This document shows positions 1 through 32,000 of a stretch of 32,000 nt of DNA, in pieces (positions within the stretch are counted from its first letter, which is position 1; every line of letters begins with the position of its first letter). Position numbers and translations under genes: made by a program. Location: assembly GCA_964203875.1 (NCBI GenBank), contig CAXNNS010000001.1, forward strand, positions 380,244-412,243. The letters run 5' to 3'. Under the pieces are notes generated by a model. The model did no database searches. It had not been told where the DNA came from and worked only from the letters and a program-made list of their open reading frames with translations. This DNA comes from Polynucleobacter sp. GTDB taxonomy: Bacteria > Pseudomonadota > Gammaproteobacteria > Burkholderiales > Burkholderiaceae.

Positions 1-246
1 GCGCAGAACGCTCTCACCACCGTTCAGATTGGCCTTAATTCCATGCAATTTCAGGTCACGATCCCTGCGGGCACTTGGTTTGCAGCAAAACCGGTGCGAG
101 CAGCTGATTTTTGTTTGGTCAGCTGCGTTGTCGGACCCGCATTTACATTTACTGAATTTGAAATGGGGCAACAGCAAGCTCTTTTAGATTGCTACGGGAC
201 ATCCGAGAAACACATTAATGCAATACGGGCACTCACTAGAGGCTAG
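1..246 (+). CDS. cupin-fold protein (DUF985-like), C-terminal part; 5' end lies outside the window
   Basis: Frame 1 is open from base 1 (AQNALTTVQIGLNS precedes the first Met). IPAGTWFAA...LVSCVVGPAFTFTEFEM resembles the conserved C-terminal strands of DUF985-type cupins. Confidence 0.6.
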   Translation, partial: AQNALTTVQIGLNSMQFQVTIPAGTWFAAKPVRAADFCLVSCVVGPAFTFTEFEMGQQQALLDCYGTSEKHINAIRALTRG

Positions 247-269
247 TAATCCATCGACTGAGGGACAGA

Positions 270-833
270 CTAAATAACTGAATGGGTTTTTAGATAATCA
301 ATAACCCAGGCTGGATCGCTATCACTTGGGAAGATGGGATAGTGAACTGCCTCGATTACGCCATTATTGGCAATCAGCGTGACTCGCTTGAGTAAAGTCA
401 TCCCTGCTGCTTCAAAAGTGGGCATATTCAATGCCTTCTGAAATTGATAGTTTGCATCACTGATAACGGGAAATGGCAGATGCAGCCTGTCAGCCATCTC
501 TTTTTGATATTCCGTAGACTGAACACTCAAGCCCACGACTTGTGCACCCAATGCTTGAAGTTCTTGATAGTGATCTCTAAATGAACAGCTTTGGGGGGTA
601 CAACCCCTTGCCCCCGGAATTTGATCCCAGCCATCTGGTAGCGCTACATTGGGTTGCCCTGTCATTGGATAGCAGTAGATAACTAACTTCCCTTTAATGT
701 CTCCAAGATGAATGGTCTTACCATTGGTGGCATTTAAAGCAACATGGGGCAGTTTCATTCCCTTCAAATGATTGGTCGATCCATCCTCTTGGGGAATGGG
801 CAGGTCTGTAGGGAGCCGATTAAGATTTGTCAT
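270..833 (-). CDS. peroxiredoxin, AhpC/TSA (Bcp-like) family
   Basis: 187-aa ORF with a thioredoxin-fold peroxiredoxin signature, PGARGCTPQSCSFRD. Length is typical for the family. Confidence 0.8.
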   Translation of the reverse strand: MTNLNRLPTDLPIPQEDGSTNHLKGMKLPHVALNATNGKTIHLGDIKGKLVIYCYPMTGQPNVALPDGWDQIPGARGCTPQSCSFRDHYQELQALGAQVVGLSVQSTEYQKEMADRLHLPFPVISDANYQFQKALNMPTFEAAGMTLLKRVTLIANNGVIEAVHYPIFPSDSDPAWVIDYLKTHSVI

Positions 834-876
834 GCATTTATTCTACATAAAACATAGCACGATAGCCTGCCTTCTC

Positions 877-2325
877 CTAGCCCGCCGAAGGAAGCTCGAC
901 TATAAATCGAGCACCGCCACCAATCGCATCTTCGTAATGAATAGAGCCGCCATATCGACTAACAATGTACTTACAAAGCCATAAGCCCAAGCCCATCCCA
1001 GTTTGTTTGGTAGTGCTAAGCAATTCAAATAACTGGGGCTTAAACTCAATTGGAACGCCCGTACCATTGTCCGTAATACTTAAGCGAATTGACCGACCGA
1101 CTTTTATGGCCTCAATCGTAATTCGTCGCTGGAGCGTTCCTGAGTTAGCCAAAGACTGTCCTGCGTTATTCAGCAGATTTAATATCACCTGCTCTATTTC
1201 AGCTGAATTAACCTTCATTCTTAAATCATTATCGACTCGAAGTTGAATTTGTATATTTTTGGACCTTAGCTCAGGCGTAACAATATCCAATACTTTAGTA
1301 ATGAGCTCGCTCACCGGGACCTCTTCAGCACTCGCATTACTGTCGTTAAATATTGACCTGAGTGATTTAACGATCGTCGCTGCTCTCTTGTTATCTTCCT
1401 CTAGAGAATCTAAAACCTCTTTACCCAGCTCTGGGTTAAGTACGCCCTTTTCTAATTTCATTTTAAGAAATTGGATATTCAGGTTTGATGCGCCTAGGGG
1501 CTGATTGAGTTCGTGAGCGATCGATGCCGATAAGGCGCCAGTAGCCGCAGTTTTATTGGCCTTTAATAGACCGTAGATCAGTCGCTCTTTTTCTTTTAGG
1601 AGCTCAGTAATTCGTTCATTCTCTTCTTTTGTGCTTTTTAAGGTATTGGCAATTTGATTTTCTTTTCTAATCTGTTTTTCTAAATAAAAACTGCCGAGTG
1701 CCACATAAACTAATATCGTACTGCCATAACCTATCCACAAAAGAGTCATGGCTAAGGCATCTTGGGCATATAAAAAGAAATTGGTTTGCGTGCTTCCAAA
1801 CAATACCCAAAGGGTTCTACAAATCTCCCCCACTAAAGTAAATGCCGTTAAAAAAATTAGCCACCCTACCACTATCGTACGGTCAATTTTGTAATGCTTT
1901 CTCAGCTCCCAGATTTGCCATATCAATAAAATCTCTTGAGTAATCGTGATTAAGGCAACACGATGCTTGAATGTGCCTGGCATCACCCTTAAGTAGTCAT
2001 AGAAAAGGAAAATGAAAACTGGGATGAGCCACAAAAACAAAGTTTGAATCTTGGTAAATGGCTTTTGATTCCAGGAGCGATATAAGAATATGAGGAGAAA
2101 AACTGAAACAATGAATGAGGTATTTGCTATTGTGAGAAAAAACGGATGCGTCCACAGAGCAATACCAAAGCTAAAAGAAGAAAGGGAGAACATCCCCACA
2201 CTCAAGGGCCAATAGAGGCTGTATCCGCTGGCACCATTGGCGCGACATTGATATAGGGCGCTTAAGAATAAGCCCAGACCAATTAGCGAAAAGGCAATAA
2301 AAAAGATTTGATTGGCTAACTCCAT
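877..2325 (-). CDS. membrane-bound sensor histidine kinase
   Basis: 482-aa ORF with about six N-terminal hydrophobic helices and a coiled-coil linker. Has H-box SIAHELNQPLG, N-box LLNNAGQS, G1 DNGTGV and G2 GMGLGL. No response regulator is visible in the window. Confidence 0.85.
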   Translation of the reverse strand: MELANQIFFIAFSLIGLGLFLSALYQCRANGASGYSLYWPLSVGMFSLSSFSFGIALWTHPFFLTIANTSFIVSVFLLIFLYRSWNQKPFTKIQTLFLWLIPVFIFLFYDYLRVMPGTFKHRVALITITQEILLIWQIWELRKHYKIDRTIVVGWLIFLTAFTLVGEICRTLWVLFGSTQTNFFLYAQDALAMTLLWIGYGSTILVYVALGSFYLEKQIRKENQIANTLKSTKEENERITELLKEKERLIYGLLKANKTAATGALSASIAHELNQPLGASNLNIQFLKMKLEKGVLNPELGKEVLDSLEEDNKRAATIVKSLRSIFNDSNASAEEVPVSELITKVLDIVTPELRSKNIQIQLRVDNDLRMKVNSAEIEQVILNLLNNAGQSLANSGTLQRRITIEAIKVGRSIRLSITDNGTGVPIEFKPQLFELLSTTKQTGMGLGLWLCKYIVSRYGGSIHYEDAIGGGARFIVELPSAG

Positions 2326-2500
2326 GAACTAGATGGTACTAAAGATCACAGATAATGTCGTCTAAATCGACACTCATGCGCAAAGAATGATAGTAGTCTT
2401 CCTCACATAAAATTGCCCTTGAAAAGGACAGCTCTTAATGGGGATATCCCAGGCTGATAGCGCCTTATCCGCTAGGCCAAAAGCAAATGCCCCGCATATG

Positions 2501-2541
2501 GCAGGGCATTATTTGAGTTTGGTGACTCGGGACGGAATCGA
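2501..2541. repeat. decayed tRNA-Phe 3'-end remnant, copy E (att-scar-like)
   Basis: tggtgactcgggacggaatcga resembles tRNA 3' end tggtggcccggggcggaatcga. The flank gcagggcattatttgagtttgg is shared with copy D. Confidence 0.5.
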
Positions 2542-3253
2542 CTATAGCTGAAGGCAGTCAATCCTTAAGAGGACTATTCCCCAACATTAGATTGAACTTG
2601 GCCAGTTTTTATCCACTGAATAATTGCCTTTGAAGAAACCTCCTCCCGACCCTCAAAAGAATGATGGTGTCCGCCGCCGCATACATCACCATTGGGGATG
2701 CCCCCTTTTACTGTTATTAAATTATTTTTTGAGTACGCTAAGACGGTTAAGTATGGTGTATAGATACATTGATCATCACCATGATGGATATTAAGAGCTG
2801 GAGCTTTTAATGAGCTCATATCAAATGACTCAGCAGAGTAGCCATAGACACGCATACGAGGGCTTGCTACCGTTTTAGCAGCCGAATGGATACTACCTTG
2901 AATTTCATTTCCTAAATTTTTAGCGAGCCATTTTGATGAGATGGTTCCATAGCTGTGGCCCATGATAAAAAACTTGGTAATTCCATATTTTTCTTTTAAA
3001 ACGGCCATTATTTTTCTAACATCATCGGCATGCTTTATGGAAGAACGATAGTCATCGTTACAAGCCAGCGGAGTATTTCCTGGGGCAACTTTATTTTCAT
3101 CACTTGGGCAATCCATCACAACAAGGGCTATCCCTGCTTGGGCAAATAAATCAGTATTGTTTTGTAAGTAATTTAGATTAGTGAATTCAACTACGAAGTG
3201 CAACTTTGAACAACTAGGTAGGAAGGCTAAGGATGTTTTAGTATCCAAAGCTT

Positions 3254-4238
3254 CTAGACCTGCAAGTCAAAGTAGCCATGATCTATCAACACCTTAGCCA
3301 AACTGAACGATATCAGATTTATATCCTTATGAAAGACGGAAAAACCCAAAGCCAGATAGCCCAGCTTCTGAATCGGCATAAGTCGACCATTAGCCGGGAG
3401 CTCGCGCGCAATACCGGGCTCAAGGGTTACCGTCCCAAACAAGCCTGCCTGTTGGCAGAAGAGCGTTCTTTGGGCTCTCGCAACGCTACCCAGATTACTG
3501 CTACCGACTGGGGCAAGGCAGTGGATTGCCTCTTAGAGCAGTGGAGCCCCGTGCAAATTGCCAATCAGGTCGGTATTAGCCATGAGACCATCTACCGCCA
3601 TGTCTACGCTGATAAAGCGGCTGGCGGGAGCCTGTATCAGCAGCTACGCTGCCAAAAGAAGCGTAAGAAACGCTATGCCAGTGGCCGTGAGCGTAGAGGC
3701 CAGATCATCGGCAGAAGACCCATTAGTGAGCGTCCAGTCCATATTGAGACCAGATCCCAAATCGGTCACTGGGAAGGCGATACCGTCATTGGAGCCCATC
3801 ACAAGCAAGCCGTAGTGACGATGGTAGAGCGTAAGAGTGGCTATGCTGTCATCGCCAAAGTCATCAACAAAACCTCGGATTTAGTGAGTGCAGTGATCAT
3901 TAACAAACTGAGTCCCTTAGCCCCGCTAGTTAAAACCATGACTTTTGACAATGGGAAGGAATTTGCCGAGCACAGCAGAATTGATACTGCCCTCAAATCC
4001 ACTACTTACTTTGCTGATCCTTTTGCTAGTTGGCAACGCGGATCAAACGAAAACTTCAATGGCTTACTGAGGCAATACATCCCCAAGAAAAGACTGTTAT
4101 CAACTGTGACTGACGAGGAGCTTAGAATGATCCAAGACAAATTAAATAACCGACCTAGAAAGCGCTTGGGATTTAAAACCCCAAATGAAGTATTTATGCA
4201 ATCTTTAAACCGTGTTGCACTTCGTGTTTGAATCTACG
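3254..4238 (+). mobile_element. IS30-family insertion sequence (boundaries +/-10 bp)
   Basis: Contains a single transposase ORF. The reverse complement of the right end reads GTAGATTCAAACACGAAGTGCAAC, which as I recall resembles the TGTAGATTCAA terminus of IS30. The left end (ctagacctgcaagtc) is only weakly inverted-repeat-like. Confidence 0.75.
3278..4231 (+). CDS. IS30-family DDE transposase
   Basis: 317-aa ORF with an N-terminal HTH (SQIAQLLNRHKSTISREL). Catalytic region has HWEGDTV and TFDNGKEF, and the C-terminal NENFNGLLRQYIPK is typical of IS30 transposases. Confidence 0.9.
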   Translation: MIYQHLSQTERYQIYILMKDGKTQSQIAQLLNRHKSTISRELARNTGLKGYRPKQACLLAEERSLGSRNATQITATDWGKAVDCLLEQWSPVQIANQVGISHETIYRHVYADKAAGGSLYQQLRCQKKRKKRYASGRERRGQIIGRRPISERPVHIETRSQIGHWEGDTVIGAHHKQAVVTMVERKSGYAVIAKVINKTSDLVSAVIINKLSPLAPLVKTMTFDNGKEFAEHSRIDTALKSTTYFADPFASWQRGSNENFNGLLRQYIPKKRLLSTVTDEELRMIQDKLNNRPRKRLGFKTPNEVFMQSLNRVALRV

Positions 4239-4585
4239 ATTTCTTTTCCAATCGTTTTCTGATTTAATATTGGCAATGCCGGACCAGCCGCGATAAAACA
4301 GCAATGCCGTATCTGATGGAACTGAAGGTTTAAGCAAAATTGCTCTTTGAATAACCGGGGATTTTGAAAATACTCCCGTCTCTCTACCAACATCAGCCTC
4401 TATCAGAATAGGAGTCATTGTTTGAGCTGTTGCAGAGTTTAAACAAGCGAAGGCACAGATGCTAAATAGCCATTTCATTGCAAATCTCCTGACTTTTATA
4501 GGCGAGTGAATTTGCTAAACTCTACTCTATTGATGAGCTAATCACAGATCCGAGATAGCTGCTTGGCCTAAATAAAAAAACTATT

Positions 4586-4625
4586 CGAAGATGGTTTCGT
4601 GTTTCTTGGTTGTCCGAGGCGTATT
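4586..4625. repeat. strongly decayed copy (F) of the terminator plus tRNA-Phe 3'-end unit
   Basis: cgaagatggtttcgtgtttcttggttgtccgaggcg aligns with copy C cgaaggtggttttggtgtttcttggtggactggggcg at roughly 75% identity by eye. Confidence 0.35.
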
Positions 4626-4695
4626 TAACTATCGCGAAGGATGCCTTTTTCAAGCCCCATGCCTGTTTGCTCTGCAGTGCTGAGCAATTCAGCGA

Positions 4696-4953
4696 CTAAA
4701 ACTTAAGTAGAGTCCATTCACTCAGGTTTAATCTTCCATTTTTGTCTTTATCAGCAGCATCGAAACTCAGATTGGGGATCTTCGCTTTCTGCGCCTCCTC
4801 ACGTGAGATCTGTCCATCCTTATTTATATCGGCTGCTACAAAGGCGCTAGGGAGTGGTTTCGTTTTATTTAATTCGACAGAAGAAGGAGTCTGAGCCCCT
4901 CCCAACAAAGGCATTAGTAAAGCCAATACTATTACTGCTTTTAGGATAGACAT
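4696..4953 (-). CDS. secreted EF-hand calcium-binding protein
   Basis: 85-aa ORF with a signal peptide (MSILKAVIVLALLMPLLGGAQ) and two EF-hand loops, DINKDGQISREE and DKDKNGRLNLSE. Confidence 0.75.
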   Translation of the reverse strand: MSILKAVIVLALLMPLLGGAQTPSSVELNKTKPLPSAFVAADINKDGQISREEAQKAKIPNLSFDAADKDKNGRLNLSEWTLLKF

Positions 4954-5019
4954 AGCCGCCCCAATGAAGATTCTAAGATATTGATGGTATCAGAGTATTC
5001 ACGCTAAATCGGTTTGTCA

Positions 5020-5433
5020 CTAGCTTGGATCATGCCTTGTTCTCTTCACAAGGAATAAATTAGACTGCTTCCAGCTTAGATTCATTGCTTTTGGGAGATT
5101 TGCACCATCACGCAAATAGAGCTTGATGCTGTTTTGTAGCTCTGGCGTACCAACAGGAATTTTTAAAATGCGGGTGATTGCTACAGACTCATTGATGAGT
5201 GCTGTTCTTGCATAAGAATAATTCTGCCATGCATCTGAGGACATAAAGCCCATTAGGAATGCAAACATGACTGCTGGCAATGTTAAAAATGGCGGTACAA
5301 GTGGGACTTCAATGAGGTGATTGAATATTCTGGTCTTATAGACTAGATAGTAAGAGAGCAGCCCCATTCCAAGGCTCCACAAAAATGTGGCAATCAGGGG
5401 AGCTAATTGCCCATTAAGAGGCTCAAAAGGCAT
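5020..5433 (-). CDS. small integral membrane protein, possibly truncated (DUF4239/bestrophin-like guess)
   Basis: 137-aa ORF with two or three hydrophobic helices. The family assignment is only a recollection. The odd C-terminal tail suggests truncation. Confidence 0.45.
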   Translation of the reverse strand: MPFEPLNGQLAPLIATFLWSLGMGLLSYYLVYKTRIFNHLIEVPLVPPFLTLPAVMFAFLMGFMSSDAWQNYSYARTALINESVAITRILKIPVGTPELQNSIKLYLRDGANLPKAMNLSWKQSNLFLVKRTRHDPS

Positions 5434-5565
5434 ATTGCTCGTATCCTTAAAAAATATTCCAATTACATATCTAATGCCAATTACTTGTGGGCGGTAAACA
5501 AGGCCTACAAATAATAACTTTGTTTAAACACAATACCCACCAAATATTTAGGCCTCAGTTCATAA

Positions 5566-5606
5566 GCAGGTCATTATTTGAATTTGGAGATCCGGGGCGG
5601 AATCGA
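5566..5606. repeat. decayed tRNA-Phe 3'-end remnant, copy D
   Basis: ccggggcggaatcga is identical to the tRNA T-arm/acceptor segment. The upstream flank gcaggtcattatttgaatttgg is shared with copy E. Confidence 0.5.
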
Positions 5607-5628
5607 GCAGGACATAGGTTGCTTAAGA

Positions 5629-6003
5629 TTACTTAGGTGAGCACGGCCACTTTTGAATCAGAGCATCAAAGGCCAGAGATGCATATGCCTCTTTCATTCT
5701 CTTGGGCTGAGTTTCAACATAATTCTTTACAACTATCAGCCTATCTCTAATATTCATATTATTCGGAACGCAGATCTTTTTATCGTAATGCGCATTGTCC
5801 TCAACCCCCAAGATTATCCCGACGCACAATCCTTGATTAAAACTTGCTTCTGCCGTTTTACTCAATAAAAGCCTATTACATTGAAGATTCAAGTTAGCCG
5901 TAGTTAGGTCAGGCATTTTGTTAGGATCCGACCCTGCAAAGGAGTTCGTACAGAATACGGTCAAGACAATAAGGGGTAGATTTAAGCCAACATTTTTCTT
6001 CAT
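5629..6003 (-). CDS. periplasmic Cys-containing protein, Rap1a/Tai4-like (T6SS immunity-like fold) guess
   Basis: 124-aa ORF with a signal peptide. The pattern C..(G)LCVGIILGVEDN....KKICVP...V..Y....P......A..A...WPC matches my recollection of Rap1a-type immunity proteins. Confidence 0.45.
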   Translation of the reverse strand: MKKNVGLNLPLIVLTVFCTNSFAGSDPNKMPDLTTANLNLQCNRLLLSKTAEASFNQGLCVGIILGVEDNAHYDKKICVPNNMNIRDRLIVVKNYVETQPKRMKEAYASLAFDALIQKWPCSPK

Positions 6004-6023
6004 TCTACTAGCGTAACAAAATA

Positions 6024-6095
6024 AACCGCCCGAAGGTGGTTTTGATGTTTCTTGGTGGCCCGGGGCGGAATCGAACCAGGGCCGAGGAATGCTGA
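6024..6095. repeat. tRNA-Phe 3'-end remnant, copy B, with terminator hairpin
   Basis: 6049-6078 is identical over 30 bp to 7983-8012 (tRNA nt 51-76 plus 4 nt of trailer). It is preceded by the hairpin ccgcccgaaggtgg. The whole ~72-bp unit is similar to copy C. Confidence 0.85.
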
Positions 6096-6099
6096 CTCT

Positions 6100-6852
6100 T
6101 TATTTACAGTTGTTATGTAATTTCCACTTTTCTTCATGCCCCATAGCCTTAGCAAAATCAGGCACCTTACATCTTTCAGCTTCTTTTGCGTCTACTTCTT
6201 TATTCATTACCTCGTTTGGGGCTGCTGACAATGTAGACTCATTTGAGCCGCCAGAGAAATAATTGAAGATACCCAACACACTCACAGCAAATAAAACCAG
6301 TATTCCCAATTGACTCTTAGATATATTGTTTTGTTTCTCTGTGTTGATATCACACGAGTTCCCTGGGCATAGCTGGGCTTGAGCTTTATTAAAAAGGTTG
6401 TAAATCTTACAGCCGATACAAATGCCAAATGAGGTTTCAAAAAACATCAGCGCTAAACAGGAAGCGCAAACAATAATATTGATAGGGCCAACTACACTTT
6501 TTAACACTATCAAATAAAACATCGTAGCGGCTAAGATAAATCCAATTGACCAAGCAAAACGCTTTTGTGGAGCCCCCGTGTATTCAGGTTGCTGACCCTT
6601 AACCAACCACTGCGCCAAAACCATGATGGGCGCATATTTGGGGTTAATGAAAATCCTGATCGTAAATTCAATGAGAAAGGCACATACAAATACCTTAGTG
6701 GGGAAGAAGTTTCCCATTAGCCAAGCATTCATAAATGAAATCAGGGCAAATACAAACAAAATACCTGCGGCCGCTCTGACTGTTCGCTCATTCAAAACTG
6801 CGACTGGATATTCAGGCTTTATTTCGCCAAATTGGAAAACTGAAGTTGTCAT
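6100..6852 (-). CDS. DUF4395-like multi-pass membrane protein
   Basis: I place the start at the internal ATG at 6852 (MTTSVFQFGEIKPEYP), which has an AGGGG Shine-Dalgarno about 9 nt upstream. The longer ORF to 7071 would run through repeat C and overlap the next gene. Has four or five hydrophobic helices and a Cys-rich C-terminal part. Confidence 0.65.
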   Translation of the reverse strand: MTTSVFQFGEIKPEYPVAVLNERTVRAAAGILFVFALISFMNAWLMGNFFPTKVFVCAFLIEFTIRIFINPKYAPIMVLAQWLVKGQQPEYTGAPQKRFAWSIGFILAATMFYLIVLKSVVGPINIIVCASCLALMFFETSFGICIGCKIYNLFNKAQAQLCPGNSCDINTEKQNNISKSQLGILVLFAVSVLGIFNYFSGGSNESTLSAAPNEVMNKEVDAKEAERCKVPDFAKAMGHEEKWKLHNNCK

Positions 6853-6972
6853 AGTTAATGCCCCTAATGAATCCTTATTGAGTATATGTCGTTTAAAACG
6901 ACATAACCAGCACAGGCATGAATAATTGATTTGTCCTTTTAGAGGACGACTGATGACATGGGGGAATGAAAA

Positions 6973-7045
6973 AACCACCCGAAGGTGGTTTTGGTGTTTC
7001 TTGGTGGACTGGGGCGGAATCGACCAGGGCTGAGGATGGCTTATC
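6973..7045. repeat. tRNA-Phe 3'-end remnant, copy C, with terminator hairpin
   Basis: ttcttggtggactggggcggaatcga-ccagggctgagg matches copy B ttcttggtggcccggggcggaatcgaaccagggccgagg. Preceded by a perfect hairpin ccacc-cgaa-ggtgg flanked by A/T runs. Confidence 0.75.
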
Positions 7046-7048
7046 CGC

Positions 7049-7903
7049 CTAGTGTTTCTTAGCCACCACATTGATGACGCCCTTCATTCCAGCTTCATAG
7101 TGCCCGGGCTCAAAGCATGCCATGGCATATTGCCCGGGCTTTTTAAAAGTCCAAACCAATTCCGATTGTTGTCCTGGTTTCGCTGAGATTTCATTCGTAT
7201 GGTGATGTCCTTTGGCTCCAGGACTTGCCATCTCCTTGGCGTGGGCGACGATCTCTTTTTCAGTGCCAATTACCAGCTCATGGTCTACCTTGCCCTTATT
7301 AACCAAAATAATGCGAATGGGCTCACCCGCTTGTGCTTCCCATATTGCTGGGGAAAAACGCATCGTGTCATCAACCTCAATACGAACTTCTTTCATTGCT
7401 TGGGTTATCACTGGTGCTGGTGTTCCATGACTATGGCTGTGGCCGTCCCCACCATGCTCATTAAAGTAGGAAAGGGAATATAAAGATGCGGCAATAACAA
7501 GGGCTAGGCTAATACCCCCGTAAATCAAAACGCTCTTTACTTTTACTTTGCCCTTGCCTTCCATTAAATACATTGCCAATAAAGACATGACAAAGCCAAC
7601 AGGAACTACCCAGGAGCTTCTGCCGGGCGAATCTGGAAAATGCTGGAGTCCCCCAGTAAAGAAACCCAAACCAATTGAGGCAACAATGCCAATGGCCAGA
7701 ACATCAGTCCAGCTGTGATCTTTATCGGGATTGGCAATTTTTTCTAATGTGCCGCCAACGAGGTAAATCGCGACTCCGAATACAGCCGTCCAGATGGCGC
7801 GTTCCTCACTAAAAAATCCATGGGTAATGGCGCCAGCAGTAAAACTAATGCCGGTATATTTACAAAGGGAGGCGACGTGACTGAGTGGAAAGTTCATAGG
7901 CAC
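7049..7903 (-). CDS. membrane-anchored cupredoxin (type-1 copper site) protein
   Basis: 284-aa ORF with an N-terminal polytopic membrane half and a His-rich linker (GDGHSHSHG). The C-terminal domain has copper ligands in VDHELVIG and MACFEPGHYEAGM. Confidence 0.75.
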   Translation of the reverse strand: MPMNFPLSHVASLCKYTGISFTAGAITHGFFSEERAIWTAVFGVAIYLVGGTLEKIANPDKDHSWTDVLAIGIVASIGLGFFTGGLQHFPDSPGRSSWVVPVGFVMSLLAMYLMEGKGKVKVKSVLIYGGISLALVIAASLYSLSYFNEHGGDGHSHSHGTPAPVITQAMKEVRIEVDDTMRFSPAIWEAQAGEPIRIILVNKGKVDHELVIGTEKEIVAHAKEMASPGAKGHHHTNEISAKPGQQSELVWTFKKPGQYAMACFEPGHYEAGMKGVINVVAKKH

Positions 7904-7948
7904 ATCTTAATAAAAATTAATGAATCTCGCTTAAATACCATTACCCAC

Positions 7949-7977
7949 AAAAGAAAATAGCCCTACAAGTGGGCTAT
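7949..7977 (-). terminator. rho-independent terminator of tRNA-Phe
   Basis: On the minus strand, atagccc-acttgta-gggctat is followed by ttttctttt immediately after the tRNA CCA end. Confidence 0.6.
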
Positions 7978-7986
7978 TGAGATTCT

Positions 7987-8062
7987 TGGTGGCCCGGGGC
8001 GGAATCGAACCACCGACACAAGGATTTTCAATCCTCTGCTCTACCGACTGAGCTACCAGGCC
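7987..8062 (-). tRNA. tRNA-Phe (anticodon GAA), CCA encoded
   Basis: Reverse complement is GGCCTGGTAGCTCAGTCGGTAGAGCAGAGGATTGAAAATCCTTGTGTCGGTGGTTCGATTCCGCCCCGGGCCACCA. It is 76 nt, folds as a cloverleaf, has GAA at positions 34-36, and closely resembles E. coli tRNA-Phe. Confidence 0.95.
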
Positions 8063-8072
8063 AAGAGTTGAA

Positions 8073-8078
8073 ATTATA
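8073..8078 (-). promoter_or_regulatory. possible -10 box (TATAAT) for tRNA-Phe
   Basis: TATAAT on the tRNA strand lies 11-16 nt upstream of the mature 5' end. There is no convincing -35. A similar box sits next to the distal half-tRNA copy (30992-30997). Confidence 0.3.
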
Positions 8079-8202
8079 ACGGAACTGTTTTTGGGCTTGG
8101 AAAATGTCCAAAACTGTGCTCACTCTGCTGAAAACCTTATCAATCCTTGGCTAGCGGGGATGGTAGATCCTGCTTACGGTGTGCGACTGGTAGAGATGTG
8201 GG

Positions 8203-8217
8203 AATCCTCTGCTCTAC
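8203..8217. repeat. third, decayed copy of the tRNA-Phe D-arm/anticodon-stem segment
   Basis: aatcctctgctctac is identical to 8030-8044. Flanks show only faint similarity (gcccagcc... versus ggcctgg...). Confidence 0.5.
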
Positions 8218-8272
8218 GGAGTTTGGCTGGGCTATAGTTTAGCTATATATTCCCCTCAAAAAGGATTTAGTC

Positions 8273-8863
8273 ATGCGCGACGCTGTAGACAACATAATTA
8301 CTCTGATTGGCAACAAAAAAATTGACTGGCTAGCTAAAGAGATGCATGAGCGCATTTGGGCAGAACATACCAAAAATGATTCTTACTATGACTACACAAG
8401 CATTGGAAAAGCCCTATATGGAAGATCAGATAATGAAGCTGAACTAGGTGAAGAGGAAATAAGCTCTGACTGGGTTTGCATAGCCGAAGGATTTGACGGG
8501 GGTGACTTGAGGTTTGATTCCTGCGGCATTCCGCCATACAGACTACAGGATCATATCCTCATGCATGCCGCAAAACTAGACCCGAATGTAATTGTTGGCA
8601 TGGTTTACCAACATGAAAATGATTACTTTGTTGGCGCTAGATATACTGCCTTAAAAGATGGGGCAATTTGTAGTTGCGAAGAAAGACTTGAAACCTATAA
8701 CTATCGAGTTGTAGATGAGGATGAGCTTGAAGACCTAATCGAAGAGCTCAAGGCAGATGAAAGTGATGATGTTGCAATTTCTCGCGATGATTATTGGGCA
8801 TTAAAGCAAGAGCAAAATCAAATTGCTTTGCGCGATCTAAAGGAAACAGTAAATCGCAAATAA
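8273..8863 (+). CDS. hypothetical acidic protein
   Basis: 196-aa ORF with an ATG start and a very acidic C-terminal part (DEDELEDLIEELKADESDDV). I recognise no family. Confidence 0.6.
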   Translation: MRDAVDNIITLIGNKKIDWLAKEMHERIWAEHTKNDSYYDYTSIGKALYGRSDNEAELGEEEISSDWVCIAEGFDGGDLRFDSCGIPPYRLQDHILMHAAKLDPNVIVGMVYQHENDYFVGARYTALKDGAICSCEERLETYNYRVVDEDELEDLIEELKADESDDVAISRDDYWALKQEQNQIALRDLKETVNRK

Positions 8864-8865
8864 TC

Positions 8866-9015
8866 TTATAAGGCTGCCAACTGTTTCTGCCCTGCAGCAA
8901 TCTTCTGTCTAGCTCGCTCAGCTCGAACAGCCTCTTGGGCACGCTTGACCTGTGCTTGCATGGCCTTGATTCGCTGTTGCTCTGGCGTTGGTGTTGTGAC
9001 TTCTGTGATCTTCAT
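8866..9015 (-). CDS. possible 49-aa coiled-coil ORF (below the ORF-track cutoff)
   Basis: Hand translation gives MKITEVTTPTPEQQRIKAMQAQVKRAQEAVRAERARQKIAAGQKQLAAL. Its start overlaps the upstream ORF's stop (TAATG). Confidence 0.25.
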   Translation of the reverse strand: MKITEVTTPTPEQQRIKAMQAQVKRAQEAVRAERARQKIAAGQKQLAAL

Positions 9016-9167
9016 TAGCCATTCCCAATCTGTGTTGGAATACTGATTACATTCGCAGCGCCAAATTGGGCTTGGAGTATTTTTGTGGCGAAGTTGGTGT
9101 TTTCAGCAAATACGATAGTGGTTACAACCATCCCACTTGCTCTAACAGTTGCTCTAAATTGTTTCAT
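9015..9167 (-). CDS. possible 50-aa ORF (below the ORF-track cutoff)
   Basis: Hand translation gives MKQFRATVRASGMVVTTIVFAENTNFATKILQAQFGAANVISIPTQIGNG. No clear Shine-Dalgarno sequence. Lies just downstream of integrase 1 and hairpin copy 1. Confidence 0.25.
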   Translation of the reverse strand: MKQFRATVRASGMVVTTIVFAENTNFATKILQAQFGAANVISIPTQIGNG

Positions 9168-9181
9168 ATAGGTATTTATGG

Positions 9182-9200
9182 GCGTCCAGCAACTAGACGC
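9182..9200. repeat. island palindrome, copy 1 (inverted orientation)
   Basis: gcgtccagcaactagacgc is the exact reverse complement of the copies at 23929 and 25647. The stem is extended by a flanking gg/cc pair. Confidence 0.7.
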
Positions 9201-9207
9201 CCAATTC

Positions 9208-10233
9208 TTAGATTAATACCTTCAAAATTACGTCGCGCTTTTGCTCGAGTGTATAACCTACAGTCCCATACATATTAAATTCACTGCCACCACTGCTATG
9301 CCCTGTAATGCTTTCTGCAAGACGTGTTGGTATGTCATTGCGAGCCTTCATCCTATCAATGATTGCGTGCCTAAACATATGGCTCTTAAAGTCAAATTCC
9401 TTTAATGTTTTTTTAATAATTTGTGAGCAACTTGAATTGCCATTGTCTCTCGCATAATGCGGCACAAACCACTCACTGCTTTTCTTTTTTGCAATCTTAT
9501 AAAGCTCTTTTGCAGCATCTAATGACACACCGCATAGCGGCACGGCTCTAATGCTGGACTTGGTTTTTCTATCACTTAAAGCATTTCGCCTAATCCACAA
9601 GTGCGGAATGTCATGATCTAAGACGCAATCGTCTAGTCTGGCAAACAAGGGCTCGCTTAGTCTAAATCCAGTATTAAGCTGAATTAAGGCAACCAACTTG
9701 TGTGGGGTTGAGTTCTTTAACAAATGCTCTTTTACTTGTTGTATCAACTGGGAGGTAATGATTGGCATTGAACGCTTTGTTTCGCCTTCACCCCTAATTT
9801 TCAATGCTCTAAATGGACTTAGCCTATCTATATCTAAATGTTTAAATGCGACATTGAGCATAGCGTTAAGCGTGTTGTTGTGTTTGCGAATACTGGTAGG
9901 GCTTAAACCCCTATTTAACTGATAGTCGCGATACTCTGTAATGTGCCAATGCTTGAGCTCATCTAAAGTTAAATCCCCAAAGAATTCCTTAAAGCTACGA
10001 AAGTGATAGTTTGCATGTTTAACAAATGTAGGGCGATGAGAGGATTTAGCTTCGTGCATATAAATCTCAAAAGCATCTGTAATTGTGGGTAGCCTGCCAC
10101 TTTTCTGTTTAGCCAAATGTTCGCTAATAACTTTAGCAATGAACTCTTCTTCAAAATTCATGCCATTGATATTTATTAAACGTTCTACTTTGTCAAAGAC
10201 GATTGGGTGAGGTTTTATTACGATTGCTCGCAT
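9208..10233 (-). CDS. tyrosine recombinase / integrase (Int1)
   Basis: 341-aa ORF with catalytic residues in NTGFRLSE (Arg), HMFRHAIID (His-x-x-Arg) and GHSSGG...YGTVGY (His, Tyr). Confidence 0.85.
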   Translation of the reverse strand: MRAIVIKPHPIVFDKVERLININGMNFEEEFIAKVISEHLAKQKSGRLPTITDAFEIYMHEAKSSHRPTFVKHANYHFRSFKEFFGDLTLDELKHWHITEYRDYQLNRGLSPTSIRKHNNTLNAMLNVAFKHLDIDRLSPFRALKIRGEGETKRSMPIITSQLIQQVKEHLLKNSTPHKLVALIQLNTGFRLSEPLFARLDDCVLDHDIPHLWIRRNALSDRKTKSSIRAVPLCGVSLDAAKELYKIAKKKSSEWFVPHYARDNGNSSCSQIIKKTLKEFDFKSHMFRHAIIDRMKARNDIPTRLAESITGHSSGGSEFNMYGTVGYTLEQKRDVILKVLI

Positions 10234-10308
10234 AGTTTTCCTTATTAAAGTAAAGTTGGATTACTGGGCGAATGAGGGATTGTGTATAAAACAATCCCTC
10301 CAACCAAC

Positions 10309-10752
10309 TTACCTCTTAAATCCACTACGCAAACTGCTACTAGCTATTTCAATTTGACTATCTAGTTCGCCAGCTTCAACTGCTTGCTTGATGGCAGAAA
10401 GAGCTTTTACAAGCTCTTCGCCACTGGATACCTCAACACTGGGCTTGCCTTTAGCAAGCTCTATAGTCCAACTACCATATTTAACTGATACGCAGACTTT
10501 GCCTTGTTCAGACTGAAACCACCAAGGCTTAATTCTTTTTGGCACTTCAACTTGTTTTCGCAGACCCGTTTCAGGATCTTTTACGGAGCGATATTTCATA
10601 ACAACAAAGGGCTTGCCATCCATTTGGCTTTGCGCCAAATTTATTTGCTCCCAAAGTTTGCTCGCCAGCTTATTTCTACGGATCACTATTGCAGGCATAT
10701 TGCGCGGCTTTTTAACTGCAACTAACTTCAAACTATTTAATACTGTGCTCAT
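10309..10752 (-). CDS. hypothetical protein
   Basis: 147-aa ORF with an ATG start and a GGAG-like sequence upstream. Basic N-terminus. I recognise no family. Confidence 0.6.
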   Translation of the reverse strand: MSTVLNSLKLVAVKKPRNMPAIVIRRNKLASKLWEQINLAQSQMDGKPFVVMKYRSVKDPETGLRKQVEVPKRIKPWWFQSEQGKVCVSVKYGSWTIELAKGKPSVEVSSGEELVKALSAIKQAVEAGELDSQIEIASSSLRSGFKR

Positions 10753-11126
10753 TTCATTCTCCTATGTAGTTAATGGGCACATTTAGTTTGTTTTCGATCA
10801 CGCATTTTGGTCGACCTCTTTTTAGGTTTATCCACAAAACACCTCATTTTTGCCAAGAAAAATAGGGGTTTTCTTTGTCAGGACTAAATACTTTTGCGAG
10901 TTGCTTGGTTACAAAGTTTGGTCGCAAGAAATAAAAGTAGTTGCGTGAGTTGGTTGCTAAGGAGTTACTGGAGTGGCAAATGAGTAACTCTGACTAGCGA
11001 CTACGTTTGCAACATCTCTTTTGAGATCTGCAACACAACTCCTTGCAACGATCTTTTGATCTCTACTCCTTTGTAACCAGCACAACACGCAACGAGAACT
11101 CAATCTATTTGAACAAGGAGAACGAT

Positions 11127-11576
11127 ATGAGAGAAATAGCAGTTAGAGGTTTTATTAATGAGAAATTCAACACCACCTTTGGCAAGGGTCTATTTAGGCG
11201 GGCTGTCTTTAATGGGTCAGTGGAATTACACAACCCAAATCAGAAATATCTAGTGGATTACTTTTCTTATCTAGAGTGGGAAGCTCAAGCTAAATCAGAT
11301 AAGCAAATTGAAGCAACAATTCAATTAACAAATTCAGGCATTGCTCAAGAAGACGAGATGCTCTTTTCATGGTTAGTGCATTACGACCCATTAACTAAAT
11401 CTAAAGAGCGGGCAGATGGCTATAGCGTGTATTCCCCAAATACACGTGAGTTATTCATAAAAATCGATGATCCCTCAAATCAAACAATTGATGAATGGAC
11501 TTTAAATGTTCACAACTGCAAAGCTACAGGCGCTAATAAGCCCGTGTTTATTGCTGCAAACGTTGATTTAACTTAA
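11127..11576 (+). CDS. hypothetical protein
   Basis: I place the start at the ATG at 11127, which is preceded by AAGGAG. The track's TTG start at 11043 lies within the repeat-rich intergenic region. Confidence 0.55.
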   Translation: MREIAVRGFINEKFNTTFGKGLFRRAVFNGSVELHNPNQKYLVDYFSYLEWEAQAKSDKQIEATIQLTNSGIAQEDEMLFSWLVHYDPLTKSKERADGYSVYSPNTRELFIKIDDPSNQTIDEWTLNVHNCKATGANKPVFIAANVDLT

Positions 11577-11632
11577 CGCATTAACTACCCCCCTCAAAAA
11601 CCGCCTATACGCTACGATCTTGTGACATCACA

Positions 11633-11651
11633 GCGTCTAGTTGCTAGACGC
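11633..11651. repeat. island palindrome, copy 2
   Basis: gcgtctag-ttg-ctagacgc forms a perfect 8-bp stem. Confidence 0.7.
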
Positions 11652-11895
11652 TACGCAAACTGCATACAAGCTGGATTTGAGGGGTTATTTACAGTCTGTC
11701 GTCTAAATCCCACGATCTTCATGGGAACCACGGTTTTAAACACTAAATACTTGTTTGAAAAAGCACCAAAGAAAAGTGCAGTTTTCTTTAAGTCATTGAT
11801 TTATGGAAGATCTTTTTTACTTAAATTTCGGTCGACCTTTTCTACAAAAGAAAACACACTTAAGCATGCTTTTTATTTAAATAAGGAACAACAAA

Positions 11896-12462
11896 ATGGC
11901 TCAAGCAAAAACTCTTACTCAAGCAGAATTAGATCAAGTTCTGCGTTTTGTCTCTACAAAAAAATATGCGCAGCGAGACCGCGCACTGATTCTCACCAGC
12001 TTTTGGTCAGGCATGCGTGTGGGAGAAATAGCCGCACTCAAAATGGGCGATGTAGTTAATGAAGATGGCACGATTAAAAAAGAAATTCGCTTAAGTGCAT
12101 CGCAAACTAAAGGTGGACATGCCAGAACGGTGTTTATTCCAGCCAAGCTACAAACTGAACTACAAATTTACTTGAGTACTCGCCATGCCAAATTACCGCA
12201 CTTGCCATTCTTTCACAGCGCCAATCGCTTAGGCTTTTCTGCTAATAGCCTATGTCAATGGTTCTTTTGGACTTACCGCGCCGCTGGAATTTCGGGAGCA
12301 AGTAGTCACTCTGGCAGAAGATCCTTTCTGACTTCTCTGGCAAACAAAGGAATTGGCGTAAGAATACTGGCCAGCTTGGCAGGGCATAGATCAATAGCCG
12401 TAACGATGAAATATTTAGATGCTAACGATGATATGAAGAGAAACGCCGTAGAGCTTATTTAA
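11896..12462 (+). CDS. minimal tyrosine recombinase, catalytic domain only (Int2)
   Basis: 188-aa ORF with an ATG start and an AAGGAA sequence upstream. Catalytic residues lie in WSGMRVGE, HSGRRSF and LAGHRSIAVTMKYL. It lacks an N-terminal SAM-like or arm-binding domain. Confidence 0.8.
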   Translation: MAQAKTLTQAELDQVLRFVSTKKYAQRDRALILTSFWSGMRVGEIAALKMGDVVNEDGTIKKEIRLSASQTKGGHARTVFIPAKLQTELQIYLSTRHAKLPHLPFFHSANRLGFSANSLCQWFFWTYRAAGISGASSHSGRRSFLTSLANKGIGVRILASLAGHRSIAVTMKYLDANDDMKRNAVELI

Positions 12463-13210
12463 TTGGGGGTTTAATTGATGGGAATATTCCCCTCTCTGCA
12501 TTAGCAATTAAATTCTTAGCCTGAGCAAGATAGCGACTAACTGCAATAGTCATACGCCTTCTCTCAAGCGCGTCATCTATTTGATCCCCGTCAGTAGTTC
12601 TTGCCAACAAATCCAAATCAATTTTTGCTTTTTGACCAATCTCATAATTGCTCAATGTAGGATGCTCATTACGGATTTTCCAAACATTGAGTAGCATCTC
12701 TATGGTTGTCATGCGTATTTTGCTTTTAATAACTTGGCGCTTAGCTGTACTTTGCTCCCAAATATCTACGGGATCTCTACTTTCGTATGCCTTTTGCAAT
12801 GCTTTGCCAATTTGCCGTATTGCTGTCTGCCTACGCAACGTCAAAGGCACCTCAATAATCAATCTATCCTCATGAATACTAAGACGCTCTAATTGACGGC
12901 GCTCATCAACCACCTCAACCTTCTTTAGTTTTTTGCGCTCAGCAAATATTTTTCTGCCTTGACTTGCCCACCACTGGGCAAACGACTTCTTATCCACATC
13001 ACCAAAGTCCTTATAGAGATTTGCCAGCGCTCCTTTGCCTTGATTACGACAGCACAGCACGTATTCATCGCTTGCCTGCAAAGTCAAAAACCACCAATAA
13101 ATCGGTGTTTTCTTAGCCTCTCTAATTTCCTCATTTAACCCTAAGCCACGGCTAAAGCTCCCCCGAATGTGCTTATTAGGCAAAGGTTCGTGTTGGTCTA
13201 TGTCGTCCAT
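12455..13210 (-). CDS. hypothetical protein
   Basis: 251-aa ORF converging on Int2 with an 8-bp overlap. Charged and helical. I recognise no family. Confidence 0.6.
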   Translation of the reverse strand: MDDIDQHEPLPNKHIRGSFSRGLGLNEEIREAKKTPIYWWFLTLQASDEYVLCCRNQGKGALANLYKDFGDVDKKSFAQWWASQGRKIFAERKKLKKVEVVDERRQLERLSIHEDRLIIEVPLTLRRQTAIRQIGKALQKAYESRDPVDIWEQSTAKRQVIKSKIRMTTIEMLLNVWKIRNEHPTLSNYEIGQKAKIDLDLLARTTDGDQIDDALERRRMTIAVSRYLAQAKNLIANAERGIFPSIKPPIK

Positions 13211-13505
13211 TTGTTATCAAGAAAAAGTAATTAATGAATCTTACTACTTTTTACATACAACATTAGTTTCATTCTTTCCATTGATTTAACGATATGTGTT
13301 ATCACAAATTATTGTTATTTGATGTGTAGTTTCCCATTAAATGCAACAAGTCCATAATCCTTTATATCGTGATTCCTATCACCGCTCTTTAACAAACGAC
13401 GAGTTTTAACGCAGTAAGCGCCTTGCGGCGCCAGCAGTAGATTTTTGCTGCAACGCAATCCTGCAATGCAGCATTTTTAACGCCATTACTTATATAGGAG
13501 GACAT

Positions 13506-14315
13506 ATGGCACAAGTAATTACCGCAGTAAAAAACGCCTTTGTACCCAGCGCAGAAAACCTGGCTTTCGCAGGCGGACTGGTAACGCAGTTGGACAGCTT
13601 GGTCACCAAGCGTAAACAGTGGGAAACCACGGATTACAAAAAAGCCAACGAGGGTTTGTATAGCTTGTTAGCAAGCTGTCTTGATGTGTTCAATAGCAAG
13701 TTTGTAGATGCTAGTGACGAAGACAAAAAGACCTTGCGGGCTGAACTCAAGGCTCGCTTGACCGCAGACGGGGTTCGTGTGCAACGCAACACAACGACCT
13801 TGACCATGTTTGTGCGGTTTGTGTTTGGCAGTGATCGTAAGCGTGCACATGGCTACACCTATGTGCTCAAAGCAGCGATTTCTTATGACGTTACTGCGGC
13901 TAACTTGCCAAGCTGGATTGTTGAGCAAGGCGGCATTGAAGAAGTGCGCAAGCGCATGATTGTTTCAGAAGAAGCGCAGCAACGCAAAGCAGACTTGTCA
14001 GTAGCGCAAGCGCAAGTTAAGGCAAGCATTGAACAAGCAGTAGTAACGCCATTGGCAAAGCTACCAATGTCTGGGATTAGCGGGGAATATGCATTGCTTC
14101 TCGCCAAGCCAAATCCTGATGGCCTTGTGTCAATCGTAGGCGTGTTATCGGACATCAATGAAGCGTTTTATAACGCTTGCATCATCAAGATGGCCCGCAT
14201 TAAAGCTGCTGATAACGCACAGACCCTGGCACTAAGCAAAGAAGGTACTGATTTGTTAGCAAGCAAGGCTAGCAACGATGCCTTCATCAATCAACCCTTA
14301 GCAATCGCTGCTTAA
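13506..14315 (+). CDS. hypothetical protein (GC-richer than its neighbours)
   Basis: 269-aa ORF with a strong Shine-Dalgarno sequence (taggaggacatATG). I recognise no family. One 60-nt line inside it counted 50% GC. Confidence 0.65.
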   Translation: MAQVITAVKNAFVPSAENLAFAGGLVTQLDSLVTKRKQWETTDYKKANEGLYSLLASCLDVFNSKFVDASDEDKKTLRAELKARLTADGVRVQRNTTTLTMFVRFVFGSDRKRAHGYTYVLKAAISYDVTAANLPSWIVEQGGIEEVRKRMIVSEEAQQRKADLSVAQAQVKASIEQAVVTPLAKLPMSGISGEYALLLAKPNPDGLVSIVGVLSDINEAFYNACIIKMARIKAADNAQTLALSKEGTDLLASKASNDAFINQPLAIAA

Positions 14316-14372
14316 AGCACTCAACGGGGGCTTAGCCCTCGTTGTTGCCCCTCTTTTTAAGAAAGGAAATAT

Positions 14373-15062
14373 ATGAAAGTAGTTGAAAAATATCGGCCTA
14401 CTAATTTAGGCGAAGTAATTTACCCCAATGAGGCTGTAAGAACTCGCATTCAAGCATATATGTCTGGTCAGCTGGAAGGAAACCTTTTACTTTGGGGCCC
14501 AAACGGTACAGGCAAAACTAGTGTTGCAGACTTATTGCCTGCTTATATCGGCGGCAAAAGCGCTCAAGTTGATACTGACTTTAATGCAATTTTGAAACAC
14601 AAGGACTTAATGTCTTACCTAGGCAATAGTTGTCAGTTTGCCAGTTTGTGCGAGCAAAAGAAGCACTTTATGGTATTTCATGAGTTTGATAATGCAGAAG
14701 CAAATGTTCATGAGCTTTGGACAGCGATGGACAAGTATGCAAAAGACCTCATGGTGATCATTACTACTAATGATCCTATGCGAGTACACCCAAGTCTACG
14801 GTCGCGCTGTGATGAAATTCGCTTTCCTGCATTAAAAGCTAATCAAGTTTTACCGCGCTTTCAGAAGCTTCTTGCTGCCGAAGGTGTTCAAGTTCCCGAT
14901 CAACAAGCTTTGCACTACTTAAAGCAAATTGAGCATACGCCCGATTTGAGAAAGTATTTTGCTAAAGCAGATGAGCTAATTTACTTACAGAAGATGGGGG
15001 TTGCATTTCCAGCCGCACCTTCGGTTTCATTCAAACCTCAAGTTCGTTTCACAGTTGTTTAA
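14373..15062 (+). CDS. truncated RFC/clamp-loader-like AAA+ ATPase
   Basis: 229-aa ORF with an RFC box VEKYRPTNLGEV, Walker A LLLWGPNGTGKTS and an SRC motif SLRSRCDEIRF. Walker B is atypical (VFHEFDN). It lacks the C-terminal collar domain. Confidence 0.7.
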   Translation: MKVVEKYRPTNLGEVIYPNEAVRTRIQAYMSGQLEGNLLLWGPNGTGKTSVADLLPAYIGGKSAQVDTDFNAILKHKDLMSYLGNSCQFASLCEQKKHFMVFHEFDNAEANVHELWTAMDKYAKDLMVIITTNDPMRVHPSLRSRCDEIRFPALKANQVLPRFQKLLAAEGVQVPDQQALHYLKQIEHTPDLRKYFAKADELIYLQKMGVAFPAAPSVSFKPQVRFTVV

Positions 15063-15069
15063 CTAACTC

Positions 15070-15098
15070 ATCAAGCGTCTAGGCTCTAGACGCTTGAT
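15070..15098. repeat. island palindrome, copy 3 (long-stem variant)
   Basis: atcaagcgtctag-gct-ctagacgcttgat forms a 13-bp perfect stem 8 nt after the stop codon of the ATPase gene. Confidence 0.65.
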
Positions 15099-15132
15099 AA
15101 ATCCTCACACTTAATCATTGAAAGGCAACATC

Positions 15133-15447
15133 ATGAAAAACTTATCTAAAAACACTATTCCCCACACTTGCTTATTTGCTACTGTTACTCATTTTAAAAA
15201 AGCACAAGATGTCTTTGCAATAGAAGTAAAAAATGCCAAATACCGAGGCGCCACCTTTAGCGGCATTATTGAATTAGTAAACGGTTCAGACAGTATCCGT
15301 AAATTTAAGGGTGCCTACAGAGCTAACGCCAAGCTAGCTTGGTTTGGCCAAGAACTTAAAAAACGTAACCCCTTTATCAACTTATCAAACGCAGAAGTAA
15401 CACTACTGCCTAGCTATACAGGCGATGTTGTTGCCTGCTTGGGCTAA
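15133..15447 (+). CDS. hypothetical protein
   Basis: I prefer the ATG at 15133 (MKNLSKN). 104 aa. I recognise no family. Confidence 0.5.
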   Translation: MKNLSKNTIPHTCLFATVTHFKKAQDVFAIEVKNAKYRGATFSGIIELVNGSDSIRKFKGAYRANAKLAWFGQELKKRNPFINLSNAEVTLLPSYTGDVVACLG

Positions 15448-15469
15448 TTCAGCTTTGAAAGAAAAAGTC

Positions 15470-15805
15470 ATGTACTCTAAAAATTATCTTAAACACGCAC
15501 ATAGTCATTGCTTTGCAAATCGCACGGCAATTGAAAAAAGTTTTCTATGCGGCTGTTTTGAATGCTGCTCTATATTTTCAGCCTTGCAAGTAAAAAGCTG
15601 GATAGAAGAAAGAAAAGACAGGGCTGATACTGGATTATGTCCATATTGCGATATTGATAGCATTATCGGGGACTACAGTCATGAAATTAATAAGTCTTTT
15701 TTAAGCGCAATGAATAAGGAATTTTTTAATAGCGATTTATCCTCAGAGTGTGTTTGTTTTGAAAGTTTTGAGGAATTATTTAATAGCTATCAATCGTTAG
15801 GCTAA
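15470..15805 (+). CDS. Cys-rich (zinc-binding-like) small protein
   Basis: I prefer the ATG at 15470 (MYSKNYLK). It has CGCFECC...CPYCDIDSIIG motifs, suggesting a zinc ribbon. Confidence 0.55.
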   Translation: MYSKNYLKHAHSHCFANRTAIEKSFLCGCFECCSIFSALQVKSWIEERKDRADTGLCPYCDIDSIIGDYSHEINKSFLSAMNKEFFNSDLSSECVCFESFEELFNSYQSLG

Positions 15806-17011
15806 TTTCTCAGCATTCATCATGGGAGTAAGCTTGGAATAATGTCGCTCAATCATGCCAACACTAGTGCCCATTTGCCTAGCAAGAGTATGGATATCAA
15901 CCCCTCTTGCTAAGGCGAATGTGGCATAGGTATGACGTAAGCTATATAAGGTTCTGTTCTGACCACCGCCATCTACCCGCATATTGCTACGAACCATTAA
16001 GTTACGAAAGATATTTTCCATGTTGCTAATTTGCTCGCCTGTTGGCAAACGGAATATCACCGCATCAACCTTAGCCTCAATCACTGCGTTGAGCCCCGAG
16101 TAAGGCAACTTCTGCCACTTCATTACTCGCTCCAATACCTTCACTACAGCAGTTCTCGCTATCAAATATCTAGGGCCCGTTTTACCTGACACCCAAATCC
16201 TTAAGTATTTCTTCTCCCCAATCCAATGCCATTGCAAATGTTTCCACCTGAGCGGCAACGCCTCCGTTCCATGCCGAACACCTGTATTAACTAAAAACTC
16301 GATGTAATAGGCGCATAGCGTTCTCATCAATGCCGTTCTATCTGTATAGCTACTCTTTTGCCAAGTTTCTGTATAGCTGAGTAACTCTTTGATTTCTTCT
16401 GCAGTAAAGGCGGGGCGGGGCTGGCTCTTTTTGCCCTTGCTATCTAGTAATGGCACGGCTTGATTCAATCCAATATAACCACGATCACGAGCTAGATTGA
16501 TCACACGGATATAGGCGCTTGCGTGATTACGTTTAGTACTCGCCATGGGGGTCTTGCCCATCTCGCTAATACGCCAAGCCTCAAAGTCACCTAATAATTC
16601 ATTAGTAATTTGACCGATCTCATAATGCCCAAAAAAGGGAATGAGATATTTGTTGATGGCAAAGGCATAGTCACGATAGATGCGCTTGCCCAGCTTGTTA
16701 TGTAAAGCCTGCGCCATATTGGCAAGCTCATCTAAAGCAATCTGCTTAAAGGTTTTGGTCACAACCGCCAAGCCAGCACCAACTTTGACTTTGACAGTTT
16801 CGTAAATGGCCATTGCTTGGGTTTGGGCTAAATCAGCATCTTCCGTAGCAGTAGAGGCTGCGTGCCATTGCCCATTGGGCAACTTAAAGCGGCATTGCCA
16901 CTTATTACTTTTGGCGCGCCGAAACAGGGTTAATTCACCACGCAACAAAGAGATTGTTTTGGGTGATGCTTGGTTTGTATTGGCAGGAAAGAGGTATTGA
17001 AAGTTTTGCAA
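15797..17011 (-). CDS. tyrosine recombinase / phage-type integrase (Int3)
   Basis: 404-aa ORF. The start is TTG and no in-frame ATG is nearby, so the start is uncertain. Catalytic residues lie in NTGVRHGT, LYSLRHTYATF and MIERHYSK. Confidence 0.85.
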   Translation of the reverse strand: MQNFQYLFPANTNQASPKTISLLRGELTLFRRAKSNKWQCRFKLPNGQWHAASTATEDADLAQTQAMAIYETVKVKVGAGLAVVTKTFKQIALDELANMAQALHNKLGKRIYRDYAFAINKYLIPFFGHYEIGQITNELLGDFEAWRISEMGKTPMASTKRNHASAYIRVINLARDRGYIGLNQAVPLLDSKGKKSQPRPAFTAEEIKELLSYTETWQKSSYTDRTALMRTLCAYYIEFLVNTGVRHGTEALPLRWKHLQWHWIGEKKYLRIWVSGKTGPRYLIARTAVVKVLERVMKWQKLPYSGLNAVIEAKVDAVIFRLPTGEQISNMENIFRNLMVRSNMRVDGGGQNRTLYSLRHTYATFALARGVDIHTLARQMGTSVGMIERHYSKLTPMMNAEKLA

Positions 17012-17016
17012 GTTCG

Positions 17017-17035
17017 GCGTCTAGTTACTGGACGC
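17017..17035. repeat. island palindrome, copy 4
   Basis: gcgtctagttactggacgc has one loop substitution relative to the consensus. It lies 6 nt upstream of the Int3 start. Confidence 0.7.
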
Positions 17036-17225
17036 TTGCTAGCTTAATTTCAGATTAGGATTTGGGCGACCAATAACTTATGGCTTTTTAGTTCGCCTAT
17101 TCCTCTGTTCAAACTTAATGGCCTCTTGTAGTAGAGCCTTTTGCTTCTCTTCTTCCTTGTGGCGCTTGATTAAGTCTTTGCCTGTAATGACTTGTTGATC
17201 CTTAAGCAAAGAGTCTAGCGTAGGC

Positions 17226-17438
17226 TTACTCTTCCCAGGGGAATCGTTCACGACTTAGCTCTTCCATAATTTCACTCTTACTCTGCGCAGACTTCTTCGA
17301 ACGATTTGTTCCATACTTTGCCCAATGTTCTCTATCCGCAATAATTTCATCCAGCTCATTCTTATAGTCTTCAGCAAAAGAGGTGAGTTTTTTGGGGTTC
17401 ATTCTCCCCACAAACTCTACGTTAGATTCGTCAGGCAT
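17226..17438 (-). CDS. small charged hypothetical protein, last gene of the Type ISP operon
   Basis: 70-aa ORF whose ATG lies 3 nt after the helicase stop codon. I recognise no family. Confidence 0.55.
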   Translation of the reverse strand: MPDESNVEFVGRMNPKKLTSFAEDYKNELDEIIADREHWAKYGTNRSKKSAQSKSEIMEELSRERFPWEE

Positions 17439-17441
17439 AAA

Positions 17442-18872
17442 TTAGTTAATTAAAGCCTCATAGAATCTTTTAATTGCAGGCTCGCAACGAACATCATTTA
17501 CTTTTATTGGGCGTTTTAGTCTTATTCCGCTCAAAGTCCGACATCTACTTAAGGCAACATAAACTTGCCCAGAGGCAAAAGCGCCTGCGGAGAGATCAAC
17601 ATTTACTTGATCCATTGTCTTGCCCTGGCTTTTGTGGATAGTGACGGCCCAAGCAAGCATCAAGGGAATTTGCTGATAGCTGCCAATTACTATTGGACTA
17701 ATTTTTCCAGTAGTTGAATCGAGTTCGTATTTGTAAGACTCCCACTTATGGCTATGCACATCAACAATGTTTGAATCAGTCTCAGTCTTAATTTCGACCC
17801 TCACAGACTCTCCAGTAAATTCCCTAACTATTCCTATAGTTCCATTTACCCATCGCTTTGGCATCGCCTTATCGTTGGCAGTAAACATTACGTGAGCCCC
17901 AACTTTTAACGTTAAATTCATTGGAGAGGGGAGATTGCGCTCATCCACATTAAATTTGCCATCAAGCAACCCTACAAACATAGTTGGAGAGTTTGAAATG
18001 GCATCCAACTCTTCTTCATTGATTGCATCCGCCCTAGCATTTGTAGTTGTAAGAGTTATGGCATAGGGGCTATTCAACTCCTGCTTTTCGAAGCACTCTC
18101 TGTTAAGAGTTTCAATGGCGACATCTATATCTTCATTAACTCGGATGTGATTGAGGATATCGGTAAATTCTCTATCTTTTTGACGGAAGATTTTTTGCAA
18201 TTCAATCATCGTCATTTCTTTGCCACTCAAGGCCATAGCGTTAAAGAAGTGGGCTTGCTCATAGCCCCTCTCTCTTAATAGCTCCATTTCGCTTGTATTA
18301 ATTACTGGCGGTAACTGGAAAAGATCACCAACAAACATAATCTGAACCCCGCCAAAAGGTTTGCCCTGTTGCGGACCATTCGCACGAAGAAACAGATCAA
18401 TAGCATCTACGATATCAGCCCTCACCATTGATATCTCATCAATGATTAATAAACGAATGCCCTCATACATTCGCCTATCTTTAACGACCTTAATGTCCTC
18501 TTCGGGGAAAATAATCCTCGGCGGCAAACGGAAGAAAGAGTGAATTGTTGCCCCCTTAACCTGAAGAGCGGCAACTCCAGTAGGCGCAACGACAACCACA
18601 TTACCAGCAACCTTGTCTCGTAAATACCCAATAAGTGTGGTTTTGCCCGTCCCCGCTTTACCGCTTACAAAGATAAAAGGATCGTGCGCATTAATGGCTT
18701 TAATTACCTCTTCGTAATCTGGAGTGACCTCGATCTCTTCGATGCTTTGAGTCGAGACTTCACTGGCGACGCCATGAGACTTAATCGGCGCCTTCAACGA
18801 AGCCTTTCTTAGCTCATCTACATTAGCCTTTTTTGAGCCAACAAATTCTTCAAGTTTCTTTAGGAAGCTCAT
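17442..18872 (-). CDS. SF1 PIF1/RecD-like DNA helicase
   Basis: 476-aa ORF with motifs GKAGTGKTT, VVVVAPTGVAAL, LLIIDEISMV, FVGDLFQLPPV, VTIHKSQGKT and YVALSRCR. Confidence 0.85.
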   Translation of the reverse strand: MSFLKKLEEFVGSKKANVDELRKASLKAPIKSHGVASEVSTQSIEEIEVTPDYEEVIKAINAHDPFIFVSGKAGTGKTTLIGYLRDKVAGNVVVVAPTGVAALQVKGATIHSFFRLPPRIIFPEEDIKVVKDRRMYEGIRLLIIDEISMVRADIVDAIDLFLRANGPQQGKPFGGVQIMFVGDLFQLPPVINTSEMELLRERGYEQAHFFNAMALSGKEMTMIELQKIFRQKDREFTDILNHIRVNEDIDVAIETLNRECFEKQELNSPYAITLTTTNARADAINEEELDAISNSPTMFVGLLDGKFNVDERNLPSPMNLTLKVGAHVMFTANDKAMPKRWVNGTIGIVREFTGESVRVEIKTETDSNIVDVHSHKWESYKYELDSTTGKISPIVIGSYQQIPLMLAWAVTIHKSQGKTMDQVNVDLSAGAFASGQVYVALSRCRTLSGIRLKRPIKVNDVRCEPAIKRFYEALIN

Positions 18873-18883
18873 TACCCAAAAGG

Positions 18884-21800
18884 CTATATGTCTAATTTTG
18901 GCAGGCTATTAACAATCTTCATTGTCTCTAAGCTAACCGTAATGACACGTTGATATAGCTTTAATGGATATGCTGGGTCATGCATTGTTTCTAAGGCCCA
19001 ATTATTTGCGTCATTCACAATGCCGCTATCTTTATGGGCTGTCACAGTCTGGCGCTCCATAACCCACTCCAAGGCTGGTCTTCCATTAATTATGTAATCA
19101 TAGGCTTCGAGTGGTATGCCTGCGATTGTAATTGCGTCGTTATAAATTACTTTCGTCTTATCGGACTTGCTTGCATACTTCATCTTACTTACTCTGTAGT
19201 GTGTATCCTTAGATAGAGTTTTATCAATAATCTCCACCGGATATGGATCAACAAATTCATATCCAATATGTAAGGCTGTTAGTTTTTTACCAGCTTCAAC
19301 AAAATCAATAAACGTAGAATATTTTTTTACGGCAGGTATGCGAGGAAGTTCCTTGCTTAAATTATCTGCGAATCTTTTTCTATAATCTTTGGAGTGCATT
19401 AATCCATACACGTAGTAGAAAAGCTGCTCTTTAGTAATAGACTCATTTGAATAATATTTTCTGAAATGATCTAGACCAGCATTCGTTATCCCATCTATTT
19501 CTTGGTAGCCATTTATCAAATTCTCCTCTGAATCATGAAGCCCAAAAAGATCTGCGTGAGAATTTTGATGATTTTCAGATTTTTCAATACGTTTATAAAG
19601 CTTGAAAGGGAAACATTGCGCGCCAGCCTCTAACATATTTAAATCGGGCAATGTATCTGACATGATTACAGATATTCCATTCCGACTACCAATTCCATTT
19701 ACGCATATAACTAAATTTTTAGCCTCTGGATACGGAAATATCGAAGGCATTTGATACCTTCGCTGATTCAAGTTTTTATTGAAATAAACCCATTGCTTTG
19801 AAAAGGGTCTATACATAGATTTTGTTATTGATTCTGGCTGAAATTCAATCTCAGTTTGTCGCGCTAAATCAGCCTTCAACGTATCAGTCCAGCTGATTTT
19901 TGTTGTATCTATATCAATAAATTTATTGATATCTGGGAGGCTCTTCTTATCTAGTCCTTTAGTTTCAATCTTAAGCTTGTTAAGCTGACTCCTATAGAAC
20001 TCCAACATTTTTAGTATATTTTTTTCTAATTGAAGTCTCGAAGAGTTATAGCACCATGCATCTCTATTTGTAGCAACTCCTAGAGAAAAATTTTCAAACA
20101 TTGCAACTTTAGAGGGATCTTTTTTATTTCCCAAACAAATATATTCAGCAAATGAATCGTCACGCTTATTAATCCAGTCGCCATATTTATCAGGCACAAC
20201 TTCATCCCAGGCTTCGCTAGCAGTAATCCCTTCTAAACTATTAAAGCTTCTAATTTTTTCTAATTTCTCATCAAGAGAAAGATCATTTCCAATATCGTGA
20301 TAGTAGATTTTTCCGTGCTCTATAGCTTCATCATTCTTAACCAAGATTGATATTGCTATGCCGGTCATACTTCCGCTATCAAATATATTTTGCCCTTCAC
20401 CAGCTGCGCCCTTGCTGAGCATATTTTTTCTGATATCACCTCGTAAATTAAAAATATAGAGGTTTGAAAATTCTTCAGACAAGCATTTTCTCATTCCATC
20501 CATTGCAGGCTTTTCAATAAAACTACTGCCTGAGACATAACCTACAACGCCTTTAGTTTTTAATCTATCACTTGCCCAACGGATCGCTCGAATATAACTA
20601 TCGTCCAAATTTGCTTTGAAAGTTGCAGTCGAATGCTCTTTATACGTTTCACGAATGCGCCTGTCTAGGTATGGATATTCAGTATTCTGGTTATTATCAT
20701 TCTCACTTTTTTGACCCGCAGAATAAGGGGGGTTGCCCATAATTACTCTTATATCCAGGGCCTTTTGCTTTTTTCTTCTTCCACTGTTATCGCTTATCTC
20801 AGGAGATGCTAAGTCCTCCTTCTCATAAAGAGCAAAAGTATCAGTTAAACAAATTCCATCAAATGGAACATATTCACCGCCAACTGTTGCGTGATAAACC
20901 TGCTCAATGTTGATTGCTGCGATGTAATAAGCAAGTAAAACAATTTCATTTGCATGTATCTCATTCTGATACTTGTAGGCTAATTGCTCTTTGCTTATTA
21001 GTCCACTCTGAATTAGCCGAGTTATAAATGTTCCGGTTCCTGTAAATGGGTCCAAGATATGAACATTCTTATCCCCCAATGCCTGATTAAATTCGTGTCG
21101 CAATACATCATTAATGCTATGAATGATGAAATCTACCACTTCTACGGGGGTGTAAACGATTCCCAACTTTTCCGTCATTTTAGGAAATGCATTCCTAAAA
21201 AACTTATCGTAAAGCTCAACAATAATTTTTTGTTTGGCTCCAAGATCATCAATGCCTTGAGCTCGCATCTTCACACTTGCATAAAACTTTTCTAAAGTAT
21301 CAACTTCCTTGTCTAGGCTATGCTCATTAAGAGCATTTAGAACTCCTTGCATAGCCTTGGATACAGGGTTATGTTGCGCAAAACTATAGCCCTCAAAAAG
21401 CGCATCAAATACTGGTTTAGTAATAATGTGCTGAGCCAGCATTTCAATAGCCTCTTCACGGCTAATGCTGTCATTAAGATCTTCTTTTAGCTCTTTTAGA
21501 AATTTATTGAATGCCTTTATCTCAGTTTTATTTTCAGCGTTATCTAATATTGCAGTAATACGACTTATGTGAGTCTGAGCAATCTTTGCAATATCTTTCG
21601 CCCAATCGTCCCAATAAAAACGGTTGCCACATTTCTGCACCACCTTAGCCATAATGGCGCGCTCAATCTCACCAATTTCAATATTGAGCTCTGCCTGCTT
21701 AGGATCTTGGTAATTTTGAGGCGATGAACCAATCACGCTGCCTTTAGCCTTTTTGATCTTTGGCTTGCCTTTACCAGCCTCTGCACCGCCGCCTTCAGGT

Positions 21801-23854
21801 TTCTTTTTAGGACTTATTTTGTCTGTGATCGCAATCACTTCCATCTTGGATCTATCTTGACCAGCTAAATCCAACTTATTAATCATTGCATCAAAGCGGT
21901 CATCATGGGAGCGCAGAGCCTGCAAAACCTCCCAAACAACCTTGTAACTCTTGTTGTCATTCAACGCTTCCTCAGGACTCATGCCTGTTGGAATAACAAC
22001 TGGAAGAATTACATAACCAAGCTGTTTTTTGCTATCTTTTGGTTTACGCATTACACGACCAACAGACTGCACAACATCAACTTGTGAATTTCTTGGGGTT
22101 AGAAATAAAACAGCGTCCAAAGCAGGAACATCAACGCCCTCAGATAGGCAGCGGACATTACTCAGAACACGGCAAGTATTTTCAGGAAGTTCGGCTTTTA
22201 ACCAATCGAGCTTTTCTTCTTTTTGTGCAGCATTCATGCTGCCATCAACGTGAGCAGCTTCACAAATTAACTGACTAACTGCATCCTCATGCTCTGGATT
22301 TTCTTTGATTAAAGCCGCGCGATACTCATCAACTACTTTTTGGAACATGCCTGCAATATTTTTACTACTGACCTTATGGGTCTTGGCGCCTTTATTAATC
22401 TCAATAACTTGGCAGAAAGCAACAGCTCTCTTCATGGGCTCTGGATCAAGCTCTAAATCTACTTGTGTATCTTGCTTGGATAGGGCTCTCCAACACCCAA
22501 CAATTTTTGCAGCATCATCTACACGTAAGCTATTATTTTCGTCCGCCAATACTTTTTGTAGATTTTTGCTGATGTGGTCTTCGCTGACGGTAAGAACAAT
22601 AACCTTGTAATCAACCAATATCCCACGCTTAACCGCCTCAGAGAAAGAGAGTGTATGTAACGTCTTTCCATACTGCTCTTCATTGTCCATGTCATATAGA
22701 ACAATGCTGTCATTCTCAGCCTTAGCTTTAGCTGCAACACCATAAACTCTTGGTGTTGCTGTCATATAGATGCGTTTTTTAGATTTAATGAAATCTGCGT
22801 TGTGTATTTTTACAAAGGCAGATTCATCTTCTCCATCGTAAATAGCGCCAGTTGTCCTATGCGCCTCATCACAAATGATTAAATCAAAGCCTGGTAACTC
22901 ATTTTTCTTTTGCGCATCCGAAATTACTTGAATTGAATGGTAGGTTGAGAAGATGACATTCAGATGTTCATCATCTTTACGTTTATTAAATTCGTTGGCT
23001 AAAGCTTTTGGATTGGTTGTAGCGGGATAACGAAGTTCATGCACCAACATCTGATAGTCATCATCTTTGTCGCGCTTCTTACCAACTTCGCTATCAGAAC
23101 AGACAGCAAAGCTATGCATCGGCAGGGTGGACTCCTGAGTCCACTCAGTGAGCGTCTGCGACAACAGTGAAAGTGATGGAACTAGAAATAGAACTCTTCC
23201 GCCTTTCCCTGCAACTTCTTCAGCCAATCTCAAGGCTGTAAAAGTTTTACCAGTGCCACAAGCCATAATCAGCTTGCCTCTGTCAGCGGTTTCTAGTCCA
23301 TAACTCACATTCTGAATGGCATTACGCTGATAATCTCTAATGCTTTTTGGCTCTTGCAGAACAACTTCTTTTTTCTTAAAAGTTTCTGCCCAATTTATTT
23401 TGCTATTCTCGAGGTCGCTGAGCGTTATCTTCTGCGTCGGGGTATTTTGCCCTTGCATCGCATCGTCTACGTGATGGCTGACATTATCTGTTGTCAAAAT
23501 TAACAAACGTTGTGTAAAGGGTTTTTTACCTGATGCTGTAAAAAACGAATCAATGTGTCGTTTGTAAAGTGTAGTTTCAGAATCGTAAAATTTTGCCTGA
23601 ATTGCGTGATACTCATTGGTCTGTTTTGTTCTCGCAACTAAATCAATACCAGTATCTGTACCAGGATCAGAATTGCCATGCTCTATCCAATATTTACGCC
23701 AGTCTTCCCACAACCAAACAGCCTCATATAGATCTTTATATTTCGGCTCATTTTCAAAATAGATCTTTGAGAGATTTTCAAAATAATTACCTTTCTCCCT
23801 TTCTGATTGTGAGGAGGCACGAAAGGTATCTAAAACATCTCTTAATGCGGTCAT
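18884..23854 (-). CDS. Type ISP-like single-polypeptide restriction-modification enzyme (nuclease, SF2 motor, N6-adenine MTase, TRD)
   Basis: 1656-aa ORF. It has an Mrr/PD-(D/E)xK-like N-terminus (GIDLVA...IQAKFY). The SF2 motor motifs are MACGTGKT, IICDEAHR, YMTATPR, LSEGVDVP and QSVGRVMR. The gamma-class methyltransferase motifs are ILDPFTGTGTF and IMGNPPYS. A C-terminal specificity-like region contains YRPFSKQWVYF. Confidence 0.85.
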   Translation of the reverse strand: MTALRDVLDTFRASSQSEREKGNYFENLSKIYFENEPKYKDLYEAVWLWEDWRKYWIEHGNSDPGTDTGIDLVARTKQTNEYHAIQAKFYDSETTLYKRHIDSFFTASGKKPFTQRLLILTTDNVSHHVDDAMQGQNTPTQKITLSDLENSKINWAETFKKKEVVLQEPKSIRDYQRNAIQNVSYGLETADRGKLIMACGTGKTFTALRLAEEVAGKGGRVLFLVPSLSLLSQTLTEWTQESTLPMHSFAVCSDSEVGKKRDKDDDYQMLVHELRYPATTNPKALANEFNKRKDDEHLNVIFSTYHSIQVISDAQKKNELPGFDLIICDEAHRTTGAIYDGEDESAFVKIHNADFIKSKKRIYMTATPRVYGVAAKAKAENDSIVLYDMDNEEQYGKTLHTLSFSEAVKRGILVDYKVIVLTVSEDHISKNLQKVLADENNSLRVDDAAKIVGCWRALSKQDTQVDLELDPEPMKRAVAFCQVIEINKGAKTHKVSSKNIAGMFQKVVDEYRAALIKENPEHEDAVSQLICEAAHVDGSMNAAQKEEKLDWLKAELPENTCRVLSNVRCLSEGVDVPALDAVLFLTPRNSQVDVVQSVGRVMRKPKDSKKQLGYVILPVVIPTGMSPEEALNDNKSYKVVWEVLQALRSHDDRFDAMINKLDLAGQDRSKMEVIAITDKISPKKKPEGGGAEAGKGKPKIKKAKGSVIGSSPQNYQDPKQAELNIEIGEIERAIMAKVVQKCGNRFYWDDWAKDIAKIAQTHISRITAILDNAENKTEIKAFNKFLKELKEDLNDSISREEAIEMLAQHIITKPVFDALFEGYSFAQHNPVSKAMQGVLNALNEHSLDKEVDTLEKFYASVKMRAQGIDDLGAKQKIIVELYDKFFRNAFPKMTEKLGIVYTPVEVVDFIIHSINDVLRHEFNQALGDKNVHILDPFTGTGTFITRLIQSGLISKEQLAYKYQNEIHANEIVLLAYYIAAINIEQVYHATVGGEYVPFDGICLTDTFALYEKEDLASPEISDNSGRRKKQKALDIRVIMGNPPYSAGQKSENDNNQNTEYPYLDRRIRETYKEHSTATFKANLDDSYIRAIRWASDRLKTKGVVGYVSGSSFIEKPAMDGMRKCLSEEFSNLYIFNLRGDIRKNMLSKGAAGEGQNIFDSGSMTGIAISILVKNDEAIEHGKIYYHDIGNDLSLDEKLEKIRSFNSLEGITASEAWDEVVPDKYGDWINKRDDSFAEYICLGNKKDPSKVAMFENFSLGVATNRDAWCYNSSRLQLEKNILKMLEFYRSQLNKLKIETKGLDKKSLPDINKFIDIDTTKISWTDTLKADLARQTEIEFQPESITKSMYRPFSKQWVYFNKNLNQRRYQMPSIFPYPEAKNLVICVNGIGSRNGISVIMSDTLPDLNMLEAGAQCFPFKLYKRIEKSENHQNSHADLFGLHDSEENLINGYQEIDGITNAGLDHFRKYYSNESITKEQLFYYVYGLMHSKDYRKRFADNLSKELPRIPAVKKYSTFIDFVEAGKKLTALHIGYEFVDPYPVEIIDKTLSKDTHYRVSKMKYASKSDKTKVIYNDAITIAGIPLEAYDYIINGRPALEWVMERQTVTAHKDSGIVNDANNWALETMHDPAYPLKLYQRVITVSLETMKIVNSLPKLDI

Positions 23855-23928
23855 ATTTGGCTATTTTGTCAATTTAAGTATTCCATTAGATTACCATGCG
23901 ACCTTATCAAATTACCCTTTACTTACAA

Positions 23929-23947
23929 GCGTCTAGTTGCTGGACGC
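23929..23947. repeat. island palindrome, copy 5 (consensus)
   Basis: gcgtctagttgctggacgc sits in the divergent region between the Type ISP gene and the 24049 gene. Confidence 0.7.
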
Positions 23948-24048
23948 TCATACAAAATTAGCAATTTATTCAACATTTTTTAACAGGCTCACTTAATGAG
24001 CCTATAACCCTCTAATCTCCTTCTCAAGACCACATTTAGGAGATAGTC

Positions 24049-24363
24049 ATGAAATACCTACTCACCATATTTCTGCTTGCCCAAGCAGCCCTATACGCAC
24101 AAAAGAGCTTTGCTCAAGTTACTAATTTAGATAACTCGCCCTACAACATGCAAAACAGCCAATACAACATGGATAACTCACCCTACAACATGCGCAATAG
24201 TCCATACAACATGGATAACAGCGCATATAACGCCAGCGCCAAGAATGGGGTTTATGACAACTCAGGCAATCGAGTCGGCTATGAAGTTAAGGCGCCCAGT
24301 GGCGTAACCAACTACTTTGACAACTCAGGCAATCGAATTGGCTACACACCCTGGAAGAGATAG
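24049..24363 (+). CDS. secreted Asn/Tyr-rich repeat protein
   Basis: 104-aa ORF with a signal peptide (MKYLLTIFLLAQAALYAQKSFAQ) and an AGGAG sequence upstream. It has five heptad repeats (x-NSPYNM), encoded by 5 x 21 bp at 24130-24234, plus a duplicated DNSGNR(V/I)GY motif. Confidence 0.65.
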   Translation: MKYLLTIFLLAQAALYAQKSFAQVTNLDNSPYNMQNSQYNMDNSPYNMRNSPYNMDNSAYNASAKNGVYDNSGNRVGYEVKAPSGVTNYFDNSGNRIGYTPWKR

Positions 24364-24367
24364 CGAC

Positions 24368-24616
24368 ATGCTTTTTAGCGCAATCATTCTTAGTTTTGTG
24401 ATGCCTATGCAAGTTTCTATGGGCAATCCTAAATTTGAGCCCTTCATTGTTAAAGCAACAGTCGACGCAGCCGTTCTTATTGGCCTTCCATCTTCGAAAG
24501 CAGCAAGGAAATATGCCCTACAAGCGCAAAAGCCTGAATTCTTAATGGTAGAAGCGCTTTTGGTATCAGAACCCGTTAACTGGAGAAGGCTGTACTTTAG
24601 AAAGCTTTTCTCTTGA
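24368..24616 (+). CDS. possible small hypothetical protein
   Basis: 82-aa ORF from the ATG at 24368. No clear Shine-Dalgarno sequence and weak coding evidence. Confidence 0.3.
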   Translation: MLFSAIILSFVMPMQVSMGNPKFEPFIVKATVDAAVLIGLPSSKAARKYALQAQKPEFLMVEALLVSEPVNWRRLYFRKLFS

Positions 24617-24677
24617 TAGGCTCATTTTGTGAGCCAGTACAGTAACATTCAAGCATCTAAGTTAAAAGGAAGCCGCC

Positions 24678-25646
24678 ATGGGTGATGTGGAGCGCTTACA
24701 CAAAATTAAGTACATGATTCAGGCACGTCAATGCGTTCCGCTGAATGACTTTCTCAATGAACTCGAAATATCAAAAGCGACATTCAAAAGAGATCTTGAA
24801 TATCTACGAAGCAGAATGAATGCCTCCATTGTTTACGACCGATTCAAGGGTGGTTATTGCTTTGATGGACAAGTCGTTGGCGAAAAGATTGAGTTACCTG
24901 GTTTATGGTTTTCCGAAAAAGAAGCTACTGCACTAGTTCTCATGCAACACCTTCTATCAGGCTTAGATAAGGGGGGCTTAATTGAACCCCACATTGCTCC
25001 GCTTACCTCAATCATTGATGGCATTCTTGGACAGAGCAATACGCCAGCCAAAGAGCTACGCAAAAGACTAAAAGTATTTGGGATGTCTGCCCGTAAAGGT
25101 TCTATTGAGAACTTCGAGGAAATAGGAAGCGCACTACTAAAGCGCAACCGATTACAAATTACATACTATGCCCGCGGCACCAATGAAACTACTGAGCGTG
25201 AAACATCACCTCAACGGCTAATCTTTTATAGAGACAACTGGTACTTAGATGCTTACTGCCATTTGCGAAAAGACTTAAGAAGCTTTGCTCTTGATGGCAT
25301 CAGCAAAGCAATGATTACGAATACAAAGTCAGAAGAGATTTCTGAAAAACAATTGCATGAACACTTTGCTGAAAGTTATGGAATTTTCTCAGGCAAAGCG
25401 AATCAAAGGGCTAAGCTAAAGTTCTCTCCCGAGAAAGCAAGATGGGTAAGTAGTGAAACATGGCATGGTCAACAAGTGGGCACTTTCGATAAAAAAGGCA
25501 ATTACCTTTTGGAGTTTGATTACAACCAAGATCCTGAGCTTGTCATGGATATATTGAAATATGGGTCGGGGGTTGAGGTTTTAGCGCCAGCTAGCTTACG
25601 CAAGTGCGTTAAAGATGAGCTTGCCAATGCATTGGGTAATTATTGA
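24678..25646 (+). CDS. WYL-domain transcriptional regulator (BrxR/CapW-like architecture)
   Basis: 322-aa ORF with an N-terminal wHTH (ISKATFKRDLEYLRS), a central WYL domain (FYRDNWYLDAYCH) and a C-terminal extension. AAGGAAG lies upstream of the ATG. Confidence 0.85.
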   Translation: MGDVERLHKIKYMIQARQCVPLNDFLNELEISKATFKRDLEYLRSRMNASIVYDRFKGGYCFDGQVVGEKIELPGLWFSEKEATALVLMQHLLSGLDKGGLIEPHIAPLTSIIDGILGQSNTPAKELRKRLKVFGMSARKGSIENFEEIGSALLKRNRLQITYYARGTNETTERETSPQRLIFYRDNWYLDAYCHLRKDLRSFALDGISKAMITNTKSEEISEKQLHEHFAESYGIFSGKANQRAKLKFSPEKARWVSSETWHGQQVGTFDKKGNYLLEFDYNQDPELVMDILKYGSGVEVLAPASLRKCVKDELANALGNY

Positions 25647-25665
25647 GCGTCTAGTTGCTGGACGC
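25647..25665. repeat. island palindrome, copy 6 (consensus)
   Basis: gcgtctagttgctggacgc starts on the base after the WYL gene's stop codon. Confidence 0.7.
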
Positions 25666-25700
25666 TAAATACTTATTACGAGATGGAATTAGAATAAATC

Positions 25701-26405
25701 ATGCCTATCTCCATAGATATTAATTTTGACTTTAGGTCAGATACTCCGCCAGGAAAGGATCCCGATAGCTATAGCTCAACACTTCGCTCTTACCATCGGC
25801 GCCTTTGGAGCAAACCTCTGCCTAATGGCAAGCCGTTTGAGCTAATTGACTCCAAAGAAGGGGCTTATCTTTATCACCACTCTGAGTTAGGTGAATTTTT
25901 CTTATCCAGTGACTCTGCAATACACAGCTTCAGCAAGTGGGCAAGCATGGCTCACATCATTAGCCAATTTAGGAATGGTGAGGTTGAGGCATTTAAATCT
26001 CTTGGATATACGATCGGCGGCATGATAATTTTTCCAGGAAACCGAATAGATGGGAAGGCGACTATCAATGGGGCTAGAGGTTTTCATCCTCTAATAAGGG
26101 ATCGAATTGACCTAACCCTGGAATGCATAAGATGCCATTACAAAAATGAAAGCAGCCCACTTGAAGATACGCTGTCACGCTATAGTGATTTCTTCGCCCT
26201 GTTTGATAGCTTCAAGGGGTATGTGGACTTCTTCTTATTGAATGACTTAGTGAGTAAAGACTATTCAGAGATTGGGTTTTTCATGCCTTTTGAGAATTTT
26301 AAAACTCCTGCCGTTCCCAAAACTTTTGACTCCTACTGCGGCTACAAAGACTTAGCCATGAGCTTTGTTAATAAAAGAAATCAGCGCATTCTTTCATCCA
26401 TATAG
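25701..26405 (+). CDS. hypothetical 234-aa protein downstream of the WYL regulator
   Basis: Clean ATG ORF 54 nt after the WYL gene on the same strand. No signal peptide or transmembrane segment. I see no catalytic motif I can name. Confidence 0.7.
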   Translation: MPISIDINFDFRSDTPPGKDPDSYSSTLRSYHRRLWSKPLPNGKPFELIDSKEGAYLYHHSELGEFFLSSDSAIHSFSKWASMAHIISQFRNGEVEAFKSLGYTIGGMIIFPGNRIDGKATINGARGFHPLIRDRIDLTLECIRCHYKNESSPLEDTLSRYSDFFALFDSFKGYVDFFLLNDLVSKDYSEIGFFMPFENFKTPAVPKTFDSYCGYKDLAMSFVNKRNQRILSSI

Positions 26406-26471
26406 TCTCTAAGGCTCATTTTATGAGCCCTTGATAGTGGATTATTTAGATCATTAATAGGGAGAAATTCT

Positions 26472-26756
26472 ATGAAAGTTTCCGCCTGGATTCTTTGCTT
26501 GTTTGCATTACCTGCCTTTGCTCAATCAGACTACCATGCCAATCGCTACTCTGGACGAGCCACAGAAATAACTCCAAGCAATCAAGCTGGCTTTAATACA
26601 GTCAATGGATATTTCTACAATTCAAAAACTAATACCTACTACAAAGGCAAAAACATCAATCGTGATGCAGGCGCGCAACCAAGCCCTCAAGGAAGCCTAG
26701 CGTTTACCTATGATCGCAATCGGTATGCGCCAACCAACCTCAGCATTCAACATTAA
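26472..26756 (+). CDS. small secreted Asn/Tyr-rich protein
   Basis: 94-aa ORF with a signal peptide (MKVSAWILCLFALPAFAQ) and a GGGAGA sequence upstream. Confidence 0.6.
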   Translation: MKVSAWILCLFALPAFAQSDYHANRYSGRATEITPSNQAGFNTVNGYFYNSKTNTYYKGKNINRDAGAQPSPQGSLAFTYDRNRYAPTNLSIQH

Positions 26757-26789
26757 TTCTTGTTCCATCTGGAACAGACAATAACTAAT

Positions 26790-26820
26790 CCTCTATCTAT
26801 CGAGAGCTAATAGATAGAGG
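26790..26820. terminator. bidirectional terminator hairpin between convergent genes
   Basis: cctctatctat-cgagagcta-atagatagagg forms an 11-bp perfect stem between 26472..26756 (+) and 26840..27229 (-). Confidence 0.55.
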
Positions 26821-26839
26821 TGCTTTAGGTTAATAGTCT

Positions 26840-27229
26840 TTATTGGTGATATCTATATTCCTGAGTTTTGCCACCATAGCCATAGGCCGTCGCTCGTACA
26901 TTTGCCACATATACATAGCTTTCCTCATGTAAGTTCCCTAGTATTTTCTCAAATCCTGCAAAGGCTTCTTTGATGTATTGAGCTTTTTCATCTTTGGTAT
27001 TGGTTTCATCCGTAACCTTGATATCAAAGTAAAAGCTGTTTTTATTCTGCTCACTTAATAACTTACCGCCAACGATCCAGCAGTCCCTATCTATATAGTC
27101 AATCGCAATAGCAGTAACTTCTCGTTTCTTGTTCAAGATTCGCGTTGTTATGTCTAAGAGCAAATCAGTAACCTGCTTAGTAGTTTCAACACTCTTTGTT
27201 CCGCTTATCTTTACATTCAATATGGGCAT
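26840..27229 (-). CDS. tautomerase-superfamily protein (long, about 128-aa form)
   Basis: 129-aa ORF beginning MPILNVKISG, which gives the catalytic Pro1 after Met removal. Length and pattern fit the tautomerase family. Confidence 0.65.
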   Translation of the reverse strand: MPILNVKISGTKSVETTKQVTDLLLDITTRILNKKREVTAIAIDYIDRDCWIVGGKLLSEQNKNSFYFDIKVTDETNTKDEKAQYIKEAFAGFEKILGNLHEESYVYVANVRATAYGYGGKTQEYRYHQ

Positions 27230-27242
27230 TTGTTTCTCCTAA

Positions 27243-27261
27243 TTAGTTAGCTATACAACTA
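27243..27261. promoter_or_regulatory. putative MarR operator copy upstream of the tautomerase gene
   Basis: ttagttagctatacaacta is near-identical to the box at 27717-27736. It contains the half-sites TTAGTT/AACTA. Confidence 0.45.
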
Positions 27262-27283
27262 TTAATTCAAAAAAATAGGGGCA

Positions 27284-27697
27284 CTACAAAATCTCACTAA
27301 TTCCCCTTAACTTACCTACGACATCTAAAAACTCATCTGAGCCCAAGAGCCTCTTAAACTTCTTGGTGACTTCTCCGCTGGCCGCATTCAAACCATCTTT
27401 CATGGCCTTTGCCTTTCTTGTGGGATGAACTTCAATCTCACGAGCATCGTCAGGCGATGACCTTCTTTCAATTAGCCCTAGCTTCTCAAGTCCATCCAAT
27501 CCTCTAGAGGCTGTAGGTTTAGTGATATTCATTTCCTTTGCCAAAGCATTTTGATAGGACTGTGGCTTTTCCAATATCACTCTCAACATGAATGCCTGTG
27601 ATGGCGTCAAACCAAATGGCTTAAACGCTATAGTCCATTCCCGCTCTAGCTTACGAGCCAATGAAGTGGTATTGAAATAGAGGCATTGTTCAAACAT
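27284..27697 (-). CDS. MarR-family transcriptional regulator
   Basis: 137-aa ORF with a winged HTH (LAKEMNITKPTASRGLDGLEKLGLIERR). Confidence 0.85.
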   Translation of the reverse strand: MFEQCLYFNTTSLARKLEREWTIAFKPFGLTPSQAFMLRVILEKPQSYQNALAKEMNITKPTASRGLDGLEKLGLIERRSSPDDAREIEVHPTRKAKAMKDGLNAASGEVTKKFKRLLGSDEFLDVVGKLRGISEIL

Positions 27698-27716
27698 AGG
27701 CTCACTTTAACATGTT

Positions 27717-27736
27717 TTAGTTAGCTATGCAACTAA
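27717..27736. promoter_or_regulatory. putative MarR operator upstream of the MarR gene
   Basis: ttagttagctatgcaactaa is a palindrome (TTAGTT-N8-AACTAA) 20 nt upstream of the MarR start. Confidence 0.5.
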
Positions 27737-27818
27737 TACTAAGAATTTATTCCATTTGGAACAAGCTTGCTACTAATCACTAAACCTGGGAAGATTCTAG
27801 TAATTAAAAGGAATCTAA

Positions 27819-28019
27819 ATGGAAATGGTTCGAGTTGTGTCTAGTGCAATGGATGCCGTGGGCTACGATAAAGATAAACAACGACTGTTTATTACGTTCA
27901 AGCAGGGTGATACCTATACTTTTTGCAGAGTTCCCGAAAGTATTCACCAAGGTCTAATGACTGCTGGTTCCAAAGGCAGTTATTACGATAACTTTATAAA
28001 AGATAAGTTTGACTGCTAA
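27819..28019 (+). CDS. KTSC-domain protein
   Basis: 66-aa ORF. VSSAMDAVGYDKDKQRLFITFKQGDTYTFCRVPESIHQGLMTAGSKGSYYDNFIK matches the KTSC domain pattern. Confidence 0.75.
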   Translation: MEMVRVVSSAMDAVGYDKDKQRLFITFKQGDTYTFCRVPESIHQGLMTAGSKGSYYDNFIKDKFDC

Positions 28020-28047
28020 TTAACTCAAACATGAAATAGGTTAAAAA

Positions 28048-28218
28048 ATGCTCTACGCTTTCGTCCTTTGGCTCATTCTTATTGGTGGAGGTCATTTGCT
28101 TGTAAGGCTAGAAAATGCTCCGGATCAAATCAAAGATTTAGCCGGCTGGCTTATTGGGGCGGGCTATATTGGCGCAGTAATATCCATTCCCCTATTTGCA
28201 ATCAGCTCAGGACGCTAA
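28048..28218 (+). CDS. possible 56-aa two-helix membrane peptide (below the ORF-track cutoff)
   Basis: Hand translation gives MLYAFVLWLILIGGGHLLVRLENAPDQIKDLAGWLIGAGYIGAVISIPLFAISSGR. The Shine-Dalgarno sequence is weak. Confidence 0.3.
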   Translation: MLYAFVLWLILIGGGHLLVRLENAPDQIKDLAGWLIGAGYIGAVISIPLFAISSGR

Positions 28219-28250
28219 TCTCTATCTATCCAACCCCGTTGAATCAAGGC

Positions 28251-28439
28251 ATGAAGACTGAAGATATTGGAACGATTTGCCCAGCTTGCGGAAGGGCTAA
28301 TGACTGCCAAATAGCTGGTGAGAAGAAGTGTTGGTGTTTTGATGTACCTGTAAACAAGGAGAAACTCGAGCAAGCACTTAAGGACAAGTCAAAAGATCAA
28401 TGCTTGTGCAAGGATTGCCTGAAGAAGTTAAGCGTCTAA
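28251..28439 (+). CDS. cysteine-rich CWC-type small protein
   Basis: I prefer the internal ATG at 28251 (MKTEDIGTICPACGRANDCQIAGEKKCWCFD...CLCKDCL). The N-terminal part of the 123-aa track ORF overlaps the membrane-peptide frame and looks non-coding. Confidence 0.6.
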   Translation: MKTEDIGTICPACGRANDCQIAGEKKCWCFDVPVNKEKLEQALKDKSKDQCLCKDCLKKLSV

Positions 28440-28454
28440 TTACGCGACGCTTAA
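28428..28454. repeat. island palindrome, copy 7 (divergent variant)
   Basis: ttaagcgtc-taattacgc-gacgcttaa shares the GCGTC/GACGC core and overlaps the stop codon of the CWC gene. Confidence 0.35.
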
Positions 28455-28463
28455 TAAGCAATA

Positions 28464-28691
28464 TCAACCCTTGGGTGGATGTGGATCTTTTCCATAACTA
28501 TTTCTACGTGTAATGCGCCCCTTGTCATCATGAATCAACAATTCACTTTTTTGATTAATGGCAATCTCCCTAGCCACTTTTGATGCTTCGGTCTGTGTGC
28601 GATGTAGTGATGTTGCCTTTGTATTTCCTTCGCCCTTTACCGCCCACCCATTTTCGGCTTTAACAACATGTTGGTTTTTTCCAGCCATCAT
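28464..28691 (-). CDS. DUF2188-family small protein
   Basis: HVVKAENGWAVKGEGNTKATSLHRTQTEA fits the DUF2188 pattern. I place the start at the tandem ATG ATG preceded by AGGGGGG (28691/28688). Confidence 0.7.
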   Translation of the reverse strand: MMAGKNQHVVKAENGWAVKGEGNTKATSLHRTQTEASKVAREIAINQKSELLIHDDKGRITRRNSYGKDPHPPKG

Positions 28692-28853
28692 CACCCCCCT
28701 TTGCCCATTCAAATCAAAAAATCACTGTAATTTCATACAGCATTAATTAACATAAAATTTACTTGGTTTACTTAAAAACTCTTATATGTTACATTCAAAT
28801 TCAATTTTTTGCAGAAAAACTGCGTAAATTACAATTTAATTAGATGAAAAGAC

Positions 28854-30155
28854 ATGTTAATAGAATTTAGCGTAGCAAATTTCAAATCTATTCTTGAACG
28901 CCAAACCCTGAGCATGGTGGCCAGCGCAGACTCTGAACATGCTGAAAAAAATGTAATCGAACTCCCCGGCGAAACAATTAAATATCTGAAATCGGCGGTT
29001 GTTTACGGACCAAATGCTGCGGGCAAGAGCAACCTCTTAAAGGCCATGCTTGTATTACAACAACTTATCCTTCATTCCGCCTCCTCCCAAGAAGGCATTC
29101 CAATGATTGGCATTACACCTTTTCTACTGGATGGGAATATTCCAGACGAGCCTTCTGAATTCAACATCATCTTCATAGCAAACGATGGCGTGAAATATGA
29201 ATATCATTTTTCTGCAACACCAAAAGCGGTTGAAAAAGAGTGGATGGTTGCCTATCCGAATGGCAGGCCGCAGCGTTGGTTTGAGCGCGAACTAAATAAA
29301 ACAACCGGCAAATACGAGTGGTGGTTTGGCTCGAAGTTTAAAGGCGAAAAGGCAGAGAGAAAAGTTTGGCAAGACTTCACCAGAAATAATTCTTTGTTTT
29401 TTTCTACCGCAGTTCAGCTAAACAACGAACAACTTAAAACTCCTTTTGGGTGGATAGCCAATCAACTTATTGTCATAACATCGGGTATTGACCTTAACCC
29501 ATGGCTCAGCATTAATCTTATTAAGAATAATGAAGGCCATAAAATTCTTGATTACTTGCAAGCCGCTGATATTGGAATTGACGGGATTGATATTAAAGAA
29601 GAGGATTTGCCCCCTCAAGCCCATTTCATAGGCGGCAATCCTTTTATGCAGGCGATTGGCGCAATGAACTTCAACCATGGCGCACCTGAAGATGCTGCGG
29701 GACAAAAACCAAAAATGATTAGGGTTACAACTACGCACAAAAATACAGAAACCAATGAGGTGGTTCAGTTAAGCATTGAGGATGAATCCGAAGGCACTAG
29801 AAAGCTATTTAATCTAACTGGCGGCTGGATTAGATCGCTTGATATTGGAGCAACCTTATTGGTGGATGAACTTGAAAGAAGTCTTCATCCAAAGATAACC
29901 CGATTTTTAGTTGAGCTTTTTCATAGTAATAAAAATCAAAGCAATGCTCAATTAATTTTTACAACGCACGATACAAATCTTTTGGACACCTCTTTATTGA
30001 GAAGAGATCAAATTTGGTTTGTCGAGAAAAACAATGGCAAGGCAACACATCTTTATTCCTTGCTCGATTACAACCCGCGCAAAGAAGAGGCTTTGGAGCG
30101 AGGATACCTAAAAGGCAGGTATGGGGCAGTTCCTGTTGTGGGGGAAATTAATTAA
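28854..30155 (+). CDS. AAA_15/AAA_21-type ATPase (AbiLi/RloA-like)
   Basis: 433-aa ORF with Walker A GPNAAGKSN, Walker B LLVDELERSLHP and FTTHDTNLLD. It has the ABC/OLD-like ATPase architecture. Confidence 0.85.
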   Translation: MLIEFSVANFKSILERQTLSMVASADSEHAEKNVIELPGETIKYLKSAVVYGPNAAGKSNLLKAMLVLQQLILHSASSQEGIPMIGITPFLLDGNIPDEPSEFNIIFIANDGVKYEYHFSATPKAVEKEWMVAYPNGRPQRWFERELNKTTGKYEWWFGSKFKGEKAERKVWQDFTRNNSLFFSTAVQLNNEQLKTPFGWIANQLIVITSGIDLNPWLSINLIKNNEGHKILDYLQAADIGIDGIDIKEEDLPPQAHFIGGNPFMQAIGAMNFNHGAPEDAAGQKPKMIRVTTTHKNTETNEVVQLSIEDESEGTRKLFNLTGGWIRSLDIGATLLVDELERSLHPKITRFLVELFHSNKNQSNAQLIFTTHDTNLLDTSLLRRDQIWFVEKNNGKATHLYSLLDYNPRKEEALERGYLKGRYGAVPVVGEIN

Positions 30156-30799
30156 TGCCATCTCGTAGGCTATCAACACTAAGAAGCGAAAGATCGTTTT
30201 CTAGAAAGGCTGGAAAGACTCCACCTAAAGAGGTAACCTTGATTGTTTGCGAGGGCGAAACAGAGACTAAATATCTAAAAACTCTTTGTCAAACCCTTAG
30301 ACTTACTACCGCCAGCATATATGTTTGTGATAACGGCACCGATTCTGCTCCAATTAATTTGGTGAACAGAGCAGAAAGGCTCAATCTAACCAACGATGGC
30401 TACGACCATATTTATTGCGTGTTTGATAAAGATGTTCATGAAAGTTTCAACAGGGCCAGAGAAAGAATACAAGCCTTAAACAAACGCAGCAGAAAACCCC
30501 TTCCTATTAAAGAGGCTATTAGCATCCCATCATTTGAGCTATGGATATTGCTCCACTATGAACAAACCGATCGCTCATTTAATAACTCTGCCGAGGTGGT
30601 TAGATATATTACAAATCAAAATCACATACGAGCTTATAAAAAAGCTGATGATTCAATTTGTCAGGAACTAGTCGAGAAACTTGAAACCGCGATTGCTAAT
30701 GCTGTTTGGCTTGAAAAACGCGGTCACACTAAAAATGAAAATCCGATGACGAATGTTCACAAACTTGTAGAACACATAAAAGAAATTTCTATTAAATAA
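30155..30799 (+). CDS. RloB-like (TOPRIM-like) protein (AbiLii-like)
   Basis: 214-aa ORF whose start overlaps the ATPase stop codon (TAATG). Motifs are LIVCEGETETKYL, YCVFDKDVH and PSFELWILLHY. Confidence 0.8.
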   Translation: MPSRRLSTLRSERSFSRKAGKTPPKEVTLIVCEGETETKYLKTLCQTLRLTTASIYVCDNGTDSAPINLVNRAERLNLTNDGYDHIYCVFDKDVHESFNRARERIQALNKRSRKPLPIKEAISIPSFELWILLHYEQTDRSFNNSAEVVRYITNQNHIRAYKKADDSICQELVEKLETAIANAVWLEKRGHTKNENPMTNVHKLVEHIKEISIK

Positions 30800-30939
30800 T
30801 CCATCCAACACGACGCTGCGGATGCCACTTGGGAAATATTCGAAACCGCTCGGAGCCAATAGATTCGGTGCTTGTAGGGCGGTGGGTCGCAACCAGCTTA
30901 GAGCTTATGTACAAAGGACTGTTAGTCCTCTATCCTAGC

Positions 30940-30977
30940 TTTTCAATCCTCTGCTCTACCGACTGAGCTACCAGGCC
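30940..30977 (-). repeat. orphan 5' half of tRNA-Phe (nt 1-38): distal island boundary (att-like direct repeat)
   Basis: ttttcaatcctctgctctaccgactgagctaccaggcc is identical over 38 bp to 8025-8062. Identity stops inside the anticodon loop. Confidence 0.9.
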
Positions 30978-31212
30978 ATTTAAGATTGTTAATTATACGC
31001 AAACTGAATTTGGGGGCAGCAGAAAGCTACCGCATCTGCCTTTTCTCTTTGTAGTTATTGGGCCTGCAGCTGTATTTGTTTTATCGCTAATGCCCGTGCT
31101 GAGCCTAGTTTTTGCTAGTACGAAATGACTTTTTTACTTACTCAATAAAAAAGCCACTGCTGATCTGCTGTCAATTTAGGTCCACTGCTTAAGAGAGTTT
31201 TTCTATAGTAAA

Positions 31213-32000
31213 TCATTGCAACAACATGGGTTGATTCTGCAATAGTTTGGGTACTTGGGTTTGGGGTGCTGGTGGCCTATAACCTAATGCACTATGGGGC
31301 CTAACATGGTTATAGTGCTTGACCCACTCCCCCACGATGATCTGGGCTTCTTTTAGGCTATAAAAGATCTCCCCATCCAGTAAGTTATCCCTGAAGGTGC
31401 CGTTAAAGCTTTCACAAAAGCCATTCTCCCAAGGACTGCCTGGAGTAATGTAGGCAGTTTTGACGCCAATGCCGGCAAGCCACTTGCGCAGGTCTTTGGC
31501 AATAAATTCTGGACCGTTATCCGAGCGTATGTACTCTGGGATACCGTTTTCAATCATGGCATTAGCCAGTTGTTCAATGACTTGGATTGATCCAATTCTT
31601 CTGGCGCAGAAGATCGTTAAACACTTTCTACTGAACTCATCAATTATCGTGAGCATGCGGATCTTGCCACCATAGGCATCTCTGATAAAGACAAAATCGT
31701 AACTCCAAACATGATTGAGGTGAGTAGCCCTCAGGCGCATACAACTACCATCGGAGAGCCAGAGTCTGCCTCTAGGAGGCTGCTTTTGCGGGATCTTTAG
31801 ACCTTCCTCTCGCCAGATGCGAGCTACTTTTGCGGTAGTTGCCTGACCCCAACCGCTATTACGCATCATGCCCGCAATAAATCGATAACCGTAACGGCCA
31901 TAAGTGCTGGCCATGCGGATAACTTCAGCCCTCAGCGGCTTTTCATCATCTCTGGGCAGCGGCATGTACCGATACGCTGCTCTGGATAGCCCCACTAAAC
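31213..32000 (-). CDS. IS3-family transposase OrfB (rve/DDE domain); N-terminal part runs off the window
   Basis: The frame stays open to base 32000. Motifs are HVWSYDFVF, IRSDNGPEF, SPWENGFCESFNGTFRD and YNHVRPHSALGYRPP. The IS end lies somewhere in 31020-31212 and cannot be fixed without the other end. Confidence 0.85.
   Translation of the reverse strand, partial: LVGLSRAAYRYMPLPRDDEKPLRAEVIRMASTYGRYGYRFIAGMMRNSGWGQATTAKVARIWREEGLKIPQKQPPRGRLWLSDGSCMRLRATHLNHVWSYDFVFIRDAYGGKIRMLTIIDEFSRKCLTIFCARRIGSIQVIEQLANAMIENGIPEYIRSDNGPEFIAKDLRKWLAGIGVKTAYITPGSPWENGFCESFNGTFRDNLLDGEIFYSLKEAQIIVGEWVKHYNHVRPHSALGYRPPAPQTQVPKLLQNQPMLLQ

Follow-up and report, generated by a model that had tools for sequence, protein, structure and literature searches.

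Integration site and terminal repeats

The window analysed here is a 32,000-nucleotide stretch of DNA from a species of Polynucleobacter, a genus of freshwater Betaproteobacteria; coordinates count from its first letter, and loci used for comparison are cited by number (L001 and so on). ARAGORN placed a single tRNA-Phe(GAA) gene in the window, at 7987–8062 on the minus strand, with an intrinsic terminator just 3′ of it (7956–7978, minus strand; terminator scan). The gene is 100% identical to the tRNA-Phe genes of P. tropicus and other Polynucleobacter. Arrays of tRNA-Phe 3′ fragments sit downstream of the tRNA.

A repeat search returned an exact 39-nucleotide direct repeat, 8025–8063 and 30940–30978 (both on the minus strand), made up of tRNA-Phe nucleotides 1–38 and one upstream base (−1), and a blastn-short search of the tRNA against the window matched 30977–30940 to nucleotides 1–38 at 100%. 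The preliminary description of this locus had reported perfect 38-bp repeats equal to the first 38 nucleotides of the tRNA and ending in the anticodon loop; both points hold, 38 bp being the tRNA part and the identity running one base further. About 5e8 position pairs multiplied by 4^−39 give an expectation of ~1e-15 exact 39-mer pairs by chance in 32 kb. The segment between the repeats thus has the intact tRNA-Phe at one end, where the inner edge of the identity block falls on the anticodon loop's 3′ side, and a 5′ half-gene in the same orientation at the other. Because the two attachment-site copies are 100% identical, the island is recent or maintained. A partial third copy at 8203–8217 (tRNA nucleotides 19–33) was considered as a decayed attachment site and ruled out, as it belongs to a hairpin motif that relatives also have, conserved, in their element arm; between 8218 and 30939, blastn-short with the tRNA found no tRNA-Phe fragment longer than 14 nucleotides.

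Gene content

Searches with Pfam identified three PF00589 tyrosine recombinases, the number given in the preliminary description: Int1 (9208–10233, minus strand, 341 aa), an optional module adjoining the tRNA; Int2 (11896–12462, plus strand, 188 aa), which consists of the catalytic domain only; and Int3 (15797–17011, minus strand, 404 aa). Two small ORFs of 49 and 50 aa (8866–9167, minus strand) adjoin the tRNA-proximal arm (the P arm, described below) and are conserved beside it in all relatives (homologues in L001, L002, L075, L077 and L079–L080); they may be directionality factors or regulators. Between them and the arm lies a variable slot, occupied in the window by a 196-aa ORF (8273–8863, plus strand) with no family match in Pfam, PADLOC or PHROGs and in relatives by other ORFs. 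A conserved core (10309–15805, mixed strands; Pfam, PHROGs and NCBIfam) comprises, in order, DUF6641 (10309–10752), a 177-aa protein, Int2, proteins of 251 and 269 aa, a clamp-loader-like AAA+ ATPase (14373–15062) and proteins of 109 and 126 aa, and homologues occur in the same order in L004–L007, L038 and L075–L080.

Beyond Int3, a cargo slot (17442–30799, mixed strands; Pfam and PADLOC) holds a PIF1/RecD-like helicase (17442–18872), a Type ISP/IIG restriction-modification (R-M) gene (18884–23854; PADLOC, 2289 bits), a 104-aa repeat protein followed by a WYL regulator (24678–25646), DUF6994 (25701–26405), a tautomerase with MarR (26840–27697) and then DUF2188, and AbiLi/AbiLii (28854–30799). 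Relatives carry different cargo at the same position, partly shared with the window (104 aa/WYL in L075 and L080, MarR-tautomerase in L079), and R-M systems are swapped between fixed flanks, Type ISP plus helicase in the window against SNF2/DUF4391/MTase/REase in L075 and L080. The claim of at least three defence-type modules agrees with these assignments: the Type ISP/IIG R-M gene, AbiLi/AbiLii, and WYL plus DUF6994 with the PIF1/RecD-like helicase. The island had also been called a mosaic; recombinases and defence modules are indeed present, but the recombinase trio is no sign of mosaicism, Int3 and Int2 being part of the conserved core and Int1 an optional insert. Pfam and PHROGs searches of all ORFs of at least 80 aa detected no relaxase, type IV secretion or virion gene, so that the island is classed neither as an ICE nor as a prophage.

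Arms, flanks and candidate promoters

From the geometry of site-specific recombination, sequence from 8064 onward lies inside the island and sequence from 30979 onward outside it. The P arm (8064–8260, minus strand) has conserved counterparts in the L075, L077 and L079 elements, aligning to L075 over 75 nucleotides at 84% identity, a score reached by 0 of 500 shuffles. Within it are a −10 box, ~110 bp homologous to the sequence upstream of native tRNA-Phe, and, at 8190–8217, a pseudo-anticodon hairpin (GTAGAGCAGAGGATTCCCACATCTCTAC) whose motif recurs in the element arm of relatives. At 8063–8104 it is 92–95% identical to the native tRNA-Phe upstream flanks of P. tropicus (L001) and AM-25C3 (L008); in those two genomes the flank abuts the core gene ycaO. 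By this measure, the window's own distal flank resembles the native promoters of these two genomes less than the element-borne promoter does. This counts against the one-island reading proposed below, which then needs the P arm to have been acquired by the element from another lineage.

At the opposite end, the P′ arm (30805–30939, minus strand) forms the conserved inner end adjoining the displaced half-tRNA and aligns to the element end of strain HIN10 (L077; 128 nucleotides at 79%) and to L074 (124 nucleotides at 78%), scores that again 0 of 500 shuffles reached. Outside the island, the chromosomal flank (30979–31165, minus strand) shares only its first ~25 nucleotides with relatives (L074 and L077) and contains the motif AAAAAAGCCACT, which matches the L074 terminator; at its far end, whose position is approximate, an IS3-family element (orfB at 31213–31995) has cut a terminator and left half of it.

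Similar sequence had been noted beyond both repeat copies, and the best local alignment of the two flanks indeed covers 23 nucleotides at 87%, a score reached in 1 of 500 shuffles. Each flank also has, as described, a perfect TATAAT on the tRNA strand: the proximal one (8078→8073) lies 10 nucleotides before tRNA +1 and the distal, native one (30997→30992) 14 nucleotides before it. A consensus scan of the tRNA strand gave no full −35/−10 promoter at either copy and no recognisable −35 in either upstream region; the promoter call accordingly depends on the presence of the −10 box at a conserved position, and TATAAT is best treated as a candidate promoter that may drive tRNA transcription.

Relatives and an empty site

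In each of four relatives (L075/76, L077/78, L079 and L080), which have Int3 homologues at 77–91% identity and the same core genes, the element sits on the 5′ side of a co-oriented tRNA-Phe. An empty site among relatives, which the preliminary description proposed to look for, was found in Polynucleobacter sp. HIN9 (L081), where the order is autotransporter, promoter, tRNA-Phe, 162-aa gene and MAPEG, with the island absent. Its sister strain HIN10 has the same synteny plus an element: the flank is followed by a fragment of nucleotides 1–38 (3748–3785), a 12.8-kb element and, 12.8 kb from the fragment, the intact tRNA with a different upstream arm. The upstream flank of HIN9 is identical to the distal flank of HIN10, while the proximal flank of HIN10 diverges upstream of −27. 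The comparison of empty and occupied sites shows the native promoter and 5′ half to have been displaced, with the element arm supplying what appear to be the working ones. The conserved P and P′ arms support carrying this reading over to the window, in line with the earlier proposal that the island-borne copy would provide a replacement promoter and 5′ half.

For the window's own genome, neither an empty site nor an excised circle was found, its proteins having no exact-match index entry and its right flank running into the IS3 element; the only metagenome match (L074) is another occupied site, and the junction of core and P′ arm had 0 matches in a viral-contig scan. The window's island copy may still be able to excise.

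Identity blocks end at nucleotide 38 in the window and HIN10 and at 38/39 in the tRNA-Met elements L007 and L038, and at tRNA-Asn six of eight elements (e.g. L021, L034 and L035) have a block ending at 38/39. Together these edges show a rule that holds across the family, with the identity block stopping at position 38 of the anticodon loop.

Proposed mode of integration

We consider it highly probable that 8064–30939 is one integrative genomic island, of a Polynucleobacter family, inserted on the 5′ side of tRNA-Phe with its own promoter and 5′ half, and with Int3 as the likely integrase. In the circular form, attP would consist of the P arm (the −10 element and the copy of native tRNA-Phe upstream sequence), tRNA-Phe nucleotides 1–38 and the P′ arm of ~135 bp. 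A tyrosine integrase would recombine attP with the chromosomal tRNA-Phe inside the anticodon loop, pushing the native promoter and 5′ half 22.9 kb upstream (30940–30978 and its flank). The intact tRNA-Phe would then be a hybrid, with the element promoter and nucleotides 1–38 from the element and native nucleotides 39–76.

Acting recombinase and alternative explanations

Int3 is most likely the integrase for the window's attachment site, and Int1, although nearest the tRNA, is probably not the enzyme acting there, since Int3 identity and the arms track the tRNA target whereas Int1 is conserved across targets. Every Int3 homologue of 77–91% identity whose location was looked up is on the 5′ side of tRNA-Phe, and Int3 identity is 88–98% within a tRNA-target group against 36–61% between groups. 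In relatives without cargo, int3 is separated from the P′ arm by about 200 bp and points away from the attachment site; in the window, 13.7 kb of defence cargo intervenes. Int1, by comparison, is 86–98% identical among nine close Polynucleobacter elements that target Phe, Met or Arg (70–75% to the more distant L010). It is absent from the closest tRNA-Phe relatives (L075–L080), which keep the same arms, and the arms do not co-vary with it: none of their conservation is detectable between the window and a tRNA-Met element sharing a 90%-identical Int1. In L001 and L008, moreover, Int1 lies in an internal position, inverted and remote from any attachment site. That the same integration mode operates with Int1 acting on the 38-bp core and Int3 in another role is nevertheless a minority possibility. 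Int1 reads toward an attachment site 1.1 kb away; at 11 loci an Int1-family gene lies 84–770 bp upstream of a co-oriented tRNA, with a 5′-half repeat upstream of the integrase gene in 10 of the 11; an Int1-like gene is accompanied at L045 by a 3′-half repeat and no detectable Int3 homologue; and distant Int1-like genes stand alone between the repeats of 1.6-kb 5′-type elements at tRNA-Asn (L034 and L035). Since such distant recombinases are by themselves associated with 5′-half repeats, Int1 may yet act or co-act.

The remaining alternatives concern the island as a whole. It is improbable that the 22.9 kb arose by tandem accretion of at least two elements on the 5′ side with loss of an internal attachment site, the defence region (17.0–30.8 kb) being an older separate island: this tRNA often shows tandem or remnant structures (L008 has an integrase-less 4-kb 5′-side remnant, the L079 island contains a decayed full-length tRNA-Phe copy, and there are the 3′-fragment arrays downstream), but 8218–30939 lacks an internal tRNA-Phe fragment longer than 14 nucleotides, the family's P′ arm stands at the outer end of the cargo, and relatives hold their cargo, with the partly shared modules of L075, L080 and L079, in the same slot between P′ arm and int3. 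Much less credible is the reversed assignment, by which 8064 onward would be the native promoter and the distal half-gene and flank foreign. The 92–95% match of 8063–8104 to the ycaO-abutting flanks of L001 and L008 would fit it, but four elements share the stretch from 8064 to ~8260, hairpin motif included, as a conserved inner arm with element genes coming after it, the first 25 nucleotides of the distal flank match the chromosomal flank of L074, L077 and the empty HIN9 site, and the native side is read directly from the HIN9/HIN10 comparison. Chance or segmental duplication, the latter named at the outset as a possible refutation, would make the repeat no product of site-specific recombination; nothing beyond the existence of the repeat speaks for this, and it is already contradicted, to the point of being scarcely tenable, by the expectation of about 1e-15, the conserved arms, the empty and occupied sister-strain sites, and a repeat edge at anticodon-loop position 38 like that of independent tRNA-Phe, tRNA-Met and tRNA-Asn elements.

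A putative reciprocal promoter swap

Within the favoured reading of 5′-side integration by an element with its own promoter, one speculative and on balance doubtful extension sees the 5′-side design as a reciprocal swap of promoters, through which the element's state would be reported. While the element is circular, transcription from the captured tRNA promoter would cross the core and P′ arm in the direction of int3; after integration this promoter would serve the tRNA, and the strong native tRNA promoter, stranded on the half-gene, would read into the P′ arm. In cargo-free relatives such as L038 the stranded promoter might run directly into int3, ~200 bp downstream. The hairpin at 8190–8217 could serve as an extra integrase-binding or decoy site, and Int3 and the optional Int1, which flank attP on either side, might act jointly on its two half-sites.

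Comparison with known islands

Zhao and Williams (2002, J Bacteriol 184:859) reportedly described 5′-side tDNA islands, in a paper whose title is said to speak of reversed target-gene orientation. In the window's family, differently from what that title conveys, the Int3 layout, with the attachment site upstream of int and the tRNA co-oriented, does not change between elements that restore a 5′ half (Phe, Met) and those that restore a 3′ half (Arg, Phe). The integrase gene of this family adjoins the displaced fragment, not the intact gene. Islander, which requires an intact tRNA with a cognate fragment in the correct configuration, an integrase and a length of 2–200 kb, lists 159 of 3,919 tDNA islands (about 4%) with a 5′ fragment and 3,760 with a 3′ fragment (PMC4383910), and 5′-fragment islands have been called ‘considerably less frequent’ (PMC6563490). 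The window has the intact tRNA-Phe (7987–8062, minus strand), a same-orientation fragment of nucleotides 1–38 (30940–30977, minus strand) placed 22.9 kb upstream of the tDNA on the tRNA strand, and three PF00589 integrases within those 22.9 kb. It shares with such islands a position upstream of the restored tRNA, a 5′ fragment at the far end and an element that must supply the 5′ part and promoter. The 5′-side integration had been termed unusual, which is right as to rarity, but the mode is already catalogued (159/3,919; PMC4383910). Both Islander and the 2002 report already contain 5′-side islands, so the window's island adds one more case of 5′-side tDNA insertion to a kind that is rare but known.

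Williams, also in 2002, is said to have classified integrases by sublocation, including an anticodon-loop class. As in that class, the window's identity block ends in the 7-nucleotide anticodon loop flanked by the symmetric anticodon stem, with its edge at nucleotide 38 (window and L077) or 38/39 (Met and most Asn elements). Typically attP of this class holds the loop-to-3′-end part, whereas here it holds the 5′-end-to-loop part and upstream promoter sequence. Islander contains 2,083 islands with anticodon-centred (‘A’) sites (PMC4383910). According to PMC8371274, which summarises Cossu et al. (2017), the attB of pTN3-like integrases from Thermococcales matches a tRNA gene's 5′ half, and the restored gene runs on an element-borne promoter. 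They belong to the archaeal ‘suicidal’ type, in which integration splits the integrase gene itself and leaves the tRNA driven by the integrase promoter. In the window the integrase genes stay intact, and the arm has its own copy of the kind of sequence found upstream of tRNA genes.

Several tyrosine recombinase genes in one mobile element are also found in RIT elements and GInts, in which three such genes are contiguous and co-oriented. The window differs from this trio, its recombinase genes lying 1.7 and 3.3 kb apart on different strands with other genes between, Int1 being optional and Int2 a 188-aa catalytic domain. Like other defence islands with variable cargo, it carries a Type ISP R-M gene, AbiL and a WYL-regulated module, the cargo pattern expected of such islands.

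The repeat at tRNA-Phe

The only tRNA gene that ARAGORN detected in the window is a minus-strand tRNA-Phe(GAA) at 7987-8062. A repeat search of the window returned an exact direct repeat of 39 nt (8025-8063 and 30940-30978), and BLASTN with a short word size and the tRNA as query matched 30977-30940 to tRNA nt 1-38 at 100% identity; by our arithmetic, the chance expectation of an exact 39-mer pair in 32 kb is ~1e-15. These searches bear out the coordinates of the 38-bp repeat in the preliminary description and carry the identity one base further upstream of the gene. Read on the tRNA strand, the identity block stops after A38, where the anticodon loop ends on its 3′ side. We confirm that the repeat is the 5′ half of tRNA-Phe.

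Similar sequence had also been reported beyond both repeats, with a TATAAT upstream of each tRNA 5′ end. Both points stand: the two flanks have a common 23-nt stretch at 87% identity, a score reached by only one of 500 shuffles, and a perfect TATAAT precedes each copy on the tRNA strand (8078->8073 and 30997->30992). A simple consensus scan found no −35/−10 pair at either copy, so ‘promoter’ is used here for a conserved −10 box with suitable spacing. The interpretation that the island brings a replacement 5′ half and −10 region to tRNA-Phe is supported.

Gene content of the island

Pfam annotation of the genes nearest the tRNA begins with a 196-aa ORF of unassigned function; two small ORFs (49 and 50 aa), the tyrosine recombinase Int1 (9208-10233), a DUF6641 protein and a 177-aa ORF follow. 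Next come the recombinase Int2 (11896-12462), whose 188 aa comprise the catalytic domain alone, two ORFs (251 and 269 aa), a clamp-loader-like AAA+ ATPase, two small ORFs and, last of this group, the recombinase Int3 (15797-17011). Searches of NCBIfam, PHROGs and Pfam assigned no function to the core genes beyond the clamp-loader-like AAA+ ATPase. According to Pfam and PADLOC, the remaining genes, the cargo, encode a PIF1/RecD-like helicase, a Type ISP restriction-modification enzyme of 1,656 aa, a WYL regulator with a DUF6994 protein, a tautomerase with MarR, a DUF2188 protein and AbiLi/AbiLii. Among ORFs of at least 80 aa, neither Pfam nor PHROGs revealed genes for conjugation or virions in the island.

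The island belongs to a family whose arms are defined, whose core is conserved and whose slot for defence cargo is variable. In an abundant freshwater bacterium, this family repeatedly serves as a vehicle for anti-phage systems. When the window (17442-23854) is compared with the related tRNA-Phe elements L075/L080 (1061-9941), restriction systems are seen to have been exchanged between a shared pair of flanks, with int3 on one side and a 104-aa gene plus WYL on the other: the slot holds the PIF1-like helicase and Type ISP enzyme in the window and a SNF2 helicase/DUF4391/N6_N4 methylase/ResIII endonuclease set in L075/L080. Adjoining WYL in the window is a gene for a small, secreted-looking protein made of 21-nt tandem repeats (NSPYNM units; 24049-24363), which is kept beside WYL in L075 and L080. 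Several gene ends throughout the island carry a palindrome of ~20 nt, GCGTCTAGTTGCTGGACGC or a variant of it (9182-9200, 11632-11653, 15074-15095, 17016-17037, 23928-23949, 25646-25667 and 28431-28452). The palindrome also occurs in a metagenome contig (L074) and another tRNA-Phe element (L079) and is possibly REP-like, or else a terminator used in common.

Empty and occupied sites

The comparison with an empty site proposed in the preliminary description could be made for a related element, not of the window’s own lineage, in the genomes of two sister strains, Polynucleobacter sp. HIN10 (L077, AP028142.1; occupied) and Polynucleobacter sp. HIN9 (L081, AP028140.1; empty). HIN10 carries, in order, a response regulator, an autotransporter, a 5′ fragment of tRNA-Phe (nt 1-38; 3748-3785), a 12.8-kb element, tRNA-Phe (16561-16636), a 162-aa gene and MAPEG, while HIN9 has the same neighbours, its autotransporter being followed by 91 bp, intact tRNA-Phe (12453-12528) and the 162-aa gene. 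On alignment, the upstream flank of HIN9 and the distal flank of HIN10 show no difference as far as tRNA nt 38; the HIN10 proximal copy matches HIN9 from −27 across the 3′ end and downstream flank, and beyond −27 upstream it consists of the P arm, the element-borne end adjoining the intact tRNA. The element and native copies in HIN10 are nearly identical as far as −27. With both arms defined and an empty/occupied pair of complete genomes (HIN9/HIN10), the island provides a clean, comparatively documented bacterial case of the rare 5′-side mode of integration into tRNA genes.

Exact-match look-ups of the 284-aa flank protein, of Int1 and of the 187-aa peroxiredoxin, all encoded in the window, gave no record, so no strain-level empty site is available for the window. 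A scan of metagenomes for the distal junction matched a single contig, occupied as well, and the junction of core and P′ arm (the element end adjoining the displaced half-tRNA) had no matches in viral contigs. In P. tropicus (L001) ycaO lies directly upstream of tRNA-Phe, and in AM-25C3 (L008) the two are separated, first by a 5′ fragment of the tRNA (nt 1-33) and then by an integrase-free stretch of 4 kb; when searched for as this flank gene, ycaO was absent from the window. One result seemed at first to speak against the model: the window’s proximal flank (8063-8104) has 92-95% identity to the native flank of P. tropicus and AM-25C3, to which the window’s distal flank is less close. For its first ~25 nt, the distal flank agrees with chromosomal flanking sequence in L074, HIN10 and HIN9; it then stops in half of an L074-type terminator, interrupted by an IS3-family element. 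Given the conservation of the P arm and the HIN9/HIN10 comparison, the simplest reading is that the element arm would be a captured copy of the tRNA-Phe upstream region of another Polynucleobacter lineage.

The IS3-family element (approximately 31166-32000) appears inserted in a terminator upstream of the native tRNA-Phe −10 region.

Arms of the element

The P arm (8064 to ~8260) is kept in L075, HIN10 and L079, its −10 box standing at a fixed distance and reading TATAAT, TAAAAT or TACAAT, depending on the element. It holds ~110 bp like the native tRNA-Phe upstream sequence and a hairpin, GTAGAGCAGAGGATTCCCACATCTCTAC at 8190-8217, which mimics part of the tRNA D-stem/anticodon-stem and is possibly an extra recombinase-binding site. 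This hairpin, a copy of tRNA nt 19-33 closing into a pseudo-anticodon stem, is shared by the P arms of the same three elements, and as a conserved motif it accounts for the third partial tRNA copy returned by the repeat search. We considered this partial copy (8203-8217) as a decayed att from a tandem insertion, and rejected that account on the motif’s conservation in those P arms.

The window’s inner distal end (30805-30939) aligned with HIN10 over 128 nt at 79% and with L074 over 124 nt at 78%, none of 500 shuffles scoring as well in either case, and had no significant match in L038, a tRNA-Met element whose Int1 is 90% identical. Homology of the P′ arm with the tRNA-Met elements L038 and L007 was dropped, local and semi-global alignment scores being no better than those of shuffles. 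Judged by these alignments, the arms track Int3 and not Int1.

The likely integrase

Int1 shares 88-96% identity with integrases of Polynucleobacter genomes, and its alignment, used to scan a genome collection, found 70 loci. In 11 of these a co-oriented tRNA (Met or Asn) lies 84-770 bp downstream of the Int1-like gene, and in all but one of the 11 a direct repeat of the tRNA 5′ part lies upstream of int, ending at position 38 or 39 in eight of the ten; in L034 and L035, 1.6-kb elements, the Int1-like gene is the sole gene between the repeats. Other loci have the opposite arrangement, in which int is directly followed by a 3′ fragment (nt 33-77) and the complete tRNA stands at the other end, as seen for tRNA-Arg in L005 and tRNA-Met in L045 (in L006 and L065 the full tRNA-Arg falls outside the fetched part). 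Taken together, the 5′-repeat and 3′-fragment loci indicate that anticodon-loop crossover is a habit of the family, in which 5′- and 3′-restoring types both occur.

MAGs of Comamonadaceae and other Burkholderiales contain elements of 1.6-2.2 kb with a single Int1-like gene between a tRNA-Asn 5′ half and intact tRNA-Asn (L021, L034, L035 and L057; e.g. L034 9508-11173). Two of them, L034 and L057, are directly followed by an Int3-like integrase on the 3′ side.

Position and the 11 int-then-tRNA loci had led us to assume that Int1 was the integrase, acting on the tRNA-Phe core by the same integration mode. We downgraded this assignment on account of the tRNA-Phe elements that lack Int1 and the divergence of Int3 according to target, and now regard it as unlikely. 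A search with Int3 gave many homologues at 72-96% identity, and each of the four that were looked up lies on the 5′ side of a co-oriented tRNA-Phe: P0124 (L075/76), P0220 (L077/78), P0196 (L079) and P0125 (L080, a stretch ending within the tRNA 5′ half). All four elements have the window’s core genes, at 51-91% identity, and lack the Int1 gene. As the only core stretch of the window that fails to align with these elements is the one spanning Int1 (9178-10317), Int1 is an inserted optional module. By tblastn of the window’s core proteins against the loci, the Polynucleobacter elements have a conserved order, att - (cargo) - Int3 -> ... Int2 ... DUF6641 -> Int1 -> two small ORFs -> att. Pairwise identity of Int1 among nine close elements is 86-98% regardless of target (Phe, Met or Arg); for Int3 it is 88-98% inside one target group and 36-61% between groups. 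Because the arms follow Int3 rather than Int1, Int3 identity tracks the target and Int1 is missing from the tRNA-Phe relatives, we consider Int3 the probable integrase for the tRNA-Phe site.

The Int1 insert measures ~1.1 kb and separates DUF6641 from the small ORFs; P. tropicus and AM-25C3 carry Int1 internally and in inverted orientation.

Choice of the restored half

The layout is constant across the four target groups of the Int3 family: the att core precedes int3, and the tRNA has the same orientation. Elements restoring the 5′ half occur at tRNA-Phe (the window and L075-L080) and tRNA-Met (L007 and L038), and elements restoring the 3′ half at tRNA-Arg (L005, and likewise L006, its full tRNA-Arg lying outside the fetched stretch) and at tRNA-Phe in AM-25C3, with a 45-nt repeat of nt 32-76. 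The only difference between groups is which attP arm bears the tRNA sequence beyond the loop. Since the restored half varies inside one integrase family (5′ for Phe and Met, 3′ for Arg and Phe) with the int-to-att layout unchanged, the 3′ bias of tRNA islands would seem to stem from the need to carry a promoter rather than from a constraint on the recombination reaction.

Of the islands in the Islander database, 3,760 bear a 3′ fragment of the tDNA and 159 a 5′ fragment, and the 5′-fragment configuration found in the window serves there as a filter (PMC4383910). On these counts the 5′-side mode is rare, yet already described, and the window island is no new kind of mechanism; a limited literature search found no paper on this Polynucleobacter element family. 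Island finders that expect the integrase beside the intact tRNA, or 3′ fragments only, would misplace the island’s borders.

Both sides of one tRNA gene can be occupied at the same time: in AM-25C3, tRNA-Phe lies between a 3′-type island (nt 32-76) and a 5′-type remnant (nt 1-33), at 137-181, 13820-13895 and 17935-17967, and a similar double occupancy is seen at tRNA-Asn in L031 (9538-12352). On a short contig, L009 (1-3600), an Int3-like gene upstream of tRNA-Phe reads away from the tRNA. This third layout could be that of a truly inverted element.

Neighbourhood of tRNA-Phe

Downstream of tRNA-Phe (2519-7038), units of one or two genes, none of them an integrase, form an array, each unit ending with a tRNA-Phe 3′-end fragment (nt 51/55-76; 2528-2541, 5592-5606, 6053-6078 and 7002-7023) and a hairpin terminator. 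Like arrays with other genes (SBP_bac_11, HXXEE, PBP_like_2/TOBE, BrnT) occur in L075 (18278-21037) and L076 (9440-12199). The array looks like the product of tiny, trans-mobilised elements that integrated repeatedly at the T-loop/3′ end. It includes an IS30-family transposase gene (3278-4231). The cargo of L079 contains a decayed, nearly full-length tRNA-Phe pseudogene (2740-2800) between tautomerase and sensor kinase genes.

Follow-up and report, generated by a model that had tools for sequence, protein, structure and literature searches.

Type ISP enzymes are the textbook single-polypeptide restriction systems. In the window analysed here, a stretch of 32,000 nucleotides from a freshwater Polynucleobacter genome, the gene for such an enzyme is nevertheless followed on the same strand by a helicase gene and by a short ORF of 70 codons. 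A first-pass annotation suggested that the three may form a composite defence system, in which the small protein would serve the other two as adaptor or regulator. Which of these genes belong together, and what might a helicase do beside a restriction enzyme that carries its own motor?

The layout of the three ORFs held in every respect. The enzyme, of 1656 aa, occupies 18884–23854, the 476-aa helicase 17442–18872 and the 70-aa ORF 17226–17438, all on the minus strand, with gaps of 11 nt between the first two and 3 nt between the last two. The common strand and the short gaps speak for cooperation, as does the fact that no terminator was predicted at the junctions between the three genes. Across 16900–24100, promoter and terminator sites were no commoner than in shuffled sequence.

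Judged by its domains, the 1656-aa protein is a complete single-chain Type ISP enzyme of the LlaGI/LlaBIII type. It begins with an Mrr-like PD-(D/E)xK nuclease domain (aa 35–163, 23366–23752; PF13156, Mrr_cat_2, 2.6e-42), followed by an SF2 helicase-like translocase with GTGKT, DEAH and QSVGRVMR motifs (aa 171–603, 22046–23344; PF04851, PF00271 and PF00270, with ResIII and Helicase_C among the matches). Next come a Type ISP coupler domain (ISP_coupler, aa 747–870, 21245–21616; PF22240, 7.6e-53 over the full model length), an N6-adenine methyltransferase with FTGTGTF and NPPY (aa 876–1133, 20456–21229; PF02384 and PF07669, N6_Mtase/Eco57I) and a target-recognition domain (Type_ISP_C, aa 1252–1632, 18959–20101; PF18135, 4.3e-108), all encoded on the minus strand. 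All five domains of the class are present in the one chain, and the fusion of Mrr nuclease, SF2 DEAH motor, NPPY methyltransferase and specificity region described in the first pass was recovered in full by Pfam.

The catalytic motifs GTGKT, DEAH, QxxGRxxR, FTGTGTF and NPPY can be read directly in the translation. NPPY is invariant, and the nuclease residues D71 and Q86-x-K88 are unchanged in three ISP homologues. The protein matches the PADLOC model REase_MTase_IIG over its full length (2289 bits); LlaBIII (4XQK) aligns with it end to end at 1241 bits, and LlaGI (5FFJ) scores 1161 bits. The target-recognition domain is its most divergent and most AT-rich segment (GC 35.5%), and the DNA homology of the gene to two related loci (L001 and L097) is interrupted at ~19117–20044 (blastn). 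Homology to LlaGI and LlaBIII predicts that the enzyme methylates an asymmetric site on one strand only, and that on DNA lacking this modification it translocates until it meets a second enzyme coming the other way, with cleavage at the point of collision.

The second gene encodes a putative 5′–3′ helicase of the Pif1 family that is probably co-transcribed with the ISP gene. Its Pfam match is PF05970 (PIF1, 2.2e-30), and among solved structures it comes closest to bacterial, human and yeast Pif1 (8e-98 to 4e-42), the bacterial structures spanning 8e-98 to 1e-70. GKAGTGKT, IIDEISM, PFGGVQ..FVGDLFQLPPV, TIHKSQG and YVALSR are invariant among the aligned relatives, with no change in Walker A, Walker B, motif III or any later motif. 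With SF1 motifs I–VI present and the Pif1 signature between motifs II and III, what had been described as an intact PIF1/RecD-like SF1 helicase can be assigned to the PIF1 family of SF1B.

Where this helicase comes from is suggested by its relatives. The nearest ones that are not linked to an ISP gene are a chromosomal Polynucleobacter paralogue of 442 aa (67% identical), which lies among core biosynthetic genes, and a 454-aa form (73% identical) that is coupled to an ArdA-like gene and has an MmeI-type system nearby. The Polynucleobacter cassette helicase may derive from the host's own Pif1 lineage. Its N-terminal extension of about 45 aa (MSFLKKLEEFVGSKK...) has no counterpart in the 442-aa paralogue. 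We considered this peptide as a marker of ISP linkage and rejected it: it is found in many unrelated representatives and also in a helicase (L182) without an ISP. Among PHROGs the best match is to phage Dda-like helicases. Searches of plasmids gave relatives of at most 41% identity and no record in common with the best 60 ISP plasmid records; viral contigs gave one match at 67% and otherwise at most 43%, and none of 80 viral Pif1 loci contained an ISP gene.

The 70-aa ORF is, by the way its sequence is conserved, a real gene. A search with the protein gave 257 matches; the 120 listed range from 58 to 105 aa, with 70 aa the usual length, and an alignment of 30 of them shows a near-invariant C-terminus. 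Substitutions in the gene fall preferentially on third codon positions. The end of the gene is overlapped by 26 nt by a gene of 57 aa (17078–17251, minus strand), which shows a conserved translation and the same third-position bias, is called as a 56-aa gene in the related loci L003–L006, and belongs to the same flank module. Neither protein has a family match in Pfam, NCBIfam, PADLOC or PHROGs. The 70-aa family drew only noise from PDB sequences (E ≥ 0.47), and an AF2 model of the 70-aa protein is helical but weak (mean pLDDT 69, pTM 0.33).

Wherever it occurs in related loci, the 70-aa gene comes straight after the cargo and points the same way, a regularity that would also suit an adaptor of the restriction enzyme and its helicase. 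The cargo, however, need be neither. The gene stands behind an Eco57I-like MTase with T5orf172/ResIII in L002 and behind an EcoRI-methylase with a GmrSD-like (GmrSD/HNH) cargo in L003–L006, and DNA homology to these loci begins at its start codon. It is absent after the ISP and helicase genes in six contexts (L001, L097/L259, L010/L264, L037, L094 and the P0116 contig), among them 81–90% identical copies of the pair in the same slot. The three genes thus fail to co-occur consistently in related loci. The other neighbours of the 70-aa gene, an AAA ATPase, a 188-aa recombinase and DUF6641, stay constant whatever the cargo. The first-pass annotation had itself proposed to call the association incidental if the helicase and small protein proved to be linked to integrase or mobilisation genes rather than to Type ISP genes; by that test the 70-aa gene goes with the island backbone. 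We consider cooperation of all three genes highly improbable. On this comparison of loci, the 70- and 57-aa genes are the fixed right-hand flank of a cargo slot and lie outside the ISP system; transcription of the upstream cargo, whatever it is, probably includes them.

The same comparisons delimit the slot. By blastn, homology to the loci with other cargo (L002–L006) ends at 17439/17442 on one side and at 23986 on the other; with the breakpoints against L001 and L097, this marks 17443–23985 as exchangeable. The flanks, 17099–17442 and 23986–24612, are 79–84% identical in DNA to L002–L006 (79–81% for the left-hand flank). The left-hand flank, on the plus strand, comprises a gene for a 104-aa secreted repeat protein (24049–24363) and a 99-aa ORF. 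Beyond it lies an HTH-WYL-WCX regulator of BrxR/CapW-like architecture (24678–25646, plus strand; Pfam WYL and WCX, PADLOC WYL 2.5e-40), which adjoins the slot in L002, L003, L097 and L259 too. With equal flanks and differing defence cargo at the equivalent position in related genomes, the site has the make-up of a defence hot spot. We found no description of it in the literature on Polynucleobacter islands.

What fills the slot in this genome can be bounded just as sharply. Homology to the same pair in a different island (L001, P. finlandensis) spans exactly 17438–23900, boundaries that enclose the ISP and helicase genes and nothing else. For these two genes, the suggestion of a separately acquired module is borne out by this recurrence. 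We regard 17438–23900 as a mobile two-gene defence cassette, carried as cargo in a variable slot of a Polynucleobacter tRNA-Phe island. The tRNA-Phe gene (7987–8062, minus strand; ARAGORN) is probably the attachment end of that island. The window also holds a 341-aa integrase (9208–10233) and a 404-aa tyrosine integrase (15797–17011, minus strand; PF00589); in the sister loci L097 and L259, which lack the 70/57-aa segment, the 404-aa integrase follows directly after the helicase.

Two further arguments for a separate module, AT-richness and bracketing palindromes, survived only in part. The cassette has a GC content of 39.3% against 41.7% for the window, but the drop is small and comes only from that half of the ISP gene which encodes MTase and TRD (35.5–37%); the helicase gene, at 42.6%, and the 70-aa gene, at 42.3%, do not stand out from the window. 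ISP GC3 is 33.6% against 41.1%, and the helicase lies near the window average in both GC and GC3. Palindromes do exist at 17017–17035 (GCGTCTAGTTACTGGACGC) and at 23929–23947 (GCGTCTAGTTGCTGGACGC), the latter in the cargo-specific region upstream of the ISP gene. As cassette borders we rejected them: the window holds six exact copies of GCGTCYAG-N3-CTRGACGC, these two included, the syntenic loci hold none, and the positions do not match the boundary on the 70-aa side. Going by their sequence and distribution, they are strain-specific REP-like hairpins.

How closely, then, is the helicase tied to the enzyme? All eight helicases of the window's clade that were looked up (P0012, P0010, P0015, P0019, P0087, P0091, P0116 and, from the ISP scan, L037; 56–90% identity) adjoin an ISP gene. 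These pairs lie in at least five different surroundings, with gaps of 0–17 nt and, in one pair, divergent orientation, and the integrases near them differ or are absent. Further from the window's clade, ISP genes adjoin the helicase in no fewer than three other Pif1 lineages (L021/L047/L090/L179/L181; L193, with a helicase 52% identical to that of the window; and L239), and the ISPs concerned are 41–56% identical. In these, ISP and helicase are often separated by a YqaJ or YhcG nuclease, which fits a role of the helicase in processing DNA ends; one YqaJ and Pif1 pair (L182) has no ISP. Across ~0.9 Mb of ISP flanks, all five helicase matches are on the same strand and at most 1.5 kb downstream. 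The pair is kept across surroundings and across sequence divergence, as a two-gene cassette would be, and on these genomic comparisons ISP and helicase are a real unit, acquired together, in different islands.

Seen from the side of the enzyme, the partnership is optional. A downstream helicase accompanies 5 of 68 ISP relatives (~7%; species-level genomes, loci with enough downstream sequence). Beyond the immediate clade, the nearest ISPs whose loci extend far enough downstream (L016, L017 and L029, 69–70% identity) have none, nor do any of the best 60 ISP plasmid records, several of which are plasmids of ~9.5 kb, carry a Pif1 helicase. In an unbootstrapped neighbour-joining tree, ISPs with a linked helicase are scattered among unlinked ones. 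Strict co-phylogeny of ISP and helicase is unsupported, the unbootstrapped neighbour-joining trees being congruent only in part. This distribution marks the helicase as a facultative partner, which the majority of ISP enzymes do without; it is not universally required for ISP function.

It could even be no partner at all, and merely a stand-alone defence, anti-defence or element-maintenance helicase that hitch-hikes with the ISP gene as island cargo, with no common mechanism. The many ISPs without a helicase would be expected on such a view, and so would the 73%-identical helicase tied to an ArdA-like gene, the L182 pair, the integrase right after the helicase in L097 and L259, and the PHROG match to phage helicases. 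We nonetheless find it doubtful, since it sits poorly with the adjacency of all eight clade helicases to ISPs in varied surroundings and two orientations, with breakpoints that enclose precisely the two genes, and with the recurrence of the arrangement in other Pif1 lineages. The placement of all five matches in the ISP flanks and the viral Pif1 loci, none with an ISP, also argue against it. Of the joint defence system first proposed, the travelling pair of ISP and helicase stands; the 70-aa gene falls outside it, the helicase is no general partner of ISP enzymes, and the case for a joint function is one of linkage. A search of the literature gave no account of a helicase associated with ISP enzymes, or of Type ISP and Pif1 combined.

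The explanation we favour, with a probability of roughly 55%, is a mobile cassette of ISP and Pif1 in a variable slot, in which a facultative helicase would act on ISP-nicked DNA and to which the 70- and 57-aa genes do not belong. According to one published account (PMC4666363), structural models put over 30 bp between the nuclease domains of ISP enzymes, breaking both strands takes multiple random nicks, and head-to-tail sites yield nicks only. The helicase would act on the nicked DNA left by ISP collision complexes, either unwinding between distant nicks or feeding ends to an exonuclease, and nicks would thereby be turned into irreparable breaks.

Only tentatively do we go further and propose that a subset of Type ISP enzymes recruited a Pif1 helicase as a dedicated second motor that alters the outcome of restriction, through breaks from nicks or through motor clearance. 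In the first case spaced nicks would become double-strand breaks, and DNA with a single site or with head-to-tail sites would come to be restricted as well; in the second the helicase would clear ISP motors off the hemimethylated host chromosome. Clearance might also serve the host alone. A Pif1/Rrm3-like 'sweepase' would then remove translocating or stalled ISP from the chromosome, or aid replication forks, making the enzyme cheaper for the host to carry. Since Type ISP sites are hemimethylated, replication would leave one daughter duplex on which ISP motors load, and protein displacement and fork-barrier bypass are established activities of the Pif1 family (yeast Pif1/Rrm3, T4 Dda). The core-context paralogue of the same genus among the closest helicase relatives, and the dispensability of the helicase for ISP function in other hosts, are consistent with such protection. 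Sequence does not discriminate this role from an offensive one, but the pairing with nucleases in distant lineages fits DNA degradation better than barrier clearance, and we judge host protection unlikely.

If the favoured explanation holds, and the helicase acts on DNA nicked by the enzyme it travels with, the cassette touches on two questions. To our knowledge, the passage from distant nicks to lethal breaks by Type ISP enzymes has been explained so far only by 'multiple random nicking', and the physiological roles of bacterial Pif1 are largely unknown. The recurrent mobile pairing offers a concrete two-gene test of the nick-to-break step and suggests a possible physiological role for bacterial Pif1. 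A dedicated second motor, if real, would give the 'self-sufficient' Type ISP class its first described accessory factor and bacterial Pif1 a role in defence. Assigning the 70-aa gene to the hot-spot flank keeps a false three-component system off candidate lists, and the slot itself is a new one, in abundant freshwater bacteria, that could be mined for further defence genes.

Each part of the locus has known counterparts. LlaGI and LlaBIII, from Lactococcus plasmids (5FFJ and 4XQK), show the same order of Mrr nuclease, SF2 motor, coupler, gamma-type N6A methyltransferase and TRD. The window enzyme, in contrast, is chromosomal island cargo in a betaproteobacterium and is followed by a tightly spaced Pif1 gene, which the best 60 plasmid records lack. 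Bacterial Pif1 proteins (Bacteroides BaPif1 5FHD/5FTB, the 6S3E-type PIF1 and 8BNS) have a full core with all the motifs that are also found in the window helicase, but the latter is genetically coupled to a restriction enzyme; we know of no described role of a characterised Pif1 protein with a restriction-modification system. The slot resembles the P2/P4 hot spots, the Pseudomonas core defence hot spots and the WYL/BrxR-associated islands (PMC9122601) in its fixed flanks and swappable cargo: it has an HTH-WYL-WCX neighbour, and a single position holds three or more unrelated restriction cargos. Unlike theirs, its flanks are the gene for a small secreted repeat protein and the 70/57-aa gene pair, in a Polynucleobacter tRNA-Phe island. 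Finally, the proposed role of the helicase is conceptually like the degradation of restriction fragments by RecBCD: a helicase, with or without a nuclease, would follow restriction damage. The window helicase differs in belonging to SF1B without a nuclease domain, and in being encoded within the restriction cassette itself.

The minus-strand gene at 18884-23854 encodes a 1656-aa protein in which the full Type ISP restriction-modification domain set was found, as the first-pass annotation had proposed: Pfam profiles detected Mrr_cat_2 (E = 2.6e-42), ResIII (1.1e-28), Helicase_C (2.6e-09), ISP_coupler (7.6e-53), N6_Mtase (2.1e-06), Eco57I (1.8e-04) and Type_ISP_C (4.3e-108). A PADLOC restriction/methylase model covers the protein over its full length (2289 bits), the LlaBIII structure 4XQK aligns with it end to end (1241 bits), and the motifs GTGKT, DEAH, QSVGRVMR, FTGTGTF and NPPY are legible in its sequence. 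By itself, this enzyme (hereafter ISP, a name also used for its relatives) adds one more ordinary member to a known family. After an 11-nt gap, it is followed on the same strand by a gene (17442-18872) for a 476-aa PIF1-family SF1B helicase (PF05970, 2.2e-30). The closest solved structures are bacterial, human and yeast Pif1, and the core motifs are all invariant among aligned relatives, which bears out the earlier reading of a complete SF1 helicase. A 70-aa gene (17226-17438, minus strand) lies 3 nt further on, and the coordinates of these three same-strand frames match the original ones exactly.

The genes lie in island DNA that extends from the region of a tRNA-Phe (7987-8062) and a 341-aa integrase (9208-10233) to an insertion sequence at ~31.2 kb. 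The island carries three tyrosine recombinases and, as further defence-type genes beside the cargo slot described below, an HTH-WYL-WCX (BrxR/CapW-like) regulator with DUF6994 behind it (24678-26405) and an AbiL-like AAA_21 and RloB pair (28854-30799; PADLOC AbiLi 2.5e-98, AbiLii 1.8e-25). One recombinase, of 188 aa and consisting of the catalytic domain only (11896-12462, plus strand), is present in all related islands. It lies directly upstream of ISP in another island type (L010-L013, L264), and in one such locus, L012, tandem units of a 341-aa protein, a 318-aa protein and this recombinase bear RT and Abi_C cargo, hinting at a modular, cassette-like island architecture. The far island end holds an rve-family (integrase core domain) transposase (31213-31995, minus strand); on the core side of the tRNA are a Rap1a-like (T6SS immunity) protein and an HTH_38 and rve transposase-like gene (5629-6003, minus strand; 3278-4231, plus strand).

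We found 257 homologues of the 70-aa protein, and most of the 120 matches listed were also 70 aa long. A near-invariant C-terminus is common to 30 aligned homologues, and substitutions are skewed toward third codon positions. The frame is a genuine gene; its product matched no family in Pfam, NCBIfam, PADLOC or PHROGs. We compared the contigs carrying homologues, one from P. paneuropaeus (L002) and the others from metagenomes (L003-L006). In all of them the gene occupies the same island position, with the same AAA ATPase, 260-270-aa protein, 188-aa recombinase, DUF6641 protein and ~340-aa integrase on one flank, and the same 104-aa gene and WYL regulator on the opposite one. Directly upstream of it, L002 carries a 207-aa protein, an Eco57I-like methylase and a T5orf172/ResIII protein, and L003-L006 carry an EcoRI-type methylase and a GmrSD/HNH protein. 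By blastn, homology to the window is limited to 17099-17439/17442 and 23986-24612, with nothing common between, and in the alignment the homology breaks off a few bases at most from the start codon of the 70-aa gene. The segment with the 70-aa and overlapping 57-aa genes is absent at other loci with ISP and helicase (L001, L010-L013, L264, L037, L094 and the contig of the helicase P0116); L097 and L259, with 81-90% identical copies in this same slot, also lack it, and there a 404-aa integrase comes straight after the helicase. The 70-aa protein had been proposed as the third component of a defence system; found behind unrelated cargo and missing from other ISP and helicase loci, its gene belongs to the conserved flank of the cargo slot (17443-23985), a typical defence hot spot, and not to the ISP-helicase system. 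The stretch at 15797-17442 is a mosaic of helicase, 70/57-aa genes and 404-aa integrase; loci with other cargo have no integrase at this point, the AAA ATPase coming straight after the 70/57-aa genes. In the conserved left flank, the 104-aa protein (24049-24363, plus strand) has a signal peptide and five tandem 7-aa repeats (DNSPYNM) arising from a 21-nt DNA repeat at 24130-24234.

Palindromes at 17017 and 23929 had been taken to bracket the module. They belong to a 19-nt hairpin, GCGTCYAG-N3-CTRGACGC, with six exact copies in the window (9182-9200, 11633-11651, 15075-15093, 17017-17035, 23929-23947 and 25647-25665; 0 expected by chance), most of them a few bases 3' of stop codons. The hairpin is absent from syntenic loci of other Polynucleobacter strains, and it resembles a REP-like element specific to the strain, not a cassette border. 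The suggestion that the operon is AT-richer held slightly (39.3% GC for the cassette of ISP and helicase vs 41.7% for the window), but the decrease comes entirely from the methylase/TRD half of the ISP gene; GC3 of ISP is 33.6%, below the window average.

The pairing of ISP and helicase itself stood. In P. finlandensis (L001), the two genes occupy another island, next to a P4-type integrase and not far from gyrA, and blastn homology to the window spans exactly 17438-23900, broken only in the specificity domain. Eight helicases of the window's clade (56-90% identity) were examined, and an ISP gene adjoins every one, in at least five different surroundings. The spacing is 0-17 nt in this sample, and at L094 the genes are divergent and 211 nt apart. 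The neighbourhood comparison proposed in the first-pass annotation therefore separates the two partners: the helicase stays with ISP, and the association of the 70-aa protein is incidental. On this synteny, ISP and helicase constitute a tightly linked, jointly mobile unit.

The helicase could alternatively be an unrelated hitch-hiker beside ISP, and here the wider counts bear on both sides. An ISP-driven scan of species-level genomes yielded 80 full-length relatives (57-77% identity) from many phyla; 68 loci offered 1.5 kb or more for inspection, and 5 of them have a Pif1-like gene downstream of ISP. Across ~0.9 Mb of ISP flanks, all five helicase matches are on the same strand as ISP and no more than 1.5 kb downstream of it. 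No Pif1 match occurred in the 60 best ISP plasmid records, several of ~9.5 kb, and no ISP in 80 viral Pif1 loci. A metagenome scan that took helicases of the gammaproteobacterial ISP-adjacent Pif1 clade as seeds gave 43 loci with 3 kb or more of upstream sequence, and ISP lies upstream in four of these. The four include helicases 52% (L193) and ~43% (L239) identical to the window's, and their ISPs are only 41-56% identical to the window's ISP. Members of the gammaproteobacterial clade often have a YqaJ exonuclease or YhcG (DUF1016) PD-(D/E)xK nuclease between ISP and helicase (nuclease-Pif1 pairs at L047 11497-13722, L181 7071-9446 and L090 10892-13467), and a YqaJ-Pif1 pair also occurs without ISP (L182 3779-6241). 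A 454-aa helicase 73% identical to the window's is coupled to an anti-restriction frame and not to ISP (L095 5239-7154, and L096): it overlaps the stop of a 183-aa ArdA-like ORF (PHROG anti-restriction protein, 9e-6), near an MmeI-type enzyme, a DEAD helicase and a T5orf172 protein. Helicase-linked and unlinked ISPs are also interleaved in unbootstrapped neighbour-joining trees. The pairing is therefore recurrent and far above chance, yet facultative, and has been gained or lost repeatedly.

Among relatives of the helicase and the 70-aa protein, those with a name all belong to Polynucleobacter, and most matches are freshwater metagenome sequences. Polynucleobacter also has 442-aa Pif1-like helicases (L007-L009 8001-9329), which share 67% identity with that of the window and lie in a conserved core neighbourhood (thrC, moeA, moaE ... 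AtuA) with no ISP. Since these core forms nest among the ISP-linked helicases (neighbour-joining, unbootstrapped) and helicase GC3 (41%) is near the window average, we suggest that the helicase may have been recruited from, or exchanged with, the host Pif1 lineage. The core forms have lost the ~45-aa N-terminal extension (aa 1-45, 18738-18872) with its peptide MSxLxKLxxxVGxK. A looser version, MxIWxKIAxLAxxILGD, is found in distant Pif1 representatives (45-54% identity); considered as a hallmark of ISP-linked helicases, the peptide was ruled out as not specific to them.

Both ISP and the Pif1 helicase are thus shown to be intact, closely linked and mobile as a pair, and a role for the helicase can be proposed from what is known of the enzyme. 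It is established for the Type ISP family (PMC4666363) that cleavage follows the collision of two translocating monomers, the nuclease domains are >30 bp apart in structural models, so that breaks require multiple random nicks, and head-to-tail sites give nicks only. A 5'-3' helicase might load at ISP-made nicks or ends and then unwind the duplex between nicks, or supply an exonuclease, which would render the damage irreversible; the nuclease partners in distant Pif1 lineages are consistent with such DNA-end processing. Alternatively, the helicase could remove ISP motors from the hemimethylated host chromosome. We give a probability of about 0.55 to the reading as a whole, in which two genes form the cassette, the helicase is an accessory and the 70-aa gene belongs to the flank. 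Its structural part is near certain, and the specific role of the helicase has well under even odds.

Our literature search found no published description combining Type ISP with Pif1, and PADLOC has no model covering the pair; the cassette appears to be undescribed. A restriction specialist would find the pairing modestly surprising and directly testable, with a functional meaning that is read from linkage.

Follow-up and report, generated by a model that had tools for sequence, protein, structure and literature searches.

The wHTH-WYL-WCX architecture is shared by the regulators BrxR, CapW, PafBC and DriD. DriD and PafBC, the latter an actinobacterial protein of two fused modules, control DNA-damage responses. 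BrxR-type regulators head diverse defence genes (PMC9122601), and the published BrxR operator (the R-box) is made of inverted repeats with a 5-bp spacer, located between the promoter and the gene (PMC9122601). For the second protein considered here, the closest described enzymes are the type IV restriction enzymes GmrSD and BrxU, in which an N-terminal DUF262 (ParB-like) domain is fused to a C-terminal DUF1524 (HNH) domain and which, as single-gene units, do without a methyltransferase partner. The only literature found on its family, DUF6994 (PF22507), is the Pfam 2024 paper (PMC11701544), a structural prediction. From visual inspection of the fold, the Pfam authors proposed that the beta-beta-alpha core of DUF6994 is HNH-like but degenerate and akin to that of type IV enzymes, that it shares an omega loop with BrxU, and that an alanine takes the place of the catalytic histidine (PMC11701544).

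Genes for a WYL regulator and for a DUF6994 protein lie side by side in Polynucleobacter sp. The window analysed here is the whole stretch of 32,000 nt in which they are found (GCA_964203875.1, contig CAXNNS010000001.1, positions 380,244 to 412,243, forward strand). The regulator matches Pfam WYL (E 1.4e-20, residues 144-211) and WCX (E 4.5e-15, residues 243-319), the PADLOC WYL models (E 2.5e-40) and, weakly and below cutoff, HTH_DeoR/HTH_11 at residues 6-52. Its closest solved relative by sequence is PafBC (6sj9, E 1.2e-14), followed at about 1e-5 by 7u02, 7tzv and 8tp8 of the PafBC/DriD group, whereas BrxR (E 3e-5) and CapW (E 9e-4) are less similar to it than PafBC is. The BrxR/CapW-like label given to the protein in an earlier sequence-only reading of the window is thus right for the domain order, common to the whole class, but not for the nearest sequence relative. 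The locus differs from those of the PafBC and DriD activators in that no recA, lexA or repair regulon is present in the window.

In addition to the architecture, two traits recall BrxR/CapW (Picton et al. 2022, PMC9122601): the WYL gene heads variable, partly defensive cargo on its own strand, and the gene is separated from its likely promoter region by a palindrome that, like the R-box, has a 5-bp spacer. However, the palindrome arms are 6 bp long at this locus, compared with 11 bp in the R-box, and the motif also precedes genes for small secreted proteins. A further difference is that the WYL gene here is a lineage-conserved chromosomal gene and not part of a mobile defence system. The 90%-identity cluster of the WYL protein has 321 members, including Polynucleobacter spp., while that of the DUF6994 protein has 2.

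Layout of the locus and boundaries of the cassette

The locus is set in a defence-rich island, with a Type ISP enzyme on one flank and AbiLi/AbiLii on the other. The features are, in order:

18884-23854, minus strand: Type ISP enzyme, with Type_ISP_C, ISP_coupler, Mrr_cat_2 and ResIII domains
23986-24002: palindrome GGCTCACTTAATGAGCC, GGCTCA-N5-TGAGCC, candidate WYL operator in the divergent region between Type ISP and p104
24049-24363, plus strand: p104, small, with NSPYNM repeats and a signal peptide; part of the conserved flank to the left of the WYL gene
24317-24616, plus strand: p99 ORF, listed with a TTG start; likewise part of the conserved left flank
24619-24635: palindrome GGCTCATTTTGTGAGCC, GGCTCA-N5-TGAGCC, candidate autoregulatory operator
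24678-25646, plus strand: wHTH-WYL-WCX transcription regulator (YafY family), 322 aa, from Pfam and PADLOC matches
25646-25666: palindrome AGCGTCTAGTTGCTGGACGCT of the AGCGTC type, overlapping the WYL stop codon, left edge of the variable cargo
25672-26759, plus strand: putative cassette of 1,088 nt (DUF6994, palindrome, p94), missing from the otherwise collinear locus L104
25701-26405, plus strand: DUF6994 (PF22507) protein, 234 aa, starting MPISIDINFDFRSDTPPGKDPDSY, after a 54-nt gap from the WYL ORF
26413-26429: palindrome GGCTCATTTTATGAGCC, GGCTCA-N5-TGAGCC, candidate WYL operator for p94
26472-26756, plus strand: p94, a small protein with a signal peptide
26761-26776: palindrome TGTTCCATCTGGAACA, right cassette edge as read from the sequence
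28854-30799, plus strand: AbiLi/AbiLii pair (AAA_21 and RloB), from domain matches

The layout described in the sequence-only reading, namely a 322-aa WYL ORF followed after 54 nt by a 234-aa ORF on the same strand, is present as such, and domain matches bear out that the pair sits between a Type ISP enzyme and an AbiL-type pair. The palindrome which had been placed between the two genes was likewise found, as AGCGTCTAGTTGCTGGACGCT. Palindromes of this AGCGTC type occur five times in the window versus 0.00 expected, and AGCGTCTAGTTGCTGGACGCT would form a stable hairpin as RNA (-13.9 kcal/mol, z -4.5).

Among WYL orthologues, the left flank is fixed and the right flank hypervariable. Homologues of p104, which matches no Pfam family, occur in 38 of 80 loci collected from the WYL gene (WYL-first loci), and those of p99 in 22 of the 80 and also in the related locus L082; in the relatives of p99 a shorter, 82-aa version is called. 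On the other side, the cargo often begins 2-12 nt past the WYL stop codon, and more than 25 different genes take up the first downstream position in the 52 orthologous loci with at least 800 nt of downstream sequence. Much of this cargo is not recognisably defensive (e.g., DUF6152, NT5C and orphan genes), hence the island may be a general flexible region.

The boundaries of the cassette were mapped by comparison with L103, L104 and L082. Homology with the window ends at 25666 for L103 and at 25671 for L104. By blastn, L104 aligns with positions 23987-25671 of the window and then with 26760-26804, and the counterpart of TGTTCCATCTGGAACA lies about 10 nt after the AGCGTC-type palindrome of L104. 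In L082, the same palindrome as AGCGTCTAGTTGCTGGACGCT comes after an extra gene encoding 183 aa. From these sequence comparisons, positions 25672-26759 are read as a 1.09-kb palindrome-bounded cassette, which carries DUF6994 and the small secreted protein p94. The latter matches no Pfam family and is found downstream of DUF6994 in 10 related loci, versus none of the 80 WYL-first loci; p94 travels with DUF6994 in this lineage. An integron-like cassette array was considered because single cassettes are bounded by palindromes, and was set aside as unlikely: the palindromes are 16-21 bp long, far shorter than attC sites. The integrase nearby matches the generic Phage_integrase model only.

The DUF6994 protein, its family and its predicted fold

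The sequence-only reading could name no motif in the 234-aa protein. This was mistaken, as residues 5-230 match positions 1-226 of the 226 positions of the Pfam DUF6994 profile (E 1.1e-94, 316.9 bits versus a gathering cutoff of 27). The same model is matched by all 99 aligned relatives, and the protein is an ordinary member of the family, with the same invariant residues and nothing to set it apart. No NCBIfam or PHROG match was found for it, nor any PADLOC-DB v2.0.0 family at E up to 1. The family comprises 4,628 clusters at 90% identity and 1,593 at 50%, and the 80 loci surveyed come from many phyla, including Pelagibacteraceae, SAR86, candidate-phyla-radiation bacteria, Actinomycetota and Chloroflexota, as well as the streamlined Nanopelagicales. 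Fusions that look real join DUF6508 to DUF6994 (P0161, P0193) or add a shared, unannotated C-terminal extension (P0125, P0131); they were set aside as functional hints, since neither partner has a known function. A literature search on DUF5655 returned only an unrelated genome note.

In the 99-sequence alignment, D22, L28, S70, D71, P112, N123, R135, D137, F168 and F171 are invariant. Acidic, Asn and Arg residues form a constellation made of D20, D22, S70-D71, N123, R126, D134-R135-x-D137 and E141. Together with the high conservation, this constellation suggests that DUF6994 is a putative metal-dependent enzyme.

The AlphaFold2 model of the protein has a pLDDT of 97.2. Of the profile and structure searches proposed in the sequence-only reading, the former recovered the Pfam family; the latter gave no significant match among PDB or viral structures. 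In Foldseek searches against the PDB, no match has an E value below 0.6. BrxU (7p9k and 7p9m) ranks second and eighth, with E 0.66 and TM 0.21-0.23, which is not significant. Matches to PI3K and kinases were discarded as noise (rmsd 16-20 A, probability at most 0.06), and the viral structures of BFVD gave only E values above 0.3. A profile search of PDB sequences returned nothing relevant and a single-sequence search only chance matches to antibodies, which were also discarded. When the 99 members were compared with Pfam at E up to 5, no HNH or DUF1524 model was matched. The catalytic histidine at the end of the first strand, by which HNH and His-Me finger enzymes are recognised, has no invariant counterpart in the alignment: H32 is nearly invariant, but lies in an N-terminal helix, and H59 and H60 (strand 57-61) are not conserved across the family. 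Hence the structure and profile searches could not confirm the HNH-like prediction.

The likeness to GmrSD and BrxU consists of the beta-beta-alpha core and omega loop seen by the Pfam authors (PMC11701544) and of the single-gene organisation without a methyltransferase partner. In contrast to GmrSD and BrxU, DUF6994 is a single 234-aa domain without DUF262, in which Pfam finds DUF6994 only, it has no profile match to DUF1524 or HNH models, and, as the Pfam authors note (PMC11701544), it has not kept the canonical catalytic histidine. The best available guess is that DUF6994 is a putative self-sufficient nucleic-acid enzyme which, like a type IV restriction enzyme, would act without a partner. 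A role in defence is predicted, and plausible.

GGCTCA-type palindromes as a candidate operator

The motif GGCTCA-N5-TGAGCC occurs three times in the window versus 0.01 expected. Two copies, at 24619 and 26413, had been pointed out in the sequence-only reading and are present there; a third, at 23986, had been missed. GGCTCACTTAATGAGCC ends 46 nt before the p104 start codon and has an equivalent in relatives (L082, at 5366); in WYL-first loci, such a distal site typically lies about 630-700 nt upstream of the WYL-proximal one. GGCTCATTTTGTGAGCC stops 42 nt short of the WYL start codon. GGCTCATTTTATGAGCC, located 7 nt past the DUF6994 stop codon, ends 42 nt before the p94 start codon, and its position is conserved in L082-85, L086/87/92 and L093. 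The sites thus precede the WYL gene and two genes for small secreted proteins, and no GGCTCA-type site lies directly upstream of DUF6994 in the window or in the relatives examined.

The core GCTCA-N5-(T/C)GAGC is found 39-65 nt upstream of the WYL start codon in 63 of 72 orthologous loci, and two tandem copies precede the WYL gene in L003 and L094. It was counted 124 times in 511 kb of WYL loci versus once in 1.19 Mb of unrelated loci, and was not found in related loci devoid of a WYL gene. Intrinsic termination was rejected as a function of the GGCTCA-type palindromes, the terminator scan having reported no terminator at these sites; three of them lie between divergent genes, where nothing needs terminating. 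Judging only by their co-occurrence with the WYL gene and by their position, the palindromes are probably the operator of the WYL protein, which we infer to bind them.

It is highly improbable that the GGCTCA and AGCGTC palindromes are all generic intergenic hairpins (terminators, mRNA stabilisers or REP-like elements), unrelated to the WYL protein, in which case no circuit could be read from them. Such an explanation would account for the stable folding of all of the palindromes (-9.8 to -13.9 kcal/mol), for the GGCTCA sites at 24619 and 26413, which sit 2-7 nt past stop codons, and for the AGCGTC copies at 11632, 15074 and 28431, the type being usually found just past stop codons. However, the GGCTCA sites are not followed by a T-run, and divergent genes surround those preceding the WYL gene in L003 and L094, that of L093 at 4676 and that of the window at 23986. 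Of 70 distinct WYL upstream sequences, 62 retain the core, with little change in its distance from the start codon but with drifting loop and flanks. The outermost R..Y positions lack the covariation that a stem requires, and the GGCTCA motif is confined to loci having a WYL gene. For the AGCGTC type alone, a generic hairpin is quite possible.

Neighbourhoods of the two genes and competing explanations

DUF6994 was also followed from its own side, in 80 diverse genomes found by a genome scan with a 30-sequence alignment, in which the 130 nearest neighbours were examined (genes in high-GC loci being naive ORF calls). Neither BLAST clustering nor Pfam and PADLOC scans of these 130 neighbours revealed a recurring one, and no Pfam family recurs in more than two of them. 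The neighbours are mostly housekeeping genes (GluRS, ribonucleotide reductase, LysR regulators and thioesterases), so enrichment in defence islands is not demonstrated for the family as a whole. The surroundings of close relatives include Type ISP, MmeI, Mrr, T5orf172, SLFN_AlbA_2 and PD-(D/E)xK-type nucleases; among the 130 diverse neighbours only a handful, as a raw count, are defensive (one type I R-M set, AbiEii and MrcB_N). The GC content of DUF6994 averages 5.9 points less than that of its flanks, the difference exceeding 3 points in 44 of 57 loci; the dip spans only the gene of roughly 700 nt (0.35 versus 0.57 in L002). Carriage by phages or plasmids was rejected as the main explanation, as plasmids (4), phages (1) and IMG/VR viral contigs (5) seldom have a DUF6994 gene. 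DUF6994 is a solitary, horizontally transferred gene.

The sequence-only reading had taken the two genes for a candidate defence module with a single, WYL-controlled effector. Spelled out as a dedicated two-gene system, the WYL protein would repress DUF6994 until infection, and DUF6994 would be the toxic or antiviral effector. This is improbable, as surveys from both genes reveal no conserved pairing. From the DUF6994 side, since no family occurs in more than two of the 130 neighbours, a WYL gene is the nearest large neighbour at most once, and only 2 of the 80 genomes have one within 10 kb. From the WYL side, DUF6994 lies downstream in 1 of the 52 loci (L142), where it is convergent and hence not co-transcribed with the WYL gene. 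In some of the closest relatives, the 183-aa gene separates the two, in others 6-8 kb of other genes, and L103, whose WYL protein is 98% identical, has entirely different cargo. Direct adjacency on the same strand is restricted to the window, its near-identical copy L001 and the independent locus L094. The pair in L094, 6 nt apart behind two candidate operator copies and ahead of an MmeI-type enzyme, a helicase and T5orf172, speaks for a module, as do the 54-nt same-strand spacing in the window, the subclade at least 68% identical to the query, where 6 of about 11 distinct contexts have a WYL orthologue no more than about 8 kb away, and the diverse defence genes known to be headed by BrxR-type regulators (PMC9122601). 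Against it also stand the missing operator directly upstream of DUF6994 and the spread of DUF6994 as a single gene without a regulator, which argues that the protein is not toxic on its own.

Whether the enzyme serves defence at all bears on a further alternative, possible though doubtful, in which DUF6994 is a non-defence accessory enzyme (DNA repair, nucleotide or modified-base metabolism, or stress) in a flexible region. It draws on the mostly housekeeping or metabolic neighbours in diverse genomes, the housekeeping context in Planctomycetota (L090), the presence in streamlined genomes (Pelagibacteraceae, Nanopelagicales and candidate-phyla-radiation bacteria), the identity of about 55-73% across phyla, unusual for arms-race defence proteins, and the lack of a PADLOC or PHROG match. 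Repair-type neighbours also occur in relatives (Adenine_glyco, UvrD, RNase_T and VRR_NUC), and the nearest solved relatives of the WYL protein, PafBC and DriD, are DNA-damage-response regulators. It is opposed by the sporadic distribution and single-gene transfer signature of DUF6994, by the repeated location of close relatives among restriction and nuclease genes, by the nuclease-like fold predicted by the Pfam authors (PMC11701544), and by the absence of a metabolic-pathway link in any context examined.

The explanation that we favour, and judge about evenly balanced, is that the locus is the edge of a hypervariable island in a small-genome freshwater betaproteobacterium, where a conserved WYL core and a mobile DUF6994 cassette became neighbours through cassette shuffling and not as a dedicated regulator-effector pair. 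The conserved core would have the order palindrome, p104, p99, palindrome, WYL. A WYL dimer would most likely bind the 17-bp palindrome RGCTCA-N5-TGAGCY, and could control its own promoter and those of genes for small secreted proteins, p104 and p94 among them. The cargo slot would start straight after the WYL stop codon, past the AGCGTC-type hairpin, and its gene content would differ between almost all strains; here, it would consist of the 1.09-kb cassette with DUF6994 and p94. DUF6994 would move between phyla by itself, as an autonomous unit of one gene. Its position just downstream of the WYL gene on the same strand makes control by read-through possible. The two genes may be co-transcribed, and any control of DUF6994 by the WYL protein would depend solely on WYL transcripts that read through the hairpin.

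In annotations, DUF6994 is the proper name for the 234-aa protein, and an adjacent WYL gene alone is no evidence for a regulator-effector pair. Tentatively, DUF6994 might be a new stand-alone family of anti-phage or anti-plasmid enzymes with a non-canonical, histidine-less metal site and a fold without a solved relative. More than 15 phyla would have it, among them genome-streamlined plankton (Pelagibacter, SAR86 and Polynucleobacter) and candidate-phyla-radiation bacteria; Polynucleobacter-like genomes would have it as one of many cassettes in a WYL-headed slot with a conserved 17-bp operator. If so, the enzyme would be small and innocuous enough for transfer as a lone gene of 0.7 kb. For a defence enzyme, its small size, its independence of a partner and its very wide transfer, which reaches even the most streamlined free-living bacteria, would be unusual; this and a confidently modelled fold without a solved relative would make it a useful target for biochemistry. 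The WYL-headed slot would be a regulated cassette array for flexible genes. With a lineage-conserved regulator, a candidate operator (RGCTCA-N5-TGAGCY) followed across about 70 diverged orthologous promoters and a strain-variable slot, the WYL gene offers a clean natural study system.

The WYL-DUF6994 locus

The sequence-only reading had placed a 322-aa WYL regulator and a 234-aa protein in tandem, 54 nt apart, between a Type ISP enzyme and an AbiL-like pair, and both ORFs and this neighbourhood were found as claimed.

Main features of the window
15797-17011 (-): integrase
17442-18872 (-): PIF1-like/RecD-like helicase, 476 aa
18884-23854 (-): Type ISP enzyme
24678-25646 (+): WYL regulator, 322 aa
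25701-26405 (+): DUF6994 protein, 234 aa
28854-30799 (+): AbiLi/AbiLii pair
31213-31995 (-): IS3-type transposase

The 322-aa ORF contains WYL and WCX domains and a weak N-terminal HTH (Pfam), and is also matched by the PADLOC WYL models. The helicase gene, which immediately follows the Type ISP gene in the same orientation and adjoins the integrase, is hit by two PADLOC candidate models (PDC-S68 and PDC-M16A), and may be a Type ISP accessory or a separate defence gene.

A WYL core with variable cargo

The locus is best explained as a WYL regulatory core that is conserved in the lineage and flanked on either side by variable cargo. At 90% identity, the WYL protein falls in a cluster of 321 members, among them YafY-family proteins from several strains of Polynucleobacter, versus 2 for the exact DUF6994 cluster. 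Among 80 metagenomic loci carrying WYL orthologues at 71-98% identity (the WYL-first set), the left flank is kept, with the small ORFs p104 and p99 present in 38/80 and 22/80 loci, respectively. The gene after the WYL stop codon is of more than 25 unrelated kinds across loci, often starting 2-12 nt downstream of the stop; most are orphans, the others including DUF6152, NT5C, DUF4760 and AAA_15/DUF3696 ATPase genes. DUF6994 occurs in one of the 52 WYL-first loci having at least 800 nt downstream (L142, where it is convergent with WYL). The gene following DUF6994 in the window, p94, was found in 0/80 WYL-first loci, and therefore travels with DUF6994, not with WYL.

In L103, whose WYL protein is 98% identical, homology to the window ends at 25666, while L104 aligns to 23987-25671 and picks up again at 26760, which therefore defines 25672-26759 as a 1,088-nt cassette. 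The cassette is flanked by two palindromes: AGCGTCTAGTTGCTGGACGCT (25646-25666), reported by the sequence-only reading between the two genes, and TGTTCCATCTGGAACA (26761-26776), which in L104 comes almost directly after the former. The first is one of five copies (0 expected) of a 21-bp AGCGTC-type palindrome, AGCGTCTAG-N3-CTAGACGCT, in the window (11632-11652, 15074-15094, 23928-23948, 25646-25666 and 28431-28451). These copies lie mostly at or just past stop codons, and two of the five coincide with whole-gene indel points between relatives; possible roles are as terminators, as REP-like elements or as sites of recombination in cassette exchange. The stretch from the cassette to the AbiL genes also contains a gene pair (26840-27697, minus strand) for a 129-aa tautomerase-family protein and a 137-aa MarR regulator, which is present in one WYL-first locus, L127, as well.

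Comparison with L082, L104, L106, L108 and L110 revealed a second variable slot between the integrase and p104 (15797-23854), which holds the Type ISP gene in the window, L108 and L110, T5orf172/ResIII and an Eco57I-type methylase in L082, and different large minus-strand genes in other compared loci. In this reading, the left side, from integrase to p104, carries restriction-type cargo on the minus strand, and the right side is a cassette slot after the WYL gene, filled here by the DUF6994-p94 cassette.

A candidate WYL operator

The GGCTCA-N5-TGAGCC palindromes at 24619 and 26413, described earlier as hairpins, were borne out, with a further copy at 23986 (0.01 expected by chance); p104, WYL and p94 each have one of the three sites slightly more than 40 nt before the start codon. 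In 63/72 orthologous loci, a core GCTCA-N5-(T/C)GAGC precedes the WYL start codon by 39-65 nt (41-50 in most), and it is retained in 62/70 distinct upstream sequences while loop and flanks drift. A stem would require covariation of the outermost R..Y positions, and none is seen. In addition, a terminator scan called none of the sites, several of which lie between divergent genes. In L003 and L094, where the WYL protein is only 43-45% identical to that of the window, two tandem copies precede the WYL gene.

Motif frequency tracks the WYL gene: the WYL-first loci (511 kb) contain 124 sites and the related loci collected through DUF6994 (181 kb) contain 22, whereas the related loci lacking a WYL gene (L088, L090 and L097) have none and 1.19 Mb of unrelated loci yielded a single site. 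The BrxR R-box, which was defined by experiment, likewise lies between promoter and gene and has inverted repeats separated by 5 bp (PMC9122601), the same geometry as the palindrome here. The palindrome is thus most likely the WYL operator, to which the WYL protein would bind.

p104 (24049-24363, with NSPYNM repeats) and p94 (26472-26756) are small signal-peptide proteins with the candidate operator at a similar distance upstream, as is another such protein in L103 (~2040-2200); small secreted proteins of this kind may make up most of the WYL regulon. Inside the DUF6994 coding sequence, GGCTCACATCATTAGCC (25949-25965) has one mismatch to the candidate operator, and the same codons form a perfect copy, GGCTCACATAATGAGCC, in L086, L087 and L092, which may reflect either chance or a regulatory site within the gene.

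DUF6994 as a solitary, transferred gene

The 234-aa protein, in which no motif had been recognised, is a full-length member of Pfam DUF6994 (PF22507; E 1.1e-94). The family comprises 4,628 clusters at 90% identity and 1,593 at 50%, and nearly all members are stand-alone proteins of ~235 aa. Its conservation across phyla is striking: the window protein is ~70% identical to a Planctomycetota homologue, and 51-67% identical to homologues of Actinomycetota, Chloroflexota, Pelagibacteraceae, SAR86 and the candidate phyla radiation. Fusions judged real join an N-terminal DUF6508 to DUF6994 (P0161 and P0193), and P0125 and P0131 share an unannotated C-terminal extension of ~110-150 aa. In the actinobacterial loci L064 (12941-13663) and L067 (7890-8977), the intact gene is followed at a distance of 2-3 kb by additional fragmentary DUF6994-like ORFs, which may be remnants of tandem paralogues.

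Among close relatives, adjacency to WYL is one of many arrangements, and contexts differ by cassette shuffling.

Gene order around DUF6994 in close relatives (68-92% identity)
L082-84 (92%): WYL, 183-aa DUF4365-like gene, DUF6994, p93
L086 (80%): WYL ~7.7 kb upstream; DUF6994, p94, sigma70_r4, UvrD, RNase_T
L092 (80%): same order from DUF6994 to RNase_T; WYL absent from the 8 kb examined upstream
L093: WYL ~6 kb upstream; DUF5655, 189-aa gene, DUF6994, p94
L094: WYL, 6-nt gap, DUF6994, then MmeI, DEAD helicase, T5orf172
L088, L097: DUF5655 (NucS-like N-terminus), 8-nt gap, DUF6994; L097 also Type ISP, Mrr, integrase
L090: housekeeping genes around DUF6994
L003 (Methylophilaceae): DUF6994 4 kb upstream of WYL; DNA methylase after WYL

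Restriction enzymes and nucleases are often abundant around DUF6994 in this subclade. The 183-aa gene of L082 (7414-7965) has a PD-(D/E)xK-like motif (GVDLLV...LQVK) and a below-threshold DUF4365 match; at the DNA level, it is missing from the window exactly between the WYL stop codon and the AGCGTC palindrome. In several relatives without an adjacent WYL gene, the gene immediately before DUF6994 (8-nt gap) encodes a ~300-aa protein whose N-terminus is weakly NucS_C-like (PD-(D/E)xK) and whose C-terminus is DUF5655; this protein may be an alternative partner (L088, 7087-7992; L097, 6081-6992; L093, 5515-6429).

In a survey of 80 DUF6994-bearing genomes from many phyla, no neighbour family recurred beyond closely related genomes. 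No Pfam family occurs more than twice among the 130 proteins of at least 100 aa closest to DUF6994; a WYL protein is therefore the nearest large neighbour at most once. A homologue of the window WYL lies within 10 kb of DUF6994 in L003 only, and when the L094 WYL served as query, one more, a distant one, turned up in L081. The sequence-only reading had proposed a WYL-controlled effector: transcripts from the WYL promoter may read through a -13.9 kcal/mol hairpin into DUF6994, but no candidate operator precedes DUF6994 in the window, and DUF6994 is an autonomous unit that is far commoner where there is no WYL gene. Their pairing is incidental.

DUF6994 is a solitary, horizontally transferred gene. 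Its GC content averages 5.9 points less than that of its flanks, more than 3 points lower in 44/57 loci and more than 3 points higher in none of the 57, and the dip is limited to the ~700-nt gene itself; amino-acid constraints account for part of it, but not for cases like L002 (0.35 versus 0.57). It is rare on mobile elements (4/72,556 plasmids, 1/50,697 phages and 5 IMG/VR loci).

In the literature searched, DUF6994 is described in one paragraph of the Pfam 2024 paper, whose authors predict a beta-beta-alpha HNH-like core, as in type IV restriction enzymes such as BrxU, with the catalytic histidine replaced and two invariant aspartates (PMC11701544). The AlphaFold2 model (pLDDT 97.2, pTM 0.93) has no significant structural relative in PDB or BFVD by Foldseek; BrxU ranks second among the PDB matches (E 0.66, TM 0.21), the others being badly superposed kinases. 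A profile search of PDB sequences was empty, and 0/99 family members match HNH or DUF1524 models, even weakly. Because these searches were empty or non-significant, the HNH-like assignment rests on the Pfam authors' inspection. In a 99-sequence alignment, D22, L28, S70, D71, P112, N123, R135, D137, F168 and F171 are invariant, and D20, H32, W36, R126, G127, D134, E141, Y147 and R226 nearly so; the acidic, Asn and Arg residues among the invariant ones suggest a metal-dependent enzyme. DUF6994 is predicted, with moderate to low confidence, to be such an enzyme acting on nucleic acid alone, like a type IV restriction enzyme. The main rival is an accessory enzyme without a defence role. The 130 nearest neighbours include GluRS, ribonucleotide reductase, LysR regulators and thioesterases, and the defence-type ones are a type I R-M set, AbiEii and MrcB_N.

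The DUF6994 family and the WYL regulator class were already known; new here are the candidate operator, the cargo-slot architecture and the evidence for single-gene spread of DUF6994 across phyla.
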